Source: Schmidtea polychroa (lineage: Eukaryota). From it: a stretch of DNA of 64,000 nt. This document shows, in pieces, positions 1 through 64,000 of the stretch. Made by a program: the position numbers and the translations under genes. The notes beneath the pieces were generated by a model. It was given only the letters and a program-made list of their open reading frames with translations. It ran no database searches and had not been told where the DNA came from. Numbering within the stretch: the stretch's first letter is position 1; the number at the start of each line of letters is the position of its first letter. The DNA lies in NCBI GenBank assembly GCA_044892525.1, contig JBJFYX010000106.1:62001-126000 (forward strand). Direction: 5' to 3'.

Positions 1-3000
1 CAAATTTTGTTTTTATTCTGTTCATTATTAGCAGAGGTCTTTTGGGAATATTTCAAGGTTAAAAATTTGATTGAAAGCTATTATTAAATCTAGGTTTGTA
101 TAGGATTTCATTTTCCGAGTTTGGGTAGTTTGATGGCAATCAGAGTAGTGCCGACAGAGAGACAATTTACTTATTGTGTCATGGCATCTGGATCACATTT
201 TGGGTAATTGAATCAATTTGAATCTTTTAATTAAATAATAAATTTATAATAAAATTTAAATAGAAGTTTATTGATATAATTCTTTTCATATGTGATTTTA
301 TAAATTATTTTCATCTATTTAATGAGTTTTCCCTTTGTTTTCCTTCTTCCGTGCACCAGTTTAATAAGGAGTATACATTTAATTAACCATAGAAATCGGA
401 TAAAGAATAAGAAAGGTACTAGTAAAGCTGAAATTTCGACAATTGTTATAAAAGGTTACGTTAGATTTTGACTTTTCTCAGCGTGGATATGTGTAACAAC
501 AGTGAGAGCAACAAAATTGCAGGAGCTGGTGCCCATGTATAATCCTGTCATAGGAGACAACAATTTTATAAATGGACCGTAAAATTGCATTAGACATTTC
601 ATTAATGCATTTCATGGATATAATAAATTTTCTAATATTGATCTATTAGAGACTTTTGAGGCAATTATTAAGAGGGGGTGGATAAAGAAAAATGTACCAA
701 ATAATAATTTAATTTTGAAATATATTGCAGGGTTCTCCTGGCTGTTTTAAACAGTTGCATTTATTTCACTATGTATTTCACCAGTTATCACACATATATT
801 TCACATCGCTAAGTACTGGCTAATAAAATGCCAAGCAAAGCTCTAACTAGGCAATTTGCCACCCCAGAGCCAGTAACTGTCACTGTCCTTCAATATATTA
901 GATGACCTCTTGATATATTTACAATGAAATCCCTCTGTAATAATTCTTTACTGGCTAAAATATTTCTAACTACAAGGTGATGGACAAAATATATCGAAAT
1001 TGCTAAAAAATATTTTAAAATTTGGATTAGTAAACTTATGTGATCCTCCAAACGGTATTTCTCCCTATTACCATTGTTGCACATATAGAAAGTAATTTAG
1101 ATTAATATTCAACTTATAATTTGTCAGTTAAATATATATTAAATAAATCAAATTATTATGCTAAGAATGAATATATACATGTCACTACACAAATTGTTAG
1201 TCTAACAATCTTTAACTCATTCATCTTTTATCCATTATTTACTGATTCATTTATCTTATTTATTTCAAACTATAGATCAATACGTTTTCTATCTAAAACA
1301 TAGGTCCTCAACCTTATTTTGCCCACCGCCCACTATGAGGATATTTTTTCTTCTAGAGCCGCCAATTTTTTTACTTATCTGTTTTGAATCTAAAACAGCT
1401 ATTGGCACGATTATATTTAAACGTGTAATTATACTGTAATATTATATAGTTGTTAAGATAGAATATGACTCCTATCCTATTTCTGAGTTTAAAGAAGAAT
1501 ATTTCAATGAAAAAAAATTAAAACGCATACTTAATTATAACGAGAATTATTTTTATTAACATTTAAAAGACATCAAAAGACTCGATTAGGCTCGAGCTAT
1601 AGAGTTTAAAATATAATGGTGTATAAGTACTAAGACGAATAATAAAACCAATCAACTGCAGCCATCTTTGATACAATCTCTTCAAGAGATAAACCATCTA
1701 AAGTTTTCATTCTCTTCGGTGCCATCTCTGATCAACATTTCTGCTATCAACATTAATGTGATGAATAGTGACCAGATGACGACGAATTGTTGGAGTATTT
1801 CCTCGTTGAAAAGAAATTTTTTGGTTACTATCATTATAATTGCATCTTGCGAAATTTTGGTCTTGCTTTGTGAAAGAAATCCAAGCTGATGGTTTTTTAC
1901 TCTTGGACATGGTCGCTGGGCCAGAATTTAAAAGTCAAATTTAAAATCAAATTTCCGCTGTCCTATAAATAATGCAAATATAATATATTTATTACCTATG
2001 TGTATCCGTCTGTATATGTCATTCCGCGCAACAAAAACATTTATCTATAACTCTACGTAAAAGTACTATTCGTCATGCATAAACATTCGGATAAAGAGTT
2101 AAATACAAAAATGTTCAATCAAAATAAGAATTCTGCGCCAATTGATCTGAAGAAATTAATAATATATCAATTACTTTGAAAAAATACACTCACATCCTGA
2201 TAAAAACGATAAAATTAACTCTTATTTAAATATAGACTTATAATAATGTATCGATACTCAAAGCTCGAAGCTCGTCCAGCTTTTGAATCGAGTCTCGAGC
2301 CTAAGCTCGTGTCAAATCCTAATAAGGTTGAATTTGATGCATTTTAAGTTAATATCAGGTTCGATTTTATTTAAAATCAACCGTAAGACGCCGCGTTCAA
2401 AAATATGGAGCCGATTTCTACTACAGCCCTAAATTCACGTTCAGCTAAATAGGACGATGGAAACGATATCAGAAATCGTTGAACAATCGACCATAATCCT
2501 GGGTACAATTGTGAAATCGGCTTCTTGGTATCCATTCTTAAAGGTGTTTATAAGCTAATTATAGAAGAAGTTTTAAAAATTAAAAAAATTTTTTTAGTAT
2601 TTCATTTTGAATTTTAAAGGATATTTAATTAAAAAAAATTATAAATTTTAAATTCTTCAGAAAATAGTTTATTATTATAAAATAAAAGAGGTCAAAAAGA
2701 TCAAAAAAATTTTAGAAAATAGAAGAAGTTAAATTCCAGGAAATTGACAAGGGTTATCGAAAAGTTTTTCATTTGTATTAAAATTTTTATTATTCGCAGC
2801 GAAAGGCTTAAATTATCATTTAATTGTTTAAAATTTAATATATTCTGTTACCAAGAAATCATCACTGTATACTACTTCTACTAATAATAATAATAATTAA
2901 TGAATGTATCGAGTTTTTTTGCCGATATTAAAGATAATCAAAAAACCTTGAATTTTGTCTACTATTACATATCTCTTTAAAAACTTGATAAACAAATGAA

Positions 3001-6000
3001 AAATCGGTGTATAAGTACTAAGTACTAAGTACTAGGGTTAAACTGTTTAATTTCCAAAAACATTTACTATACTCATTATACTCACTTTATAATTATTTTC
3101 ATTATATTTGATAAAATTTCTAAATATTCAGAACATTGTTATGTGGTTCATTGGGCTCATTTTTAATGGAATACTATGGTTGGCGGGTGTCATTTTATTT
3201 TATTGGTAATTTTTTTGTTCAAATAAAAATCCATGACATTTCGTAGGAGTCATAAGCTTTCTTTGGGCAGCGTTTGTTTCTAGATATCTTCTTACTAAAT
3301 TTATTTACAATAAACAAGATTCGATAATAATAAATGTTGAAGAGACGGAAAAACCATTGATAAAATTAGACAATTCAGCTGATTTGTCTCGTCTCATGCC
3401 AGATACTCCTCACGACCAATCAGGTGGGTCATTACCCTGGAAAAATTTACTAAAGAAAAGTGCATTTTGGTTAGTTGCCCTTTGTGTTATATAACAAATA
3501 CCTATCAATGCATCTCATAGGGCGATGCTCTACAGCCACTTTACTCATAGCAATTGTGTTGTGATTCTTATTAGTTGGATTCCTTCGTATTTCCATGATA
3601 ATTTCCCAGATGCAAAAGTTAGTGGTTTATTATTTATTTATATTTATGGTTTGGTTAGATACAATTGTAATTAATAAATAATTATGTTATTTGTATGTTT
3701 GAATCATCGTTACATATAATTATTATTTTAAATTTTAAANNNNNNNNNNNNNNNNNNNNNNNNNNNNNNNNNNNNNNNNNNNNNNNNNNNNNNNNNNNNN
3801 NNNNNNNNNNNNNNNNNNNNNNNNNNNNNNNNNNNNNNNNNNNNNNNNNNNNNNNNNNNNNNNNNNNNNNNNNNCAACAATGGACATTAATTAAGGGCCT
3901 AAATGACAAAAATTAAAATCCTCAATATAATAAAAAGCAATAATAAATGTGTTTGTGAGGCATTTAAAAAATTTCAGTAAAAAAAATCACAACAATGTTC
4001 CCCAAACTGTGCCGTGAAGATTTTTCAAAATATTTAAAATTGTNNNNNNNNNNNNNNNNNNNNNNNNNNNNNNNNNNNNNNNNNNNNNNNNNNNNNNNNN
4101 NNNNNNNNNNNNNNNNNNNNNNNNNNNNNNNNNNNNNNNNNNNNNNNNNNNNNNNNNNNNNNNNNNNNNNNNNNNNNNNNNNNNNNNNNNNNNNNNNNNN
4201 NNNNAATTGCCAAGGACAATTAAAGAAATATAAAAAATTTAACGATTGGAAATAAAATTAAAAGAATAACGAAGATCAGAATATTTCAAGTAATCAATCG
4301 TTAAGCCCCAAAATGAGAAGTCGTACTCTGTAAAGATTTGCAGGTTTCTATCATTTTATTTTGTAAATAAATGTTTTGAGAAATTAATAGTTAAGTTGTT
4401 TATTTTTTTATTAATTTTTATCCTTACTGCCAAACCAAATAACCGGTTATGTTATTACAAGTTATATTTTTATAAGTATATTTTTATAATATTTTACACA
4501 CATACATACACTCATCTAATACATATTCACTTCAGCTGTCCCGCTACAGTTTTTAAAGGATACTCTGGTTGTTCCACCATATTGATAAGTATTACACAAA
4601 TATAACATAATAACATACTGAATATAACATACATAACCTTAACATCATACAAACTTTGCACTAAATGGGATAAATTACGGTACATTGACCCATAATGGTT
4701 TAGGGTTAGGGTTTCGGTAAAAATTAAATAAATTAATTGACTGGCATAAATTATTATTCGAAAAAACCTCCAAAATCTGACTTTTTAAGCAAACCAAAAA
4801 ATTCCAAAAAAGCCATGTTCGATAGAATTCCAGAAATAGAAAATTTAAAATTGCAAAAACCAACAAACAATCACAAACATCCAACTACTTGGTGTCTGCA
4901 AAACAATCGTGAGCACACAGGCGCAAATAGTTGGAATTAGCCTGCTTTACCCTTATATTTTTCTTGATTTACAAATTTGTAAAATGATTTTATAATTTAC
5001 ATAACTCCCCTTTGCTCCTCTGCTACTCAAGAAAAGTTGGAATGTGATAGAATACTTGAAGATTATCAAATTGCATATTTTTATGATTAAAATGGCCCTA
5101 ATAAATGACGATATCCCTATTTCTTGTACATCTATATATTTTTTATAGGATTTTGTGCATCTAGTTATTTATTTTCTGGTTTCCTATAGTAAATGTCCTA
5201 AAGTTTTGTATTATATATATGTCGTAGGCAAATGGTAATTTTAGGAAAATAACATTTGGCTAGGCAAATGCCATTTGCCTGGTCAAATAGCTTTAGCTAT
5301 TATTTCATAATACCCTTGCGAGTTGTTGAGTGCGACCAGTACCCTTACGACTAATACCCATAGGGGGACAGAATATTTTGTCGGATAGACTAGGAGTATA
5401 TATATTATTACTAATAATAATAATAATAATAATAATAAAACTTAGTAAATAATAATATTTTTTAAAAATAATAATATGACCTTGAAAATGTTATTTTCCT
5501 AAAATTACCATGAAATGAAATAATAGCTAAAGCTATTTGACCAGGCAAATGGCATTTGCCTAGCCAAATGTTATTTTCCTAAAATTACCATTTGCCTACG
5601 ACATATATATTGGTTATGAAAATTGACATTAAACAGGATCCTACAATATAGAAGCATAGAGAAATTAGCCGTGATAGTGAAATTATAATCTTGTCGCACT
5701 GTAAATATTTGTTTATAAAAATTAAGCGATTAACTTTATATTTTACTCGGTTATAGTTAATTGAGGTTAGTGCAAATGTGTCGAGTTTATTGATATATTC
5801 AACTATTTGCTTGCTGAATCAATAATATAGTGAATGAATACAATTGGTGATTTAATTGTTGAAATGAAATGAAATTAACATTAAACTTAATGTCTAATGA
5901 AGCAGATTGTAAATCAAATACGATCCTTTTTATTAAATAAAACATACCTGAATATAATAATTTAATAATTGAATATCAATTACCAATTCTTTCCTCTTAG

Positions 6001-6931
6001 CAGAAATTTTTGAAAAAATATTCGTATAGATCGAAATGCAAAAATGACCAATAAAACCAACGAATTTTTATCCTCAATTCCCCCAAAAACGGAAACTTAC
6101 TGGGAGTAATAGCTTCTGAAATCTTTTCAAGTTTCATTTTTCCCCAATCTTTTAATAATTAGGTACAAATAACTGCAACACCAATAAATAAAAGCCATCG
6201 AAATATAAAAATATTTTATTCCGTGATTAAAAAACGAAATTACCTCCGGCACTGGTATAAGCAATAATTCCGTGTTTTTCTTAATTACTTTTTTGTTTTC
6301 ATGTCTTAATGCATAATATTAATTGTTTTCTAGAGTTGGGTTTTCAATGTCGTTCCATATCTTATAAATATTCCCAGTACATTGATTAGTGGATTAATTG
6401 CTGATCAACTTATCAAAGAAGGTAGAACAAAAATTAAAAATAAATTTTTTATTTCAATTTTTTAGGATATTCTGTGACTTTTGTACGAAAATTAATGACA
6501 GTGTGTAGAAATCAATATTATTTCCATTGAAAATAATCTTTGTTTAGGCAATTGTTCTGTTAGGGGGAGGAATTTGTCTTCTGGTTATATCACAAGTTTC
6601 CGAGTACTATACTGCACTTTTCTGGATGGCGTTAGCTATTTGCACATGTGGATTTCATTGTAGTGGAATTCTTTTAAATCCTCAGGATTTGGGTCCTAAA
6701 TATGGCGGATCAATATATGGTAGAGAAATCGATATTTTGTAAGGTTTTATAACTTTCACAGGGATTATGTCAATGGTGGGAGCGATTCCGGGTTTCGCTG
6801 GGGTTTATTTAGTCGGATACATTCTTGATGTTACTAAAAGTTGGCAACTTGTTTTTCAATTGACTGGTGGATTCTGTATCAGTGGATGGATTGTGTATCA
6901 AATATGGGGTACTGGAAATCAGGTTGTATGA
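1..6931 (+). CDS. SLC17A9: SLC17A9/VNUT-like MFS transporter, 3' part (5' end outside window). Exons approx <1-57, 104-203, 3132-3205, 3247-3469, 3521-3617, 6334-6421, 6466-6500, 6548-6719, 6762-6931
   Basis: Hand-spliced at GT-AG sites with consistent phases: RGLLGIFQGFHFPSLGSL...ERQFTYCVMASGSHFGTLLCGSLGSFLMEYYGWRVSFYFIG...LPWKNLLKKSAFW...SWIPSYFHDNFPDAKSWVFNVVPYL...LLNPQDLGPKYGGSIYGIMSMVGAIPGFAGVYLVGYILDVTKSW; TGA at 6929-6931. These match SLC17A9 motifs (ERAFTY, FPDAKGWIFN, QDLAP). Confidence 0.9.
1660..1910 (-). pseudogene. Decayed BED zinc-finger N-terminus of a hAT-type transposase (intronic relic)
   Basis: MSKSKKPSAWISFTKQDQNFARCNY...KISFQRGNTPTIRRHLVTIH follows the BED pattern (S-x-W-x-x-F ... 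A-x-C ... G-x-T ... RHL ... H); second Cys missing, stops follow. Confidence 0.45.
3740..3874. other. Assembly gap (N run)
   Basis: Run of n bases. Confidence 1.
4044..4204. other. Assembly gap (N run)
   Basis: Run of n bases. Confidence 1.
5220..5603. mobile_element. MITE with about 89-bp TIRs (TGTCGTAGG...CCTACGACA) and TATA flanks; Ginger2-like termini
   Basis: 5220-5308 is the reverse complement of 5515-5603; TATA on both sides. Confidence 0.85.
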
Positions 6932-7593
6932 TGGAGGAAATAAAATGCATTTTCCCGAAATTTTATTATTTATCCCGTATTTAAATTTCCTGATATTGTT
7001 GTTACCTTAATATTATTTTTATTATTATCGATTTTCCAGTAAAATATTTTATTGATATTTATCATGGATGTGATAATTATTTGATCATCTAAGGCGGATT
7101 TTAATTGGTGGACAGAATGATTTACCGGTGAATTCAAATGTTGTTCTAGTTCGTATTTGTTTCGTTCCGGTTTATGGTTATTTTACGTTTTTGGTACATC
7201 TATTAGGGAATTTTTCTAAAAAGGATATTTTATATCTTTTATATTCATGATCAATGACATGAGATGTTGCGATTTGAGATTGCAAATTTACCGACTTTAG
7301 CAATTACCGGTTTATCGGTAATTTTTATCAGGTAATTCAACAAGTTCTTGATGTTCATCTTCAATTTCGTCGAAATTATTTTTACTATACATAACTTTGA
7401 TTATAGCCAACTGTATTTCACGTGCAAGACATAATTGATGACTTGCAATAATTAATTTTACTGCTTTCTTCATTAACGAACTCCATCTGTAGTAATTGAT
7501 ACAATATTTGCTGAAGAAATACCAAACTCTTTCAGTTTATTTTCAGTGAGAATTACACATTACTGAGGAAGCATAAATTCATGAATACAACAT

Positions 7594-7945
7594 AAGGAAT
7601 CATTGCATAATTACGTCGCGCCAAAATGACTATTTTTGACTTACCCACCCTGTCACTTTTGGTCACATTTCTGTTGAACCACCCAATATAGTGACGTCAT
7701 TTTATTGTTCACAAAATGAGGGTAGTCTAGTGGTACCATACGGTCCTCTAGACTGCCTGGGAGCTTGCTGTAGCAGCAATAGTTGTTAGTTATCGTTTTC
7801 TAGTCAAACTATCAGAATCACTGTAGCATAGTAGTAGAGGAAGATTGTTGCAATAATAATTTTTGTGGTCCATAAAATACAACTAGCGTGACGTCACATT
7901 CAACTCAACTCATCCACCCACGTCAACGGTTCGTCACGTTTTCAA
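7594..7945. mobile_element. Non-autonomous TIR element; inverted copy at 42715-43060
   Basis: About 300 bp match the reverse complement of 42740-43050 (e.g. gtggtccataaaatacaactagcgtgacgtcacattca vs tgaatgtgacgtcacgctagttgtattttatggaccac). Confidence 0.8.
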
Positions 7946-8032
7946 GAAAATCGAGCGTGGTCTAATTATCGAATGACATCTAATCCAAGGTTCCAAAATT
8001 TGTTGTCATTTTTGTGGACATTAATATTCATA

Positions 8033-10410
8033 TGTTACGGTAAATGTACAATCTTGGGAAATGTACACTTTTACCGTAAAATGTGTACATTTCCCGGCAA
8101 ATGTGTACACCTGCCTTTACGTTTTGGTAAATGTATACTCTTACCTTCGTATTTTAAGGAAAGGTGGAATACAAGTAAATTAAAAATGTTGTTGCAGTAA
8201 AAAAATTTTATTTAAATAAACATAATACAAAAAGCTTTAGTAACGAAAATTATTTTTATTCAAAAATGTGAATGACAAACAAAACATACTTATTACATAT
8301 AATATGTCGTAGCTTATGATCTCAATATTCATAAATACTATTTTCGTCCTAGTTTTTAGGACCAATACGATGGGAATCAAACAAATAATTATAATAATAA
8401 CATACTTTTTTTTATTATAACAGTTAAATTTTATAAAATTATAAAGGAACATATAGAAATTTCATAATGAAGAAAGTGCTATTTATTTGAGCAAGAATTG
8501 CTATTGTGGCACTTGGAATTACATAATATTCCAGCATTTTTACAACTGCATTTTTTTGAGGAACATGTTCATTTACAGATGCATCTTTTAAAAACTTGGC
8601 CACCACTAAGGGACTGCATTCCTATAATTTCTCTTACCGATTTCTCAACATCTTGAGGAACATCTTTGTATGATATAAACTTTTGTTCACAAATGGCGAA
8701 TTCATGCCTAGAATAAGATTGTTTTAGTTCCTAATTTATATAAATTTTTATCGTCATCTCTAGACAAAACAACGCAAATCAAATTTTTTGGATCCGTTTT
8801 ACCACGATCAATGTCTGGAATGGAAACTCTAACATTGTCACCAATTACAGCAGCAGGAAATTTTTCTTTCGAAAGATTACACATTTTGATAGCTTGATTT
8901 TCTAAATTTTCCCTTGCTTTCTTTGGAGCATTATCAATTAAAATTTTCTTTTCGTTTAAAACAGAATTTAACTCTAAACTTCCATTTTTATCTTCAATTG
9001 GGTTGCATAATAAATCATCAGCCAAAATTATGTCTAACGTTTCAATGGAAAATTCATCGTTTTCTGCAACATTGCTATGTGGTGAATTGGCTATGTGTAC
9101 TCCTTCTAGTAATTGCTCTAACTGTTCTTCTGTTTCCAGCTGTTCAACAGATTCCATAGGTAAATTTGATGTTTTCAAACCCAATTTTATTCTTGTTCCG
9201 AATAAAGCTTCGTAGGGAGTTTGCTTTATACCCTCATGAAAAGCTCTGTTTTTCATCAGTTGAACATATTTTAAACCTTCAGACCACTTGGTTGTTTGGT
9301 TAGTGATAAGCCAGGTTGTAAGCATATTTTGAACATCTTGATTCGCTCGCTCTATCGAGCCCTGGCTTTGGGAATGACGGGGCTTACCGTGTATTATTTT
9401 CACACCATCCCACATATTTGCTAATTCTTGGATAATTTTATTTGCAAACTCCCTACCATTATCACATTGGAGAATCGATGGGGCTCCCAAAAGAGTGAAA
9501 ATGTCCATAAGTTGTTTTGCTACTTCTGAAGCAGTTTTTGTTTTTAGTGGGCGCAGTACAACAAATTTAGTTAAATGATCTTGATAATTTAAAATAAATT
9601 TAAATTCATTATCTGGTTGTGTCTGTAAATCTATAAGATCCACTTGACACCTAGAATTCATTTCACTCGTCAAAATTGGTTTTATCACAATTCTTTTTTT
9701 CTTGCCCTTTGCCTTTTTTTGACATGCTTCACATAAAGATAAATGCAACATAACTGCTTCAGTAGTAATATTGTTGTATTTGTTATTAATTTCTTTCACT
9801 AATCTATTTCGGCCACCATGGCCAGTTGCCAAATGAGCATCGTGTATAATTTCATAAGATTCTTCAATAGTGGCAAAATATTTTATGCTACCCTCTTCTT
9901 TTAATGGACTTATTAATTTTTCTTCCTTCCCTACCACTATTATATCGTATCTTTTCAGCCGGCGGTAATCTAAATCACTTTTATTCTTTTTTTTAATTTT
10001 GCTGCCTTTACTTCCAATAGTATTTTTTCATACTGATGTTGGTTTAAATAAATATTATTTTTGTTTTTTTGTGATACAATCTGTTCCAGTTGGTTATTAA
10101 ATTTTTCTTTTTGTTCCATTGTTTTTCTAAAATTCTAACCAAAAAAATATTTTTATTATAAAAAAAATTAAATTTTAAATATTAATAATAAATTAATAAT
10201 AAATTAATAAATTAATAATAAATTAATAAATTTCGTATTTTGTATGCTCACATTTACCAAAACGACATGGTCATTGTGAATTCAATGTAAATTTCCCTTA
10301 TTTGAAATTGTAAATGTTAGTTGAATGCACATTACCCAAATGAGGAGGCTAATGTGCACGTTTACCGGAAAATGTGTACATTTGCCACAATATCTACTTT
10401 TAGCGTAACA
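8033..10410 (-). mobile_element. Ginger2/TDD-type DNA transposon (SCAND3/KRBA2-like integrase)
   Basis: Imperfect TIRs TGTTACGGTAAATGTA / reverse complement TGTTACGCTAAAAGTA; cata and tata flanks; internal DDE integrase ORF. Confidence 0.8.
8479..10119 (-). pseudogene. SCAND3/KRBA2-like rve integrase, disrupted (frameshifts near 9990 and 8720, stop in the Cys-rich tail)
   Basis: HDAHLATGHGGR...CEAC zinc finger; CQVDLID, LQCDNGREF, SQGSIERAN (D,D,E); C-terminal CSSKKCSCKNAGILCNSKCHNSNSCSNK in a shifted frame; upstream ATG at 10119 (MEQKEKFNNQL). Confidence 0.88.
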
Positions 10411-11014
10411 TATATATATATATATATATCAGTATTAACTTCATAAAATCTAATTCATGAGTATTTCATAAAGACCCCCTCCCCAAGTTGTATAATAGCC
10501 AAACTAAGGGTATTACCAATAATAGACATTATATGTATGTATGTTAAATTTTAAAAATTTAAATTTACTTTTTTTTTCAAGCTGCTGAGTTTTGTGTGTT
10601 TTAAAAATACCTGAAGTTATGGTGTAACCCAAAAGAGGGGCACGCATTAAATACATTTTATAGAAATATGGGTAAAAATAAAACTTTATTCGAAAAAGAT
10701 TATTCAAAAATCTATCTTCCAAAATGCAACAGCATCCGTCTCACTAGGGTCAAAATAAATAAACGATAATTACATCAGGAACGAATTTGACTCCTCTCGA
10801 TTTTAGATCATTAAATAAAATTACGTCAATTCAAGTGTATTATTCTGCATACATTAACCCGTTTTTAAAAAGGGGACGTTTATAAAACCCCTGCATTTGA
10901 AAATTCCTGGTAAATGTAAAAAAAACTGAAATTTTGTAATTTTTGCAAAATTATAATTGAAACAAAATAATATATTATTAATAAAATTTAATATTTAATA
11001 AATTTTCATATTAT

Positions 11015-11298
11015 TTAGTCCATAAAGTACGTTACGCTCGAGGGGACGGGGTGTAAGAAAATATGACGGTTTGTAACAGGAAGAGGAGGGGTTTCGGACC
11101 ACGTGTAACGCCACAAATTAATTTTTATTAGCAGAATTTAATAACTATAAAAATAATTTTCACAAATTTTGTTAAACATATAAATTACTTTTGTCAAAAT
11201 AGCATGTTATTTAAAAAAAATTTCTTCGAAATTTGTGACTTGGGGAGGGGTTTAAAATGGTCAAAAATAGCGTGACGTACTTCATTAACGGCCTCTTA
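11015..11298. mobile_element. Short TIR element (ccataaagtacgttacgc ... gcgtgacgtacttcattaacggcc), same terminus style as 42715-43060
   Basis: Imperfect inverted termini with ACGT cores. Confidence 0.45.
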
Positions 11299-11409
11299 TT
11301 TTTATATTATCAATCAAATAGAGAATATTAGTTTTGAATTAATCAAGTCAGAATGGAAAAGTTGAAACTAATACAATAAATACAATTTACTATGAATATA
11401 AAAACATTA

Positions 11410-14400
11410 TTATTTATCATTTTTCTTCACTTTTTCGTAAAATAATAAATACGCTTGACATTTCAAAAGATTTTTAAATTCTACAGGTTTTACATGAGAA
11501 TCATTAGTGAGAAACCATTTGTTTTTCATAGATTTATAGCATACGTAATGACCCCACCTAACTGATCCCCGATGAACAATAAATGAAGTTAACCGATATT
11601 CATCACCATAGATTTCGTAGTCATTTTGAATGGATCTAACAGATGCCTCTATAATTGTTTCAACATAGTTTTTGACAAATACATCTAAATTTTCTGTTTC
11701 ACCAAACTTACAATTGTTGGATTTAATAATTAATTTTTCATTAAAATTTACAATGTCATTTATTTTTTTCATACTCTCGCCATTCCAGAATGTTCTCTGT
11801 AAGTGTAAACATATCGTATTTGGTAAAGGTTTGACCAATTTAGTCACTCTTAAAGCTTTTTTTTGTATACACTTGTTTGAATAACAATCATAATTCATAA
11901 TTTCATTGTCATTGAAAAATTGGTCAACCAGATATTGCAATTCAACGGGCTGTTCTAATTTGAATAGAAAATTAAGAAATTATTGACAAAAATCACTTTT
12001 CTCCAAAATAATAGGAATATGAAGCGCGAGCTCAGAATGCAATGGAACATCTACGAAACTTCCACATTCACATCGTATTGTATATGATATAATAATTCGC
12101 ATAGGTAATGGCTGATTCAGCCATTCAAGCATATTTTTCCTCTGAAAGTAAATAAAATGAAAAATGTATTCATAATGAAAACAAATTTAAAAAATATTAA
12201 GTCCAAAGTAGTGTCTTGACCAAAGACAATCCCATTTATGAGATAACTAGCAACCTAGTCACTAGAACCCTATAAAACGAATATATATTCAGTTATGGAG
12301 TTCAAGAAATCATAATCATGGACAAGAGTAAACGGTTCATCTAATTTGAAGTAACTCATATAGAAACACAGTGTTAAACATATAGACACCGGTACGTGAC
12401 ATTTTGGCGCCATTTAAAAATAACTTCATGCTTAATTTAACATTTATAAATAATTTTTTGAAAAAAAATTATAAATATTTATCTATCAGCATTATTACTG
12501 CATAATAGCCGTAACACAACAACCGGAAATAAAAAAAATGAAAAGACAATATAAGCAAAATAAATTAAGAAAAAAAGCGAAAGTGTTCATAATATTATGT
12601 TCAAAACAAAAACTGTATGAACATACTTTACAATAAATGCAAAATAAATATTTTGCAAAACGTTTAAAGAATCCTGTCATCCAATATTTTACTTTTAGAA
12701 AATACAAAATAGTCAACTTATAAAAATTTAGCAAAACATGTAGAATATTTAACCTTTTGCCTAATATATAAGTTTTCCGAAAGTCCGTGTTTATTAGGCC
12801 TAATCCATCAAGAAATTATGCGCAAGTCCTCTGTGTTACGGCTATTATGCAGTAATAAAGTTGATAGATAAATATTTATAATTTTTTTTCAAAAAATTAT
12901 TTATAAATGTTAAATTAAACATGGAGTTATTTTTAAATGGCGCCAAAACGTCCTGCTTCGTATAGACACAATTCCTATATAATAAAATAATCAAAAGATT
13001 GTTCTGAACTCACAAGGAAACGAAATTATTTTGAAACGAAAAAGATAAATTCCTCACTGGAGTAGCTCCAGATTGCTCACCATCAAGACGAATAACAGGC
13101 TAAATATTAAATAAATATTATTAGAAGACTTTGGAGACATATAATTTATTAATATCAAAAACTGATTATCCCTTCAGATGAAGTAATTATATTGTAGGTA
13201 TCTTGAACAAGATACACACATGCATCAATAATACAATATTAAACCTTTGACATTCAGACATACATTACATAATAATCAGATATACAAATTCAACATACAA
13301 TAATATTATTTCAAACAGATATTATTTACAGTTATCCTACAAATATAAATATTAATTCTATTATTATCAACGTATTTGAAGCTGTTGGGGTCATCCAGAT
13401 GAATATTTAAATGCACAGAAATTGGCTCATGGGATAAAGAGAATGATCCAATACTTATCATTGGCTTATCAAACCCGGAGATTAAAAGCCTGGCAAATAA
13501 ATGTTACACTGCGGCCATCAATAGCAGCTATCAGATTTACAGGCAGTATATATACAACGAATAGGAATATATCACTTATATACTTCAAAGCATCTCATAT
13601 ATATCTATTTGTTCTCTATGGTTATTATATTTGCATATGTACTGCCTATAACCTTTATTATAAATCTTATAACTTATTAAATACTAATATACTTATATGT
13701 GTTCATGCTTATATAAGTATATACGTTTTTCCCCTCTCTTTGGGTAAATGTAGGAATCCTTGTAGGGATTCCGCCTCAAGATAAGTGAATTTTGTCTTAA
13801 TATCATTATTATATTAACTCATAACCTCAACAACTTTTTTTATCTCTATTATATTATGTATACCAATATTCTCGCTACACACATCGCTTGTGAGTCTTTC
13901 TACTCAATGTCAAAGCCTTAAGCCTTCCGGAAAAATATGCAAATACCTTGTAAACTGCAACCGAAAAAGAACCTACGAACTTATCAGACAGAAGCTATCG
14001 TGAATGCTTCTCCTAATCAACATTACAACTGGATACCAACAAAATTAATATGACTGTGGGACTCCAAAGACTTCCAAACCGAAAATAGAATAAATCCTAA
14101 AGGCCATGGCTTGCCATGATTATAATATGGACTGCCTGATGGATAACAAGTCTGAAAATTTCTGAAAACTTGAGCCTTGAATTCTCGATTCAGGCAAATC
14201 GATATTATGATCGAAGACAAATTTGAGTTTTAAAGCGAAAATTTATTAAAAAAAGAAAGTGTTATTGCGCAATGTAATGTATAGTTATTTTTTTTTATTT
14301 AAGCGTTCACAATTAGGAATTGTGAATATTATAATATAAATCGCCAGTAGTGAGAAGTGAGGAGTATAAACCAAGCCAAATATACAGTATTACGTAATAT

Positions 14401-14927
14401 TTGTATGGGTACCCTAGGGGGTGGTATGGTGTTACGTAATTTTATAAAGTTATATAATCATATATAAAATGACGTAATTATATTTTTGATTACGTAATAA
14501 TTGGTTTTTTAATTTTACGTCATAATTGACCCCTCCCATTATGTAATTATTGACCTTTGACCTCTTACATCGTAATTGACCTTTGACCTCTTACATAATA
14601 ATTGACCCTTGACCTTTTATGTAATAATTATACTTCATTAGAGTAGTGAGGAGTATAAACCAAGCCAAATATCCCTGGAAAAAATTCAATACATTTTGAT
14701 AGAGTAGTGAGAAGTATAAACCAAGCCAAATATACAGTATTACGTAATATTTGTATGGGTACCCTGGGGGTGGTATGGTGTTACATAATTCTGTATAATT
14801 TTATTATAGATATACATTTATTGAATTATAAACATATATAAGAAAAAGTCATACATACATTTATGAACCCGAGTACTATAATGATGACAATGAATGTGAT
14901 AAACACTCGGTTATAATTCACACACAG

Positions 14928-14959
<32 letters not shown>

Positions 14960-17900
14960 TATAATAATAATAATAATAATAATAAAACCTTTTAATAACT
15001 AAATTGTTCACAACAATAAAAACTTTGACTATTTCACAATAACAACGTAAAAGGCAAATGATATTGATAAAAAATTTAAAAATTATATAAAACATTTTAT
15101 TTCAAGTTAAATACATCTGTGTAGTATGCTTTACGCATTTCAGCTAATAAGATATGGACTGATTGATCTCTTTTAAAGTTGTGACAGCATGGACACCCAT
15201 TGGGGCATGACAATCTCATAATATCTTTGCAAACAATGCAATTTTCAATGCATCTGGTGTCAGACCTTATAACCATATCGTAGTGCAACTCTAAAATTTG
15301 TTCTATATTAATACCTGTTAAACGAAATATTTTATTTATAAGTAACTCTGGTGCACAATAATCTGTGGTATTTCTTATTCCTGGGTATAATTCTTGAAAC
15401 TTCTTTAAAATTACTTCAAATAAGTAAACTAGATATAAAGATTATTAATTATTAATAAAAATATATTCTTTACCTTTTGACATTTTTTCTAACTACTAAA
15501 AACAAAATCAATACAAACAAAATTAATTAATTAATTAACATTTTAATTTCTGAGATAATGTTCTCTACATAGTGATTATAGTCTAGAGTTTTTATTCCAA
15601 GTAATACAACCTTCCCGCTTGAAAATACATTAACACAAACTGGATTATACTTTTGAAGACGTAAGGCGGGAAATATTTCCGGTTCAAACATACATTTAGT
15701 TTTATGTTGTAATTCGTATAAATTTATAAATTTACCGATATCAGCAGTTACTGTAATGGACTGAATTTGTAAATCTTGTATCTTATATTTCAAATCAACT
15801 AATTTAAGAGGTTGCTTGCATCCCATTATCCGACATCTACCCGACTTGAAAAATATAATTGGATACTTCCCACTTCTATCCACAACTTGTTGGGTTTTAC
15901 CTAATGGGAATTTCATGTTTTTGACTTAGCACTTACTTTTATAATTAATGTTGCTCAATAATAATGAAGTCATGTAATAAAATTTAAATAATTTTTATAT
16001 AGTTATAATAATAAATTTAAACAAATATAAACAATAATATTAATGAAATGAGATTAATTAAGATGGAATTAAGAAATGATGCCGTTTATCAAATTGTAGG
16101 TCCCAGTGGTAGTGGAAAAACTTTATTTGTTTGTAAATTATTACAATCGAATATGTTCAAATCAAAATTTAATAAAATATACTGGCATAAGGGAGCTGAT
16201 GACGAGCATGGTATGACACAAGATCAGTTTTGTAAATTAAAAATGAATATAATGAAGGGATTTGATAAAAATTGGTCATCTAGATTACATCAAGGTGATG
16301 CTATAATTATTGATGATTTATATCAGGAAGCAAATAAAGAGAAAGATTTTAATAATTTATTTACAAAAATCAGTAGACATATCGGAGTAACGGTTATTTT
16401 TATAACACAAAATTTATTTCATCAAGGCGGAAGTCATCGAACGCGTAATTTGAATGTACAATATTTAGTTATTTTCAAAAATCCTCGAGACGCAACTATA
16501 ATTGATTTTCTCGCAAGACAGGCTTATCCTAATGATAGAAGATATTAAATTGAATCCTTCCAAGATGCAACAAAGATAGCACATGGGTATTTATTTTTCG
16601 ATTTTACTCAACAATGTCCAGATGATTTACGTGTTAGAACAGATATTTTCAATGAAAAAGGAGTTACGATTTATAAACAAAAATGAAATACATTATTATT
16701 ATTTAAAAAAGTTATAGTTCAACGTGAAAAAGTTACAAAGCAGAAAGAAAACAAAAGAAATACTAAACGGAAAGAAAAAACTATAAATAAGACTAAAAAA
16801 TCAATGAAAAAGAAGAGTTGGATTAAATTATAAACAAATTAATTAATAAAATACATCATTGACAATGAAATTACAACGTAGCTTACCATATTTTAACGCC
16901 TTGCTAAAGGCTCCAAATAATAAAAGGATGAGTATATTACAAGCTTTTCCATCATTTGTTATTGATGATTTACTCGAAGCTATTGTTAACATAGTTCGTG
17001 GTAATGTAAATATTAGTAAAGCTAAAAGGTTTGTATTAAAAAGACATAAGAAATCTCTTTTATCATTAGTTAACACAAAAATTCGAAATCTAATGAGAAA
17101 AATAATGTATAAACAACAAGGCGGAATTTTAGGTACATTAATTCCAATTGTATTATCGGCTATAAGCACAATTTCGTCATTAAATTCTTAAAATATAATA
17201 TCATAATGGGTGCTAAGAATTCATTACCGGATAAACATAATTTAGATTTAAATATATTAACATCATGTTGTAATAATGAAGGAAACATTTTCCAAAAAGG
17301 TCAAATCAAAGAAGAAAATATTAGAGAAAAAACTCAAAACGATTTGGACAAACCCGAAAGATCCAGATGGTTTTGGTGGTGTAGAAAAACTTGCAAAAAG
17401 AGTAAATAAATCAAAGAAAGACACTCAAAAATGGTTATCTAATCAATTAGCCTACAGTCTAAATAAACCAATGTTAAAAAGATTCCCCACGAGATCTTAT
17501 AAAACCTTTGGTGTTAATGATTTTTGGCAAATGGATTTAATGGAAATGATTCCATTTTCAAAAATTAATAAAGGATACAAATATATTTTGACATGTATTG
17601 GTGTATTTAGTAGATACGCTCGTGCTATCCCAACAAAATCTAAATCTGCTAATGAAATGGCTGATGCATTAAAAACATTATTTGCTGACGGACAGCCTCG
17701 TAATTTACAAACAGATTTGGGTAAAATAATAAATTAAAGAATTATAAAGTAAAGAATTTTATAATAGCAAAGTTAAAGAAATTATCAAAGGAATAAATCA
17801 TTACTCAGTATTTTCACAATATAAAGCAGCGCAAGTGGAAAGATTCAATCGTACTTTAAGAGATCGTTTGAAAAAATATTTTGTATATCAAGGCAATAAA

Positions 17901-20900
17901 ACGTGGATAAATGTATTGTCGAAAATAATTTACAGTTACAATTTTTCACCTCATAGAGGAATAAATGGAATGAGACCAATCGATATTTATTCAACAAATA
18001 ATATTGATACTTGGATATCACAACAAGATAAATCAAGAACAAAAAAGCCGAAATATAAAGTAGGAGACCATGTTAGAATAAGTAAAATCAGTGCTTCTCC
18101 ATTCATCAAGAATAATATCAATAAATATTATTTGTGCTGAGACGTTTTTACAATCACATGGAATTAAGTTATCGAATATCCTACCGAAACCATAGAAAAT
18201 AACTCAGCAAAGCTTACAATACTTTTGGATTTTCTTAATATTTCGGCAGTATCAGAACCTTCACTGGTTCCGCAATTTATTTTAATCAAAAAAACCCCAA
18301 TAAATAACACATTTTTATTTATAAAACAAAGGCAAAATTCTTAAAAGTTGACAACCAATTCCATTATTTCAAATGATAAAATCTGGGTCTATGTTTACCA
18401 AAGCTAAACTTTCTTTTATTAAGACTACTTTACCACTATTCATAATTCAAGATCTCAATATTTAAGCACTGAAATGCGTTTCTGTTGTTGACTGTACTGA
18501 TGATTTTTACTAAGTTTTTCTTTGCTTTTATATGTGATGCTCTCATTAATTACTTTTCCCCAGCAAGCAAAACTCTAAATATTTCTGAACAAATAAATGA
18601 ATTCTTATATTATTTTTATGTAGCTTGACAGGTCAGTATCGTGACTCGGCGATTTTGTTTGCGAAAAGAAATAATTAATATCATTAACAAGATTTTAATT
18701 GATCAATAAGTTATATTTTTGCAATTTTGTAGACTTAAAACTTCTGGATTCATCTTTAAAATTTTTATCTGATACTTGACGATACTTTTATCCCAATCCT
18801 TTTGAAAAGTACTAATTTTAGAACTTTTTAAAATTTAAATAAATTTTTACACTGACATTTTGAAAAATTTTCATCCAAAATCACTTGAAAAAAACTACCA
18901 ACAAATCGTGTATATAAAAAAACATCGATATCTTTACTGATTCATAGTCAATTTTTTAATAAATAAAATATATTGAATAAAATATTGAAATCCCAACTTA
19001 AGTGATTTATTCCAAAAGGAATTCCGAAAAAATTCCAAGTGAAATTTTTTTATTTTAGTCGAATATTTTTTATGAAAAAATTACGTCACAAATCACATTT
19101 TAATTAAATTTCAAAATATAAAAATCAATTAAATATAATTTATCACAATTAACTTTCATACAAATCGAAATGTAAATAACAATATCTAAACAGCACTTGA
19201 AATGGAAGAATATTTACAAATCACGAGAGTTTAATTTTATACAATGTAAGTATACGCGGATCAATAAAATATTTATAATTATTTATGTAAGTTTAAATTA
19301 TTGATTTCTTTGTAGCAGCATTAATTAAAAGTTAAACAAGTAAGATTTTGCAGTTTTTACTTTTTGGGGATCTTTATTTTGATTAGCATACCCCCGTCAT
19401 CATTAAATTCTTTGACAGGGACTTTATTACAATAAATCATTATCAATATAAGTCTTCGCCAATAATATAAAAACTTTTTTAAATTTCACCACTGATTTCT
19501 TTTCAATTGACATTGTATTTTTTAAAAAGCTTGACTATGACTCAGTAAATATATCGATTTTTTTTATATTCACAAATTGTCGTCACTGCCTTTTTCAAGT
19601 GAATCCACTAATAAGTCTTTATTTAATTAAACAATATCATTTTATCTTCCATCTATTTTTATTTTTTCGTAGCTATTTTTAACAATCACACAAAATTTTT
19701 ATTTGTGGAGATTAAAATTTAACTCTTACTCAATAGGCATAATACAAATTTTTACTTTTTTATTATTTAAATTTAAATTTAATCTAATTTTCTTTTTGTA
19801 TATTTTTATATTCATTATTACACATATATACATACATTATTTAATAATACTATTATATAATTGTAGACCAAGTGTAAATATTTTTATTAACACGTTGACG
19901 GACACTCGGAACTAGTAAAGTTAAAAATTTGACACTCCATGTTTTGAATCGCGTGCATACTGTGTCAACAGGTGGTAAATAAACCTAACCTAAAATAAAC
20001 TGTTGCAGGTGTGACACAATGCTCTAGTCATACACCAAACACCACTGAGATACATTTTCTATAGTGGTGTTTGCGTGTAGAGAAATTGCTCACTCACCAA
20101 TTTAATGATTTTCATTTACTGAATTTCTCATCATGAATGTATTTTGGAAATTTATTTTAGTCATTTTAGAAATGGCTTTCAGACAATGTTTAATTTTATA
20201 TAAATTTTAACGCTTGAATTTTGATCCATATAGATATGAGATCATTATTCAAGTTCTTAAATATTACTTCTAGTCAACAGTATAATTATAAATTAAATTT
20301 TAATTAATTTTCATGGTTTTCAGGAATTTTATGACATTTATTTTTAAGTATTTTGGAATTATTTCGATATAATGTGAGTCAGATATATTTTTAATTATAA
20401 TTAAATAAATCAATCACCAAAAATAACTATTTTTCTAAGACATTTTGAGAAAAATCGCAGAATGATTAAAATAATTTTTTTCCTGAACTCAATATGTAGG
20501 GCTTCTTTCAGTAAATCAAATCTGGATTGAAAAGACATTGAACCAAATTAATCTGCTCTTGATATTTTCATTAAAAATATATTTAAAAAAATTTTCAGCT
20601 ATCTTTTTTTTCTAAAAATTGTCTAAAATAAAGTTATTATCTCAGCATTGCATTTCTATGAATCGAGTTTGTATGTATTTTTTATTATATGTTGTGTTTG
20701 TGTGCAGTATTTAATTTTTCTATCACTTTTAGATTTCTATAGTGTAAAATGTATCTCATTGAACTATAAATGAGAACATCAGCGTGAAATCAAAGTAAGT
20801 ATGTTTGTTTTTGTAATGTAAGATTATTGATTTTTTTCTTATATTATAGGAAAGGTATTTCAGTGGTGTTTGGTGTATGTTGGTAAACGTACATTTAGAC

Positions 20901-22494
20901 AGCTATAGCAACATTGTCTGAAAATGACCTTTTCATTTTTGACGGATATTGCAGTCATGTAACATTGTGAACTTGGTGTTGACGGTTATGGACGCAAGTG
21001 TCTGTCAATGTGTTAATAAAATTAAAACGCCACGTCTAATAGATACTTTGTGCAAAGATTAGCGTTATAGGTCTTGATTTATTAAAAATAGGAAATTTTA
21101 AATTAGTATCATCAGGTATGAAAGTAAAATGTTCAAATCAAAGCCCATTAAAAATTCTATGGAAATTTTTGATAACAATATCGATCAATACCATAGAAAA
21201 TACAATATAATTCTTTATAGCATATGAAATTACTCCAAATTAATGAATCTCTAGAAAGAATTTGTTATATAACTGAAAATGAATAATTGTGAAGTCGAAC
21301 TTGAACATTTTAAATACCGTATATACTCGCGTATAAGTCGAGAAATTTACGTCAAATTTTCAAGTCAAAATAGCCACTTCGACTTATACGCAGGTCAAAA
21401 ACATACAAATTAATTTTTAATGAAATTATTAAACCTTTTTTATATTTTTGTTACTTCGACTTATACGCGGGTTTCCAATTTAGGACGTAAAGACCTCTTA
21501 AAATTATATATGGTTTATAAAGAAGGTAGATGACGCAAATATAGCTAATATTAATAAACAGTACGATCGAATATTTATGAAAGATAAATGGGATATTGGA
21601 AAAATTACTTTAATAAAACACGAAATAGTTACAAAAACAGACCTATTGTTATTAATCCGAGACGAGGGTCAATGCACTTATTTAAGAAAATCGAAGAGAA
21701 TATTAAAGAAATGGAGAAAAAGGGCAAAGTTAGAAGTTGTGAATTTCCCTAGAATTCACCTTTAGTTTGTGTTAAAAAGAAAGATAAAGAAGAAAGGCGA
21801 CTATGCTTAGATTTTAGACTATTGAACAATGTAACAGAAAGGCCAAAGTATTTTATGTTTCTTGACTTAGGTAATGCATAGAATTGGAGGAAAAATTAAG
21901 AGAAATCAGAGTTTGTTATCTTATTCTCCAAAAAGTCATTGTAAACGAGCATCAATGAGAGGTAACCTTAAATGTAACAAACATTTCAAAAATGAACAAA
22001 GAAACAAAAAAGTGGCACCATCAATATATTGTACCAGCAAAAAATTAACTGGACAGTAACAATCTGAATATACTATATCCTATGTACCAAGCAGGTAGTT
22101 CAGGTGTCGTATGTGTTTATCAAAATAGTAATACTCACTTCTATTTCATTTAAATTTTCCTTGTATTTTCTAATTTCATTGTAAACTTGATTGAGCACAT
22201 AGGATAGCAATTCAAAACAATCCTGTTGTCCAGATCTATTCCAATTTTTAAAAATTTGATGCTTTGAAATATCTTTCAGATTTTGATTTCCAATGTGAAT
22301 ATTTTGAATTAAATCAGTGAAAAATTTTAATTTTTCGAGTGATTCATAATTTTCATGAAGTTGAACGATTTCATCGACAAATTTACTGCTTGATGATATT
22401 GCTTGTAAAACTGAGTTTAAATAGCAATTTGTTCCAAAATTTTTCAGTGGAGAAGGAACGTTTGAAATGTCGGATGAAATTGGGAAACTTTCTT
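11410..22494 (-). CDS. Compact ubiquitin-specific protease (USP30-like), copy A. Exons 22494-22139, 12141-11997, 11954-11410; short ATG exon possibly near 22590
   Basis: Cys box LKNFGTNCYLNSVLQ; QQDCFELL; LPNTICLHLQR; His box IVHRGSVRWGHYVCY...WFLTNDSHV...AYLLFYE. GT-AG introns of about 10 kb (phase 0) and 42 nt (phase 1). Confidence 0.85.
12390..12960. mobile_element. MULE-like MITE/foldback with about 120-bp TIRs and 9-bp TSD TATAGACAC
   Basis: 12398-12517 is inverted at 12833-12952; tatagacac at 12381-12389 and 12961-12969. Confidence 0.8.
14346..14790 (+). repeat. Duplicated Polinton terminal block (about 85 bp at 14346-14440 and 14703-14790; partial third copy at 14642)
   Basis: agtataaaccaagccaaatatacagtattacgtaatatttgtatgggtaccct(a/g)gggggtggtatggtgttac occurs twice. 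Confidence 0.9.
14928..14983. repeat. (TAA)n microsatellite
   Basis: Direct observation. Confidence 0.95.
15097..15288 (-). CDS. Small Cys-rich Polinton ORF, possible Zn-binding
   Basis: RCIENCIVCK...SCPNGCPCCH, within the Polinton remnant. Confidence 0.45.
   Translation of the reverse strand: MHYDMVIRSDTRCIENCIVCKDIMRLSCPNGCPCCHNFKRDQSVHILLAEMRKAYYTDVFNLK
15527..15916 (-). CDS. TATA-binding-protein-like ORF within the Polinton; N-terminus disrupted
   Basis: Two TBP half-repeats: IIFFKSGRCRIMGCK and FEPEIFPALRL...VCVNVFSSGKVVLLGIK (TBP consensus YEPELFPGL...LIFxSGKVVLTGAK). Upstream in-frame LSNINYKSKC precedes a stop. Confidence 0.75.
   Translation of the reverse strand: MKFPLGKTQQVVDRSGKYPIIFFKSGRCRIMGCKQPLKLVDLKYKIQDLQIQSITVTADIGKFINLYELQHKTKCMFEPEIFPALRLQKYNPVCVNVFSSGKVVLLGIKTLDYNHYVENIISEIKMLIN
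16048..16686 (+). pseudogene. A32/FtsK-like packaging ATPase with in-frame stop at 16546-16548
   Basis: Walker A GPSGSGKT, Walker B IIIDD, SRH, ITQNLF, FKNPRD; frame continues IESFQDAT...GYLFFDFTQ...LRVRTDIF to TGA at 16684-16686. Confidence 0.9.
16859..17191 (+). CDS. Basic Polinton protein with C-terminal QQGGILGTLIPIVLSAI motif (adenovirus pX-like tail)
   Basis: Lys/Arg-rich body, then GG followed by a hydrophobic stretch with LIP; lies between the ATPase and the integrase. Confidence 0.6.
   Translation: MTMKLQRSLPYFNALLKAPNNKRMSILQAFPSFVIDDLLEAIVNIVRGNVNISKAKRFVLKRHKKSLLSLVNTKIRNLMRKIMYKQQGGILGTLIPIVLSAISTISSLNS
17276..18115 (+). pseudogene. Polinton rve integrase, interrupted by a 28-29 nt insert at about 17721-17749 and 3'-truncated
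   Basis: WQMDL, LQTDLG[insert]KEFYN, AAQVERFNRTL, YKVGDHVRISK. Confidence 0.9.
19891..21012. mobile_element. piggyBac-like non-autonomous element (TTAA TSD, 16-bp TIR)
   Basis: TTAA-cacgttgacggacact ... agtgtctgtcaatgtg-TTAA, 14/16 match. Confidence 0.7.
21317..21475 (+). mobile_element. Tc1/pogo-type terminal fragment
   Basis: TA-ccgtatatactcgcgtataagtcga terminus, with internal inverted tcgacttatacgc twice. Confidence 0.5.
21577..21880 (+). pseudogene. Ty3/Gypsy reverse transcriptase fragment
   Basis: Across frames: HEIVT...IEENIKEMEKKG...NSPLVCVKKKDKEERRLCLDFRLLNNVT...FLDLGNA. Confidence 0.7.
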
Positions 22495-23759
22495 CTAAAA
22501 TGTATTAGATAAATTTAAACAAAGTTTCAAAATTTTCAATTCATGTTTATAATTTATTGATAAAATTAATTTAATTTAGTTCACGTTGCATTTTTCTGTG
22601 AAATAAGATGTTAACAATTATTGATCTGATTTCAATGTTTCTATAATAACAACTACGAATTCCCAAATATTACAATATCACTTCATAATGTTACACCTAA
22701 TTTCAATGAATAAAAGTCTCTATAATCTAAAAAAACCAATAAATCGAAACACAAAAACTTAAACTATATGTAAAAATTTATGGTTTTAATAAATAAAGTT
22801 TTTTTCTGTAGAAATTGAGAAAGTGGTAGAAAAATAATTTTAAGCTAGATTTGGAGAAATCAACTTTGAGTAATAGAGAAAATGACGAAAAAAAGTTCGT
22901 AAGATTTATTTATAAAATAATTATAAATATAATATTTCTCTTAAAACGCTGCCTTTTTTCGAAGTTGAAGAGCTGAAAAAGTAAGATTTATTCATGAAAT
23001 TACAAATAAATTAAATTATTTTAATTATTTCTTTTAAAATCCTAAAATTTCAAATATTCAAACATGTCCTTCTGCCTCTTGATTTCAAGAAAAAATCGTA
23101 AATTTTAATAACTTAATTTAAAAAAATATTTTCATAGAATTTCAGAACATCGAAAAATTCGATTAGTTAATGCTTTCGAAAATGGCGAAGATTACTATGA
23201 ATTTGTTAGATTACCGGGAATCACCGAAAAATGATTGGAACAATAATTCGAAGATTACAGAAACTTAAAAATCTATTTTATTCAAACACGATGTTTTTCA
23301 CCTAAATGTATTAAAAAATAGATGTATTTGGTGATCACTTTTTTAATAAATTATAATTCAAAATTGATCTAACTCAAATTATATCGAAATGATTCCTAAA
23401 TCAATTTCATGCATACATTTTTAAAACTGAAAACTAATTAAAAATAAATTATAATATAAATGTTGGCTAAAAGTAATATTTAAGAACTTGAATACTGATC
23501 TCATAATTATATGAAATCAAAATTCAAGTCTTAAAATTTACTTAAAACGTAAAAACTTACTTGAAAGCCATTTCTAAAATGGCTATAATAAATTAACTTA
23601 TAAATTAACTCCATCACAAATGGTGAGTAATTGATATACACAGCAACCTGTATTATAGAAACTTCTATTCATTGAAATTATTATTTAAATATATTTCAGA
23701 ATTTATTAGTTTTAACATTTTCTGTGACATTCAATTTCCTATTACGTTTTTCATCATTT

Positions 23760-25285
23760 TTTATCTATTTTTCCAAATTTTGCTTCATTTTCGTAAATAA
23801 ATTTCTATTTCTTCTATTGTCTTTGTCGTTCCATACCAACTTTGCTCTGAATGCTTTCTGTGGTTCCATTTCTTTAATTATCGCTGGAACAATATTTTTC
23901 ACAAAAATAAATAATATCTTTCCTTCTACAGCGCCAATTTTACCTTCGGTATATATCAATCCTAATGCTTCTAGTTTTCTATTATTTGCACACCTTAGCA
24001 ATTCATTTGTTTCGATTATTTCTACTTTATCTAACTAATCAACGGATGTCTTTGTTATTACGTTCACTCGTGCTGCAGTATTTAAACAACAATCTATTTT
24101 TCAACCTTTTTCTTCAGAGTCACATTTGGTCGGCTTTGGTTCTTATTATACATTATCCTTGGATCCTTTCTTTCTACTATCGTATCTGCAATTTAAATAA
24201 TTCTCAATATTTCTTTCTTCAAGAACTCTGTTAACTTTTTCTGGGGTTTTGTCACCTGTTTCGATCACATCGTGATTATTCTTTTTATAGATTCGAAGTT
24301 TTCTACTATACTATTTGTGTTATTTACTTTATTATTTATATTAGATTCATTTTACAATAATTTACATTCATTATTTTATCATCATTCAGATTCATTTCAT
24401 TCGTAGCTCATGAAAATACTCTTACCGAAAATATATATTATGGCTTCTCTTGATAGAGCTTGTCCTTTTGGGTGTTTGTCATCATTGTATTGATCTATCT
24501 CGTTTATTGTATGTCATGGGTAATCTTCCATCTTTGTTTTCAATGGCGGTTATCTCTCTTTTTTTTGAATTAACCGTTATTCTGGTTAGATTGCATTGTT
24601 TGACAATTCCGTTAGAGATGGCCACTGCTACAAGCAAACCATTGAACTTTCCATTATAAATTTCAGTCTCTGCTGAAGCGTCGGAACTTGTGGCATATCC
24701 AACATTCCACTTGCTTAAAACGGTCTCTATCGTTTTAGTTCAAATTCCCATCTCTCCTGAGTGATAAGTCTATGTAATGCCTCGTATTGTTACCAGGTTT
24801 AGGTAACATTTTCATGGTATTCACCGAATCTATCATTTAGTTTATTTTCTTCGCATTTTTATCGCTGCTATAATTTCCTCAACTCCCTGTTTCGAAAACA
24901 GCGCGTTTGCATGCATTTTGCGATCTCTTTATTCCATTCGTGCGTAGCTAACATTTTCTTCCATTTTCTGGATAAAAACTTCTACCGATTCGTTCCCTTG
25001 TCTGCATTCTAAAACTTCAGTTATATTGTCTATCAGCGTAGTAGGGTTTTAAAACGCAGTTCTTGGCTTTTAGTCAAAAGTTTATTCTTCAACTGCTTCA
25101 AACTTCTTCTTTAGCTCGTTATTTACCATTGCGTTAACAAGAGTTGGTTGCATTTTGGCTGGAATTTTTACCATTTAAAAAAAAACTTTGACATTTCTTG
25201 ATGAATTTCTCGATATCGTCTCTTCTCATAAGTCTTTTATGGATCAGTCTTCCAATTAGAATATCCATAGCCTTGGTAGCCATGT
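23760..25285 (-). pseudogene. Decayed Gypsy gag(-pro) relic
   Basis: MATKAMDIL...DDIEKFIKKC gag-like start; degenerate CCHC knuckle ECWICHKFRRFSRD near 24680-24720; many stops. Confidence 0.45.
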
Positions 25286-26454
25286 TAGTTACAAATCACA
25301 TTTCAATCTATTTTGTCTGTCATCATAACTAAATTTAATTATAACAATTTAAATGTTATTTAAATATGTTTCAGATGCATTTTGAGATAATTCTTTTTAT
25401 GAGCTATGAGTTCAAACATACATTTCAACATACATAAATTGATATACACCATTTAAAATAAAATTTACAAATTCCTAATAAAATTAATAAAATCAAAATT
25501 TTATAATCTCAATTTTCTTTAATTCCAACTTATTTTTATCAATTTTTCAATTATAATACTCACACCTTACATGTAGGGTATAAAGCATTATTTATATCCA
25601 CTATATCTTAGCTGTCAGTTGAGTGTACTCTTTGATGTGCATTACCGTATTGTTCATGGAAAGCAGTTTTAAAATGTAAAATGTAACATGAAAATTAGGG
25701 CTTTTTTAACTTTTCTAAATTGAAATGTTATCTTACAAATTTTGTATGGATATTATATTTATTAAAAAATTTAAAAGAAATCAGAGGTGAAAATCGAAAG
25801 AAGTTTTTATAATATATAATAAAACTATTTATATTGATATGTATTCTGTATTTTTCAAATGTAACTATATTCTGTCAGATAGAAAATTATATGGATGTAT
25901 ATAAATTTTAGACCCTCAAATGTGTGCGACGTTTTTTCGAAATTTTTCAAACCTGATTGTGAAAATGTTATCTACACAAAAAATTCATTGAAAATAAATT
26001 GGGAGCAAAAGTCATAGTTTAACTGAAATAAATAATGAAAAATGTTTATTTACCGTCCAAACTTGAATATTGAAAATCTGAAAGAATTATAAATGTAAAA
26101 ATAATTTTGTAATATTTAAAAATTAATTCAAATATTTAATTTAATTATGATTAAATGAGCTTAATAATTTTGACCAGGATTTTTATCATTAATTAAATTT
26201 AATTAATTTAATTATCAGTTAACTTATCATGTTTGGACAAATTAAAAACTAGTAATAACTATTAGTAAACTATCTATAATCCATCAAACGACGGCCATTT
26301 TTATGTTTAAATTTCTGTTTTAGATAATTAATTTTTTGCACCTTCTAGCAATCAGCAACGTGCTGTAACTTTTGGAGGCCATGTGCAGAAAAATCTGAGA
26401 GGAAGGGTATTATATTGGTGAATTGGAAGTCTTTCATCATGTGCAAAAAGTCAC

Positions 26455-26486
<32 letters not shown>

Positions 26487-26487
<1 letters not shown>

Positions 26488-28094
26488 TGTTAAATCTTGT
26501 TACTATGGCACTCTCTATTCTCGCTACTATGCCTATATTGTGTAAGGCACGAGTTTTTAAAGCATATGTTTTTGCACAATTCTCGATTATCACTCACGTC
26601 CCAAAGGTGAAGCGATAAATTAAGTCTAACTGCACACAACAACACTTAATATGTACAAACATAGTATGAATATGTTAAAGTCAAACACGTGATGCTTCTC
26701 GCAGATAACAACTAAAACAAGCCAATCAAAAGATGTACAGCAACAAGTCTACAACGATTAGTCAACGATTACAAATGACCTAGGCTGTGCACAATAATAT
26801 TGTTAAAATATTGCAATATATTTTTATTACAATACAATATATTGCAATATATTTTTATTTCAATACAATATATTGCAATATATTTTTATTTCAATGCAAT
26901 ATATTGCAATATATTTTTATTACAATACAATATATTGCAATATATTTTTATTTCAATACAATATATTGCAATATATTTTTATTACAATACAATATATTGC
27001 AATATATTTTTATTTCAATACAATATATTGCAATATATTTTTTTTGATATAATGTATTGAAATATTTGTAAATAATTTGAATTTAAAGTTGATCAATACA
27101 GTAAAACACAATTTATAATGTTTTTATTTTATTAAACTTTCAATAAAACAATAATTGAGATGGAAACTTTTTGTGTTCAATTTCTTTTAATAAATAAATA
27201 TTTATTGTATATAATTATTTATTTTAAATGAATTAATATGGCTTCATTGTTCTATTAGTTCTATTAATTTAATACTTTCAAATGCAATTTAACTTATAAA
27301 AGAATTATCATTAGACTATAATATAACATAATAGTAAGCAATACAATATATTGTTATTGTAACGCAATACAATACAAAAGATTGTTATTGTGACCCAATA
27401 CAATACAATATATTGTTATTGTGGCCTAATACAATACAATATATTGTTATTGTAGCCCAATACAATACAATATATTGTTATTGTGGTCTAATATAATACA
27501 ATATATTGTTATTGTAGCCCAATACAATACAATATATTGTTATTGCTCAGGCAAGCAATATATTGTATTCTTAACAATATATTGCAATATATTGTCAGTA
27601 CAATATATTGTTGCGCAGCCTTGCAAATGACTATTAGATTAGGCTAAGTTTATTGAAGATGGGATGCGGAGCTGCTCGATATCTGGTAAGCTCTACTTGC
27701 CGTGGAAAAGATTCATGAGAATGAGGAGATCGAGCTGTTTGACTTTCTCAAAGCTGATGAGCGCTTCGCGACGGGTGGGACTCTTACACTGGAGGTGATT
27801 GCAGAGGAGATGATATGCGGTGAAAATCCGATGGGAAGCAAGGATGACGATGTAACTGTTGAGGAAGAAGTTGTTTCATACGAGGAAGCTCAGCGCGCCT
27901 GGAGCACCGTACGGAAGTGTAATGCAAGCATGCGATCAGTTAGATAAGGAAATGCACGTGATCCGCCAACCAACAATTCTTGAGAGCTTTGGTCGGATAA
28001 GTAATTTGAGAAAATAAATCTATTTTTACAAACCCTCGCTACTATGCTACTTTTGGTCGATCCTGACAGGTGGCATAGTAACGAGATTTGACCG
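26487..28094 (+). mobile_element. Tigger/pogo-like internally deleted element containing a nested hAT MITE
   Basis: Right TIR gtaacgagatttgaccg-TA and decayed left TIR ttgttaaatcttgttac. 27702-27930 resembles a Tigger C-terminus (FDFLKADERFAT...LTLEVIAEEM...VSYEEAQRAWSTVRK). Confidence 0.55.
26780..27623. mobile_element. hAT-type MITE with 8-bp TSD CAAATGAC and subterminal tandem arrays (about 30-bp units)
   Basis: TSD at 26772-26779 and 27624-27631; termini CTAGGCTGTGCA / reverse complement CAAGGCTGCGCA; arrays at 26805-27040 and 27340-27545. Confidence 0.85.
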
Positions 28095-28599
28095 TATATA
28101 TACCTACTATACTGTTTTAAAAAGACATTTTTCGCTCAACTGAAAAGTTTAGATTTCGTTTTTTATTGTAATCTTATATGTGAAATTTAAATTCATATGA
28201 AAAAAGCAGTGCCGAAAATTCGTGAATATCAAAAATCGATAGTCAATTCATAGTCAAGGTTTTTTAATAAATACAATGGAAAAGAAACCAATGTTGAAAT
28301 TTGAAAAATAAAGTTCTTATAATAATTAATGTAATTTAAACATTTTGTAATTTACAGTTTGTTTATGCTGCTATTCATTGAAATATTTCACCAATTTGTT
28401 GGCATTTACTGAAAAGTTTTATAAATTTGTTGCAATTTCATAAAATCATTTATTAATTGAATTTTATTTGAATAAATAATTTATTATTTTGTTGTCATTC
28501 GCTTAAATAATAAATATTCATATTTCCCCTATTTGGTTATTTGGTCCCTGTAAGGGAACGTATTATATGTGGAACGATGTTGAATTGGTCATTATTATA

Positions 28600-28900
28600 C
28601 AAAGAAAACACAATCAGTTGCAAACAGGTTCGACAACTGATGGCGATTAGTGTTTCATTTCTCAAATGATTCAATATTTTTTGACCAGGTTGAACAAACT
28701 ACTTCCAGAGAAATTCAGCGATTTTGAACGGTTCTGCCTTGGGTACTTACTCTTTGACATGTGAAATGTTCATGATATTGATATACGTACGAAGAATGAT
28801 ATTGAAAATTGGTACACCAGATTTAATGGTCTCGTATAGAGCTCTCATTCTAATATTTAAATCTTTATCAATTCAATAAGAGAAAAGTGGCATTAGTTTG
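28600..28900 (+). pseudogene. MULE transposase relic
   Basis: FSDFERFCLGY...NVHDIDIRTKNDIENWYTRFNGLV..SHSNI..FINSI matches the MULE RTNNxxEGWHxRFN motif. Confidence 0.6.
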
Positions 28901-31900
28901 GATTATGAGAAAACAAAGTTTTGCAGGTAGTATTGGTAAGATTTGTCAAAACGTATAAGCAGAAAATCTTTCGTAGTGGAAACATATTGTTAATTTCATT
29001 ACAAGTGTGTTTGTTAATTTAGATTTTAATACAAGTCAAACTTAATTAAATAATTTATTTATTAGTTCATTTTACGTGTTTTATAAATTGTTATTTTCTG
29101 TAAAATTACAATTGTAATGAACTTTTAGATTCCGCGCGGATAAGGTTATAAACCTTCTTAAATAATATATGGTTAATCCATGATCACAGTGTGAGATGTT
29201 TCCATAAATTAATTGTAATAAAGAAGTATTTTGTAAAGGAAACAATTCTTTTAAAGTAAAAATAATTATCAAGTAGAACTTTCAATTATTAGAATAGTTA
29301 AAATCAAATTTAAAATTACAATAAAATGTCTAATAAAGTTTTATTATATATATAGGCTGTTTTAAAATATAACTGAAATTAATTTTAAAAAAAATTTAAA
29401 AAAATACAGTAATTAAAAATCGTATGTTGAATGCATGTATGAATATTTAAAAAGATCCTGCTAAGAAAAATTTCATAGTTTGGATTTTCTTAACTTTGTT
29501 TAAATATTGGGTAATAAAATATATATTTTTAAAAGCCTGAATTTATTTGTAATTTAATTATCGATGCAATTAACACCCAAAGTTTGGGAAAAGAAGATAC
29601 TAACACATATTAATTAAATTCGCAAAAAAATCTTCAAAAATCAGGACGCTGTGTAATTTATTATTTTTTCGGTGCAGGGGATATAGCTGATTAACTTTAT
29701 TCATTGTAATGGTTATCTTAGATATGTGGATTGAATCGTGGGGCTCGGATTTTTCTAATAACAATGACAACAATAATTTATAATTTTCACCAATCTTATC
29801 AATAATAATAATAATAACACCAATTCCAATACTGACGAATCACTCCAAAAAATAATCAAAATAATAAAAGCCAGATCAAAGACCCCAAAAATTTGTAGAT
29901 ATACTTTTAATAAAATTTTAAAAAATTTTTAAATTAAACGCGATTTTTAAGAATACCTTTCCTAACATAAATTTTAAGAAAATATAAACATTTATAATAT
30001 TATATAACCTTCTAAACATGAAATAAATGATCCCATTGAAACTAAAAATAAAGAAAGATAATTAATTAATAAGATTTACCATAAAAAATAAAAAGTTACT
30101 ATTTTGATCTAAAATAAATAAATTAAATTAAATAAAACATGTCTATAAGACATAGTTAATTAAAATGTCATCAAATGGATAAATGAAAGAACGTAATTTA
30201 ATAAAAAGATATAATACTATTAATAATATTCATAATAGATGATTAAATAATTTTTATTAAAATGTAAAGAAAATAGTGTTGACTAAAACAAAAATTAATT
30301 AAAGTAATTTAAAGAACAGGATAAAGAAATCTAAATTATTCAAATAAAAACTTACCAAACTTTGAACATTATTTGGTAAATCCTTAGAGATAAAATTGGA
30401 CGACAAGAAATTTTTAGATATTTATCTTTCACATAAAATAATTGCGATAAACTATGGGATATAGAAGGTAAGTTCTAGCTAATGAGACTAGAAAACCAAA
30501 ATGGATGAGAATTGAAAAATGAAAAGAAAATAAGGGAAAGAAGAAAGTTAATCTAAATATGGAGAAAGAAAACCATCAATAGTCTAGATTAATTTCTAAA
30601 TCATAAGATAAATTTTTCATACCTTGTATCTGAAGATCGAATTTCAGTTACTATAGTTGTACTCCGAAGGTATTTGTAGTCACCCAGAATCTATTTAGGT
30701 TTCAATTGCAATATCATAAATTATTTTAGTTTCCAGACTATGGTGACATTATAATAACAAGGATAACGTCGAAGAAGAGTCATCAATCACACAAACAATA
30801 TGATTTGTTGGATGACAGAGGAAGGTTCATCGAAAAATTTGAGTTAACGAAATATTATCGAACAGGAGCTAACCAATAACGCGAAAATATATACGCTGAA
30901 AACAGACGAAGGAAAAAAAATGGCAGGAGCAAAACAATCTTTCGTTAATCAATTCTATTCAATCCTAACATTGGATCAGCCCAGTTCAAATTCATTTACA
31001 TTTATTATGAGACTTCTATTTGTTATTTGATATGACTTATTTAATTTAATTTTTAACCTGTAACTTGATTATTGGTATGAGAGGTTTGGATGTTTTGAGT
31101 AGATATTATGTAATTGTTTGATATAATCAGCACTATATTTGTAAATTCGGCTTAATTATTATTTTTAAAAAAATACATATAAATTTAATGGAAATGGTTA
31201 ATAATAAAAGACATTTTCAAAATTGATTAGCAAATACTCTCAAGAGACATAAGATCACTAGACAAAGAATAATGGAAGAAACATATGTCAACTCAACAAG
31301 AATAATTGCGTAATAATAATTAGCACATATTTCAATTAATTAATGCTAAGATTCGAAATAATATTTTATTTAAGGTTAATATAATATAATTATAATATAA
31401 ATAAGATTTCAACATGTTTTAGCAATTAATAATAATGAACACATATTTAGGATTCGCAATTGTGGCTTTATATTTAAATTATTTCTTAATTTCAAGTTAA
31501 ATTATCCTTTTTTACTATAATTATTTTGGCACTTGTATATTTTATTCCCCCCACCTAACATAATTAAGCTGCTTACGTATTTTAGATAGTCAATATTTCT
31601 AGTAAGAAATATAAATATGATTGTAAACAAATAAATTTCGCACTTAATTGACTGATTAACATTTAAATTTGAAATAACTGTTAAAATATCCACAATTCAA
31701 TTTCCTTTTATTAAGTTGTTTGGAAAAACAGGGTTTTTTTGACTTTTTTTAAAAAAATTTTCACGGCACACCTGGGCACCCGCCACGGCACACCAGAATG
31801 ATTCGAGAGTAATGAGCATTTGGTGGAAATGAAGTTGACACGTTGACATTTTTTTGTTACTGTTGAAGACAGAAAATAAGAAACATTATTATCTGCTATT

Positions 31901-32380
31901 CGACAAAATATTGCTGTTAATTGTATTATCACTTATGATTGTTGATCAGCGTACGACGATTTAAGCCAATGCGGATATGTACATTTAAAGGTTAACCACA
32001 GCGAGAATTTTGTTGATTTAATTACAAGTGCAACAACGAATAATGTAAGAAAGATGTGGCAGAAATTGAAAACTCTTCAAAAATTAAGATATGGTCATAT
32101 TGTTCGACTTTGAAGTCACATTTAATTGAATTCATGCGGAGATTAGAATTTAAGAATGTTTATTAATCATATTAATAAAATCTATAATAATTAAATGTTT
32201 ATTGTTAATGTTATTGTTAAATGTTAAAAAATTTTATTATACATGTCAAATATAAATTAGTTAAATTAAGTAATTGATTTATAATTGCTTACTTAAAAAG
32301 CAATCAGGGGGTAATAAAGTGTTCAAGTACCATTATTTTTTTACATTTATTTTAACCGTTGATGCGTTTTAACCTGAACT

Positions 32381-32770
32381 CAACGTCGGATTTAAGAGTG
32401 TGCCGCCCCTAGGTACTTTATAATAATTTTAGTGTAATTTGAATTTAAATAAAAAGAACATTGTATTATTTAAAGATTTTAATTTATTTATCTCTTCAAA
32501 CTCAATTTTCTCTAAAACGCTTAATATCATGTTTTTATTATGTACACACAATAACAAAACAAATATATAAATTTCTATGCCTCTAGAACAAAATTATTTG
32601 AATTTATTTTTTCAATTTTATATTTTCTATACATTCATTTTTAAAATATTCAATCCTAGAGAAACAAAAAATTATTTTTTTAAAAATTTGAATTTTATTT
32701 ATCGGTTACATGCTAATTTTTTGCCGCCCTAGGCATGTGCCTAGTGTGCCTATTTGTAAATCCAGGGTTG
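32381..32770. mobile_element. hAT-type MITE with 8-bp TSD CCTGAACT
   Basis: TSD at 32373-32380 and 32771-32778; TIR caacgtcggattta / caaccctggattta. Confidence 0.8.
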
Positions 32771-33825
32771 CCTGAACTCTGTATTAATTATGTGTAAAAG
32801 TCTGTTATTTGATGTAATTCGTAAATATGTGTGTTGAACTTTTGTTTTGTGGTTTTAAATGTTATAGTGTTCATTTAATTAAATTAAAAAAGAACACATA
32901 TAATTATTATATTTATTTTCTAAATCACAGTTACAAACTCAGCAAATGTTTGTAAAGAGTTTGTAAATGGTTATCCAGGTGGCCAGAAAACCACAATGTC
33001 GTTGAGAATAGTGTCGAACACATCGGCACTGTTGCTTAGAACACGTTTGCGCCACATAAACTCACATAATCACATAAATCACAGATAGCCTTAATAAATT
33101 CATGTTCAATAATGTTCAATAACGTCATCAATAATGTATTCTCTCATTTTTTATATTTTTATTTTAATTGTATTTTATAATTTAATTTTTGGGGGTAAGA
33201 TAACACGGAAGTACCGTCATTTTAATAATATTATCAACATTATTAATAACAGAAATGAAATAAATTTCTAAAAATCTATGAAGTGAAATACAATGTTAAA
33301 AAGGAATTGAGTTTCTTAATTGTATTAAAAAAGGAAATTGTATACATGTAGTCTCTAACTGTTGTTTATTCATTATGGCATACAAATTTTATTATTCAAC
33401 GGATATGATAGGTTAAAGGTTAAAATTAATGGTCTTATTTTTAATTGTAACATATTTCTTAAATATTAATTTAATAATACACAATTACTAAAACATTTGA
33501 ATTTGGCTTCGCGTCTCATCCAATGCATATTGTTCTAATGAAAAGTTTTAGTTCCTGTGTTAAAGTTTATTGGCCGAGAGTATATTATAAGAATTCTCAA
33601 TTAAAATAATTAGAATTTAATGAAAAATTCAAAGTTATTTAAAAAAATTATTTTTAAATTATTGATTTACCAACACATTTCAATCCAATTATATCAAAAT
33701 ATGAATATTTGTGATTTAATCACCGAAATGGGTTTATTATGCTTTTGCTACACACTTGTAATTTTTCTGTTTGAAAATTTTTTTCTAACCATAAATTTCT
33801 GAATCCAGGAATTATTCCCCTTTAA

Positions 33826-34045
33826 CCCTTTATAGGACAAATTAATTATTTAAGTGCAACAAAAGCCTTACTACAAGATGATTTGTATGTAACAACGCAA
33901 ACTTCACGCAGTTAGAACAATAAATTAATCAAAGAGGGTTCTCAACAAAGTATTTATGTATTAAAGTTGATGATTATATGGGCAGTGTTAAAAACATAGA
34001 CCTTAAAGGAACTGATTAATATATTAACCAGGTTTAAATTAAGGG
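33826..34045. mobile_element. Possible piggyBac-type MITE (TTAA-CCCTT...AAGGG-TTAA)
   Basis: TTAA flanks but only 5-6 bp of TIR. Confidence 0.4.
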
Positions 34046-34528
34046 TTAAAATCATCAATTAATTCTAATGCTTTTTTTCGAAGTATTAAAGGAAATTATA
34101 CTTTTATTAATTCTTCTTTCGTTTGTTAAACATTCAATTATTTTTGATTTTCAAATTCCGGTCAGGAATAATATATGAAAATTAGTTGTTTAGGATGCTT
34201 AAGATAAATAAAGATTCACATATTTTTTTCATTCTCTAAGCATTTTGTTGGTAATGCCAACTTTCTCGCAGTTCAAGATATATTTTCTGCATTTTTGATA
34301 AGATTTTTAAGTATATTTTGTAACTTTTTCTGTAAAGTATATGATTGTTTTCCATTCTATATTGATTTTTTTATTAGATTTATAATATAAAAATTTAAAA
34401 GTTGTAAAGTTATTCAATTCCTTTAATATATAATAACATTTCAATATTATAAAATATATATTAAGGATGTTACAATGATCGTAACAAAAAAATTCCTTTC
34501 GGTTTCCATTCACATGTTCCATATTTAA

Positions 34529-34761
34529 CCCTTTCGCACCGACTTTCCGCTAATGACACTATGCTAAATTTATATATTGGAACTCGTTAATATTGACCTA
34601 AATATGAAATATTCTCATTTTTGTAATCGTGGCGCTTCTGAATATCCTAGAAAGTCCTGGGATAATAAGTCCCAATAGACTTTTATGGCTTTTATGAAAA
34701 TATCCCAGTAGGATCATGATGAAAGTTTCTGGGACGTATTGTCCCAATAGGGGCGAAAGGG
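34529..34761. mobile_element. piggyBac-type MITE
   Basis: TTAA-ccctttcgc ... gcgaaaggg-TTAA. Confidence 0.75.
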
Positions 34762-35532
34762 TTAAAAAAATTTAAATCGATTGTTCACGGATACATCAAG
34801 AGCAGTTTTGAAATCAATCCACCTGGCATAATTCTAATGACTATCAAAATCTCTTAATAGTGTTTAAACGATGAGAAGACATGTAGTTCATAATTAATAA
34901 TGATTTTTTAATCCAGATTATCAAGACCTCTTCATTTACCCAATTTTTCTTATTGCACACAACACCGACATCGTTTGGAATATCTTTGCGTGGCATAGTA
35001 ATTCTTTTAAATATAATTGTTAATTGATGGGCGAGTATTAAAGTTTATGAAATTTAAATACTATATAATAGGGAATGATAAACACAGGATGAAACATGTG
35101 TAAAACAAAGGATAGTTATGGGTTTGATATTGGAATTCGAGACTTCGACAATGACCAATGAAAATATATGTTCATTTTATGACAATGCATGATTAAAAAA
35201 TTCAATAATTCCCCATGACAATTCTGTGAAGACTACGATTATTTATGTGATCTTTAACTTATTTATTAATTTTGAGGTATATTTATGCTAATTTTCTTTG
35301 ACTCATCTTCTTGCATATTTTCGAGAGCGGGTAAATTACAATACCTTCGATTCTCTATTGTGCAACTGGGTAAAGAATTAACTCATATTGTTTATTAAAT
35401 CAAAATTTTTATTAATAATATTGAAAGAAAAATAATAATATTAATAATATTGAAAGGAAAGTTTAATAATTAATGATTTCCTTAATGTTGAAATTCCTTG
35501 CACAATTTTTCTAAATTAGGTTGGTATGTTGT

Positions 35533-37837
35533 TTATAATCTGATACAGGCATCTGAATTTTCCAGCGTCAATCTATTCCTCATTGAGTTTAAAACAAATT
35601 TCATTTGTGAAAATATTTGTTCACAAACATAACTGGACCCAAAAGCCGAAAGCAAAGCAAATCCAACTTTTTTTATGGGTAAAAATCTTGGTGTAAGTGA
35701 TGACCAACAATTTTCTATCAGTTTTCTCAAGTTCTGCTCTTAAATCTTTGAATTTTTCTTGCCAGATACTTGAGCTTTTAAAATCAATTAATTCAAGTGA
35801 AAATTTATCAATTTCAAGAAATTTAAAATAATTCATATTTATATCTTTTCATCAATTTCATCGGGACATTTGATAAATGAAAACATTGGACCGCATGTTT
35901 CTAGTTTATCAAATCTGGATGAAAAATCCTCTTTTATATTACGGACATAATTAATGAGCATTTCTAAATCTATATTATCAATTTTATTACTAATTAATTT
36001 GATATTAGGAAAATATTGGAATGCTGAAGCCTGTATATCACTTTAAAAGAGTTGTAACTTAACTCTTCCATTCTTCATACAATTTTAGAATTGTATGTTG
36101 ATTTCCTTGGAAACGTAAATTAAGCTCATTAAAATGATATGTAATGTCCGTCAAAAATCTTAGCTTCAACAACCAGAGTTTATCATCGAGCTAAGGAAAG
36201 TTTTCTCCTACTTCAATCAAAGAAATTTGGATGGAATCAATGAGAGAAACGAATCTGTTCAAAACTTGTCCCCTACTAAGCCAACGAACTTCTGCATGCA
36301 AAAGCAGATCACCATATTTCGCTTCCATTTCATTTAAAATATTTTTGAACGACATACGATTATATTACAATTTAAACTACCACGGTCATAATTTCAGTCA
36401 ATTGTTTGGCAGATGCTTTTGCACATAAAAATTCTTAGTGAATCATGTAATAAAATGATAAAAGTGGACGTTTAAGCCATTTTTACAATAATTTTACAAA
36501 ACCAACATTCTTTCCCAACATTACTGGTACACCATCAGTAGTAACTGAGAAAAGTTTACTTTTTAAATAAAGGGATTTTCCATTTTTAAAATTAATAAAT
36601 GCCATTAATTTTTCAAAAATATCAACGCCTCTTGTCGTACGTGTCATAGGTGCAAGTTCACACAATTCCTCATGTATCTGTGAAGAATTAATAAATCCAT
36701 ATCGTGCAACTATTGCGAGCCTAGAAATATTATTAATATCTGTGCTTTCACCGATAGCGAAGCTAATAACATCACAATTTAATAGATGATCTTTATCTAG
36801 CATATCTTCAATACGGCGTTGAACAGTTCAAGATGACAAAAATATTTCTTTTATACGTTTTAGTATATAGTTTTTATTTTTGAAGTCATCAAAAAGCGAA
36901 TCTGCATACTCTAAAAATGTATTTTTTAAAAACTCATCATCTATAAATGACTTTCCGTACTTGGCTATGTTAAGGGATGCAATAAAACTCGACTTCGTAG
37001 ATGGCTGATGTTTAACTACGAATTGTTGGAGTGAACTCTTTTGTTGACCATATTGGATTACACATTTATTTTATATGTTTTAATTTTTCGTCTACCTGCA
37101 TATTACTGAATGAATTTTTGTGTTTGGTATGGTAATGACGTTCAATATTATATGTTCTTGGAGTTACAGATTCGTTACATAAAGTACACACAGCACTTGT
37201 ACCTATTTTTACACACCCATATGTTTTCTCCCATGGACATGAAAGACTTTTCATTTTTTTTGATTTCGGTTCCATTCCCAATACGTTTAAACCCACCGTT
37301 GGTCGCGCGAGTATTGCTCACGCGGTTGGTCGCGCCTGAGCGAATAGCCGCCTCTCAGTTCTTTACGTTTTTAAGTTGAAATATGGAATATTTATTTACT
37401 TTTTTATTTCTGGTTTATTTAAGTGCTATATAATGTTTCATACGAAAAAAAGGCATAAAAAACCGATAGGGTGAGCGCTGCGCCGCCGCGCGACCAACGA
37501 CGGGTTAAAAATATTAATAATTTAATATTCTTTGCTTTTAATTTATTTCATATTTTAATTAAATACTCACTTAATTAGAAAAGTTTTATTGTAATTGATT
37601 TACTATATAATGAAACAAACGCGTTCTAATTTCAAATATTAATTGTTTTGAGAGCGTTCTAAAAATTTAAAAATTTAATTTTAATATCTTATATTTATCT
37701 TTTAATTTCGTCTTCACTGCATTCTAACAACTTAAATAAAATTAAAAAAAACAAAATTTCTTCAAAATTCAAATTCAAATGAAACTACTTTTTCATTTAC
37801 ACTATGTTATCCGCGGGTAGGAAGTTGCGCACCACTG
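35533..37837 (-). mobile_element. Decayed hAT transposon (SPIN/Buster, GTF2IRD2-like transposase)
   Basis: ATG at 37275, then WEKTYG...AVCTLC...YNIERHYHTKH; FAIGESTDI; VTTDG; LSAFGSSYVCEQIFSQMK...RNRLT dimerisation motif; many stops and frameshifts. hAT-type TIR CAGTGGTGCGCAAC ends at 37837; the other TIR was not found. Confidence 0.85.
37292..37504. mobile_element. GC-rich TTAA-type MITE inserted just upstream of the hAT ATG
   Basis: ttaa(a)cccaccgttggtcgcgcg ... cgcgcgaccaacgacggg-ttaa. Confidence 0.75.
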
Positions 37838-38373
37838 ATTTAAATTAACAATAAAATCCGCGATAACCAAAAAAATAAATAATAATAAACTATAAAAGGC
37901 ATTAATATCTATCATATAACAGCAACATATTAATAACACAATACAATATTAACAGTATGAAATATTTTAATTAAAATCATTTATATCATTTGATCAATAT
38001 TTGAGTAATATTGCTGAGGATATTATTAAAAGTTAAAATAAATTTTGAAATAATAGGGTAGAGTAAAACACTTTGCCATTACAATCGAAGAAAAGTGAAG
38101 AGCTAATTGTCAATCAAAACAATAAAAAAAATAATAATTCTTAAAGATAAACAGTTGAGGACTACTGTCAATTAAAGTTAAGAACAAAATTTCAGTATAT
38201 AAACTGACTATATTCTCAGTCAAATCACCCAAAAATTTGTAAGGCAAGAATTGCAAATTCAGTAATTGATATTATTATACAAATTCTAGCATGCAAAATT
38301 ACATAACCTAGCTGAGGTAATATCAAGTAAAGAAATAGAGTAATGGGAATATAATAAAATGAATTAACTAGAT

Positions 38374-38718
38374 CAAGGGTGGCCAACCTTTTTGGTAAAA
38401 GGGCCATTACAATATTTTTGAATAATGCGGCGGGCCGCAGGTTTGAAAGGCGTAAATTTTTAACTAATGCTTCTGTGCTAATTCCAACTAAGGAACAGGA
38501 GAAGCGCAGTAATAGCCCGTAGTGGGGTCTGAGACAACCGCTAAAAAAACAATAAAGCATTTGCGTGCATGTTAAATAAATTATAGTTTGTATTGTAATT
38601 ATTAACTATATATTCTTTGTGTTGCATTTATTACATTTTTTGTATTATATCGTATTTTAAAGTTTTTATTATATTTTCAAAATATTAAAGCACGCGGGCC
38701 GCCGGTTGGCCACTCCTG
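38374..38718. mobile_element. hAT (Buster/Charlie-type) MITE with 8-bp TSD AACTAGAT
   Basis: TIR caagggtggccaacc / caggagtggccaacc; TSD at 38366-38373 and 38719-38726 with central TA. Confidence 0.9.
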
Positions 38719-40258
38719 AACTAGATCATTGCATAAATTTTATTAAAGGTGAACAATTTTTTTTTGTGTACATAATTGGTTTCATTTAATAAAATCTTTT
38801 AAATCAGTGTTTGCATTTTTATTTATATAATTCATCAAGTTTAGATTCTGGGAACTTCTATATAGTCAATTGTTTTATTTTAATTCCAGTCTAACTCAAG
38901 GCTGTCTTTTGTATTGGTTCAAAATTTATTAGAATAGCTTCGTTCTTACTGATTGTCTAGCGGATTTCTCATCACAACTATACATTTCAGCACTCTTTTA
39001 GTTCGTGTGAAATTTTGCACTCTTAAAAACTTTTGGTTTAGTTGCCGCCTTGAACGATTTTCTTGTCTTTTTAAACATGGATAAAATTACAATTTTCATA
39101 ATATGAATATTAATTTATTCAACTCATTATAACTATATTCAATTTATTTGTATATAAATACATTAACTTATTTATGAAATCTACTAAATTAATTTTTATG
39201 ACTAATGAATGTGAGTTATACCCACAAAATTACGGTATTAGTGTTTTTACTAACCTACTTCATTTCTACCATCCTATAATTTTCCAATGAATTTCAATCA
39301 TTCAAATAAAAACAATGTCATTATTTAAGAAAATCCAAAAATACTAACTATTATTTCATTAAAATACGAATATTAATGATATATTACCATTTAATATTTT
39401 TAAAACTAATGCTGACCCCAATAAAAACATCGACAAAAAATTTTAAACAATTAATAGTAAATTATTCATAATCATAAGTATAACGTATTATAATTAAAGA
39501 AAGTTTTATAATAAATTGTGCCAAATTAAATAAAAATATTAATAATTTATTAGGTTGATTATTCTATAAAATATAAATTAATTATCATTATTGATAATAA
39601 TATATTACATAATAATATATTATATAATATTGTATATAATAAATCTAATGCAAAACTTAAAAATTAAATAATTTGCAAATAATGACTTACTTTTATCGAG
39701 AAAATTTAAAATTATATTAAACTTGCATTATAATATAAATTTTGTTAAATTTTTTTAGTTATCATTCTAAACTAATTTGATTAAATAAACCATTTATAAT
39801 AGCTAACTGCATGTAATAATTATTTAAAACCAATTTTATTTAATTAAGTATTTAATGAAGTATTTTAGAACAATATTACAATTTTTGTTTTATCAAAAAA
39901 TTTATTTGATTAATAAATTTTAATTAATGAAAATCAATTAATTTTCTGCATCAAATTCACAAATAACTTAAAATTTTACATAATTATTACTTGAGAAAAA
40001 CGAAATAAATAACTTCAAATATGAATGAAATGATTATAACTATAATTAAACTAAATCTAATAAATATAGTCAAGACCCTTTGTCAGAAAAATATATTTGT
40101 TTATCCATTACAATGCTTAATTATAAAAGACAAAAATATTTAAATATCTTTGTTAACTTAATAAAATATAGCTAAAATGATGCTAGAATATTAGAGGAAT
40201 ATATATTAATGAAAATATTTTTGCATTTTTATTATAATAATTTAAATAATAATTTAAA

Positions 40259-43200
40259 ATGTATGTTGCAAGATTAATAAATAGTGCATCGAATTGTTAC
40301 ATGAATTCAACTTTACAAGGCTTAGCAGCCTGTCCTTTGTTTATTGAAGATTTCGAGAAATTAGGAGACCGATTTAAAAACATAGAATCATTGAAAACTT
40401 TCAATATACTGTTGCGCAATATCACTACCTCGAAATTATCAAATGTAAATGCATTGCAAAGTGATTTGTTTAAAAATTGGAAAAAAAGAGGCCAGCAAGA
40501 TAGTTTTGAATTGTTAACATATGCGTTATGCGAAGTTTATAAAGTGCTACGAAAACAGGAAAAAGTATGTGAATTGTTATTTTTATTTTGGGAATTAAAT
40601 TGAAATTGATAATCCGAAAGTTCACAAATTAATTTTTTTATCTCAATGTTACTAATGAATCTATTATGGTCTTCAATAATTCATTTCATCCAGTTCTTTG
40701 TATGACGTTTAAAACTTGTATTAACCAATATGTCCAAAGGCTGTATTTTATTATAAATTATTTTTGCATTATTATAAAATAGTATTATGATAAATAAAAA
40801 ATAAAAACTGTTATTTAAACATTAAATTTATTATATAAATTGATTTCTTGACAGACCAATAGCAATAAATCTTCTCATATTGCTATAAAATGGTTGTACT
40901 GGCAATTCTTCGTTATTAAGGACGTTGCCAAGTTTTTCTTTAGTTTGTAATGAGGAAGTCACAAAAATATCAGAGGATGTATATCGACTTTTGATCATTG
41001 AAAAGAATTCTTCAATTGGGTTAAGTTGGGGATTAGTATTGTGGGTGAAATCGAAGTCTAATGCTATTTCTTTGTAGAAGCTCAGAAATGACCCTAGAAT
41101 GATGAAATCGCGCATTGTCCATAACCAAAACCATATTACTGTTCCTAAGATTAGGGATTATTTTATCGCGAATAAATGCCAATAAAAAATCAATATTATA
41201 AGAAGCAATAATTGATTCAATGTCAATAATACCGTTAATTGATATTGAGTAGATTACACTTATATTTCTTCCCTTATTAGCTGGAACTGTAGTATAGGCG
41301 CTTGTGTTGAGAGGAGAATATCCATGGGTTTTACTGGTATTTAAGTTGATTTCCATTTCATCTAAAAATACCATCTTTTTGTCATTTATGTTCGAAAGAT
41401 CTCTACAATAAACTTTTCTTTCATTTATAACTTTTGGGTAGTTTCTTTCAACGGCACTTTAACTAATTTTATCCTCGAATATTTCATCCTTTTAATAGTT
41501 CTCGAAATTGTGGATAATGACATGGGAAGTAAATTTTCATCAAATTTGTTCTTCAAATATTTGAGGGTTAAGCTCCAGTGTGAACTTAGGAATTCTTAGC
41601 AATTCTAAGGCGAGCTACAGAGTTTGACTTCCTATATTTTGCTTTTTTATCACTTGTTTCGACCTAATTCATATCAGCGAACTCGCCACTCCTCCATCAT
41701 CAAAGCAAATTACCAATGGCACTTATCCTAAAGTGTTGACAATTTCCTTGTTTTCCTTTTCCTTTTTTTCAACCAAACGGATCAACCAAACGCTCAACCA
41801 ACTTTCAACTTTCCCAAAAATCTATTTTTATAATCATAAAGGTACTAAAAAGACTTGCGCCGCTAATTATATTTAACCCTTTCCATCCCAGTGATTCCAA
41901 ATGGAATCATTAGTTAAAAACTCAGTTTTTTTCTCTCTACTACCAAAACGGTTGGCAGTAACTAGTGAGAACTATAGTAAGATATGTTTTTAACAGTTGG
42001 CACAGTTGGCAAAAAAAAATGAAAATATTTTTATGATAAAATAAGTAGTTTTGGTACCTACTTACTGCATATATTTTTTTTTTGTTTTGAAAAAATTTGG
42101 GCTGGAAAGGGTTAATAACACGCTAGATCATCGAGCCGGAAAACTGGCTTTTCGAACATATGCCTAATTTTGAACCTGGTTTTCCAGGTTGTTGGGCCCA
42201 AAAGGTTAAGAACTTGAAAAATGATCTCATAGTTATGTAAAATCAAAATTCAAGCCTTCAAAATCAAAGCCATTTTAATATTTTTTGGATAAAATAAAAT
42301 AACGTTCCTTTAACTAAATATGTTATTCAGACTTATGGCACATCTAGCGGTAACTTTATTAACTAAATCTGTTAAACAGCTTTGTAGCTCACAAGCAACA
42401 CTGTGAAATAGTTAGTTTATATTTAATTTAGGCGATCTAAACGTGAAATTCTGGTATGTTGCAAATTTGCTACACAATGCAATTAGGGGTTAAAATTAAA
42501 ATAAAATTCCAAAATTAAAGCTAAAAATGCCTAAAATAAATTACTTAAAATAAAATTCATTTTAGCATTAAATGGCGAGTCACCAATAATTGGTAATTTT
42601 ATGAATGTAGGGTCTATCTTTTTTACGATAAGGACTGGGGCATATGTGGGATAATTTTAATCTATAATTGAAAAATTAGCCAGCAAGCATTAAGATAGGA
42701 AAACTACTATGTATAAGGGTTATTGCATAATAACGTGATGCGGGTGGGTGGATGAGTTGAGCTGAATGTGACGTCACGCTAGTTGTATTTTATGGACCAC
42801 AAGAATTATTATTGCAACAATCTTCCTCTGCTACTATGCTACAGTGATGCTGATAGTTTGACTAGAAAATGACGACTAACAATTATTGCTGCTACAACAA
42901 GCTCTCAAGCAGTCTAAAGGACCGTGTGGTACCACTAAGCTATTTTCATTTCGTAAACAATAAAATGACGTCACTATTTGGATCAACAAAAATGTGACCA
43001 AAAGTGACAGGGTGGGTGGGTGTTTCAAAAATGACGTGACGTAATTATGCAATGACCCCTAAGACAAAGTACGTGTGGAAGTGTTTGTATTTGATGGCGA
43101 ATATACAAATTGCTCGTATGTGAGATTCTAGCTTCTATATGTGCATTATATCTCAATAAAATAAATTAAAGATTTTTGTTATTACTACACTAAAGAATTT

Positions 43201-44746
43201 GTATATTTTATATATAGATAAGTTATATTTAATTCTTCCCATTTTTTTATTTAGTGTGCCGCGAACGAAAAAGTTTGGCAGACACTGCTCTATAGAAGGT
43301 TAAATAATATTAAATAAAAACAGTGAATTGTTACGATTGAAGGAATTATTTATAATAAGAATTATTCTTATAAGACACGTAAACTACTAAATTTTAAAAT
43401 TTTAAATCTAATTAATAAGATATTAATTGTTCAAAGATAAAAAAACTTGTCGATTGTTTTCATATTTTGAAAAAAAAATAAAAAATTTTTATAGTTTATA
43501 CAGTTATATTAGACTAATTGTGATAAAAAGTACCGATCAATATGATGCTATTATTTAAATAAAAAAAACATTCAAAAATTTTAAAATTTTATTCAAAAAA
43601 TTTACTATAAAAATCTAAATGCGTTCCCTAATGGACCATCGACTCAAGTTTGAGAATCACTGATATAATCTTATTGATTTTTTAATATAATAGATGTCTT
43701 TATATGTCTCGACACATTTGATTGTAGGATACGCAGTTGGGATCAAATAAATTGTTGAGTTAAATGTAACGCATGACTGAAACAGATTTTCAGTCCCAAG
43801 GACAGATATTATTTTTATAGATATAAAAGTGAAATTCATAATAATATATTGTATTAGGTTATATACTATATAAAATTATGCTATATAATATATAGCATAA
43901 TTTTACGCAATTAACATTTTTAGAACCACTGGTTTCCCTTCCCAGTGGTTCTCTTCGAAGTGGTTTTGATTCACGTGCTGTGCACATCATACGTGTCTGA
44001 AGGGTTATCATTTTATTAACTAATTCAGTATTTTAAATTAATCTAGTTTCTAGCAATTATTAAATATCAACCATTTATAATTTCATTCATATTTAGTTGA
44101 ATGATATTGAAGAATGGTTGAATTTTGAATTACCGATGAGAATCATTATGGGATATGACATTAAATGTTGTAATAATCATCTCATTAAATGCCCTAAACA
44201 GATTTCTCTTGCTCTTCATGTTCCCATTCTTGATAATTTAAACGGTAAATTTCAAGAGTTTAATGTGAATCCCATTACAATTCTTTAGGTCTTTCCATAC
44301 AAGTATTAGTGAATAATTATCTTGATGAAACCGAAATAGAAGATTATATTTGCGATGATTGTAACGAAGCAGAGTCGAAAGATATCGAAAAAAATTCCAA
44401 AATTAAAGCTAAAAAATTTTCATGCATCCTAAGTCCCCTGCCTCGTACAATTTGTGTCCATTTGCAACGAACTAGATGGATCAGGGGAGCGATGAAGAAA
44501 GTTACAGATCCAATAAGTATTAATATGAATTTAGAAATAACTTATCAAGATAATGATAATAAACAAAGAAAGAAACAATTTTCATTAAAGGCGGTTATAG
44601 TTCACCACGGATCCGTTTACTTCGGGCATTATGTGTGCTACAGACTGTGCGGTGACCAATGGTATTATACCAGTGATAGTACTGTGAAAAAAGTTAATAT
44701 CGATACTGTTATGTCAAAAGAACCTTATATTTTATTTTATGAATAG
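40259..44746 (+). CDS. Compact ubiquitin-specific protease (USP30-like), copy B. Exons 40259-40564, 44097-44244, 44289-44746
   Basis: Cys box RLINSASNCYMNSTLQ; GQQDSFELL; LPRTICVHLQR; His box IVHHGSVYFGHYVCYR...WYYTSDSTV...PYILFYE. Intron positions and phases match copy A. Confidence 0.87.
40831..41700 (-). pseudogene. IS630/Tc1-type DD34E transposase relic in the USP copy B intron
   Basis: VFLDE, LVMDNARFH, PQLNPIEEFFS; 34 residues between D2 and E once the frameshift near 41035 is corrected. Confidence 0.85.
41877..42111. mobile_element. piggyBac-type MITE
   Basis: TTAA-ccctttccatccc ... gggctggaaaggg-TTAA. Confidence 0.8.
42715..43060. mobile_element. TIR element, inverted copy of 7594-7945
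   Basis: Termini agggttattgcataataacgtga / reverse complement aggggtcattgcataattacgtca. Confidence 0.8.
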
Positions 44747-44953
44747 TTTGTTATTCACAAACTAATGTTTATCGTGGCCTTATTATAGAATCTCTTATTC
44801 ACATTTTTTGAGTTGTTTCCATATTTATTGATAATATATTATTGCTTAAAGACCCAAGAAGAGGGGGGTCTTTTGACATTGGCCTCTTAATTTAGGGGCC
44901 CCAAACGATACTATTCCAAACGATCAAAAAGTGTATTTTGCAATTATAGGTAT

Positions 44954-47900
44954 TGTTGGCATATGAGGGAGAAGAAAACTTACACAACCATTATCATACC
45001 GACCGCATTGGTTAGCTCAGACACCTCCCATACATACGCCAAATGATCATTTACATATTCCCACGCATGAGCCCGTGGTGATGTTCCACGTTGGTAGTGC
45101 CCATACGGGTCGGAGCTGACTAACAGGTGAGCCCCTATCTTAGGACTACTGATAGCCCGCTCGCGGTTCAGGTTCACTGGTGCCTTAGAAGGACTTACCC
45201 TTATTCATGCTTCAGTCTTGGTTCGATCCTGGTCCAAGGGAACGACCGTTAGCCTACTCGCTTTCCTTCCACAACACTAAATTATTTATTCTCAAAACCA
45301 AACATATGAAAATCTTTATAAATCGGAACCAAATAGACAAAATATATTAATACCGAATTGAAAATAATAAAAACATCATTACACTTATTAATACAACATC
45401 ATACGGACGGTTAGGATGCACAATATTAACGAAGTCTATCAGTCAATTCACGACTCGAACTACATTCAGGGTCACTCGCGAACTGTTTTAGTTGAAGTTT
45501 TCTCCGTCGGCAATTAACTCGTCGATGTCTACCGGCAATCTACAATCCGAGATAAACTTGATGCCGTTAGCTGGAATGATACGGAAAACTTCTTTCGAGG
45601 GAATCGTATGAGTGGTGGATATCTCTGCTATTGTCGTCTGCGCTGCGAACAAAGAAGCCTCGAGCGCCTTCATTGCATTTCTTCGTTTCTTAGTCTTCTC
45701 GGCCCTAGTTGGGTGGTTGCGTTTGCGTGATGGCGGATTTCCTCCAACAGCAGTAGATACTGTGGGTGCCACTAGGATCGGGGCCAGAATTGGGTCAGAT
45801 GGACCGCCTTTCATAGGTAAGTATCCTGACAGCACTGGGGCTGGGATGGGCGGTAGATGTGAACCATGCCCTCGACAAGCTGTAGTGGGAGTTGTAGATG
45901 GCTGGTGATGGAGAGGAAAGACATTCGATCCATCCAATACGGGATATTCGCGTACCCGCTTTGCTATTTCTGCCTCCGTGTAGACCTTATGGAGGGCTTC
46001 TGATTGTGCTTTTATTGTGAGCCTTTGGCATCGGCTTTCTTCTAGTAGGCTGTCCCTACAATGTTCTAACCGGAGGATCTTAGCTTTTTCCTCCTTCATC
46101 TGTGGCGGGGAGAACCACGTTCCTTCATAAAGATCTATCCTCTTCTTGAGGGCCCCTATATATAAATGAAGTTGAGAGATGTCCGAGTTCTTGTCAGCGC
46201 AAGAGAAACACGGACGAAGCTCTTGGGCGTTATTGGATGGTGTTGTCATCTAGAAAATTAATCATGGTTCAAACCGAATTGCGATACTTATTAAGGTATC
46301 CGGTATAAGAATTCATTAGTTATAATTCTGTAATTTTTCACTAAGTGTCTTAATTCATAAATTTCATGCTTTTTAATATCTCAGCTAAGTTTTCTCTAGT
46401 AATCCGTTTTAACGGTGAAATATATCTAGTTCCAAATTCTACCGAGACACTAAACTCAAAGATTTCACTCATCATACCACGCCACAGCATACAATAAAAC
46501 AACTTGTTTTCACACAATTCAACACTCCTCATTCACTCATTTAGGAAACAACATTCCGATCGATTTATTGATTCAAGATGATGGAGAGAAGAAAACGGGG
46601 GAATCCTCGATTTTAACTTATTCGATGATAAATTTACCTTTATCCTCGGGTCGGATAACTCATACTCATTGCATTTTAGTCGGCTGCTATAGTCGAACAT
46701 ATTTACGCTCGTGATCAATAGAAAGGAATAGCATCCGATTGTTGGGGATTTCCGTTTATTAATTTGTACCTACTTCGTATTGCTAAATCGCATGAGAAAT
46801 TTATCTCTCCTTATGGTGCCTGGTTATTCCGAATTTACGGAAAGGACTTTAAATATATACTATTAGCTAATTATATTATAATTTAAATTTAAAAATTCTT
46901 TTTTAAAAATCGCGCTACTTCTGTCGCCTTAGTGACGCCTACTAGTAGAGGTGTGCATTTTTCTTATATTCATTAACTGAGTCGGTATGCATCGTTGGAG
47001 TAACTCCACCTCGTGCTTTCATGTGTGTCTATTTCTATGTGATGGTGGGGAAAATTCGACGTCGTGTTAAATCGCAGTGGAGACGATCCATGATGGAGTG
47101 TGTAGGTGTGTGCGGTTATATAATATATTGGAATTATCGCTGAGTGTTCTACGAGCATCACCATGGAATAGTGCGTAGTAATCCGATGAGCAACAACTAA
47201 GCTAGAATTTTTAATCTACCTCGATCATTACGCAGCCAGTACAAGACAAGGTCTACCCACGCGTCAATTAGATTATTCCTCGTGGAAATTTATTATCGGT
47301 ATTATCTGATTTCGTTGGTCGTTCAATTCGATCAGTTATCATCTGCCGGCAATTCATTTCTCAAGTCACTGATAACTCCTATCGTGGTTCCTCAATTCAG
47401 TCAGTGAGCAATTGATAAATCTGTCAGCGATTTCTGTCATTTTTCCGTGAGTAATCTGATAACCTCTCCTACTTATTTACATTCTTTTCAGGGAAGATGA
47501 TATTATCAGCGATTCGAAGCTAATCACTTAACTTAAAAATACATTCGTCGACGGGTGTCATCGCTAACATATCGACGGTTCAGATTCTACTAGTATACCG
47601 AGGAAAACCATACTCTACGGGACTTACTGGATTTACACTCCAAGCTTCGTCGACAACATTCTCGTTCACTATCCCGACTGACGGGTTGACCGTTATGAAG
47701 GAATTTCGCCGATCTATGTGGATTCTTAATACGTTGATGAAATTGTCAATCTCAACTCCGAACTGTCCTCGGTTCGCAACTTAAATCTCCTCCGCTATTA
47801 TCAGGTGTATCGATGTGACTTGTTGAAGCTATGGAACTTACTAAGAATGATGCGAGCTCGGTGAAGAAATTTCATCTTTCCGCCTGTTATCCTAACCTAC

Positions 47901-49194
47901 TGAGCCTCTACACCCCTCATAACACACCCAAGAAGGCAATCATCTCTGCCGCCATTCTCGGACGATCATGAGAGACCAGTCGACTCTTTCGCATTCAGCA
48001 ATTTAAAAGCAAATTTCAGATATAAATAATAAAAATGGAACAAATAATAATCAAGTAAATGAATCAAATTACCGGCGACCATATCGTCTGAGTTCCAAGT
48101 ATGATGCTTTCTCATTTTCCAACCCAATATTCCATTACAGTATTGGCATCGTATCCATTATTATCGCTTGCTCCTGATCCAATATCCTCGCAACATTTCT
48201 TGGCTACATATCATAAGACTCCTCGGGGCTACTTCCTCCATTTGGCATCATACTTGAAATCATCAGAAGGTACAGTCGTCGGCACCATGAAGAAAGGCAG
48301 GTTCTGTTTTTAAATAAATTTATTGAACAAATTTTCCTTGTTATTTACAAACTTTAATATCAATTATAAATAATTACTAAATTTCATCATATCTATCATA
48401 AAATTAAACCTAAAAAATATCCTACCATACCTTGAGATTAAATAACTGGGTTAAATCGGTTAAAGATTTCCTGAATAATACCGTTAATAGTTCGCTGTAT
48501 GTTTCTTCCTCAAATCAGATCAGTCTTCTTTGGATTAGTCCTCTGTAGTAGTTTGTGAATAAAATCTTGAAACCTGTAGAGTTGTTGGTTAAAGTGGTCG
48601 TGATAAGTTTTACAATTTTTACCTGTAGAGTTGTTGGTTAAAGTGGTACTCTACTGATTTTTAGCGTTTCTTATATACTATTTTCCGTCCAATCAGGACT
48701 TAGTTAGGTTGTAATTTTTAATATTTATTATTATTTTATGTTTTTATTATAATATATTAGCTTTTAATAACTTAACTTATTTCTTATTATTATTTTATTT
48801 ATTTTTCCTATTTTTCTTATTTTTCTCCTATTTTTTCTGCGGGTTCACTGCTACTTTATCATAATGCAATTTTTGTTTTAATTAAGCTTAAAGATATTTT
48901 TATTTTTTATTTATTGCTTTAATTTCTCGTTTATTTTCTCTTACCTTTTTGCTTATTCTATTTTTACTTTATTTATTGTGCTTTAACTCATTTCTCTTAT
49001 GTCCTATTTCTAATTCTTAAGGGCTTTATTTATTTATCATTTATTCTTATTTCTTTTTTATGGGTATTTTATTGTTTCCTTATTTATTATTGAGGTTTGA
49101 TGGGGATTTATTTTTATTATATTTCGTTTATATTTTTCGCGGCTCGTTTCCCGATTTAACCCAGTTTTTCTCTACTTCAAAACTTAGCCCAACA
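44954..49194 (-). repeat. Candidate 3' LTR, about 4.2 kb (TGTTGG...CCAACA)
   Basis: TGTTGGC at 44954 and GCCCAACA ending at 49194 give a 6-bp terminal inverted repeat. No clear PPT; the second LTR is outside the window. Confidence 0.35.
45488..46249 (-). CDS. Accessory ORF (253 aa): coiled coil, Pro-rich linker, basic NLS-like segment
   Basis: Uninterrupted ORF; ttttctag immediately before the ATG; RKRNHPTRAEKTKKRR; no recognisable domain. Confidence 0.6.
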   Translation of the reverse strand: MTTPSNNAQELRPCFSCADKNSDISQLHLYIGALKKRIDLYEGTWFSPPQMKEEKAKILRLEHCRDSLLEESRCQRLTIKAQSEALHKVYTEAEIAKRVREYPVLDGSNVFPLHHQPSTTPTTACRGHGSHLPPIPAPVLSGYLPMKGGPSDPILAPILVAPTVSTAVGGNPPSRKRNHPTRAEKTKKRRNAMKALEASLFAAQTTIAEISTTHTIPSKEVFRIIPANGIKFISDCRLPVDIDELIADGENFN

Positions 49195-49425
49195 AATCAC
49201 TCCGGGGCCCGTTAAAATTGCGCCCCGCAATTCACATATTATCATCCATTTAAATCATATCTTCTTTCGGCATAACAACTAATTTCACAGTCAACCTTCA
49301 CACAAACATAAAATTAAAATAACTAAATAATACTTTAATTAAACAGATAAAAGGACAAATATAAGCAAGCAGTGGCCACTTTAGGTGACCGGATTTATAC
49401 ACACAAAGTTTATGAATGGTCGATG

Positions 49426-50061
49426 TCACATGATCTTAAGGTTTGGAATGTTATTACTGTCTTGGTTGGTTGAATTCTGGGTCGGATGGCTGGTCGAAGT
49501 TGTTATCGTGGGGAGCTGTATTGTAACAGGTATTTGATCAGGAGATAGATTTTGTTGCATTTGGTCGGGTGGGTTTGGTTGTTGAAAGTGTACTGCTCGT
49601 TTATGCTTATTGTTTGGTCGTGGGTTCTTTCTTTCGGGTTTCTCGGATAGTGACTGGTTTCTTCTCCATGTCCGATAAATATCATACGCTTTCCAGATGA
49701 CTAGTGCGCAGATGATGATGGTTTCACTGATGGTAACATAGAGTAAGACTTGACTTTCTTTTGCTCCCTTCTTCATGATGATTTCCTTCAGGGATTGTTG
49801 GGTGGTTTGTTCTTGTAAGAGAATTTCGAGTTGTTCGATTTTTTGGGTTTGTAGATGGAGTTGCATTTGAAGTTTTTGCCAGACGGCTTTGTTCCAGCAT
49901 TGTTTCGGGATGTTGTTGGAGAGCTTTCTTTCGTTTTTCAGTTTGGTTAACGGGTTTTGCTGTTTCTCGGGATTCTCCCAGAGTGTTGGGATTGGCTGCC
50001 ACATGGGTGTTCCGTTTATCGCTATCATCATTATTGTCACCAGGGTTGCTCCGAACCACAT
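49426..50061 (-). CDS. Accessory type I membrane protein (211 aa)
   Basis: Signal-like MWFGATLVTIMMIAING, heptad Q/L ectodomain, TM VLLYVTISETIIICALVIW, basic stop-transfer segment, P/Q/T-rich tail. Confidence 0.75.
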   Translation of the reverse strand: MWFGATLVTIMMIAINGTPMWQPIPTLWENPEKQQNPLTKLKNERKLSNNIPKQCWNKAVWQKLQMQLHLQTQKIEQLEILLQEQTTQQSLKEIIMKKGAKESQVLLYVTISETIIICALVIWKAYDIYRTWRRNQSLSEKPERKNPRPNNKHKRAVHFQQPNPPDQMQQNLSPDQIPVTIQLPTITTSTSHPTQNSTNQDSNNIPNLKIM

Positions 50062-50116
50062 ACTACTATACGAAAATTTTTATTTACAATTATTTACATT
50101 GATCATTCATCTTTAA

Positions 50117-50818
50117 TTATTGCCGGGTTTTCTTTTTACGGGTTTTCTCGGATGTTCTCATCACTCTCGTTTCTGCTTTTATTACTCGTTTTCTCAATTC
50201 GGGTAGTACTTTTAATTGTTTGTCTCTTTCGTCTAACTGTTGCTTTAGGGTTATTATTTTTTCCTTTAGTGCTTTTATTTCTTGTGTTGCTCTTTCGAGG
50301 TTTTTATGGTTCATTATCTGTAGAAAATCATTTTCCCTTTCCCCGTCTTCTTCGTTGTCTATTTCTTGGTATTTGTTGTTCATTCTTTTCATTATTTCAC
50401 ATTCCTTTTGTTTCTGGTGTAGTTGGAGTTGTAACTCTTTCAGGCTTTCTTGGTGTTTCCGTGCCTCGGTTTTCCAATAATCACTAATCACTTCGTCGGC
50501 CTTTCTACTGGCCCTTTCCTGCCATAATTCTTCCGCGATCTTTTCCCAATTTCTCCCTCGCTTCCTTTGCTCGTGAAGCCATTCGTTTTCTTCCTCTACT
50601 TCTTTCTTTACTTCTTCTAACAGGGTGTATTCTCTTTTCAATACTTTAATCATTTTTCGATTATCTCTCCACCTTTCTACTAATCTTTCGTTTTCCTGTC
50701 TCTCCTCTTGTAATTCTTCCTTGATAGTTTTCTTCCTCTCCACTTCCTCAACTTCAATTTCTCCCTCTTCTAACTCGATTATAGATGTTATGATGGGTTG
50801 TCCGTTTTCAGTGTTCAT
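50117..50818 (-). CDS. Accessory coiled-coil protein (233 aa)
   Basis: Intact E/K/R-rich helical ORF. Confidence 0.75.
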   Translation of the reverse strand: MNTENGQPIITSIIELEEGEIEVEEVERKKTIKEELQEERQENERLVERWRDNRKMIKVLKREYTLLEEVKKEVEEENEWLHEQRKRGRNWEKIAEELWQERASRKADEVISDYWKTEARKHQESLKELQLQLHQKQKECEIMKRMNNKYQEIDNEEDGERENDFLQIMNHKNLERATQEIKALKEKIITLKQQLDERDKQLKVLPELRKRVIKAETRVMRTSEKTRKKKTRQ

Positions 50819-50991
50819 TTTCTATAATATATACATAATTAATAATTGCGCTACAGTGCGGCTTATACTTATACATTTATATGTTATTTTATAATCAGGG
50901 TTACAGTCCCTTTCATACTTTTACTGTACCATTAATTTTTTTGTTGGGATACAGGTCCCGATTTTTATATTTTTTATCTTTCCTTTCGTCT

Positions 50992-52029
50992 TTATACAAA
51001 GGTTTCTTCCTGGCCTACATATCCTTCATCGCTTTCTACTGACGTTTGTAATTGGAGTGCGATGGGATCAAATGGGATGTAGTACCGGGGAATCTGCGCT
51101 CTAAGTTCTTGGACTTCGTCTCTTAGCGCTCTTGACACGTTGAGTTCCTCGTCCAACAGGTAGGTTAAATACCTAGTTTCGTCATCCCGTACTTCTATCT
51201 GTTTTTCTAACTCTTCCGCCTTTTCGCCGTTCTCCCATTTTTTGATCTCCTTTTCGAGGTTCTTGATATTTTCATCATACATCTTCCTCTCGTTTTCTAA
51301 TTTCTTATTCTTACCGGCTAGCACTATGTTTCGTTGTTCTAGTGCCCCTTTGTAGCCGTTATTATCTCTCTCGAGGTCTGTCACCTTATTTACGAGTTCG
51401 ACGATTCTACCTGACTGTTGCAGGATCATCTCTTCCATGGCGGTATTCTCCTGTTCCTTTATAGACAGTTTCATGGCTAGATGCCTTTCAAATTCCATGG
51501 CCTTGGTCTGCCAGGTTTGACTTCGTGTTGCTATTTTCCTGAGCCTTCTTAGCTCTTCTCTCTGATCAAGGTTTTCCTCCCATTTCCCCTGCTCGGTTTC
51601 GTATTCTAATTTCTGAGGTAATTCCCTTATCTCCTTTTTAATTTCCCGATGTTGTCTTTTCCACTTTCTGGCTTCTGCCAAGAGTTGACGAGATTTCCTT
51701 TCCTCCTTTTGTTTTTCTATCTCTCGTTTTTTATTCTCGTCTGTCAGTCTTTTTCTCGATTCTTGTACTAGTTGCTTGAGGTAGTGACCGTGAGCTTCTT
51801 GTCGCGTATTTTCTAATGCTGCCCACTTGGCGGCTCTTTTACATGCCTCCGCCTCTGCTCGTAAGTTTTGCACCAACCACTGAAATTGGTGGTTTTCCCA
51901 TTCTCTTGCTTCTTCGAGGTAATTTCGTGTCTTATTTGATAATTGTGCCATTACTTTGGCCCATCTTTTTCGGTGTACTCCATTGATTTTTATTTCGTTG
52001 TTTGGGGCTTCTGTTTGTTCTTGTGTCAT
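50992..52029 (-). CDS. Accessory coiled-coil protein (345 aa)
   Basis: Intact E/K/R-rich helical ORF. Confidence 0.78.
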   Translation of the reverse strand: MTQEQTEAPNNEIKINGVHRKRWAKVMAQLSNKTRNYLEEAREWENHQFQWLVQNLRAEAEACKRAAKWAALENTRQEAHGHYLKQLVQESRKRLTDENKKREIEKQKEERKSRQLLAEARKWKRQHREIKKEIRELPQKLEYETEQGKWEENLDQREELRRLRKIATRSQTWQTKAMEFERHLAMKLSIKEQENTAMEEMILQQSGRIVELVNKVTDLERDNNGYKGALEQRNIVLAGKNKKLENERKMYDENIKNLEKEIKKWENGEKAEELEKQIEVRDDETRYLTYLLDEELNVSRALRDEVQELRAQIPRYYIPFDPIALQLQTSVESDEGYVGQEETFV

Positions 52030-52248
52030 CTTATCTGAATAACGAGATTATCAACTCAACGTCTCACATTTATATTTGTTCTATTATTTATTTATTGTTA
52101 CGAATATAGGTGGGTTGGGATTTTTTCTAGGTTTTCCGCTTAAATTTACCTTTAGTAGATTTGGGGTTTTTCTACACTATTATATAATATTTTACTGGAT
52201 ATATACGCCGATATTTACAATTTATTATATACAAAATTATTCATCTCA

Positions 52249-53637
52249 CTATTCAGTCCTACTCTTCCCATCTCGCCTCACCGCTATTTTTATGTATATA
52301 GTGTCGTTTCTCGTCATATCCTCCACTTTCCGCTGTAGGATAAAATTCGGTGCTCCGGTTGCTGGTCCTTCTTCTTCCAATGGCCTTTGATAACATACAA
52401 GGTTTCCTGCTGTATGGAAACTCTGCTCATGTGTACTTAGATAGTTCATCATTGCGAGGTCTATTTTTGCTTTGAACGGCCATTCTATTAACTCATCGTA
52501 TGGCCCTTTGCATATCAAGAAGAATATTGAGAAATGTGTTCCGTGCGCGCTTCCGTCCCCGTTGGGATATGCTTTCATTTTCATCTTATATCCGTTTTTC
52601 CATGAGTAGAAGGCTGGACTTAGTAATGTCGTGTCCTTTCCATTTCTCGCTCTCTGCATTTTCTCCTTTACTTCCGTTATTTTCCATATGTATGGAGCCG
52701 TTGGTATCAATTCATTGAGGTTCATTTCGCTTACTTTTTGATGTAGTTCTTTCACCATTTTGTTGCTAGTTTCTACTAGATCTGTTTGTATCTTTGTACT
52801 TAGTCTTGCCTCTTCGAATGCTTCTTTCTCTTGCAATAATTCTTTTACCAACGTTTTCAGCGAGGTTATTTCCTTTTCTAGGTTTTCGGTTTTCTTTTCG
52901 TTTTCTTGTAGTACCGTTGACCATATTTCTGCGTGTGTTGATACGTTCTCTGCTAGATGTTGGGGTAGTTCTCCTCGGTGTAATTGTTTCTGACATCCCC
53001 ATTTTCCTAACACACACATTATCTTTTTCCTTTCGCATTCTTTCAGATGTTGAGCGAGTTTTATTACTCCGGGTTTATCGCATTTGTTGGGACATTCTCC
53101 TCTGAATTCTGCGCACACTTTTTCCTCTTGTACGTTATGATGTTGACTCGTTAGTTTTCTCCAGGTGTCGGTTTCTCCGCAATATTCGCATCTTTCTAGC
53201 CTTTCCTTGCACCGACTTTGATGTTCTGTTTCTTCACTGGCTTTAATCTCTTCTTGGCAACGTTCGCAGTGACTGACTTTATGCTCACACTTCTCCATGT
53301 GTTGCCTCACCTCCCATATCACTCCTCGCCAATTGCATGGGGTGTTTTTACATCCTAGATTTGTATTCAACATATCTTTTACAGCTGCTTTATCTTCGTT
53401 TGTATCTCCCAAATTTGTTATCATTGTTTCTTTACATACTGGGCACCATTGTGGTCCCTTCTTTATTATTTCTTCTACACATTCTTTACACATTCTACAT
53501 CCGCATCTGGTTTGGTGAGGTTCTCTTAATAATCCCTTGCATATTCCACACTTCACATGGTCATGTATTCGAATTGTGGTGGATTTTCTGACTTGTTCGA
53601 CAATCTCCTTGAATTCTTCTCTTTGTCGCTTATCCAT
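52249..53637 (-). CDS. Full-length intronless TRAF-family protein (RING, TRAF zinc fingers, coiled coil, MATH)
   Basis: CGICKGLLREPHQTRCGCRMCKECV...CPVC RING; zinc fingers such as CPNKC...HLKEC; MATH motifs YIWKI, SPAFY, GYKMKMKAYPNGDG, GTHFSIFF, LIEWPF, DTIYIKI. Confidence 0.95.
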   Translation of the reverse strand: MDKRQREEFKEIVEQVRKSTTIRIHDHVKCGICKGLLREPHQTRCGCRMCKECVEEIIKKGPQWCPVCKETMITNLGDTNEDKAAVKDMLNTNLGCKNTPCNWRGVIWEVRQHMEKCEHKVSHCERCQEEIKASEETEHQSRCKERLERCEYCGETDTWRKLTSQHHNVQEEKVCAEFRGECPNKCDKPGVIKLAQHLKECERKKIMCVLGKWGCQKQLHRGELPQHLAENVSTHAEIWSTVLQENEKKTENLEKEITSLKTLVKELLQEKEAFEEARLSTKIQTDLVETSNKMVKELHQKVSEMNLNELIPTAPYIWKITEVKEKMQRARNGKDTTLLSPAFYSWKNGYKMKMKAYPNGDGSAHGTHFSIFFLICKGPYDELIEWPFKAKIDLAMMNYLSTHEQSFHTAGNLVCYQRPLEEEGPATGAPNFILQRKVEDMTRNDTIYIKIAVRRDGKSRTE

Positions 53638-53722
53638 TTCTATAATTATATATACATATATTCGTTACTGGTACAATTTCGTATTTTTATTTACAGTTAT
53701 TTACATTTGTTTTAGGTTATAT

Positions 53723-54082
53723 TTATTGACTGGAAGAGTCGGCCTCTTGTCCGCCCTCTTCCCTACTGGTTAACCATTCTGACCAGTCTTCTATCTCCTC
53801 TCTTTCCATTTCTTCAGCGATTCTCATTAATTCTTCTTCCTGTCCCTGGCTGTATCGCGATATTCGCACTATTTCCTGCTGCATTTGTTCTATCTTTATT
53901 CGCTGATCTTCGATTATTCTCACATAACTGAAACCTTTATTTAGACTTTCGACTAAGCTTCTTTGTGCAGCGAGTCCTTGTTCCTGTAAATTCGAAATCA
54001 CTTGGGTTAACATTGCACATTGCTGTTTCCACATCTCTTCGGTTGTCGTACTGTGGTTTACTTCATCGTTTATTCGCTCCAT
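53723..54082 (-). CDS. Accessory small coiled-coil protein (119 aa) with acidic Trp-containing tail
   Basis: Intact ORF with heptad pattern; EIEDWSEWL tail. Confidence 0.65.
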   Translation of the reverse strand: MERINDEVNHSTTTEEMWKQQCAMLTQVISNLQEQGLAAQRSLVESLNKGFSYVRIIEDQRIKIEQMQQEIVRISRYSQGQEEELMRIAEEMEREEIEDWSEWLTSREEGGQEADSSSQ

Positions 54083-54249
54083 TCTTAATTATATACACTT
54101 TTCAACCCTTATCTCATTTTAGTTTTATATTAATTGTCCCCATCATTATATAATATTGATACCGCGCTTATATAGAGATATAGAATACTGTTATATAAAT
54201 ACATATAATGTACTTACTTTTTACAATCTATATACAGTCATAATCCTTT

Positions 54250-55680
54250 CTATATTTGTGAGTTTGGAGGACGCTGAGCGTTCCAGGCCTCCACCCACTG
54301 TTCCTGTTTGATATTACTTGGTCTCTTTACCTGATGTTGAAAGTTTCTGATTCTGGCCATCTCCAGTTCTCCGCGATGCCGTCTATCTTTGATTATTTTT
54401 ATGGTTCCCCCCATTATGATTAAAAATGCCCCTGCTATTATTATGCCGCTGATCCACATCATCTGTTTCACGCTTATGATTTCCGCTTTTTCCTTGTTCG
54501 TTATTGTTGGTATTGCCTCTGTGCTTTTTAGATTATCATCTTTGTCATTTCCTTTTATCATTCCTCGTATTCTTGCTATTTCTTCGTTCATGCCTTCCTT
54601 TGCCATTTTTTGTATTTTCTCCATCTCTTCTTCTGACACGTAATTATCTTGATATTTCTCACTGGTTTTCTTGCGTTTTCCTTGCTCATCCTTTTCATCA
54701 TTGATTTTTCTTTTCTTCCCTCTTTTCCCAGGGTATCGTCGACATTCTCTCGCTGTATCGTTTCTCCAGATGCATACTGTGTATTCTTTTGGAGGTTGTT
54801 GCTGTGTTACATATTGTAGACAGTCTTCACCCGGTCCTAATCTTGAAATGCAGACTTTGTGTTCTTTTCTTGGCTGGAGTTGCGTTATCACTACCTCACC
54901 TCCTTTTTTCAGGTGTACCTCCTTCCCTTTGACTTTAGTTATTCTCTTCCCGTCTCGATTCCGGTATGCTTCTTGTATTCTTACTTCCGTTATCGGTTCT
55001 GTATCTTCATTTATTAATACTAGTCTCCGATATGCTCTCGACATACATCTTCCTAGTATGCACCTTTCTTTTAGATCCCATTCTTCTTTTAAATCCCATT
55101 GTTGCTCTCGTACTTGCTTCTTCTTTTCTTGCTTTAGTTCCTCCTCCTTGTTATCTTTGTTTTCCGTTTCCTTGGCTTCTTTTATCGTTCTCATTCCTCC
55201 GTGAGCTGTTATCATTTCTACCATTGTTAGTATGAGTATCATTACCATCATATTTGTCTCCATTTCCTTGTTGGTAAAAAGTAGGCATACCCTCTGTTTT
55301 CCATTATTCGTCTTTTCCTCTTCCTTTGTTCGGTTTCCCGGGTTATTTTCCTCTTTTCTCATACTCGCGTCGTTATTTTCTTGCTTATTCTCCTCTGATT
55401 TCTCTTTCCCGTTTTGACCTGTTTCGTCATTATCGTCGTCTTTATAGTCTTTATCTCCCCCGCTGTCGTTTGAAATGTCGTCCTCGACATTTATGTCGTT
55501 CAATAATCTGCGATATGCTGTTAACACTCTATTTCTTGCTAATTTCGCTTCGAATTCGAACTCCTTTCTGCCTGTTGCTGCATGTCTCTTTCTGTTCCAT
55601 TCTTTTACTAATTCTCTTAATTGTATTCGACGATTTTTCCGATTCGCTTTTGTTCGTTTTGATTTTGCGTGAATTTGAGG
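54250..55680 (-). CDS. C-terminal segment of the polyprotein: acidic linker, internal signal peptide, FN3-like ectodomain, TM, short tail
   Basis: Frame is open from about 55740 and joins the ankyrin frame by a 1-nt shift near 55672. MMVMILILTMVEMITA signal; VVITQLQPRKEHKVCIS FN3-like strands; MMWISGIIIAGAFLIIMGGTI TM. Confidence 0.72.
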   Translation of the reverse strand, partial: PQIHAKSKRTKANRKNRRIQLRELVKEWNRKRHAATGRKEFEFEAKLARNRVLTAYRRLLNDINVEDDISNDSGGDKDYKDDDNDETGQNGKEKSEENKQENNDASMRKEENNPGNRTKEEEKTNNGKQRVCLLFTNKEMETNMMVMILILTMVEMITAHGGMRTIKEAKETENKDNKEEELKQEKKKQVREQQWDLKEEWDLKERCILGRCMSRAYRRLVLINEDTEPITEVRIQEAYRNRDGKRITKVKGKEVHLKKGGEVVITQLQPRKEHKVCISRLGPGEDCLQYVTQQQPPKEYTVCIWRNDTARECRRYPGKRGKKRKINDEKDEQGKRKKTSEKYQDNYVSEEEMEKIQKMAKEGMNEEIARIRGMIKGNDKDDNLKSTEAIPTITNKEKAEIISVKQMMWISGIIIAGAFLIIMGGTIKIIKDRRHRGELEMARIRNFQHQVKRPSNIKQEQWVEAWNAQRPPNSQI

Positions 55681-58600
55681 TCTTCTCTGTTCAATACGAT
55701 CATTATGATTTTCGGAGTTCCTCCTTTTGTCAGCGTATTTTTAACCATGGCATTTTCCCCGTTTTCATAGAACTCATTTATGTTTATTGCATATGTATTA
55801 CTTTGTGGTATTTTCCAGGTTAACAATAACTTCATGGCTTCTAAGCTCTTCCGTATCGTGTTCCATTGGAATTGTGACGTGTTTTTGCAGATATTTTCTA
55901 CCTCAGTTCTTGTAGCATTTTTACAAATGAATCTAATCCTTTCCAGGTTTGGTTGTATTGTTGCCCAATCCATGGTAGAATTTCCCTCGTTTGATTTCTC
56001 GTCAAGTCTCTAACCTGATTGATGTAGTATGTGTAAGGTTTTCGGGTGTATATTTGTTATTGCTGCATACATCATTGCTGTTTCTCCTTGTTCATTTTTT
56101 GCATTAGATTCTTCTCCGAAGTCTCTAAGAATTCTTATGATGGTTATTGCTCTGTTTTCTTTTGCTGCTAATATTGCTTGTTGTAATGGTGTTCTTGAAT
56201 CTTTCGTCGGTAAGGTGAATGCTAGTGGTATGAATGTTTTCATTTTTCCTATGTCTAGATTTGTGGTCTGATCTCTTGCGTAGGTGTGTACTGTTTTTGT
56301 TATTTTTGCTAGTATCGCCTCATCGGATAGATCTTGCATTTCTTCAAAGAATACTTCTTTAGCCTTACGTACTACTATCTCTTGGTCGGAGTTTATTGTC
56401 TTTGGTTTACTTGTTGTTGCTATATCGGTTATTATTTGATCGGTTTGTTTCTCAGACTCTCTTGCTGTTATTTTCTTGATTTTTATCCTTTTCTTGTTCG
56501 AACTGTTAATGCGTTCTTCCGCTGTAAGCACTTGAATAATACTTAGGTAGTTTTCTCGGATGTTGTTCATAGTTTCCATCATATATAATACGTTCACAGT
56601 TTCCCAATATTTTACTTGTACTTTATCGGTAAATTGAGATATGGCTTTTTCGAAGTTTGTAATTCGTTTTCTGATTAGTTGTTCGTCTTTGTGATTTGAA
56701 AACTTTATGCCACGTTGTAGTAGTTGATTTGGAATTTCGAATAGGTGATGTCCTCTCATCGCTTCTCTCATCAAGGTGTTTTCTCCTTTGGTAAATGTTT
56801 CGTTTATATCTACCATATAATCGTTTTTGATCGGGTTCCTCCATGCAATTAGTAATCCAGTAATTGTTATTAATTTCTCTTTGATCGCCGTTAATAGCCC
56901 GTCATACATGTTTCCTATCTCCCTATTATCCTCGTACGATAATAGATCTACTAAGATTATGAAGGCTTCCGTACTTTTCCCTTCGATTGCATGATGTAGT
57001 GCATTTTTCCGGTTGTGATCTTGTGTGGTTATCTTTGACCCAGTTTCAAGTAATGCGATAATAATATCTTTAGCTTTATCCCGATTGGCTGCTATCATTA
57101 GTGGGGTGTAACCTTGGTTATTTTCTTGATCCGTTGAAACGTTACAATCGCGAAATGCTTCAATTGTCTCTAGTATTTGTTCATTATTACCAACCTTTAA
57201 AAGTTTGTGTAGTGGTGTATCTCCGTAATGGTCTGTGATCGTGAATAATATGGGCCATTGACTTTTAACTACCCTGAGCAATGGGTGTGTTCTTTCTCGG
57301 TTTGCATAGTTTTCTATCATGGTTAGCAGACCTCCCAATATCTCAAAATCCAATTTATCTTTAGCCCATCCGGGTATTTTAGCTTTTACTTCTTTTATGA
57401 TTTTCTCGGCTTCTGATGGTTGTAGCCCCGATCGATTACCCGTTGGTTTGTTTATCTGCTGTAACATATTGATTCTATACGTTTGTGATCTGGTTGTTAA
57501 TGTTCGCCCTTCTGGCTGATTGGTGGCGGTTTTCGGAATTGGCTTACATCGTGCAACATTTACGTATATTGGTCTTGTAAAAGGGTTGTTCACTAATCGT
57601 ACTCTTACATTAGTTTCTCCGACAAATAAAATCTCATACGGCCCTTTACCGTTTCGTTGTAATTTTTTGGTGGTTCCTGGAATTAATTCTGGTGTTTCGA
57701 TCATCACCCAATCGCCTGTTTGAAACGTATGCTGTTTGACGTTTTTCTTTCTATCATGTAAATCTTTGTAACTTTCTTGATAAAATTTTATATTCAATCC
57801 TGCAGTTTCCCAGATTTCCTGCATTCTTTCCTTGAACTTGGTTACATAATCGTCTATTTCCATGTATTGTGATATTGGTGGCTGATATTCTAAGTCCATT
57901 GGCATATTACATTCTCTACCATACATCAATTTGAATGGACTCATCTTTGTGGACGCGTGAATCGACATTCTGTAAGCCATTAAACATAATTTTATATACT
58001 CGTCCCAGTCGCGTTGATGACGATCGACATAATTTGATAACATTTGAATCAAGGTTCCGTTGAATCTTTCTGTCATACCATTTGTTTGTGGGTGGTACGG
58101 TGATGTTCTTAATTTTGCAATCTTGAAGTAATTGGTTACTTCGCTCATTATTTCACTCATGAAATTTGTTCTCTGATCAGTTAATATCTGTTTTGGTGTT
58201 CCATATCGACAGCATATCTCCTCTACCAGTATTTTCGCGATTGTTTTTGCTTTCTGGTCTGCCATAGCGAATGCTTCAGGGAATTTTGTCAAATAATCTG
58301 TGATTACCAATATATATATATTTCCTCTATCGGATTCTGGTAGTGGACCGACTACGTCCATAGATATCATTGTCATTGGTTCTGCCGGTACTGGCATTGG
58401 CTTTAACGGTGCTTTCCATTTCGTTCCCGTGTTTTTTCTGGTCGCGCAAGTTATACAGTTCTTTACCCATTCCGTTACATCCTCAATCAATGTAGGCCAA
58501 AAATACTTTTGTTTCATTCGGGCTAACGTCTTCTTCGATGACATATGTCCTCCGAGTCTTCCGTCATGATATTGCGTTAGCAAATCTTTACGTCTATTTT

Positions 58601-58790
58601 CTGGAATGCACATCAGTCTCTTTTCCCCATCCATTATCAATAACCAATCTTTCTCGATAATATATCGATGTCGATGTTTATCCATGTGTTCTTTCAGTTT
58701 TTGATCTTTCTCGTATACCTCTGCTTTTCCAGTTTTTACATATTCGATAATTTGTTTCAACTCGGCATCATCTTGCTGGTCTTTTCGTAA
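55617..58790 (-). pseudogene. Integrase fused to ankyrin repeats; in frame with pol across TAA 58791-58793, with an internal TAG at 56010-56012
   Basis: HHCC (YHDGRLGGH...CITC), SMDVVGP, LTDQ, GMTERFN, GPY. Ankyrin motifs GDTPLH, GYTPLMIAA, KNALHHA, RTPLQQA, GETAMMYAA, G*RLDEKSNEGNSTMDWA. Confidence 0.92.
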
Positions 58791-61700
58791 TTAGCAAAAA
58801 TCTAAATCTTCCGCTACCATTAGACATATCCGTTGCATTTCATGATCTACTAAATCTGGAAAGATAAACCTTGACATACAATCCGCATTGGCATTCGCTC
58901 TTCCTGCTTTGAATTTTATGAACGGTGAATATTCTTGCAACTGCATTGCCCATCGCATCAATCTACTTGAAGCTTCTTTGTGCTGTCCGAGCCATACTAA
59001 TGGTTGGTGATCTGTTGTGATACATATTTCGTGTCCCCATAACAAATATCGAAAATGTTTTATCGCTTGTATTATAGCTAACGCTTCTCTTTCTGTTACT
59101 GAATAGTTTTTCTCATGCTTTTTAAACGTTCTGCTGTAATAGCCGATTACTCTCTCCTTTCCTTCTTCATCGAGTTGTCCTAATATTGCTCCGGCTGCAT
59201 ATCCACTTGCATCGGTTGCTAACAAGAACGGTTTCTTGAAATCAGGATGTACTAGTATTGGGGCTTCAATTAATTTATCTCGCAATGTTTCAAAGGCTTT
59301 TTGCTGTTCTGCTCCCCAGATAAATGAAATGTCTTTTTTCACTAATTCCTGGATTGGTTTCGCAATACTTGCATAATTTTTAATGAATTTCCGATAATAT
59401 CCGCATAATCCGAGGAATTCTTGAACTTGGGTGACAGTTTTCGGTGCTGGACAGGTTTTTATTTTTTCTATATTTCTTGGATCTGGTTCTTTGCCTTTTG
59501 CTGACACTATGTGTCCTAAGAACGTAACTTTTTCTTTTGCCCAATCACATTTGGATGGTTTAAGCTTCAATTTCCATTGTCGTAATCGGATGAACACGTT
59601 TCTAATGTCTTCCAAATGTTGTTCGAAAGTTGCTGAATATATTAATAAATCATCAATATATACCATACATTGCTTGATCCCGTGTGTGACGAAATTCATG
59701 CATCTCTGAAATGATGCTGGGGCATTGGTCAGTCCAAATGGCATTTTCCTGAATTGATATAGATCTCGGCCCAATGTGAATGCTGTTTTCTCTTTGTCTT
59801 CCTCCTTGACTTTGATCTGCCAATATCCGCTCTTTAGATCTAAAGACGTAAAATATGCGGCCCCCTGTAGCATAAGTAACATCTCATTGATGTCTGGTAA
59901 TGGGTATGTGTCTCTTTTTGTTACTGCATTTAATTTCCGATAATCGATACAGAATCTCTGAGTACCGTCTTTTTTCTTTACCATGACTACTGGAAATTGC
60001 CATGGCGAACAACTTGGTTCGATCACTTGTGCATCTAGCATTTTTTGTACTTCTGCTTCGGCTATCTCTTTTTGCTTCTCTGCTAGTTTGTATGGTCGTA
60101 ACGCAATTGGAGTTTCGTCTATTAATGGTATTGCGTGTAATGTGACATCGCATGCTCCCAAATCTAAATCCGAAATTGCGAATATATCTTTATATTCTAT
60201 TAGTAATTGTTGAAGTCTTTCCTTTTCTCTTTCCGTTAGCAAGGTGCTATCAATTATCCATAATTCGTCAGCTTTCGTTGTTTCGTTGGTGATTTTTGGT
60301 AATTCAATGTCTATCATGGGTGTCAATCTACCCAATCTTTCATTTTCATATATGATCTTGTCTTCCTCCTCGAAATTTGTGATGTTAATTGGTATTTCCC
60401 CTTCTTCATTTATTGTTATTATTTCTCTTGCTAATGGTAATTCTCGTCGTTTTTCGAATGATTTGCTTGGCTCGAAAATGGCTTCTCCTTCCATTCCTGC
60501 ATCCACTTTTATTTGACATATCATCTGTGATTTTGCTGGCACAATTATTTTCTCCGGACATCTAATTATTGCGTTCATCTTGCATATTCTACCCATTTTA
60601 TCTTTTAGACACATTGTTGTTAAATCGATTACTACTTCCTTGAACAATTCCGGCATTAAATCCGTTCCGATTATACATGGTTCGCTCAGTTTGGGTATCA
60701 CCGCTAGATACGTTTCAATTTCATTATCTTGATATCGTAACGTAGTCCACCATCTTCCTACTACGTCTACGGTTTCTTTACTGCATGCAATAATATGGAT
60801 AGTTGTTTGTTCGATATCTTTCCAACATTTAGTGGGTATTTGGTTTATTGCTATTGCTGATACGTTTGCTCCGGTATCTATCATTGCGCTTGTCTCTTTC
60901 CCATTGATTTGGATCATGACTGTTACTGCCGCGCCTCCTGGTGAACTCATTACTGCTATTGTTCTGACGTCATCAGCTTGGTCTACGCTTTTCGTTCTTC
61001 GGATTGGCATATAGTTCATTCCTGGTTGACTTGGTAACTGTGGATACATATTTTGTGTCATGGTCAAAGCTGTTTGTTGTCCAACGATATCTGGTGGTAT
61101 ATAACTTCCGTTGGCTATCCAGGTATTTGTTTTTTCTTTCTCCCAATATGGCGCTGTTTCTATTGGCTTTTCATTCGGGTTTCTACTTGGGTATGGATAT
61201 TTGTCATTCCCATTGTCGTCATCATCACTATCGCTGCTGTTTGATCGATTTCTAAATCTGTCTAAGAATTTTGGTTTGTTCTTCTTTAATTGCGCTCTCG
61301 TTGCTTCATCATACATCGTTTTCCGAAATCGTCTGCCAACTTCCTCGTCAGTCCCTTTTATTTTTGTCAGTATTTTGATTAATCGTTTTATTCTGTGTAT
61401 GTCTTTGGAATGACCGTGCAACACCATTGTTTTTGCCAAAAATGGTAGAAAACCTACTATCAATTTCCAATTCACTTTCTTTTCTCGCTTGTATATATCG
61501 AAGCATGCCAACATTTGGGTCAATATTACCCTGACGATCTGAATAATTAAGATGATTCCCAATATTCCTGCCATCATTTGACCGAACACTAGAAATCTTC
61601 CCCACATTGCTTTCATCATGTTTGACGTGGCTTGTTGAAAATGATCCGGTGATAATAATAGTTCATAGTTGGGACTTGATTGGAAATTCGTTCCCCCAGT

Positions 61701-62789
61701 TATGGTAACCATATTTGATAAAATGGATTCCCGTCTTGCTGGGAATAATACGTTTAATCGTGCCGTTTCTAAATCCTCTGGTGAGTACATACCGGCCTTT
61801 GACACATCAATTGGTTTGAAATCCTGTTCTGTTGCAAGCTCTATTAATCCAAACTTTTTAGGTTCTTGCACTTCAACTTTTAACGGTAACATTATCCATT
61901 TCCCATCGGGTTTTTCATATAATGGCCCGTATGCATTTGAACAGTTAAAGGTGTTCGGATAAAATCCAATTGGGTTCATAATTCTGGTGACGGGTTGAAC
62001 GAATCTGTTCCGCCCTTTGTAACTAATTTCTAATTCGTTTGCACATTTCCCTGGTGGAATTGTGGGTTTTCTTGGCAGTCGTGCAAATGTCTTGGTACAT
62101 GCATATGTATACATTACCTCTCCCACCATTCTACCAAAATGTCCATCCGGTAACGGGAGTGATGTCATTGTGTTATCTGGGTGTGTTATTGCGATGGCTA
62201 ATTTTGTTTTTAGTATTTCTTTATTCAATGAACAGTCATTTTGTATAAGATCGTAATATACTTTTTGCATTGTCGTTTGTCCTCGATGGAATAGGAAGTC
62301 CATCTTGTTATTGGCATACAAGTACAATTTTACGTCTTCCGTTGCTACCTTTTCCACTGCTCTGTCTATTACTTGCCTTGACATGTAGATACCTGCGTAG
62401 TTCGTCCGGTATACTATACTGTCACATTTGGTAGTCTCTTTTTCTCTGATGAATTTCATACCGATATCTGGATCATCTGTAATTAATGCCGTTGGTGTTT
62501 TTTGTGTTGTGAGTCTCTTTTCTTTGGGGGATGGTGGGACTGGTTTCCCATTTCGCATCCTTACGTTTCCATTCTCTTCGTCGTCATCTTCGTTTTCATA
62601 AATTTCTCCTTTTACTTCATTGAACAAAGCACTTTTTAACAACTGGAGTCGGCATTTTTGGGTGTTGGCTTCATATATTATAGTCGAAATTCCCGTTCTA
62701 CACACGTTTTCCGTAGCTCTGCATGCTGGGTTGGTTTTCATTTGATAATTATTTGCGTCGAATTGCGCTTCGTATTCCTTCAAATCCAC
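58791..62789 (-). CDS. Polyprotein segment: glycoprotein C-half and TM, aspartic protease, RT, RNase H
   Basis: TM WGRFLVFGQMMAGILGIILIIQIV (about 61500-61605); MIDTGANVSAI (about 60875); FCIDYRKLN, MPFGLTNAP, YIDD (about 59655); LATDAS, EREAL, TDHQPL, NADCMS. Confidence 0.95.
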   Translation of the reverse strand: MDLKEYEAQFDANNYQMKTNPACRATENVCRTGISTIIYEANTQKCRLQLLKSALFNEVKGEIYENEDDDEENGNVRMRNGKPVPPSPKEKRLTTQKTPTALITDDPDIGMKFIREKETTKCDSIVYRTNYAGIYMSRQVIDRAVEKVATEDVKLYLYANNKMDFLFHRGQTTMQKVYYDLIQNDCSLNKEILKTKLAIAITHPDNTMTSLPLPDGHFGRMVGEVMYTYACTKTFARLPRKPTIPPGKCANELEISYKGRNRFVQPVTRIMNPIGFYPNTFNCSNAYGPLYEKPDGKWIMLPLKVEVQEPKKFGLIELATEQDFKPIDVSKAGMYSPEDLETARLNVLFPARRESILSNMVTITGGTNFQSSPNYELLLSPDHFQQATSNMMKAMWGRFLVFGQMMAGILGIILIIQIVRVILTQMLACFDIYKREKKVNWKLIVGFLPFLAKTMVLHGHSKDIHRIKRLIKILTKIKGTDEEVGRRFRKTMYDEATRAQLKKNKPKFLDRFRNRSNSSDSDDDDNGNDKYPYPSRNPNEKPIETAPYWEKEKTNTWIANGSYIPPDIVGQQTALTMTQNMYPQLPSQPGMNYMPIRRTKSVDQADDVRTIAVMSSPGGAAVTVMIQINGKETSAMIDTGANVSAIAINQIPTKCWKDIEQTTIHIIACSKETVDVVGRWWTTLRYQDNEIETYLAVIPKLSEPCIIGTDLMPELFKEVVIDLTTMCLKDKMGRICKMNAIIRCPEKIIVPAKSQMICQIKVDAGMEGEAIFEPSKSFEKRRELPLAREIITINEEGEIPINITNFEEEDKIIYENERLGRLTPMIDIELPKITNETTKADELWIIDSTLLTEREKERLQQLLIEYKDIFAISDLDLGACDVTLHAIPLIDETPIALRPYKLAEKQKEIAEAEVQKMLDAQVIEPSCSPWQFPVVMVKKKDGTQRFCIDYRKLNAVTKRDTYPLPDINEMLLMLQGAAYFTSLDLKSGYWQIKVKEEDKEKTAFTLGRDLYQFRKMPFGLTNAPASFQRCMNFVTHGIKQCMVYIDDLLIYSATFEQHLEDIRNVFIRLRQWKLKLKPSKCDWAKEKVTFLGHIVSAKGKEPDPRNIEKIKTCPAPKTVTQVQEFLGLCGYYRKFIKNYASIAKPIQELVKKDISFIWGAEQQKAFETLRDKLIEAPILVHPDFKKPFLLATDASGYAAGAILGQLDEEGKERVIGYYSRTFKKHEKNYSVTEREALAIIQAIKHFRYLLWGHEICITTDHQPLVWLGQHKEASSRLMRWAMQLQEYSPFIKFKAGRANANADCMSRFIFPDLVDHEMQRICLMVAEDLDFC

Positions 62790-64000
62790 TGGATATTACC
62801 TCCCCTCTGATCGTATATGTGCCTCCGTTACAGGATCCATCGGTCGATTTTACCCGTCCGGCTACATAGATGCTTTCGGTCTTAATCATCCCGCTTTGTC
62901 CGTGTATTGTTACTCCATCCCGGATTCTCATTGCTCCGGTTCTAAAAAGCTCTTTGCAGTCTTCCCGTTGTATAGGTACTATTTCTTTATCTAATCCGGG
63001 TAGTATGAGAGTTGAATAAGAATATTGTCCACAATAATATGCCAACACTTTCTTTGATACTACGCATTCTCTAGCTTGTGTTCGAATAAAATCTGATTCT
63101 TGATATACGTGATAGGAGACTTTCTTCTTTACTATATCTAATTTATTCGGAGATGCTTGTCTGCATTCCTCTATATCTCTCAGGGAGTATTTTTCTCTTA
63201 ATACCGAATTGTCACAGTCGTAGATTGTAAATCCAGCTGCTCCGCTGGTACAGAGCATCCATATCATCATGGTCATCATTAGTGAATTAATCGACGCTTT
63301 TCTGCTGGCTGGGTCCTTTAATGGCAATTCCCATTCTAGCTCGTTTAATAATTTTTTCAACCGAATTTGCATTGATCTCTCTTGCTCGTTTTTCCGTGGT
63401 GCTTGTATGAGTCTTTTCCATCCACCGGCGCGGATAATATGTGGTTCGATTGTAGTTTCAATGATTGTAACTGTCATTTCTACATGATTTGCGAATTGTT
63501 TGTTAGGTATTTTTCTTGCTGCTAATCCCATCAAATTGTACATTAGATACGTTAACACTACTAAATGATGTTCGTCGTCGTTTGCGTTTAAAGTTAATTG
63601 TTCAATTACTCTTCTTGTCTCTTCCCAATCGGTTTTAGTGGTTTTTGTCTTCTCTTTGATTAATTTCGGAATTATTCCGGATATTGTATTCCATAGCTGT
63701 CTGGCATCTACGCTTGCTACTTTTCGTTGCCATAACCGTCTCAATTGCGGGTTCGTTATTATTAACATATCCTTTACTAGCTCTCGTATCCATTTTTCAC
63801 CTCTCTCGATTGTTGGTTGGGCTTCTTTTAGGTCCCATACTATTTTATCCAGTTTCTCTAATCTGACTTGTCCTTGTTCTTGTTTTAGTTGTTCTCTAGT
63901 TTTAAATTCTGGTTTTTCTCCTTGTTTCTTGGGTCTTCCTTTTGCCCGTTTCTCCATCATTGTTCCAGCTTCTCTTGTCTTTTCGTAATTCGGGTTTCTC
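62749..64000 (-). CDS. Polyprotein segment: Bcl-2-like domain, internal signal peptide, N-half of a gB/chuvirus-like glycoprotein. Open past the window edge; shifts into the 58791-62789 frame near 62790
   Basis: Frame is open to 63999 (RNPNYEKTREAGT-MMEK). HIIRAGGWKRL is BH2-like. LMMTMMIWMLCTSGAAG/FTIYDCD signal and cleavage site; Cys pattern YYCG...DGSCNGGTY. Confidence 0.85.
   Translation of the reverse strand, partial: RNPNYEKTREAGTMMEKRAKGRPKKQGEKPEFKTREQLKQEQGQVRLEKLDKIVWDLKEAQPTIERGEKWIRELVKDMLIITNPQLRRLWQRKVASVDARQLWNTISGIIPKLIKEKTKTTKTDWEETRRVIEQLTLNANDDEHHLVVLTYLMYNLMGLAARKIPNKQFANHVEMTVTIIETTIEPHIIRAGGWKRLIQAPRKNEQERSMQIRLKKLLNELEWELPLKDPASRKASINSLMMTMMIWMLCTSGAAGFTIYDCDNSVLREKYSLRDIEECRQASPNKLDIVKKKVSYHVYQESDFIRTQARECVVSKKVLAYYCGQYSYSTLILPGLDKEIVPIQREDCKELFRTGAMRIRDGVTIHGQSGMIKTESIYVAGRVKSTDGSCNGGTYTIRGEVISSGFEGIRSAIRRK

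Follow-up and report, generated by a model that had tools for sequence, protein, structure and literature searches.

Does the DNA at this locus hold a retrotransposon that lies by chance beside host genes, or a single mobile element that carries these genes as its own parts? In the window, by which we mean the whole 64,000-nucleotide stretch analyzed, positions 44954..64000 contain more than 19 kb of parts, which the preliminary description had placed on one strand of a giant Gypsy element. All of these parts are indeed on the minus strand. They make up the 3'-terminal 19 kb of a Ty3/Gypsy element that measures 30,652 bp, and position 44954 is exactly the end of its 3' LTR. We conclude that this is very probably an envelope-bearing Ty3/Gypsy retrotransposon of 30.6 kb that exists in many copies, is most likely a sister family of the planarian Burro1/GYPSM1 element and likely keeps captured host genes as replication aids.

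As expected for Ty3/Gypsy, the element is bounded by two matching LTRs of the TG...CA type and flanked by a target-site duplication, and the order PR-RT-RH-IN is confirmed by Pfam. The 3' LTR (44954..49194, minus strand; 4,241 bp, TGTTGG...CCAACA) differs from the 5' LTR at four positions. The 5' LTR lies outside the window, at 133365-137605 of contig C106, and extension past 64000 also recovered gag, the primer site and the second target-site repeat. The 4-bp duplication (ATAC on the element strand; 44950..44953, unstranded) recurs beyond the 5' LTR, and 4-bp duplications also flank all seven other copies inspected and a sister-family copy. The primer site is a 20-nt match to the host tRNA-Pro, the gene for which was found in a tandem array; the first six loci with the primer-site pattern have no tRNA gene. 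There is no purine run directly at the 3' LTR junction; a conserved hairpin with a GGGCCCC box occupies the expected place of the polypurine tract instead (49195..49240, minus strand; located in nine of the ten copies and two of the three sister-family stretches that were searched). The polyprotein runs out of the window at 63850..64000 (minus strand), and the ubiquitin-like region, Gag, an upstream RING ORF, the primer site and the 5' LTR lie on C106 126001-137605. The total length is 30.4-30.8 kb in all seven family copies measured.

The window copy is very young yet broken. It has five in-frame stops and two frameshifts and is therefore not autonomous; it was likely mobilized in trans by other copies. 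Programmed read-through as the cause of the stops was ruled out, since none of ten other copies has any of them. At least 100 internal copies of the family exist: exact tags place RT at 101, TRAF at 126 and the LTR at 645 places, with none for reversed-pattern controls. The order from gag to ORF D is common to all ten fetched copies (nine independent insertions), which were chosen as the best RT matches and so favor young elements. LTR pairs are 99.1-100% identical in nine of the ten, in two of them over only 0.4-0.5 kb; in the remaining copy no LTR pair was found. With non-independent pairs pooled, dN/dS is 0.013-0.30 in frame for the family genes and 0.8 or more off frame, and 0.54-1.1 for two non-coding stretches. 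All cargo genes are under purifying selection (dN/dS 0.03-0.30). Because this codon-level constraint holds across dispersed copies, the cargo genes are functional parts of the element, not passengers.

The relationship to Burro, suggested in the preliminary description, is supported by the LTRs, the duplication, the length, the layout and a sister family. An AT-rich genome with four large contigs and the likeness of env to S. mediterranea elements would fit a planarian (Dugesiidae/Geoplanidae) host. Giant Burro elements were described in Schmidtea mediterranea (Jurka 2007, Grohme 2018, via PMC6431247). Burro1/GYPSM1 has an env that is in frame with gag and pol and lies between them; MATH_TRAF_C, BCL2-like, BIR, SUMO-like and ankyrin motifs are described as well (PMC6431247). 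The Burro-group traits present in the window family are a length of >30 kb, multi-kb LTRs, an in-frame env flanked by gag and pol, and MATH/TRAF, RING and ankyrin cargo. Further likenesses to Burro1/GYPSM1 are the giant ORF, a Gag with three CCHC knuckles, the ubiquitin/SUMO-like region, a putative BCL2-like region, env before PR-RT-RH-IN and the accessory ORFs. The sister family in the same genome has an RT 89% identical and the Burro1 layout, with a MATH domain inside a 4,791-codon frame (E 7e-30) and a BIR-RING ORF (IAP, E 9e-16). The sister-family layout matches the description of the 4,873-aa GYPSM1 (PMC6431247). In the RT-RH tree, the window family and the sister family fall together with 100% support. 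In contrast to Burro1/GYPSM1, where MATH_TRAF_C sits in ORF1 between Gag and the SUMO-like region, the window family has neither a MATH domain in the polyprotein (no MATH_TRAF_C match in four pieces of it) nor a BIR-RING IAP ORF (no BIR match in any ORF scanned), and its TRAF is only standalone and downstream. In a Dugesia tigrina element, a standalone MATH ORF is placed upstream (PMC6431247). Burro membership is most likely, judging by the layout and by the sister family. The preliminary description knew of no account that combines env before pol, TRAF and an integrase-ankyrin fusion; novelty is not supported, for PMC6431247 already reports these motifs. The architecture, with Bcl-2, TRAF/MATH and ankyrins around env-before-pol, is of an already known kind and, having been in print since 2007-2019, is of low surprise.

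In the family, a single frame some 4,700 codons long encodes Gag, a ubiquitin-like region, a Bcl-2-like region, Env, PR, RT, RH, IN, ankyrins and a membrane protein. Gag has an extension of 109 codons that contains no AUG and is under constraint (dN/dS 0.30). The frame is continuous across the env junction in 10/10 other copies and interrupted in the window copy. Pfam supports the fusion glycoprotein, PR-RT-RH-IN, the ankyrins and the full TRAF of the preliminary description. The class III (gB/chuvirus-type) fusion glycoprotein (61542..63285, minus strand) matches PF24664 at E 2e-46 and 1e-21. It has a predicted signal-like internal segment near 63231-63285, a predicted TM near 61542-61598 and 14 cysteines across its two pieces, and in the window copy it is broken by a frameshift near 62749-62795. 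The protease, PR-RT spacer, RT and RNase H (58791..60920, minus strand; Pfam E 1e-8 for protease, 1.5e-36 for RT and 1.6e-39 for RNase H; RT dN/dS 0.013) have an in-frame stop at 58791-58793 in the window contig. The integrase follows (58035..58607, minus strand; H2C2 and rve core, Pfam 1.3e-20 and 7.8e-13), and fused behind it is the ankyrin-repeat region (55617..57350, minus strand; Pfam 1.1e-16, dN/dS 0.086), with an in-frame stop at 56010-56012 in the window copy.

Two domains proposed earlier are weaker points. The Bcl-2-like helical domain (63370..63849, minus strand), just upstream of the env signal, is constrained as tightly as env (dN/dS 0.032), and three related proteins have Bcl-2 matches at E 8e-5 to 2e-3 immediately before env. 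The aligned regions have a common P...GGW motif (alignment A3), which we take to be BH2-like. The NWGR-type motif is that of BH1, and none is visible in the alignment. In the window family the Pfam match is below the cut-off (E 0.024), and the fold is only predicted, by a low-confidence model (pLDDT 52). A wide structure search with this model gave generic helical bundles (best Z 10.1), with no Bcl-2 entry among the 50 matches listed; the PDB profile search placed Bcl-xL at E 1.9, and the leads of an Atlas search were 0.82 at most. As for the "FN3-like membrane protein" (ORF A; 54250..55740, minus strand), it does have a hydrophobic leader, a beta-rich ectodomain (all-beta model, pLDDT 65) and a TM near 54409-54465, with dN/dS 0.15. 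FN3 itself has no Pfam support, nothing below E 0.6 in the PDB profile search and no usable Atlas match. ORF A is the polyprotein C-terminus; in 10/10 other copies no stop separates it from the ankyrin end and both are in the same frame, which rules out a standalone accessory gene, and is split off only in the window copy, by a frameshift near 55617-55740.

We suggest that the polyprotein would be threaded through the ER membrane and cut by signal peptidase and the element protease. Through the env signal segment, Gag/Bcl-2 may be anchored at the membrane, and Pol may hang on the env tail; Gag, Env and Pol would then be made in roughly equal amounts. The family may be infectious. That it is at present an enveloped flatworm virus spreading between cells or animals, whose genomic copies are proviruses, is possible but less likely than not. 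The provirus idea was already put forward in PMC6431247. Constraint on env comes close to that on integrase (dN/dS 0.033-0.05 versus 0.022), env has the signal-like segment, cysteines and TM helix described above, and the LTR pairs of nine copies are nearly identical. However, purifying selection on env fits cell-to-cell spread inside one animal too, and env is broken in the window copy.

Downstream of the polyprotein, all on the minus strand, the five further ORFs of the preliminary description were confirmed. These are ORF B (53723..54082; 119 aa, dN/dS 0.091) and the coiled-coil-like ORF D (50992..52029; 345 aa, dN/dS 0.066), both with sister-family homologues; the charged, coiled-coil-like ORF E (50117..50818; 233 aa, dN/dS 0.17); ORF F (49426..50061; 211 aa, one predicted transmembrane helix, dN/dS 0.30 in five copies), which is missing or partial in some copies; and an LTR-encoded ORF with a basic tail (45488..46249; 253 aa, dN/dS 0.093 in frame and 1.4/2.9 off frame). 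The LTR ORF matches no Pfam entry and no known family; its homologue search returned 0 of 586 candidates, which says nothing on novelty.

How might these genes be expressed? We favor a model in which the seven small ORFs are probably translated from cis-spliced subgenomic RNAs, a short LTR leader being joined to an acceptor before each AUG. A candidate 5' splice donor, GG|GTAAG, lies some 245 nt upstream of the LTR end (45190..45198, minus strand). It is conserved in all eight other family LTR ends recovered, seven of which are only 65-72% identical there. Against its use, the pattern GT[AG]AG occurs in just 1 of the 11 other LTR ends with the same primer site. An acceptor-like YAG stands 0-6 nt before the AUG in six of seven accessory ORFs, whereas the share among 461 sense ATGs is 19% (p 3e-4); the enrichment falls to p 0.02 against AT-rich ATGs only (40% of 15). 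Contigs of presumed-RNA runs span the element, and none of the 13 joints listed is at a predicted acceptor, which is neutral either way. Alternatively, the accessory genes could be an operon resolved by spliced-leader trans-splicing, which we consider unlikely. The spacers between them are 56-220 nt long and AT-rich, and each closes with an acceptor-like motif; flatworm operon spacing peaks near 100 bp in Macrostomum according to PMC8629364, and the Gag extension is AUG-less and constrained. On the other hand, the LTR donor is conserved across diverged LTR subfamilies, and internal cleavage of that style would presumably cut the genomic RNA. Our literature search listed no paper that treats the splicing of accessory genes in elements of this kind; this does not establish absence from print, and the figures and supplements of Grohme 2018 and Lee 2026 may already describe this layout and splicing.

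The most recognizable cargo is an intronless, full-length TRAF of 462 aa with RING, zinc fingers, coiled coil and MATH (52249..53637, minus strand; dN/dS 0.109). RING plus MATH reach Pfam E 1.1e-25, and the best PDB matches are TRAF3 (E 2e-30) and TRAF2 (9e-29). The TRAF is found in 10/10 copies and shares 33% identity with the standalone TRAF of the sister family. A homologue search at an E cut of 1e-30 returned 0 of 1,663 candidates, which says nothing on novelty. As to the host donor, the three groups of element MATH sequences sit on long branches of the tree, with support of only 87/56 where they join. The TRAF2/3-like E3 ligase, the RING protein and the Bcl-2-like domain would likely dampen death and innate signaling in the expressing cell, and the cargo may in this sense be the "NF-kB toolkit" proposed earlier. 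We think that the captured host genes are likely kept because they help the element to replicate in host cells. It is rather doubtful that they are kept chiefly for the benefit of the host. Such mutualism has a precedent in the anti-apoptotic Burro1 B-IAP, which protects stem cells (Lee et al. 2026, as reported in passages of PMC13465017). Against it, the window family has no BIR, and constraint between dispersed young copies would mirror selection during replication.

The accessory ORFs have no introns, occur in many copies and keep their linkage to RT, and chance juxtaposition or misassembly can be dismissed: although contig C106 duplicates a C1 locus, with differences at a few places, the Bcl-2-like region, env, pol, ankyrins and TRAF have an identical order in 10/10 other copies, an exact TRAF tag lies 6.2-6.8 kb downstream of 49 of the 60 exact RT tags on C1 and C2 (chance about 1e-4 per tag), and everything lies within matched LTRs with a target-site duplication.

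Other systems share parts of this design. In complex retroviruses such as foamy viruses and lentiviruses, accessory genes likewise follow splice acceptors and an ORF extends into the LTR. The window family differs from them in its RT lineage, the class III env before pol, the single polyprotein and the captured host TRAF. Twelve of 107 metagenome matches are Gag-Env-Pol polyproteins of 2,700-4,100 aa with env before pol (P0007, P0009, P0011-P0015, P0017-P0019, P0021, P0022). They are a sister clade in the RT-RH tree (99), and P0012 has ankyrin and ubiquitin-like domains, but their RT is only 55-59% identical to that of the window family and their cargo differs (an Ig domain, additional proteases). 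For Schmidtea mediterranea, PMC13524379 lists six gB-type elements, and it gives GAG-ENV-POL as the order in Platyhelminthes; its main text has neither "ankyrin" nor "Burro". Two of these, Smed_errantivirus_5 and _6, have the gene order and env class of the window element but a different sequence; the supplement rows give no LTR or PBS for the six. Over 58 env residues from window position 62795, compared by eye, the window element matches _5 at 37/58 and _6 at 30/58, whereas the sister family matches _6 at 47/58.

Taken to its limit, the sequence allows a speculative reading that we consider improbable as a whole. Burro-type elements could be still-infectious, complex flatworm retroviruses of a "third kind", in which a membrane-threaded Gag-Bcl2-Env-Pol-ankyrin-membrane polyprotein would build the particle and one LTR leader would be spliced to seven accessory genes, including a TRAF2/3-like ubiquitin ligase (>120 copies) that would rewire innate and death signaling in stem cells. 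If this were true, element-borne TRAFs would inflate the reported planarian TRAF "expansion", and the BIR-less family would be a natural control for the Burro1 IAP mutualism. The two sister families share the standalone TRAF and differ in the BIR-RING IAP, the one cargo gene with a reported host benefit, so each role could be tested by RNAi. At least 67 of the 150 scored MATH matches have sister-family frame lengths (by eye; four checked). Since element-borne copies make up such a share, they need to be removed from planarian MATH/TRAF counts.

It is well supported that the minus-strand Ty3/Gypsy element whose 3' part occupies window 44954-64000 is real; elements of its kind are already known. 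The preliminary description knew of no account combining env before pol, TRAF and an integrase-ankyrin fusion. However, Burro1/GYPSM1 had been reported as an element of more than 30 kb with an ORF1 of 4,873 aa, an in-frame env placed after gag and ahead of pol, and RING, Smc-like, MATH_TRAF_C, BIR, ankyrin, BCL2-like and SUMO-like motifs (PMC6431247). Our copies (the focal family) have neither the in-polyprotein MATH nor the BIR and thus are not Burro1 itself. When the genome was searched for MATH, a second giant family came up, the sister family, which does fit Burro1: it is about 35 kb long, with a 4,791-codon frame, a MATH between Gag and a ubiquitin-like region, and a BIR-RING IAP ORF. GAG-ENV-POL elements with a gB-type env are described from Nematoda, Bryozoa and Platyhelminthes in one account (PMC13524379), and over a 58-residue stretch of its Smed_errantivirus_5 we count by eye 37/58 residues matching the focal env. 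The value of the present data lies in the selection estimates, the splice signals and the comparison of a BIR-less family with Burro1.

The strand has a strong purine skew and a GC content above the flank, and all ORFs first listed for it are present. Pfam bears out the fusion glycoprotein (class III), protease, RT, RNase H, integrase, ankyrins and a RING-to-MATH TRAF, whose nearest solved structures are TRAF3 and TRAF2. Extension past window position 64000, proposed earlier as a check, recovers the missing parts on contig JBJFYX010000106.1: a Gag with three zinc knuckles (128877-130415), an upstream RING ORF without BIR (132427-132903), a primer site with a 20-nt pairing to host tRNA-Pro (133338-133357) and the 5' LTR (133365-137605). 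A ubiquitin-like region outside the window matches weakly (E 0.065). The element totals 30,652 bp, with target-site duplication (TSD) ATAC and LTRs of 4,241 bp each that differ at 4 positions and end in TGTTGG...CCAACA. The 3' LTR junction has no purine tract; in place of the canonical polypurine tract stand a hairpin and GGGCCCC box (window 49195-49240), kept in both families. Upstream of the first Gag AUG, an open frame of 109 codons without AUG (5088-5415 of L001, a stretch beyond the window end) is kept in 9/9 copies with dN/dS 0.30; a comparable frame of 103 codons occurs in the sister family. Gag may therefore start at a spliced AUG or at a non-AUG codon. A tandem array of tRNA-Pro(TGG) with a 475-bp period begins at 130,901,009 of another contig, C1, where 5/5 units within the scanned 2 kb are called as tRNAs; the tRNA-Pro/primer-site pattern has 1,658 matches genome-wide, part of them primer sites.

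Of 737 candidates found with an 801-bp probe from RT, 40 were scored, at 94-100%; ten of these were fetched, plus a C1 duplicate of the focal locus. Two of the ten, at 6.9 and 7.18 Mb of C1, have identical flanks and TSD and are therefore one duplicated insertion. The order gag, middle region, Bcl-2-like, env, pol, ankyrin, ORF A, ORF B, TRAF, ORF D is common to all ten, although one lacks half of env and pol. The RING ORF occurs in nine, ORF E is full in six and partial in four, and ORF F is full in five, partial in one and absent from four. Exact 20-mers number at least 101 for RT, 126 for TRAF and 645 for the LTR genome-wide. On C1 and a further contig, C2, 49 of 60 RT tags are accompanied by a TRAF tag at the spacing expected; 35 of 84 TRAF tags have no exact RT partner. 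This common order and tag pairing rule out chance juxtaposition or misassembly, which the preliminary description had named among the things that would refute its reading. The LTRs form subfamilies: in nine of the ten copies the LTR is only about 72% identical to the focal one (window 44954-49194), whereas identity in most internal genes is 88-100%. This contrast suggests that LTRs turn over fast or are swapped. At C1 72.65-72.70 Mb, two tandem elements have one LTR in common (three LTR tags, 26.4 kb spacing). One contig of sequencing run X1, presumed RNA, fuses the end of ORF B to the start of ORF F (window 50099-53733), bypassing TRAF, ORF D and ORF E; this joint, whose short side has just 22 letters, is perhaps a TRAF-less variant family.

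The focal copy has five in-frame stops, found at those places in 0/10 other copies, and two frameshifts (near window 62749-62795 and 55617-55740), the flanking frames of which agree in 10/10. Because they agree across 55617-55740, ORF A, first taken for an independent "FN3-like membrane protein", forms the C-terminal end of the polyprotein, an arrangement that the sister family shows too; from coordinates the frame has about 4,700 codons. Neither Pfam nor a profile search of PDB supports the FN3 label, and the domain is all-beta in a predicted model. For the Bcl-2-like domain, its own score is only E 0.024; a library-wide search found Bcl-2 matches (E 8e-5 to 2e-3) at the same place, before env, in 3 of 13 related proteins scanned. 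Since so many breaks lie beside LTRs only 0.09% apart, we suggest that the focal copy is a defective template copied in trans. Window 35382-64000 is duplicated, flanks included, at 99.9% on C1 near 168.37-168.41 Mb (L005-L008). The two versions have four of the five stops in common; the RH-IN stop, the env frameshift and a place near 61041-61067 distinguish them. These differences, two breaks among them, may be haplotype or assembly differences.

Pooled pairwise dN/dS values over nine independent copies, descriptive because the pairs are non-independent, are 0.013 for RT, 0.032 for Bcl-2-like, 0.066 for ORF D, 0.086 for ankyrin, 0.091 for ORF B, 0.093 for the LTR ORF, 0.109 for TRAF and 0.153 for ORF A. 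With fewer copies they are 0.166 for ORF E (8), 0.173 for RING (8) and 0.30 for ORF F (5); env gives 0.033-0.05 in all ten copies. Off-frame controls are at least 0.8 and two non-coding stretches 0.54-1.1. The low in-frame values indicate that the cargo is translated and maintained.

TAG or CAG lies within 6 nt before the AUG in 6/7 small ORFs (AAG in the seventh), and these contexts are kept between copies. As background, such acceptor-like motifs precede 19% of all 461 sense ATGs (p 3e-4); among the 15 AT-rich ATGs the share is 40% (p 0.02). In the sister family the signal precedes RING, the ORF B-like and ORF D-like frames, TRAF, IAP and one LTR ORF; it is missing at one downstream ORF, and two ORFs have it in just one of two copies read. 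A candidate donor, GG|GTAAG, some 250 nt upstream of the LTR end is found in 8/8 focal-family LTR ends and in just 1/11 other LTR ends with the same primer site. Judged from sequence, the small ORFs are likely expressed by splicing, in cis or in trans; flatworm operons are covered in PMC8629364.

A quick RT-RH tree was built with 38 rows (of 107 hits, 36 were chosen and one was lost to short coverage). The focal and sister families, 89% identical in RT, group with support 100; the sister group of the pair (99) consists of 12 unnamed polyproteins from metagenomes, in which env precedes pol. The standalone TRAFs of the two families are 33% identical. The MATH tree gives no resolution on the origin of the element TRAF; in it the host MATH-domain exon clusters (C2, about 110-124 Mb and 1-6 Mb; L055-L078) form their own clade (100/99), apart from the element TRAFs. 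The genome holds element-borne TRAFs and true host MATH clusters alike. A planarian expansion of MATH domains, 121 in number, is reported in PMC6109357. Several intronless-looking TRAF frames of 454-473 codons lie elsewhere on C2 and on contig C4 (L049-L052, L054).

The structure, copy number, linkage and constraint of the element are established. From hydrophobic segments and general retrovirus biology, we propose that the polyprotein would be threaded through the membrane, where signal peptidase and the protease of the element would cleave it. The env signal would remain as an anchor for Gag/Bcl-2, and the C-terminus would become a second surface protein. Accessory mRNAs would be spliced, and the TRAF, RING and Bcl-2-like products could keep the expressing cell alive and innate signalling low. 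Burro1's IAP protects stem cells according to Lee et al. 2026, as cited in PMC13465017, and PMC8532177 places BURRO1 and BURRO4 under PIWI control.

At the insertion site lies a host gene for a ubiquitin C-terminal hydrolase (window 40253-44746, plus strand). The element follows the last exon of this gene by about 200 bp and runs opposite to it, and two of the gene's exons are separated by a DDE_3 transposase remnant (40831-41458, minus strand). Just past the 5' LTR is a hAT transposase frame of 781 codons (3810-6152, plus strand, of the adjoining stretch L002); beyond it a long satellite, very rich in AT, extends from L002 8800 to L003 10000.

Follow-up and report, generated by a model that had tools for sequence, protein, structure and literature searches.

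A Burro-type element and its accessory genes

The window, i.e. the whole 64,000-nt stretch of Schmidtea polychroa DNA analysed here, holds part of a young Burro-type Gypsy element of 30,652 nt, read on the minus strand. Its two LTRs of 4241 nt are 99.9% identical: the 3′ LTR (44954..49194, minus strand) is bounded by TG...CA, and the 5′ LTR lies outside the window at 133365-137605 of contig C106. A 4-nt target duplication, ATAC, flanks the element, and the 5′ LTR is followed by a primer binding site that we take to be tRNA-Pro-like. The 3′ part of a gag-env-pol polyprotein (54250..64000, minus strand), broken up into several ORFs in the present copy, contains a viral fusion protein, protease, reverse transcriptase, RNase H, integrase and ankyrins. 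The fusion protein (PF24664) precedes RVP, RVT_1, RNase H and rve and follows the gag zinc knuckles. The total length of about 30 kb with multi-kilobase LTRs, the fusion protein of mononegavirus type lying between gag and protease, and cargo matching Ank, MATH and RING domains are all Burro features; no BIR domain was matched among the cargo of the element. Two upstream ORFs of 370 and 118 aa were considered as further accessory genes and rejected: they are pieces of the polyprotein, since related copies read through both, and the initial annotation was correct to omit them.

Five accessory ORFs follow the polyprotein on the minus strand. They encode proteins of 119 aa (53723..54086), 462 aa (52249..53642; TRAF-like, with RING, zinc fingers and MATH), 345 aa (50992..52037), 233 aa (50117..50824) and 211 aa (49426..50068; two hydrophobic stretches). 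The initial annotation had counted a sixth ORF (45488..46252, minus strand; 253 aa, no Pfam match) as part of the same cassette. This grouping holds for the first five, but the sixth sits in the LTR. A RING ORF of 159 aa outside the window is the seventh accessory ORF of the element.

Acceptor-like sites precede the accessory start codons

It had been reported that an AG lies just before the ATG of all six listed ORFs, in five of them as YAG, and every one of these contexts is indeed found at the respective minus-strand ATG. The distance from AG to ATG is 1 nt at 54082 (AAG, G at 54084), 2 nt at 53637 (TAG, G at 53640) and 3 nt at 50818 (TAG, G at 50822). At 50061, tandem TAGs (G at 50066 and 50063) give a distance of 4 or 1 nt, and at 46249 the acceptor-like TTTTCTAG (G at 46250) directly abuts the ATG. 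The ATG at 52029 has a CAG 5 nt upstream (G at 52035; TAG in other copies) as well as an AAG at distance 0. A weak point is the candidate at 54082, an AAG with only 12 AG-free bases. With the RING ORF, where TTTAG ends 2 nt before the ATG, AG precedes 7/7 ORFs of the element.

For the statistics, AG was scored 0-5 nt upstream of the ATG, a range defined by the six cases themselves. Non-coding ATGs of the element carry AG in 57/158 cases (36%) and YAG in 18/158 (11%), yielding probabilities of 0.002 for six AGs out of six and 1e-4 for at least five YAGs. With internal in-frame Met codons as the null (AG 87/191, YAG 34/191), the corresponding values are 0.009 and 9e-4. The initial annotation had also proposed a comparison with host start contexts, and here, too, both AG and YAG are in excess: first ATGs of host GPCR genes (30 loci minus one near-duplicate) have AG in 9/29 and YAG in 6/29 cases (Fisher p 0.003 and 0.007). 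The AG observation is thus confirmed as real. Host TRAF loci have AT-rich acceptors, some of them TAAG, as far as these acceptors can be inferred.

In principle, the AGs could reflect chance or the usual host start context in purine-rich DNA, given that 31-46% of control ATGs have an AG within 5 nt. Against this stand the pooled YAG count of this and a sister family (13/15 versus 6/29 host starts, p 5e-5) and the retention of the AGs in diverged LTR types and families, which make chance a highly improbable explanation. In 6/7 genes of the window element, further ATGs lie at most 80 nt upstream in frames that differ between copies, as expected if they are spliced away.

Retention of the sites across copies and families

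Four of the cassette AGs are invariant in 30/30 close copies, which is weak evidence because 20/34 spacer AGs are likewise invariant. At 52035, the YAG survives a C/T swap (TTCAG or TTTAG among copies), and an older subfamily of 72-81% identity retains the AG next to different exon bases. Genes that have replaced others in two cassette slots bring their own YAG. For the LTR gene, TAG|ATG is present in 17/17 copies having the ORF, across U5 types that otherwise cannot be aligned.

The same arrangement recurs in the sister family, whose pol is 73% identical: AG lies 0-3 nt before the ATG in 8/8 genes and is YAG in 7/8, where the second ATG of a 255-aa ORF was counted, its first ATG having no AG. 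The resulting 15/15 over two families do not represent 15 independent events since the sister-family genes are mostly homologous and colinear.

Predicted promoter and donor signals in the LTR

The LTR carries an ordered set of conserved signals on the minus strand. A CCAAT-box block, GTCCTGATTGG (48687..48699), is invariant in 20 aligned LTR sequences and is followed by a TATA-like box (48670..48677) and an initiator-like YYANWYY (CCACTTT or TCATTCT; 48640..48646). The initiator-like motif places the predicted start at 48644, and its distance to the CCAAT block is 49-50 nt in 19/20 LTRs. A predicted donor, D1 (CAG|GTAAAA, 48617..48625), would end the leader exon at 48623, after about 22 nt, and is present in 19/20 LTRs, L105 being the one without it. 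For a second predicted donor, D2 (AAG|GTATGG, 48425..48433; exon end at 48431), GTA is found at the position in 20/20 LTRs despite unlike flanks. An AATAAA (48319..48324) is the predicted poly(A) signal ending R, so that, with the R/U5 border inferred in this way, the 46249 ORF would fall in a 3.3-kb U5. The order CCAAT-TATA-initiator-donor-donor-AATAAA is conserved in the LTRs; its start and poly(A) sites are predictions. From initiator to D2, 17/20 LTRs have no ATG and 3/20 have one, although dinucleotide-shuffled leaders are ATG-poor as well; the next 100-150 nt after D2 contain 3-8 ATGs in all 20.

Other candidate donors were rejected. A conserved block at the LTR end (45027..45247, minus strand) includes a donor-like GG|GTAAG at 45198 that is kept in the window family but is unmatched in the sister family, and its position is beyond the predicted poly(A) site. 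The block is probably a structured RNA rather than the main leader donor; a search of Rfam gave no match for it. A donor at 54330 is kept in only 5/30 copies, and around the end of pol the two families share no strong internal donor, a point against internal promoters.

Together, these signals suggest that the AGs are 3′ splice acceptors for cis-splicing to a single short leader exon of the 5′ LTR, a reading that, on sequence grounds, we consider likely. Transcription would start about 550 nt into the 5′ LTR, and the unspliced RNA would serve as genome and polyprotein mRNA. Alternatively, D1 (22-nt exon) or D2 (about 215-nt exon), with the functional D1 being the 5′ LTR copy, would be spliced to one of seven acceptors, making the ATG of the chosen gene the first to be scanned. 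The LTR gene in U5 would be expressed from the 5′ LTR copy. Located upstream of the predicted poly(A) signal in R, the donors may stop the 5′ LTR from terminating the RNA, in a manner analogous to foamy viruses.

Sister family: a start codon predicted to arise by splicing

The best clue for cis-splicing is a start codon that splicing is predicted to make in the sister family. There, a protein homologous to the 46249 protein (34%, E 1e-6) lacks an in-frame ATG before codon 48-67. At the point where the homology starts, three diverged sister LTR types carry a T-rich YAG with TG after it, all in one phase, and this arrangement is found in 30/30 close sister-family copies. A conserved donor near the transcript 5′ end is present in 27/30 copies, and in 26/27 of these the leader terminates with an A, across 11 variants of the flank. 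Joining the A of the leader to the TG of the acceptor would hence create the start codon of the sister LTR gene. The host spliced leader (SL) itself ends in ATG, which would be out of frame at this gene. Counting against the clue, an early ATG occurs in 25/27 sister-family leaders, in variable frames, and the predicted splice-made ATG belongs to the sister-family LTR gene rather than to the window element or the 3′ cassette. An intron joining the two LTR ORFs of the sister family was rejected on phase. There is a precedent for a start codon split by splicing in env of the springer clade (bioRxiv 10.1101/2023.08.03.551782).

The initial annotation had envisaged an operon-like cassette expressed from the LTR promoter by either cis- or SL trans-splicing. 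This is supported in part. Expression from the LTR by splicing gains from the conserved promoter, donor and acceptor signals and the predicted splice-made start; of the two modes, given equal standing there, the genomic evidence favours cis-splicing.

Post-stop motifs, and possible roles of internal promoters and spliced leaders

Paired TGTAAATA-type motifs follow several internal stop codons on the minus strand at 14-20 nt. After the polyprotein stop, TGTATATA / TGTAAAAA (54218..54236) lie at +14 and +25; doubled TGTAAATA running into AATAAA is seen at +18 and +28 (53688..53705) and again at +19 and +29 (50081..50098); and TGTATATA / TGTAAATA (52212..52233) at +16 and +30 have AATAAA between them. 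In general terms, TGTA(A/T)A(T/A)A occurs 14-19 nt past the stop at 10/11 internal junctions when both families are counted together, in many cases along with AATAAA. These 10 matches compare with 0.75 expected (0/500 shuffles), and within 60 nt of the stop the motif is found in 0/21 host GPCR and 2/29 host TRAF genes. The cassette spacers measure 55-219 nt between genes on the same strand, with UGUA pairs at 4/5 and AATAAA near the stop at 3/5. The most likely role of the pairs is to mark the 3′ end of each gene or to protect long-tailed mRNAs, which is the least certain step of our reading.

One could instead regard the TATATA...AG block as a promoter or initiation context, with the genes transcribed from promoters inside the element, or translated from a polycistronic RNA by re-initiation. 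TATA-like runs do lie upstream of several ATGs, and the doubled TGTAAATA, spaced 9-14 nt, presumably resembles a forkhead site. Moreover, foamy viruses express their accessory genes from an internal promoter (PMC3694450). Yet the TATA-like runs are only 10-15 nt from the ATG, too near for a normal start, and AG|ATG at 46249 leaves no room for a 5′ UTR. In addition, the spacing of the TGTAAATA-type motifs follows the upstream stop rather than the ATG, and the ATG-less LTR gene of the sister family would go unexplained. We therefore regard this scenario as quite improbable.

Another possibility is that the 3′ cassette is mainly an SL-type operon, in which each gene is cut at its 3′ end and SL trans-spliced to the next AG, leaving the LTR donors with no role beyond the LTR gene, the RING gene and poly(A) control. 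The motifs at the junctions count towards it, and the short spacers with UGUA and AATAAA resemble those of SL-type operons, flatworm operon distances peaking near 100 bp (PMC8629364). Among the host loci examined, seven are SL RNA genes that contain the SL, a GT donor and an Sm-like site, and cis and trans acceptors are often held in common in flatworms (PMC12582326). However, such an operon calls for the lack of a competing cis donor upstream, and here conserved LTR donors are present; a strong upstream cis donor disfavours trans-splicing (PMC8629364, citing Conrad 1993). In some half of the genes or more, the terminal ATG of the SL would also be in the wrong frame, and the distance from AG to ATG differs between copies. 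Finally, 0/91 SL-fused genomic copies (98/112 matches examined, 50 clusters) run into a Burro accessory exon, a weak result because those copies arose by another capture route. On balance, a cassette run mainly as an SL operon appears unlikely. SL use at the 3′ cassette alongside cis-splicing may nevertheless occur, given the SL RNA genes and the operon-like spacers, and the TGTAAATA-type motifs may leave per-gene 3′ ends and SL trans-splicing possible.

Taken to its full extent, cis-splicing could form part of a larger programme: a 22-nt LTR leader joined to 7-9 alternative last exons, each with a doubled UGUA/AAUAAA 3′-end module, a U5 gene with a splice-made start, and RNA cut off downstream that is rescued by the host SL. 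This complete version is a doubtful proposition for now.

Search for spliced transcripts

Contigs of the runs X1, X6, X7 and X2 (the RNA nature of X1, X6 and X7 being a guess) were placed on the window, those of X1 also on a better-matching copy. No leader-acceptor junction is among the 12 joints listed, nor was an SL junction seen, with 6 of 146 loose ends covered; contigs span several acceptors unspliced. This result is uninformative either way since contigs lose rare forms and the 22-nt leader is presumably shorter than the assembly word. A joint at 53733-50099 in X1 was rejected as a cassette deletion; it is a spacer of the older subfamily. Searches for retrocopied leader-exon junctions returned three unrelated matches and one ordinary LTR. 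Our literature search found no account of splicing of Burro accessory genes, which does not establish its absence from print.

Relation to known systems and significance

Burro elements and spliced retroviral mRNAs are already known. Like Burro/GYPSM1 as described in PMC6431247, the window element combines a length of about 30 kb, multi-kilobase LTRs, an env of the fusion-protein type located between gag and pol, ankyrins downstream of the integrase, TRAF/MATH and RING cargo, accessory ORFs and many copies. It differs in that MATH is encoded 3′ of pol in an ORF of its own, and in that the one match of the leader ORF was to a RING family. Section 7 of that account presents the accessory ORFs without their mode of expression. 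Burro elements carry regulators of apoptosis and ubiquitin, and one Burro1 cargo gene reportedly aids stem-cell survival (as cited in PMC13465017). Burro RNA increases upon piwi knockdown (PMC8532177).

In Drosophila errantiviruses, also Metaviridae, the downstream env is expressed through a spliced subgenomic mRNA (bioRxiv 10.1101/2023.08.03.551782, PMC4276936); they have one spliced product, whereas elements of the window type have 7-9 predicted acceptors, a predicted donor in the LTR and env inside the polyprotein. Foamy viruses have a major donor inside R before the poly(A) signal and several spliced mRNAs, an arrangement that is predicted here; as Retroviridae they differ in their internal promoter for accessory genes, an R of 193 nt and a U5 without a gene (PMC3694450). 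SL trans-spliced operons of flatworms and C. elegans share the short same-strand spacers, the acceptor near the next ATG and possibly the 3′-end signal in the spacer, but their acceptors lack a cis donor, while the window element has conserved donors upstream (PMC12582326, PMC8629364).

In the adenovirus major late unit, one leader is spliced to a large set of acceptors and several poly(A) sites are used, but it belongs to a DNA virus and has a tripartite leader; the per-gene 3′ ends of the window element are putative. If the whole adenovirus-like programme were true, it would be unknown in LTR retrotransposons, and a retroelement would be using SL trans-splicing for its own operon.

At issue here is the means by which up to nine small genes are expressed from an element of 30 kb, and our reading predicts the junctions to exact base positions. 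If true, many-acceptor splicing would give a Metaviridae element a degree of regulation like that of complex retroviruses and would allow cargo expression without producing genome RNA. It would also explain how new genes slot in as units of acceptor, ATG, ORF and motif.

Element structure

The six accessory ORFs, with ATGs at window positions 54082, 53637, 52029, 50818, 50061 and 46249, all belong to the minus strand of one LTR element, 30,652 nt long, that extends from window 44954 to position 137605 of contig JBJFYX010000106.1, beyond the window end. Its LTRs measure 4241 nt (99.9% identical) and have TG...CA termini; a PBS and a 4-nt target duplication are also present. Pfam matches comprise a viral fusion protein, protease, RT, RNase H, integrase, ankyrins and a RING-MATH TRAF-like accessory gene. 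This is the Burro-type layout of planarians (PMC6431247). At the DNA level, the TRAF region returned 378 candidates, the 40 scored ones being 90–100% identical.

Only four differences separate the LTRs and the accessory genes are intact (window 44954–64000 and L031, the locus holding the element's 5′ part), yet several separate ORFs make up the polyprotein region; this copy was therefore probably mobilised in trans. A second locus, L002 (G000:C1:168386782–168391682), matches the window without a difference along 4901 nt and represents either a sister insertion of very recent date or a duplicate in the assembly. A tandem array of ~73-nt units (L031 6306–6839) lies in the leader that separates the RING gene from gag, and just outside the 5′ LTR lies a 747-aa ORF (L032 3912–6155, plus strand) that we take to resemble a hAT-type transposase. 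Elsewhere, the window holds an integrase-core ORF (8708–9751, minus strand), a ubiquitin hydrolase fragment (11410–11898, minus strand) and a 31-nt minisatellite (26774–27575).

Acceptor-like sites ahead of accessory genes

The initial annotation had pointed to a splice-acceptor-like AG before every accessory ATG, and this feature is real: an AG lies 0–5 nt upstream in 6/6 cases, as YAG in 5/6. When compared with host start contexts, as had been proposed, GPCR starts carry AG in only 9/29 and YAG in 6/29 cases (Fisher p = 0.003 and 0.007, values that are somewhat generous because the distance window was taken from the data themselves). As further controls, non-coding ATGs of the element showed AG in 57/158 and YAG in 18/158 cases, and internal Met codons in 87/191 and 34/191, respectively. 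The 46249 ORF (253 aa), previously grouped with the accessory cassette (window ~49426–54086), is instead an LTR gene, with a second copy in the 5′ LTR. A seventh accessory gene, the 159-aa RING ORF downstream of the 5′ LTR, is also preceded by TTTAG.

Four cassette AGs are invariant in the 30 close copies covering them, which on its own says little since 20/34 spacer AGs are invariant too; swaps between TTCAG and TTTAG among copies are stronger evidence. Likewise, the TAG|ATG of the LTR ORF is kept in 17/17 copies despite several unalignable types of upstream DNA, and YAG persists with other neighbours both in two replacement genes and in a subfamily of greater age. In a diverged sister family (pol 73% identical, cassette unalignable as DNA), AG lies 0–3 nt upstream of the accessory ATG in 8/8 genes, as YAG in seven. 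Because the encoded proteins are mostly colinear homologues (28–36% identity), these sites reflect long retention rather than independent origin. Separately, copies L094–L113 have cassettes that are 87–97% alike. Their U5 regions fall into several unalignable types and their final two cassette slots hold alternative genes, which suggests frequent module exchange.

Predicted promoter and donors in the LTR

The LTR signals keep a fixed order in the 20 sequences aligned: CCAAT block, TATA, initiator-like YYANWYY, donor, second donor and AATAAA. The initiator lies 49–50 nt from CCAAT in 19 of the 20 and is followed ~22 nt later by a predicted CAG|GTAA donor (19/20); a second predicted GTA donor lies ~215 nt past the initiator (20/20). 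Between the initiator and this second donor, only three ATGs occur over all 20 LTRs, compared with 3–8 each in the next 100–150 nt, a scarcity that shuffles attribute partly to low TG content. The conserved order predicts a U3 of ~550 nt, an R of ~340 nt and a 3.3-kb U5 housing the 46249 gene. Donors ahead of the poly(A) signal in R, as predicted here, recall foamy viruses, by analogy only (PMC3694450). In the sister family, 27/30 LTRs possess TATA, initiator and a GTRAG donor 75–87 nt past TATA. The best-conserved block of the LTR (window 45027–45247, minus strand) shows apparent compensating hairpin changes, has a remnant in the sister family and adjoins the LTR gene with its basic tail.

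Gene ends and the spliced leader

At 10/11 internal junctions of both families, TGTA(A/T)A(T/A)A, usually doubled, lies 14–19 nt past the stop codon; it is missing after the 345-aa gene and was not found after the RING or LTR genes. Five spacers contain 10 hits versus 0.75 in shuffles, and the spacing is kept in other copies and one replacement gene. Within 60 nt of host stops, the motif occurs in 0/21 GPCRs (nine loci being omitted as partial matches or one duplicate) and 2/29 TRAFs. The motif may be either a UGUA plus AAUAAA 3′-end signal or a PUF-type element beside the terminating ribosome. Separate 3′ ends for each gene would suit alternative last exons and SL operons equally well, and the motif keeps alive the reading that the cassette is resolved by SL trans-splicing. 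In the sister-family locus L120, four copies show a run of ~14–50 A directly behind the motif in the spacer after the 532-aa ORF, which may be what is left of a poly(A) tail. A donor-like AAA|GTAAGT (window 54212–54220, minus strand) lies 33 nt past the polyprotein stop, invariant in 30/30 copies and present in two older ones; together with the 54084 acceptor it might delimit an intron of 134 nt, or it might serve as a U1 site.

The SL RNA genes in the genome match the published Schmidtea SL, pointing to a planarian host. Among 112 SL matches, 98 were read, giving seven SL RNA genes and 91 SL-fused copies in 50 clusters; none of the latter has a Burro accessory exon downstream of the SL, a weak negative. 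These SL-fused copies, at least 91 in the genome (G000, L198–L209 and L217–L295) and many preceded by GTAGTGAG-like bases, are a fossil record left by a mobile element of some kind that captured trans-spliced mRNAs.

A predicted start codon made by splicing

The sister-family homologue of the 46249 protein has its first in-frame ATG only at codon 48–67. Where homology begins, three diverged LTR types and 30/30 close copies instead show a T-rich YAG with TG directly behind it, the phase being shared by the three types. Animal donors mostly end in G, whereas the predicted sister-family leader exon ends in A in 26/27 LTRs with 11 flank variants. Joining this A to the TG by cis-splicing would create the start codon. 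With its terminal ATG, the SL would be out of frame here. Most of these leaders also contain an early ATG, but its frame varies and two leaders lack it, leaving the terminal A as the constrained feature. A comparable splice-made start codon, with an AU dinucleotide supplied, has been mapped for env of the springer subclade (bioRxiv 10.1101/2023.08.03.551782). The sister-family argument is indirect and bears on one gene of that family.

Neither the element family nor spliced subgenomic RNAs are new; a programme of seven to nine acceptors was not found in a literature search covering part of the key papers. As to the earlier proposal of cis- or SL trans-splicing from the LTR, the conserved donors and the sister-family start codon favour its first half, with SL trans-splicing of the cassette a rather unlikely second. 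Cis-splicing of a short LTR leader to the successive acceptors would, with good probability, be the mechanism by which these elements express their accessory genes.

Follow-up and report, generated by a model that had tools for sequence, protein, structure and literature searches.

Analysis of a 64,000-nucleotide stretch of the Schmidtea polychroa genome, here called the window, revealed a complete TRAF gene carried by a giant LTR retrotransposon and maintained by purifying selection in its replicating lineages. The TRAF ORF occupies positions 52249..53637 on the minus strand, runs from ATG to TAG and encodes 462 aa with no internal stops; the plus strand of the same interval contains many stops. 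The ORF is located between the integrase-ankyrin region and the 3' LTR of a 30,652-bp (30.65-kb) planarian element of the Burro type, which belongs to Ty3/gypsy and carries env. The LTRs of this element are 4241 bp long with TG..CA ends and are 99.9% alike (4 mismatches), and the 5' partner is positioned at G000:C106:133365-137605. The element runs past the window, and gag with its CCHC motifs, an upstream RING ORF and the 5' LTR are found there. The following features were assigned within the window.

44950..44953, minus strand: target site duplication of 4 bp, ATAC in element sense, present on both sides (flank comparison)
44954..49194, minus strand: 3' LTR, 4241 bp, TG..CA, 4 mismatches to the 5' LTR
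45488..46249, minus strand: 253-aa ORF inside the LTR, without a Pfam match, with homologs in other Burro-type LTRs
49426..50079, minus strand: accessory ORF, 217-aa frame with two hydrophobic stretches (ORF list)
50117..50821, minus strand: accessory ORF, 234-aa frame, charged and coiled-coil-like (ORF list)
50992..52047, minus strand: accessory ORF, 351-aa frame, coiled-coil-like; it follows TRAF on the downstream side in both subfamilies (A and B) and has a homolog in family C (locus comparison)
52249..53637, minus strand: full-length TRAF accessory ORF (RING 30-68, zinc fingers 96-235, coiled coil 232-304, MATH/TRAF-C 316-453)
53638..53665, minus strand: AT-rich spacer with a splice-acceptor-like TAG two bases ahead of the TRAF ATG (sequence)
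53723..54088, minus strand: accessory ORF, 121-aa frame, upstream of TRAF in three lineages (A, B and C; locus comparison)
54250..55740, minus strand: 496-aa frame with hydrophobic segments, without a clear Pfam family (Pfam)
56010..58790, minus strand: integrase (H2C2 and rve), then ankyrin repeats (Pfam)
58791..62795, minus strand: C-terminal part of an env-like fusion glycoprotein, protease, reverse transcriptase and RNase H (Pfam)
62749..64000, minus strand: weak Bcl-2-like segment and N-terminal part of env (Pfam Bcl-2 E 0.039, below cut-off)

In sense orientation, the element is arranged as upstream RING ORF, gag with CCHC knuckles, Bcl-2-like segment, env, protease (PR), reverse transcriptase (RT), RNase H (RH), integrase (IN), ankyrin repeats and accessory ORFs including TRAF. 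Comparison with published descriptions, as opposed to family models, revealed the features of a Burro-type element: a size above 30 kb, long paired LTRs, the order gag-CCHC/env/PR-RT-RH-IN, and ankyrin and MATH/TRAF cargo. Burro/GYPSM1 elements are giant gypsy-like planarian LTR retrotransposons (Jurka 2007, Grohme 2018, summarised in PMC6431247), and the summary gives them the same traits, namely, >30 kb, LTRs, gag CCHC knuckles, env between gag and pol, a BCL2-like motif before env, ankyrin repeats, RING and MATH_TRAF cargo, and accessory ORFs. The BCL2-like trait is weak here: the segment has a Pfam E value of 0.039, below the cut-off, at the place expected for the Burro motif, and a PDB sequence search with it gave zero matches. 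The window copy has a polyprotein interrupted by stops and a frameshift, and a TRAF that is whole. The TRAF ORF lies within an A-rich block of higher GC content that begins near 45 kb of the window. The upstream accessory ORF (L031:7427-7921, minus strand) encodes an IAP-type RING without a BIR and is also found in family C (33% over 100 aa). Homologs of the 253-aa LTR ORF with 35-44% identity occur in the LTRs of other element families (L097, L107, L132). Just past the 5' LTR, the sequence at L031:8340-8364 (minus strand) may represent a tRNA-Pro-type primer binding site, offset by several bases. The window contig (C106) duplicates G000:C1:168364500-168400500 in the stretches compared, flanks included, with polyprotein breaks that partly differ, and is probably a redundant copy of the C1 locus. 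The element at G000:C1:168.37-168.40 Mb was therefore rejected as an identical second copy, because identical flanks indicate one insertion assembled twice.

The predicted protein carries all hallmarks of the TRAF family, i.e., RING, TRAF-type zinc fingers, coiled coil and MATH/TRAF-C. Pfam analysis identified a RING at residues 30-68 (E 1.4e-4) and a MATH domain at residues 316-453 (E 4e-25), and ligand spacing in the region 96-235 indicates four CCHC zinc fingers and a probable fifth. In a PDB sequence search, residues 1-166 aligned with RING and zinc-finger structures of TRAF6/5/2 and the C terminus aligned with TRAF3/2. An AlphaFold model generated from a 14-sequence alignment (mean pLDDT 78.5, pTM 0.36, low confidence at 301-313 and 408-426) contains a 73-residue helix (232-304) and a beta-sandwich, and its top Foldseek matches were TRAF2/TRAF3 domains. 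Translation, Pfam, PDB alignment and AlphaFold/Foldseek thus agree with the initial annotation, which had described an intact RING-ZnF-coiled-coil-MATH ORF of 462 aa, and the strand is minus. The RING is of the C4C4 type, with Cys at all eight ligand positions (C30, 33, 45, 47, 50, 53, 65 and 68), and includes the motif CGCRMC (aa 45-50).

To determine how widespread the gene is, the genome was searched at the DNA level; 40 of 361 candidates were scored, and all of these were full length (91-100%). Exact probes matched 125 times for subfamily A and 114 times for subfamily B, with 0 matches for reversed controls; these counts are lower bounds and include duplicated contigs. The TRAF proteins of the two subfamilies are 70% identical. 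Among the best-scoring subfamily A loci, element flanks were present in 30/30 and an intact ORF in 26/30. Twenty further A matches, hand-picked across three chromosomes, all lay in element DNA; four were truncated or interrupted, and the ORF was intact in 9 of the 20. Element context was accordingly found at 50/50 inspected subfamily A loci. In subfamily B, the same neighbors flank TRAF in 18/18 loci, and pol was found upstream in the one locus that was extended. One locus (L119) that resembled a TRAF freed from its element was rejected because another element is inserted in its 5' end. As a separate observation, ten probe matches lie within 0.64 Mb at G000:C1:152.86-153.50 Mb; the two that were fetched are truncated at one and the same TRAF point, which suggests local segmental amplification of a broken copy.

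The mean dN/dS of subfamily A was ~0.12 (Nei-Gojobori, 378 pairs from 28 indel-free copies of the 30 fetched; the pairs are not independent, and the signal is uniform), and a value of 0.13 was obtained within subfamily B (16 copies). Subfamilies A and B differ to saturation at silent sites (pS 0.71-0.76), with a pN of ~0.15. The pN/pS values within subfamily A were 0.13 for the RING, 0.15 for the fingers, 0.18 for the coil and 0.11 for MATH, the most constrained part, and the zinc ligands of RING and fingers are conserved in 44-45 of 45 copies. This uniform purifying signal indicates that the TRAF protein is functional for the replicating element. The 16 closest subfamily A pairs showed a dN/dS of 0.34, as expected if drift after insertion dominates among them; together with the 9/20 intact ORFs among spread copies, this value indicates that selection acts on the replicating lineage and not on each inserted copy. 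The initial annotation had proposed a host-derived TRAF on a retroelement and had considered the alternatives that the ORF is missing from other copies and evolves neutrally, or that it is a host gene with conserved synteny. Its proposal is borne out by the LTRs, the other copies and the selection on them. A host gene invaded by elements, or a neutral passenger, is extremely improbable: paired LTRs and a target duplication bound the TRAF element, the listed probe matches are distributed over chromosomes 1-3 (A) and 1-4 (B), hundreds of copies exist in element context, and dN/dS is 0.12. Nothing was found in favor of this reading, and it was rejected.

A distant, Burro1-like lineage, family C, was detected in a MATH profile search of the genome. 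In this search, 150 of 1484 candidates were scored and comprised 27 host loci and 123 matches in very long frames, mostly of 4791 aa, of which three were inspected and the others assigned by frame length. Family C gave 172 probe matches. In the one copy examined, a 4791-aa polyprotein with MATH and a BIR+RING ORF form the Burro1 layout, and a complete TRAF (P0169) is located between a homolog of the 121-aa ORF and the IAP gene, again in the one copy inspected for TRAF. The two distinguishing Burro1 features, MATH in the ORF1 polyprotein and a BIR/IAP gene, are thus present in family C and absent from the window family: neither a BIR protein nor a polyprotein MATH was found in the ORFs scanned in the TRAF-bearing window element. 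P0169 shares 33% identity with the window TRAF (P0001) over 437 columns, whereas the env-pol regions of family C and the window element are 67% identical. Two observations concern family C itself. The full-length TRAF adjoins the BIR+RING IAP ORF at L106:3031-5810, an arrangement that recalls the vertebrate TRAF2-cIAP module. The second, noted at L105:1520-1981, is that TRAF-derived sequence occurs twice in the family, once as the MATH of the polyprotein, whose groove is host-like, and once as the stand-alone TRAF, whose groove has changed.

The TRAF phylogeny that the initial annotation had called for placed the element TRAFs in one clade (99/98), with no host TRAF inside it, within a triclad clade (100/100) set against six non-triclad rows in a tree of 27 rows. 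Long branches and A-rich composition could help to group the element TRAFs; their common origin is independently supported by the shared gene position. A MATH-only tree that joined the polyprotein MATH with the element TRAFs (support 89, two long branches) was not relied on, since it came from a quick search only. The 27-row tree and the shared gene position make likely a single, ancient capture from the flatworm's own TRAF family before the element families split, and the direction of transfer would have been from host to element. No database protein above 39% identity to the element TRAF was found. The codons of the element TRAF match those of the element pol and not those of host TRAFs (third-position A 0.48 and T 0.14, compared with A 0.31-0.38 and T 0.30-0.44 in host TRAFs). 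With identities of at most 39% and an element-like base composition, the capture does not appear recent.

Two features that the initial annotation had emphasized do not have the meaning given to them. The replacement of the RING His by Cys is not peculiar to the element, because Cys is present in 28/28 RING matches from host TRAF loci of the S. polychroa genome (27 of 32 host-locus records gave a match, including four repeat fetches) and in TRAF-2, -4 and -5 of Dendrocoelum; His was found in 77 of 111 database proteins with the RING motif. A Cys at this position can still bind zinc. The His-to-Cys change marks the origin of the gene and not an adaptation. The lack of introns, which had been read as a sign of mRNA capture, does not demonstrate such capture, since the six host TRAFs closest to the element TRAF (26-32% identity) likewise encode RING to MATH in a single open frame without introns. 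No intron-bearing parent was identified, the nearest host genes being likewise intron-free in the coding region. Capture through RNA nevertheless is the likely route for a retroelement.

The intron-poor structure of the host genes raises the reverse possibility that triclad host TRAFs descend, wholly or partly, from an element-borne TRAF. Among the host triclad TRAFs inspected, the number of coding introns is zero or one, the RING is of the Cys type and the length is similar, and AU tests rejected none of three placements of the element clade among triclad TRAFs (p 0.15-0.22), including that with the two-exon host clade (p 0.15). This direction is very unlikely, however, because the element clade contains no host TRAF, hosts are nearer to the outgroup at the groove motifs, and the accessory cassette of the element is absent around five host TRAF loci over ~20 kb or more, where only scattered fragments of unrelated insertions were found. 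The host cluster of two-exon TRAFs on C2 forms a clade of its own. With respect to the suggestion that such elements feed the apparent TRAF expansion of planarians, at least 239 TRAF loci and 172 polyprotein MATH loci are element-borne at the DNA level, and the suggestion holds for genome-level domain counts only; it does not hold for the host paralogs inspected, which lie outside elements in their own clades. A true expansion of host TRAFs therefore exists. For S. mediterranea, a transcript-based count of 121 MATH domains is given in PMC6109357.

Putative expression signals were analyzed by a rule of our own that scores a sequence pattern only, an acceptor-like AG after a T-rich tract ahead of an ATG. 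Such a site precedes six of seven accessory ATGs in the window element and five of seven in family C; the same rule was satisfied at 34 of 461 ATGs in the element and at 7 of 29 in AT-rich spacers, some of which are shared with the accessory set. None of the 47 loci viewed has lost the AG ahead of the TRAF ATG (present in 30/30 of subfamily A and in 17/17 further loci), and an acceptor-like site also directly precedes the ATG of the 253-aa LTR ORF (45488-46249, minus strand). Contigs of seven sequencing runs, whose kind was guessed to be RNA or is unknown, cover the TRAF ORF wholly or partly. Among the joints listed, these contigs contain no splice joint or leader at the TRAF start, which is no evidence either way. 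Run X1 has no cover over the LTR region 46259-47563, between donor-like sites at ~47628-47842 and an acceptor-like site at 46250, and no contig joining across this region was among those listed. The site pattern suggests that TRAF may be made from a spliced subgenomic RNA in which a 5' leader is joined to the acceptor before the ATG.

Receptor binding by TRAF proteins depends on three hot spots: a hydrophobic pocket, a serine triad and an Arg/Tyr polar pocket (PMC6125299). Alignments revealed that the hydrophobic pocket of TRAF2 is mostly retained in the element TRAF (equivalents of F410, F447 and Y395 conserved, F456 replaced by Tyr and C469 by Ala), and that the serine triad is L-V-C and R393 is Lys. 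The element TRAF therefore lacks the full set of three hot spots of the TRAF1/2/3/5 receptor-binding type. Vertebrate TRAF2/3/5 are its best PDB sequence and fold matches for coiled coil and MATH, but differ in the RING His and in the serine triad. Host triclad TRAFs (Dendrocoelum TRAF-2/4/5, Dugesia japonica TRAF2-like A, Smed-TRAF-1/2 and -2A/B) resemble the element TRAF in length (450-490 aa), Cys-type RING, finger spacing and sequence (26-33% identity). They keep the serine triad itself only in part, yet retain flanking motifs that the element copies have changed; the element TRAF further differs from them in A-rich, T-poor codons and in being multicopy and mobile. Because these groove motifs are changed, the partners of the element TRAF likely differ from those of host TRAFs.

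We favor, with slightly better than even confidence, the interpretation that TRAF is a selected 3' accessory gene, captured once in the distant past and expressed from spliced RNA, whose product is an active adaptor that shifts host TRAF signaling toward survival. From its architecture, the protein would form trimers through the coiled coil and MATH. The C4C4 RING would bind zinc and could act by itself or in RING dimers with host TRAFs, the changed peptide groove would give other partners, and host TRAF signaling would in this way be tuned toward survival of the element-expressing cell. Cell survival in planarians requires host TRAFs (PMC7586133), the Burro1 IAP is reported to protect stem cells (PMC13465017), the weak Bcl-2-like segment of the window element fits the same context, and TRAF RINGs can heterodimerize functionally even without E2 binding (PMC5702613). 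The TRAF-IAP pairing of family C is missing from the TRAF-bearing window family, which has no BIR, and this counts against the favored interpretation.

The groove changes can also be read as those of a dominant-negative decoy that joins host TRAF trimers or RING dimers without binding receptors and damps innate immune or death signaling directed against the element; the L-V-C triad and the Lys at R393 would fit a decoy and an adaptor equally well. Consistent with a decoy, every element TRAF in the alignment shows changes in the serine triad, in the Pro-Asp that precedes it and in the Asn-x-Ala-Ser motif, whereas these motifs are better preserved in the polyprotein MATH of family C and in most host TRAFs. 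In addition, the linker Arg of TRAF6/5 is Lys in the element TRAF. This Lys is common to host triclad TRAFs, however, and a pure decoy need not keep MATH as the most constrained domain (pN/pS 0.11) or all RING and finger ligands; we consider a decoy unlikely. Less likely again is a ubiquitin adaptor of the element cycle, without a TNFR/TLR role, that removes a restriction factor (e.g., of the PIWI pathway) or aids particle assembly or release. Selection among copies reflects a replication benefit by whatever route, and the long branch, the changed groove and the presence of ankyrin repeats, a second RING ORF and env in the element would suit such a function; retention of the whole TRAF architecture with almost no indels relative to host TRAFs does not, and the companion cargo (IAP, Bcl-2-like) indicates death pathways. 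The active pro-survival adaptor is therefore preferred over the decoy, the element-cycle adaptor, the reverse flow and the passenger.

The element TRAF extends a cargo already partly described for Burro elements. MATH_TRAF cargo of Burro was published in 2007/2019, and it has been proposed to interfere with apoptosis and ubiquitination (PMC6431247). According to that source, MATH_TRAF_C is located in the ORF1 polyprotein in S. mediterranea or in an upstream accessory ORF in D. tigrina, whereas the window element has a complete RING-to-MATH TRAF as a separate ORF downstream of the integrase. The literature searched, with Grohme 2018, Lee et al. 2026 and their supplements lying outside the search, contained no description of a complete TRAF ORF on the 3' side, of selection on it or of its common ancestry; Lee et al. 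2026 may already depict the TRAF ORF. The B-IAP of Burro1 (Lee et al. 2026, Dev Cell; via PMC13465017) is likewise a host-derived death-pathway regulator on a Burro element. By that account, its function has been demonstrated, whereas the function of the element TRAF is a predicted one.

Maintenance of TRAF at a dN/dS of ~0.1 across silent-saturated lineages suggests that a retrotransposon uses host signaling machinery, as large viruses do. After B-IAP, the element TRAF is the obvious second candidate for a mutualism between an element and its regenerating host, and RNAi offers a test of this idea. A broader reading, which we regard as speculative and improbable, is that Burro-type elements are endogenous flatworm viruses that express a complete host-derived survival kit (TRAF, IAP, Bcl-2-like and RING) from spliced accessory RNAs. 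TRAF would be the oldest shared member of this kit and, like B-IAP, a part of host stress and immune signaling, and an early element TRAF may have seeded the intron-poor planarian expansion. Hundreds of element TRAF/MATH copies can also raise TRAF counts artificially and mislead analyses of genes, piRNA targets and RNAi off-targets in planarians. Targets of SMEDWI-3 piRNAs are described as enriched for TRAF zinc-finger, ankyrin and E3 domains (PMC6824462). This domain set, as given there, is the set carried by Burro elements (compare window positions 52249-58790), and some SMEDWI-3 targets may be element ORFs annotated as genes.

Analysis of the surroundings revealed that a gene for a ubiquitin carboxyl-terminal hydrolase (Pfam UCH, E 8e-23) has its final exon at window positions 44264-44746 on the plus strand. 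The element is inserted ~200 bp past the stop codon of this gene in the opposite orientation. A second UCH-like frame is located at 11410-11979 (minus strand), an integrase fragment of another gypsy-type element at 8708-10027 (minus strand), and an AT-rich tandem array of 31-bp, palindromic units at 26774-27575. At the other end of the element, a hAT-type transposase frame (L032:3810-6152, plus strand) is positioned next to the 5' LTR and is followed by a long AT-rich satellite that extends to at least C106:165000.

What the first reader, a model, noticed from the sequence alone, without database searches (positions are those of the whole stretch)
55670..57250. Ankyrin repeat array fused in frame to the integrase C-terminus
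Seen: after the GPY motif and a linker there are two ankyrin clusters (about 57245-56700 and 56200-55680), with internal similarity (YMVDINETFTKGENTLMREAM versus YAININEFYENGENAMVKNTL). Established: Gypsy integrase tails often carry targeting modules such as chromodomains, and ankyrins act as IkB-like inhibitors in polydnaviruses and poxviruses. Inference: this is either a tethering module for target-site choice or a cleaved vAnkyrin working alongside the TRAF.
Basis: partly seen in the sequence, partly recalled or inferred. Interest (0 to 1): 0.7.

Follow-up and report, generated by a model that had tools for sequence, protein, structure and literature searches.

The report
Retroelement ankyrin cassette, IkB-like, likely cleaved
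A giant virus-like jumping gene carries, behind its integrase, a doubled ankyrin protein that is probably cut free and resembles the inhibitors of the immune switch NF-kB; ankyrins in such elements were already noted, but this likely origin and role were not found in the papers searched.

Summary
The ankyrins are real and in the integrase frame (minus strand). The element is a Burro-like Gypsy retrotransposon (Bcl-2-like, mononegavirus-type env, PR-RT-RH-IN, TRAF), a kind in which ankyrins are already reported. The tail is two old copies of a ~235-aa capped ankyrin unit (57362-56660, 56339-55634; 22% identical).

Tethering is unlikely. A junction matrix trained on relatives ranks a site just after the integrase 2nd of 3,267 positions. 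Only 1 of 150 integrase relatives has ankyrins after IN, and there two protease domains lie between.

An IkB-like origin is supported indirectly. Bcl-3 is the best natural PDB match for all three other family members tested. The best viral fold match, for two models, is the planarian nidovirus polyprotein, whose ankyrin domain is published as closest to planarian Rel-ankyrin proteins.

Best reading: a protease-released accessory protein that probably damps host Rel signalling. Cleavage and binding are inferred, not shown; the host and sister copies were not identified.

The parts
57462..58790 (-). Gypsy integrase (H2C2 zinc finger, catalytic core, GPY at 57644, SH3-like end near 57545); preceded by an in-frame TAA at 58793-58791 in this copy
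   Evidence: Pfam; coordinates; 47.6% identical to P0013 over 420 aa, 58.8% to P0030 over 274 aa
57462..57476 (-). Predicted retroviral-protease junction (RINML) ending the integrase; exact scissile bond not determined
   Evidence: Rank 2 of 3267 with a matrix trained on 8 relatives' RH/IN junctions; rank 5 with a 2-site matrix
56660..57362 (-). Ankyrin unit 1: two-helix cap, three clear repeats (57221, 57110, 57008), then about two degenerate repeats (one at 56780)
   Evidence: Pfam; AlphaFold model mean pLDDT 74.6, residues 1-140 at 80-97; family profile 64.8 bits
56340..56659 (-). Spacer of about 106 aa, no homologue found, only weak junction-like sites (best rank 23)
55634..56339 (-). Ankyrin unit 2, old duplicate of unit 1, interrupted by a TAG
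   Evidence: family profile 51.2 bits read through with X
56010..56012 (-). In-frame TAG in the middle of unit 2; unit 1 and four relatives are open at the aligned position
54250..55740 (-). 496-codon ORF in another frame, overlapping the end of the ankyrin frame (TAA 55619-55617): signal-like segment at 55251, ectodomain, transmembrane segment at 54447; possibly the former end of the polyprotein
   Evidence: hydropathy; same layout ends 6 relatives' polyproteins but no sequence homology found
52249..53637 (-). Separate TRAF gene (RING, zinc fingers, coiled coil, MATH)
   Evidence: Pfam; best hit 25% to a snail TRAF3-like protein
58791..62795 (-). C-terminal part of env (Monjiviricetes fusion, TM at 61577) in frame with protease, RT and RNase H
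   Evidence: Pfam
62749..63999 (-). Bcl-2-like stretch (about 63618-63418) and N-terminal part of env; frame changes within env near 62795-62749; element runs off the window
   Evidence: Pfam Bcl-2 E 0.087, below cut-off; fusion domain E 9.7e-22

Best explanation
The ankyrins are an accessory cassette in the polyprotein of a Burro-like env-bearing Gypsy element. The slot behind the integrase is variable in this clade. Steps: (1) shown: the unit is translated in frame with IN and was duplicated long ago; (2) inferred, about 0.8: the element's aspartic protease cuts just after IN, so the ankyrin protein is released and IN works without it; (3) inferred, about 0.7: the unit descends from the C-terminal inhibitory ankyrin domain of a host Rel-ankyrin (NF-kB p105/IkB-type) gene, the same lineage as the planarian nidovirus ANK domain; (4) inferred, about 0.45: lacking a signal-response degron, it binds host Rel-homology factors as a stable IkB mimic and, with the element's TRAF and Bcl-2-like proteins, damps immune or death signalling in the cells where the element replicates. 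This genomic copy is defective and would not make the intact product.
For: Junction matrix from relatives only: 5 of the top 9 of 3267 sites fall at domain borders (env signal 1, IN/tail 2, RH/IN 4, env/PR 6, PR/RT 9). In P0026 a near-identical motif after IN directly precedes a protease domain. P0013, the best full-length integrase match, reads IN, protease, degenerate protease, one ankyrin unit, signal, ectodomain, TM in one ORF. A profile built without window sequence scores the two units 64.8 and 51.2 bits, the 16 generic ankyrin proteins at most 25.5. Bcl-3 is top PDB hit for P0179 and P0180 and top natural hit for P0181, each in register with its first repeat; p100 and IkB-alpha align from their first repeat too, weakly. 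Foldseek viral top hit is the planarian nidovirus polyprotein for the window model (E 6.8e-7, TM 0.65; next 5.2e-5, 0.53) and for P0181 (E 4e-12; next 3.2e-6). That ANK domain is closest to planarian RHD-ANK proteins (PMC6211748 passages). No DSGxxS degron in the tail.
Against: The window's own unit 1 does not single out IkB proteins: Bcl-3 is 56th of 60 listed by sequence, 29th by Foldseek, 48th by VIA-align among near ties. The training rule for the matrix was chosen after seeing the window motifs, and one training site looks mis-picked. In relatives the best post-IN site ranks in the top 10 in only 5 of 10. The two fold searches share alignment rows, so they are not independent, and the matched range in the nidovirus model is not shown. 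No flatworm RHD-ANK sequence was in hand; a recalled Rel-like look of P0181's N-terminus found no support. Repeats 4-5 are degenerate and low in confidence. The host is not identified, and planarian RHD factors are divergent with only tentative immune roles (PMC13563047 passages).
Confidence: 0.5

Rival explanations
1. The released ankyrin protein is a protein-binding adaptor with a non-Rel partner, for example bringing a host substrate to the element's TRAF E3 ligase, or acting at membranes while still joined to the terminal membrane protein.
For: Ankyrin folds are generic binders (top VIA-align Z values tied at 12-13 across unrelated proteins). A RING-bearing TRAF lies 2 kb downstream. In P0013 the unit is followed by signal and TM segments, and the nidovirus ANK is predicted to share a protein with a TM domain (PMC6211748). 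Junction sites after the units are weak (ranks 23, 35).
Against: The family's best natural matches are IkB-type and in register. No evidence that relatives with the unit also carry TRAF (no TRAF hit among the 150, which are single ORFs).
Confidence: 0.27
2. Captured host sequence carried along without current function.
For: This copy has two in-frame stops and at least one frame change. The unit is patchy: window and P0013 are not sisters in the integrase tree, 1 of 6 relatives with a complete tail has it.
Against: Two copies at 22% identity, with DNA identity no higher than codon shuffles (0.476 against 0.506), kept an almost gap-free alignment and an open frame; the 130 codons after the TAG are open where a non-coding frame has 146 stops in 1666 codons. 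That points to long protein-level selection and recent damage.
Confidence: 0.12
3. The ankyrins stay on the integrase and tether it to chromatin or a transcription factor for target-site choice, as chromodomains do.
For: In frame and only about 60 aa after the integrase's end. IkB-family members such as Bcl-3 are nuclear and bind DNA-bound Rel dimers (recalled), so an uncut fraction could tether.
Against: Junction site rank 2 of 3267 between IN and ankyrin; two protease domains between them in P0013; absent after IN in 149 of 150 relatives; clade polyproteins end in a membrane protein, so IN must be cut from its tail somewhere.
Confidence: 0.08
4. The TAG is a conserved, programmed stop and the protein normally ends there.
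For: Only this copy of the family was available, so conservation could not be excluded.
Against: The stop lies mid-repeat in a duplicate that continues in register for 126 codons; unit 1, P0013, P0179, P0180 and P0181 are open at that position; the copy has other breaks.
Confidence: 0.05

Closest known systems
Burro / GYPSM1 giant Gypsy retrotransposons of planarians (PMC6431247 section 7, citing Jurka 2007 and Grohme 2018)
   Same: Bcl-2-like region, mononegavirus-type env in frame before PR, PR-RT-RH-IN, ankyrin repeats, MATH/TRAF, accessory ORFs, AT-rich surroundings.
   Different: TRAF is a separate full-length gene downstream (in ORF1 in Burro1, upstream ORF in Dugesia tigrina). Number and position of ankyrins in Burro1 not seen (figure not held). 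No Burro sequence was available for comparison; Gag, BIR and the 5' LTR lie outside the window.
ANK domain of planarian secretory cell nidovirus (PMC6211748)
   Same: Best viral fold match for two family models; domain of about 210 aa (11360-11570) in a cleaved polyprotein; proposed IkB mimic taken from a host RHD-ANK gene.
   Different: RNA nidovirus, single unit, three repeats recognised; 19-23% identity; here doubled and behind an integrase.
IkB family (Bcl-3, NF-kB p100 C-terminus, IkB-alpha) and polydnavirus vankyrins (PMC3359993 abstract; PMC3757122 listing)
   Same: Stack starting in register with IkB repeat 1; no degron found; viral carriage.
   Different: Extra N-terminal helical cap, degenerate later repeats, made from a retroelement polyprotein; Rel binding is shown for vankyrins, untested here.
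Chromovirus integrase chromodomain (e.g. P0139)
   Same: Extra domain encoded in frame after GPY.
   Different: Chromodomain stays on IN (recalled); here a junction site intervenes and the domain is not conserved in the clade.

Membership tests
Burro-like Gypsy elements | Gypsy order PR-RT-RH-IN | tested here: met
   Pfam
Burro-like Gypsy elements | Mononegavirus-type env upstream of and in frame with PR | tested here: met
   PF24664 E 2e-46 in the same ORF as PR; env itself split by a frame change in this copy
Burro-like Gypsy elements | Bcl-2-like domain before env | tested here: inconclusive
   Pfam Bcl-2 E 0.087, 13.8 bits, below cut-off, in the expected place
Burro-like Gypsy elements | Ankyrin repeats and MATH/TRAF domain | tested here: met
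   TRAF position differs from the published elements
Burro-like Gypsy elements | dUTPase-like region between PR and RT | tested here: inconclusive
   about 200 aa between PR and RT but no Pfam dUTPase hit
Burro-like Gypsy elements | Gag, BIR, SUMO-like domains, paired LTRs, total size over 25-30 kb | not testable with these tools
   5' part lies beyond 64000; no long direct repeat inside the window
Burro-like Gypsy elements | Sequence kinship to Burro1/GYPSM1 and planarian host | not testable with these tools
   No Burro sequence or eukaryotic genome collection available; host only inferred from architecture, AT content and the nidovirus match
IkB mimics (vankyrin-like) | Ankyrin stack of IkB/p105 descent | tested here: inconclusive
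   Met for three family members and via the nidovirus link; window unit alone does not rank IkB first; no tree possible
IkB mimics (vankyrin-like) | No signal-response degron | tested here: met
   No DSGxxS or DSGxxxS in the tail (motif recalled)
IkB mimics (vankyrin-like) | Binds Rel-homology dimers and blocks signalling | not testable with these tools
Integrase targeting modules (chromodomain type) | Module directly joined to IN across the lineage | tested here: not met
   1 of 150 relatives has ankyrins after IN, with two protease domains between
Integrase targeting modules (chromodomain type) | Stays on mature IN | tested here: inconclusive
   Strong predicted junction after IN; prediction only
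Integrase targeting modules (chromodomain type) | Insertion-site bias | not testable with these tools
   single copy, ends not both in the window

The most novel reading that the evidence does not exclude
An env-bearing LTR retrotransposon lineage encodes a true IkB mimic taken from the host's Rel-ankyrin gene, of the same lineage as the one in the planarian nidovirus, cut out of its polyprotein and here doubled. With TRAF, Bcl-2-like and a terminal membrane protein it gives a retroelement a poxvirus-like immune-evasion kit, and points to which flatworm Rel factor is antiviral.
Probability: 0.4. Interest if true: 0.75.

Novelty: new variant of a known kind. Interest (0 to 1): 0.5.

Why it matters
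Ankyrins in Burro elements have been listed but, in the papers searched, not explained. If two unrelated viruses (a nidovirus and a retroelement) both carry the same host inhibitory domain, that argues for an antiviral role of flatworm Rel factors, which is unresolved (PMC13563047). It supports the view of Burro elements as proviruses that manipulate their host, and gives a direct test: bind the unit to the seven planarian RHD proteins. It also shows that an in-frame domain after GPY need not be a targeting module.

Tried and rejected
Search for long polyproteins with the tail (1622-4630 aa): 10 generic ankyrin proteins, no sister copy. No close copy of this family among the best 150 representatives, so conservation of the TAG in sister copies stayed unchecked. 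Source names of the ten closest relatives could not be looked up, so their hosts are unknown. ORF496 against relatives' terminal membrane proteins: no homology by BLAST or profile; continuation of the duplication into ORF496 not supported (score 24 against mean 32). A regular-expression count of the junction motif (4 seen, 0.2 expected) was set aside as post hoc. First junction matrix caught only 2 of 9 training sites. In one search my check window for the env/PR site was misplaced (rank 568); the candidate 4 residues earlier ranks 6. Cap-only profile gave no signal. P0181 N-terminus as a Rel dimerisation remnant: no support. ESM Atlas gave only generic ankyrin clusters. IkB proteins did not stand out in PDB fold searches, which does not exclude them. 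P0126 has ankyrins but at its N-terminus, before two pol copies, so it was not counted. TRAF search did not identify the host. A purine-tract scan for the 3' LTR start printed nothing. Grohme 2018 not held; no supplement for PMC6431247; figures of both key papers (Fig. 2A; Fig. 6 and S16) not seen and may bear on novelty. No complex prediction was run.

Full report
Observation. On the minus strand one frame, 58790-56013 (926 aa), holds a Gypsy integrase and ankyrin repeats. The tail is a tandem duplication of a unit of about 235 aa, 57362-56660 and 56339-55634. The two copies align almost without gaps at 52 of 232 identities; none of 1000 shuffles reached the score. DNA identity is no higher than codon shuffles, so the duplication is old. 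Unit 1 and four relatives are open at that position. The copy has other breaks, a TAA between RNase H and integrase and a frame change in env, so the TAG is most simply damage. Sister copies were not found, so this is not tested directly.

Context. Upstream lie a weak Bcl-2-like stretch (E 0.087), a Monjiviricetes fusion glycoprotein in frame with the protease, RT and RNase H. Downstream lie a membrane-protein ORF, a full TRAF gene and several coiled-coil-like ORFs. This matches the Burro/GYPSM1 elements of planarians, for which ankyrin, MATH/TRAF, Bcl-2-like and in-frame env are reported (PMC6431247, section 7 read whole; figure not held; the primary papers not held). The host is inferred, not shown: flanks are mostly 22-34% GC and S. 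mediterranea is over 70% A/T (PMC11410931 passages).

Relatives. Of the best 150 representatives found with the integrase-ankyrin ORF, one, P0013, has ankyrins after the integrase. It reads RT, RH, IN, protease, degenerate protease, one ankyrin unit, signal, ectodomain, TM (the second protease is my reading of the sequence). The window's integrase clade has 11 relatives in a 33-sequence tree (top 30 by score plus two added). Six of them run to a terminal TM segment and one of these six has the unit; P0025, P0026 and P0034 have an extra protease after IN. The window is sister to P0030, whose record ends 68 aa after IN without ankyrin, not to P0013. The slot behind IN is therefore variable cargo. 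That ORF496 is the window's terminal membrane protein rests on layout only (negative).

Cleavage. A matrix trained on the RH/IN junctions of 8 of 9 relatives ranks the site after the window's integrase 2nd of 3267 positions; 5 of the top 9 sites are at domain borders. The picking rule was chosen after I had seen the window motifs, one training site looks wrong, and a stricter rule gave rank 5 from 2 sites. In relatives the best post-IN site is in the top 10 for 5 of 10. P0026 has a near-identical motif between IN and a protease. No strong site lies between the two units (best rank 23). Cleavage is thus likely but predicted only.

Origin. A profile search found three more members, P0179-P0181, among 9 hits. 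A profile from these and P0013 scores the window units 64.8 and 51.2 bits against at most 25.5 for 16 generic ankyrin proteins. Bcl-3 is the top PDB match for P0179 and P0180 and the top natural match for P0181, always from repeat 1; for the six-sequence profile it is third among natural proteins, and for the window unit alone 56th of 60 listed. The model of unit 1 matches the planarian nidovirus polyprotein best among viral structures (E 6.8e-7, TM 0.65); the P0181 model does so by six orders of magnitude. The matched segment would contain the published ANK domain if segments are numbered from 1; the aligned range is not shown. That domain's closest homologues are C-termini of planarian RHD-ANK proteins, and it was proposed as an IkB mimic (PMC6211748 passages and supplement passages). 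PDB fold searches gave generic ankyrins in near ties.

Mechanism. Most likely the protease releases the ankyrin protein, which acts as a degron-less IkB mimic on host Rel factors, as polydnavirus Ank proteins do (PMC3359993 abstract). S. mediterranea has seven divergent RHD factors with only tentative immune roles (PMC13563047 passages) and many TRAF-like genes (PMC7586133 passages). Confidence 0.5. Rivals: adaptor with another partner or membrane-bound role 0.27, inert cargo 0.12, integrase tether 0.08, programmed stop 0.05.

Novelty. Ankyrins in Burro elements are known. Searches (listings) found no paper on their cleavage, duplication or link to IkB or the nidovirus domain; the nidovirus paper has no occurrence of 'Burro' or 'retrotransposon'. 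Subscription papers, Repbase and figures were not seen. PMC13238120 (passages) adds nothing. Verdict: new variant of a known kind, interest 0.5.

Noticed in passing
P0013, P0022, P0023, P0024, P0026, P0031 (C-terminal parts); window 54250-55740: Polyproteins of this clade end in a second membrane protein (signal, ectodomain, TM) after the integrase. Several share a C..L.PDT.Y.I-like motif that looks fibronectin-III-like to me (recalled, no Pfam hit).
   Followed up: partly
P0013, P0025, P0026, P0034, P0024: Extra aspartic protease domains, after the integrase or doubled before RT; P0026 has three protease motifs.
   Followed up: partly
P0013, P0020, P0024, P0025, P0026, P0030, P0031, P0034 just after the integrase; window about 57500-57480: A YxLRxR-like motif ends these integrases; it recalls the foamy-virus chromatin-binding motif (recalled) and may be the real tether. 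It is degenerate in the window.
   Followed up: no
window 49426-54088: Four further accessory ORFs on the element strand (121, 351, 234, 217 aa), coiled-coil-like by eye, one with a TM segment; no Pfam family above cut-off. Another 253-aa ORF at 45488-46249.
   Followed up: no
window 15097-18140: Cluster with a Pox_A32-type ATPase, an integrase fragment and small ORFs; looks like a decayed Polinton or related element (label recalled).
   Followed up: no
window 11410-11979, 22100-22504 (minus); 40253-40603, 44264-44746 (plus): Two divergent ubiquitin-specific protease genes in opposite orientation (UCH hits for the C-terminal exons); the element ends just beside one of them.
   Followed up: no
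window 8060-10386: Integrase-core ORF 8708-10027 flanked by similar 36-nt repeats; probably a DNA transposon.
   Followed up: no
window 26774-27605; about 4000-4190: 31-nt tandem repeat array; a run of N marks an assembly gap.
   Followed up: no
P0126: Ankyrin repeats at the N-terminus ahead of two pol copies; possibly a chimeric gene model.
   Followed up: partly

Follow-up and report, generated by a model that had tools for sequence, protein, structure and literature searches.

The last 19 kb of the window (the whole stretch of 64,000 nucleotides of Schmidtea polychroa DNA analysed here) were found to be part of one minus-strand LTR retroelement, whose polyprotein carries a Bcl-2-like domain in frame 40 residues before the predicted signal sequence of the envelope protein (Env). 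The reading we prefer, at a probability of about 0.5, is that this diverged domain would be held at least briefly at the endoplasmic reticulum (ER) and likely aids survival of the host cell. The domain itself is a real and already known cargo of a known element family: Burro elements are described as carrying a BCL2-like motif, followed in frame by env and then protease (Arkhipova and Yushenova, 2019, PMC6431247, citing Grohme 2018), and with domain and place already in print the finding of the domain is not new. Added here are its grouping as one set across seven lineages, purifying selection, the loss of the BH1 tryptophan and glycine throughout, and a signal-like helix that always lies 20-48 residues further on.

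The element and the place of the domain

The element spans 30,652 bp in total and is a Burro-type Gypsy LTR element, an assignment made from the published description of these elements. It displays the size (>30 kb), long LTRs and target-site duplication (4 bp) of that type, with 4 mismatches in 4,241 between the two LTRs. Its features, together with the parts of the domain, are as follows.

44954..49194, minus strand: 3' LTR, 4,241 bp
52249..53664, minus strand: TRAF-like accessory ORF with RING, zinc fingers and MATH (Pfam)
56013..60920, minus strand: protease, reverse transcriptase, RNase H, integrase and ankyrin repeats (Pfam)
61488..63231, minus strand: Env, a class III (chuvirus/gB-like) fusion glycoprotein (PF24664, E 9.7e-22 and 2e-46)
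61521-61577, minus strand: Env transmembrane helix (hydropathy)
63232..63297, minus strand: predicted internal signal sequence of Env, on which the PF24664 match starts
63298..63417, minus strand: linker of 40 residues that contains a predicted amphipathic helix and has the basic n-region at its end
63397..63816, minus strand: Bcl-2-like helical domain of about 140 aa in the Gag-Env-Pol polyprotein frame (profiles, shuffles, AlphaFold2 models, fold searches)
63406..63465, minus strand: BH2 region, GGW kept, tryptophan of PWI replaced by histidine in the window family
63532..63615, minus strand: helix 4 and helix 5 (BH1), NWGR columns DDEH at 63568-63579
63649..63708, minus strand: helix 2-3, BH3-like position, register uncertain
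63757..63798, minus strand: helix 1, BH4-like position, a low-confidence part of the model
71365-75605 (window-equivalent, outside the window): 5' LTR

The order of the single giant ORF of Burro-type elements, Gag-(cargo)-BCL2-Env-PR-RT-RH-IN-ankyrin, was recovered; the window copy itself is broken, with stops upstream of the Bcl-2-like domain, a frame change that splits Env across two frames near 62750-62795, and a stop at 58791-58793 in the pol region, ahead of integrase. The adjoining contig stretch contained Gag, three CCHC knuckles and a RING ORF, together with repeats that look ubiquitin-like by eye. A protein search of the genome with a 205-aa query returned 1,022 candidates, and all 150 scored copies were 93-100% identical; a stop fell inside the query region in 6 of these 150, and 67 had open frames of at least 4,700 aa (hand count). 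One pattern scan for the BIR motif and Pfam searches for dUTPase gave no match in the stretches scanned (the published calls used HHpred), and a simple, crude scan detected no splice acceptor within 2.5 kb upstream in any of three copies. Contigs from 3 of 12 listed sequencing runs, aligned to 60500-64000, carried nothing usable on splicing or expression.

Several further observations concern the element and its surroundings. LTR divergence was only 4/4,241 despite several frame breaks in the polyprotein, which suggests either recent movement of an already defective copy by trans-acting proteins or homogenisation of the LTRs. A copy identical over 801 bases sits on C1 and may be a duplicate haplotype. 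An open frame of 253 codons (45488-46249) lies inside the LTR and hence at both element ends. Downstream of pol (49426-55740), coiled-coil-like ORFs accompany the TRAF-like gene, two of the accessory ORFs (54250-55740 and 49426-50079) having predicted membrane helices by eye, and no Pfam family besides TRAF scored above cut-off in this region. Outside the element, three short frames (11410-11979, 22100-22504, 44264-44746) resembled fragments of ubiquitin-specific proteases by eye.

An earlier note on this DNA had quoted peptides from a Bcl-2-like domain at 63400..63960, and these were present in the minus-strand frame 62749-63999 (RRVIEQL at 63595-63615, helix 5 at 63532-63570, the BH2/GGW helix at 63406-63465). 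Its spacing held, with 64 residues from V to W compared to 63 in the Bcl-xL chain, as did its observation that NWGR is lost and GGW kept. The upper 140 bases of its range are upstream spacer, since the folded domain spans about 63397-63816. The domain does precede the Env signal, but "directly upstream" is approximate, with a 40-residue linker between the two and the signal itself (63232-63297) outside the claimed range. Helix 1 aligned to helix 1 of Bcl-xL only in whole-domain structural alignments and lies outside the sequence-profile match, and no BH3 motif was recognisable in helix 2-3. One alignment (A4) seemed to show helix 3 deleted, a reading that was dropped when the register shifted in another (A7); compared to Bcl-xL, the region is by eye only about 4-9 residues shorter.

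Evidence for Bcl-2 ancestry

Taken alone, the window domain did not reach the cut-off of the Pfam Bcl-2 family PF00452 (E 0.13 and 0.034) and phmmer against the PDB returned no Bcl-2 match, only one unrelated match at E 0.97. Among 552 peptides of the window, a profile of other element lineages (B to E) gave the top rank to the window frame (E 7.5e-5); none of 2000 shuffles reached its score (22.4 compared to a maximum of 12.3 bits). The window frame also came first (E 0.046) with a profile built from eight cellular-type Bcl-2 sequences of this genome, again with 0/2000 shuffles reaching the score (12.7 vs 10.9). Element-only profiles searched against the PDB matched Bcl-xL without gaps from helix 4 to BH2 (E 6.3e-6, and E 2.5e-5 for a second profile, whose matches were to Bcl-xL only). 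Alignment of element against cellular-type profiles by hhalign gave a probability of 95.6% (E 1.2e-8), and the direct comparison of the window family (A) with the other lineages was weak (13.8%, E 0.002). Of 15 aligned members, 14 matched PF00452 with an E no higher than 1, the best at 1.4e-6. Homology to the Bcl-2 family over BH1-BH2 was detected by the profiles, the window sequence by itself staying below the Pfam cut-off.

The domain occupies the same place in six sister lineages of the window family, giving seven lineages with identities of only 16-24%. A genome search with PF00452 recovered cellular-type Bcl-2 genes and element family B, in which the domain sits in the same place and has a clearer BH1 than in the window family; the match of family B is partly selected since a Bcl-2 model was used to find this family, which does not apply to C to G. 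A protein database search gave no match among 552 longer candidates, one sequence (P0003) was the sole match in 1.84 billion representatives and displayed the domain-linker-signal-Env layout of the window, and later protein searches added only P0004. Lineages C and D were found via P0003, and a search with Env only yielded two further lineages, F and G; all six loci chosen only by Env carried the domain before the signal. P0003 and P0004 are proteins encoded on short metagenome contigs and have the same Bcl-2-like domain, one of them with the start of Env, at about 27% identity to the window, and to judge by their sequence they come from a related element in another source.

In a tree of 18 rows, 10 element domains were separated from 8 cellular-type rows by a branch with 96/95 support, and in a tree of 22 rows the element-side branch had 94/96 support; both contain long branches and leave out P0004, which is without BH2, and near-copies were thinned in the 18-row tree. 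As to the donor gene, no cellular row adjoined the element group with support in either tree. The labels "host" and "Maverick-associated" for the Bcl-2 rows were assigned from their neighbours or the absence of these. Taken together, we consider it very probable that the window domain is a diverged Bcl-2-like domain of Bcl-2 ancestry.

Other Bcl-2 genes of this genome were seen along the way. Multi-copy cellular-type Bcl-2 genes (L034 at G000:C1:50165000-50171500, L035 and L036) have a TBP-like gene and an A32-like packaging ATPase as neighbours, one family having an intron and another being a single ORF. This suggests that Maverick/Polinton (adintovirus-like) elements, a second class of mobile element, also carry Bcl-2. 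The window holds Maverick-like fragments at 15527-18140; by eye, their TBP-like, packaging-ATPase-like and integrase-like frames resemble the ones next to L034. A separate cluster of at least seven near-identical Bcl-2 genes (L014-L020, G000:C4:89.95-90.83 Mb) has NWGR intact, with no long hydrophobic tail following in frame.

Structure prediction favoured the Bcl-2 fold, a helical bundle with the hydrophobic helix 5 at its centre, without proving it. An AlphaFold2 model from element rows only had a pLDDT of 48; with cellular Bcl-2 rows added it rose to 59, and these added rows make the second model lean to the Bcl-2 fold. Among the Foldseek matches listed, Bcl-2-family entries made up 37 of 39 for the first model and 39 of 39 for the second, with best E-values of 0.13 and 0.079, none significant, and a best TM of 0.62. 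A wide search with VIA, which is free of Foldseek, placed generic bundles on top for the element-only model, with 8 of the 50 matches listed belonging to the Bcl-2 family, compared to 22 of 50 for the second model. With the second model Bcl-xL aligned over the whole domain (Z 8.6, rmsd 3.7, 120 aligned), ranking below a designed protein (Z 9.4, 92 aligned), and VIA re-alignment of Foldseek's own picks reached Z 10.3 (rmsd 4.2, 104 aligned). Against viral models Foldseek had no match with an E of 0.001 or lower, and at rank 2 stood an adintovirus Bcl2 with E 1.2. The check by structure prediction and Foldseek proposed in the earlier note thus put Bcl-2 entries in the top ranks, but from low-confidence models and with no significant E-value, and the fold searches, at that low confidence, favour Bcl-2 over the capsid or other non-Bcl-2 fold that the note had set against it. 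A capsid reading of the domain was rejected, as the polyprotein has its capsid (Retrotrans_gag) domain about 1,400 residues further upstream.

The predicted Env signal helix as a possible anchor

The hydrophobic helix that follows the domain reads as Env's own cleavable signal, since the fusion-protein profile starts on it and signal features are kept in all seven lineages. In 7/7 lineages the n-region has 3-4 basic residues and leads into a hydrophobic core, and the residue at -1, three positions before a conserved YDC, is small; at -3 it is small or neutral in 6/7. The signal-peptidase site, read by eye from the (-3,-1) rule rather than with a signal predictor, is predicted between 63232 and 63231. 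By established polyprotein biology, an internal signal inserts with its N-terminus cytosolic and stays on the upstream protein, which it anchors in the ER. If the helix is such a signal, cleavage is accordingly expected to yield a signal-anchored product, as for the core protein of HCV, which is ER-anchored by the E1 signal after signal-peptidase cleavage and later has this anchor removed by signal-peptide peptidase (PMC5402940). Further along, the Env transmembrane helix (61521-61577) would return the chain to the cytosol for Pol.

Whether such an anchor would last is a different matter. The distance from GGW to the uncharged run was 40 aa in the window family, 36-48 in B to E, 32 in G and 20 in F, and the hydrophobic core of the window family was the weakest of the seven (KD 1.49 compared to 2.06-2.87), that of F having a KD of 2.43. 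In the window family the helix is internal to the polyprotein rather than a protein end and no basic residue follows its core; the tail of a cellular-type Bcl-2 from the same genome (L034) has 25 aa after GGW and a basic C-terminal flank. By these sequence features family F looks most like a true tail anchor and the window family least. The 40 residues that separate the helix from GGW, and a hydrophobic core weaker than in the other six lineages, make a stable anchor doubtful in the window family. The tail-anchored viral Bcl-2 suggested in the earlier note therefore survives as a first, signal-anchored cleavage product, but the lasting anchor is in doubt, as the product would be inserted at the ER and may be cut again. 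Transient ER anchoring of the domain is probable, and a lasting tail anchor rather less likely than not.

Function, rival explanations and known systems

The BH1 tryptophan and glycine were absent in all seven lineages, the NWGR columns reading DDEH, NRDK, NGD[RK], SENR, DK[SN]R, DRDV and DKEV, with the glycine replaced by D, E, N or S. A basic residue at the arginine position was kept in 4/7 lineages and lost in 3/7, including the window family. GGW was kept in 7/7, and the first tryptophan of BH2 (W-I-x3-G-G-W) is H in the window family and W in the other six. In cellular Bcl-2 the single change G145A abolishes Bax binding and death repression (PMC5841437). The poxviral proteins M11L and F1L have no detectable identity to Bcl-2 and yet inhibit apoptosis, and poxviral N1, A46, A52, B14 and K7 use the Bcl-2 fold for NF-kB signalling independently of the groove (PMC7022251). 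With neither BH1 residue kept in any lineage, canonical BH3 binding is doubtful, and from the motif columns we judge NWGR-type binding unlikely. Prediction of a complex between the domain and a Bak-like BH3 peptide gave no verdict, with a score of 0.01 compared to a mark of 0.34, the alignment unused and the controls not folded. This exon peptide comes from the same genome (L026:1245-1343), its identity as Bak is our own reading, and it gave no match against the PDB.

The domain is under purifying selection. Between subfamilies dN/dS over the domain was 0.017-0.053 in 6/7 pairs, the seventh being saturated. Amino-acid identity was 93% over the domain, 91% over the flanking 120 residues and 95% over the linker, other windows of the polyprotein ranging from 61 to 99%. 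Conservation of the domain does not exceed that of the parts around it, so selection points to no Bcl-2 function in particular; it indicates that the protein is of value to the element but does not show that the domain acts as a Bcl-2.

In the scheme we propose, a host Bcl-2 gene would have been captured once, long ago. SRP would drive insertion of the internal Env signal, and signal-peptidase cleavage would leave the domain at the ER membrane facing the cytosol, for a short time at least, the N-terminal side of the product being released by the element's own protease. The domain would then promote survival of the producing host cell. Because the BH1 tryptophan and glycine are gone, we propose that it may do so via a remodelled groove or another surface. 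A pro-survival role is the single reading that we favour, at about even odds. A stronger form of this scheme holds that one ancient capture is shared and has been kept by at least seven lineages, that the Env signal helix is the tail anchor, and that a stably ER-anchored viral Bcl-2 blocks death without NWGR as a second survival factor beside the Burro1 IAP; taken whole, we find it unlikely.

Chance resemblance of an unrelated helical domain with a GGW motif would fit the single-sequence scores below cut-off, the absence of a significant fold match, the weak direct alignment of family A with the other lineages, and ESM Atlas features that fell only in unnamed clusters (0.76) and were uninformative. 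It sits badly with sister lineages whose domain in this position has a clearer BH1/BH2, some of which turned up in searches that used no Bcl-2 query, with PDB profile matches to Bcl-xL only, with shuffles that never reached the observed scores, and with the published HMM annotation of a BCL2-like motif (PMC6431247), and is very improbable.

Two other explanations accept the ancestry and differ in function. The domain may be a signalling antagonist with a Bcl-2 fold rather than a BH3 sponge, binding immune or ubiquitin-signalling proteins outside the groove in the manner of vaccinia N1, A46, A52, B14 and K7 and working beside the TRAF-like, ankyrin, RING and ubiquitin-like cargo. The loss of the BH1 tryptophan and glycine in all seven lineages, the other cargo of the element (TRAF-like ORF, ankyrin repeats, RING ORF), and the groove-independent NF-kB modulation by poxviral folds (PMC7022251) all speak for this, but the BH2 GGW and helix 5 pattern are nearer to cellular Bcl-xL than those poxviral proteins would be, such activity is reported only in Poxviridae (PMC7022251), and the 3050-aa family B keeps the domain with no ankyrin or MATH match in two stretches scanned, so that we regard it as improbable. 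The captured Bcl-2 may instead now serve particle assembly, as a matrix-like spacer that ends a signal-anchored Gag precursor and couples Gag to Env at the ER before the anchor is cut off. Its fixed place between Gag and Env in 7/7 lineages, a degree of conservation that it shares with the linker and other structural parts nearby, and the precedent of a capsid anchored by an envelope signal in HCV core (PMC5402940) are consistent with such a role. A purely structural role would leave the retention of GGW unexplained across lineages only 16-24% identical, and GAG-ENV-POL elements also occur in nematodes and bryozoans, for which the text and 7 supplements of PMC13524379 hold no Bcl term, though that study may not have looked. 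We rate assembly, too, as an outside prospect compared to the pro-survival reading.

If the domain is an ER-anchored death blocker, the element would encode a retrotransposon viral Bcl-2 with a dual-use helix, which would imply BH3 control without NWGR and be relevant to the mutualism reported for Burro1 and the stem cells of planarians. Burro/GYPSM1 are giant Gypsy-like planarian LTR retroelements (Jurka 2007; Grohme et al. 2018, per PMC6431247), Burro-type elements have been suggested to meddle with host apoptosis (Arkhipova and Yushenova, 2019, PMC6431247), an IAP-like cargo of Burro1 acts against apoptosis and so protects stem cells (Lee et al. 2026, as cited in PMC13465017), and BURRO1 transcripts rise on PIWI knockdown (PMC8532177). 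The Burro section of PMC6431247 contains nothing on a signal-peptide anchor, BH1 loss or selection, and our literature search found no functional study of the domain and none on the anchor, of which Grohme 2018 and Lee 2026 may cover more.

Among the closest known systems, published Burro shares with the window element a length of >30 kb with LTRs, one ORF of similar size (about 4,730-4,810 aa in many copies here compared to 4,873), a three-CCHC Gag, the BCL2-like motif, the placement of env, ankyrin repeats, MATH/TRAF and RING (PMC6431247). The two differ in the position of MATH/TRAF (a separate ORF downstream of pol here, within ORF1 or upstream in published Burro; PMC6431247), and in the BIR pattern and Pfam dUTPase, neither found here in the stretches scanned. 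The GAG-ENV-POL errantiviruses of Platyhelminthes with an HSV/gB-type Env have the same gene order and a class III fusion protein (PMC13524379). Six Schmidtea elements appear in the supplement of that paper, where "Bcl" and "Burro" occur 0 times in the main text and "Bcl" 0 times in 7 supplements; the likeness is one of layout. Compared to Bcl-xL/Bcl-2 and the viral mimics M11L, F1L, KsBcl-2 and A179L, the domain shares GGW, a predicted helical bundle, a C-terminal hydrophobic helix and, with Bcl-xL, the ungapped match from helix 4 to BH2. It differs from the pro-survival family in having lost NWGR, in lacking a clear BH3 motif, in being part of a polyprotein, and in a tail helix that doubles as the predicted Env signal, 20-48 residues after GGW by lineage. 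With HCV core it shares the predicted topology, a cytosolic upstream protein ending in an envelope signal and ER-anchored after cleavage, but no homology, the anchored protein there being a capsid whose anchor is cut by signal-peptide peptidase (PMC5402940).
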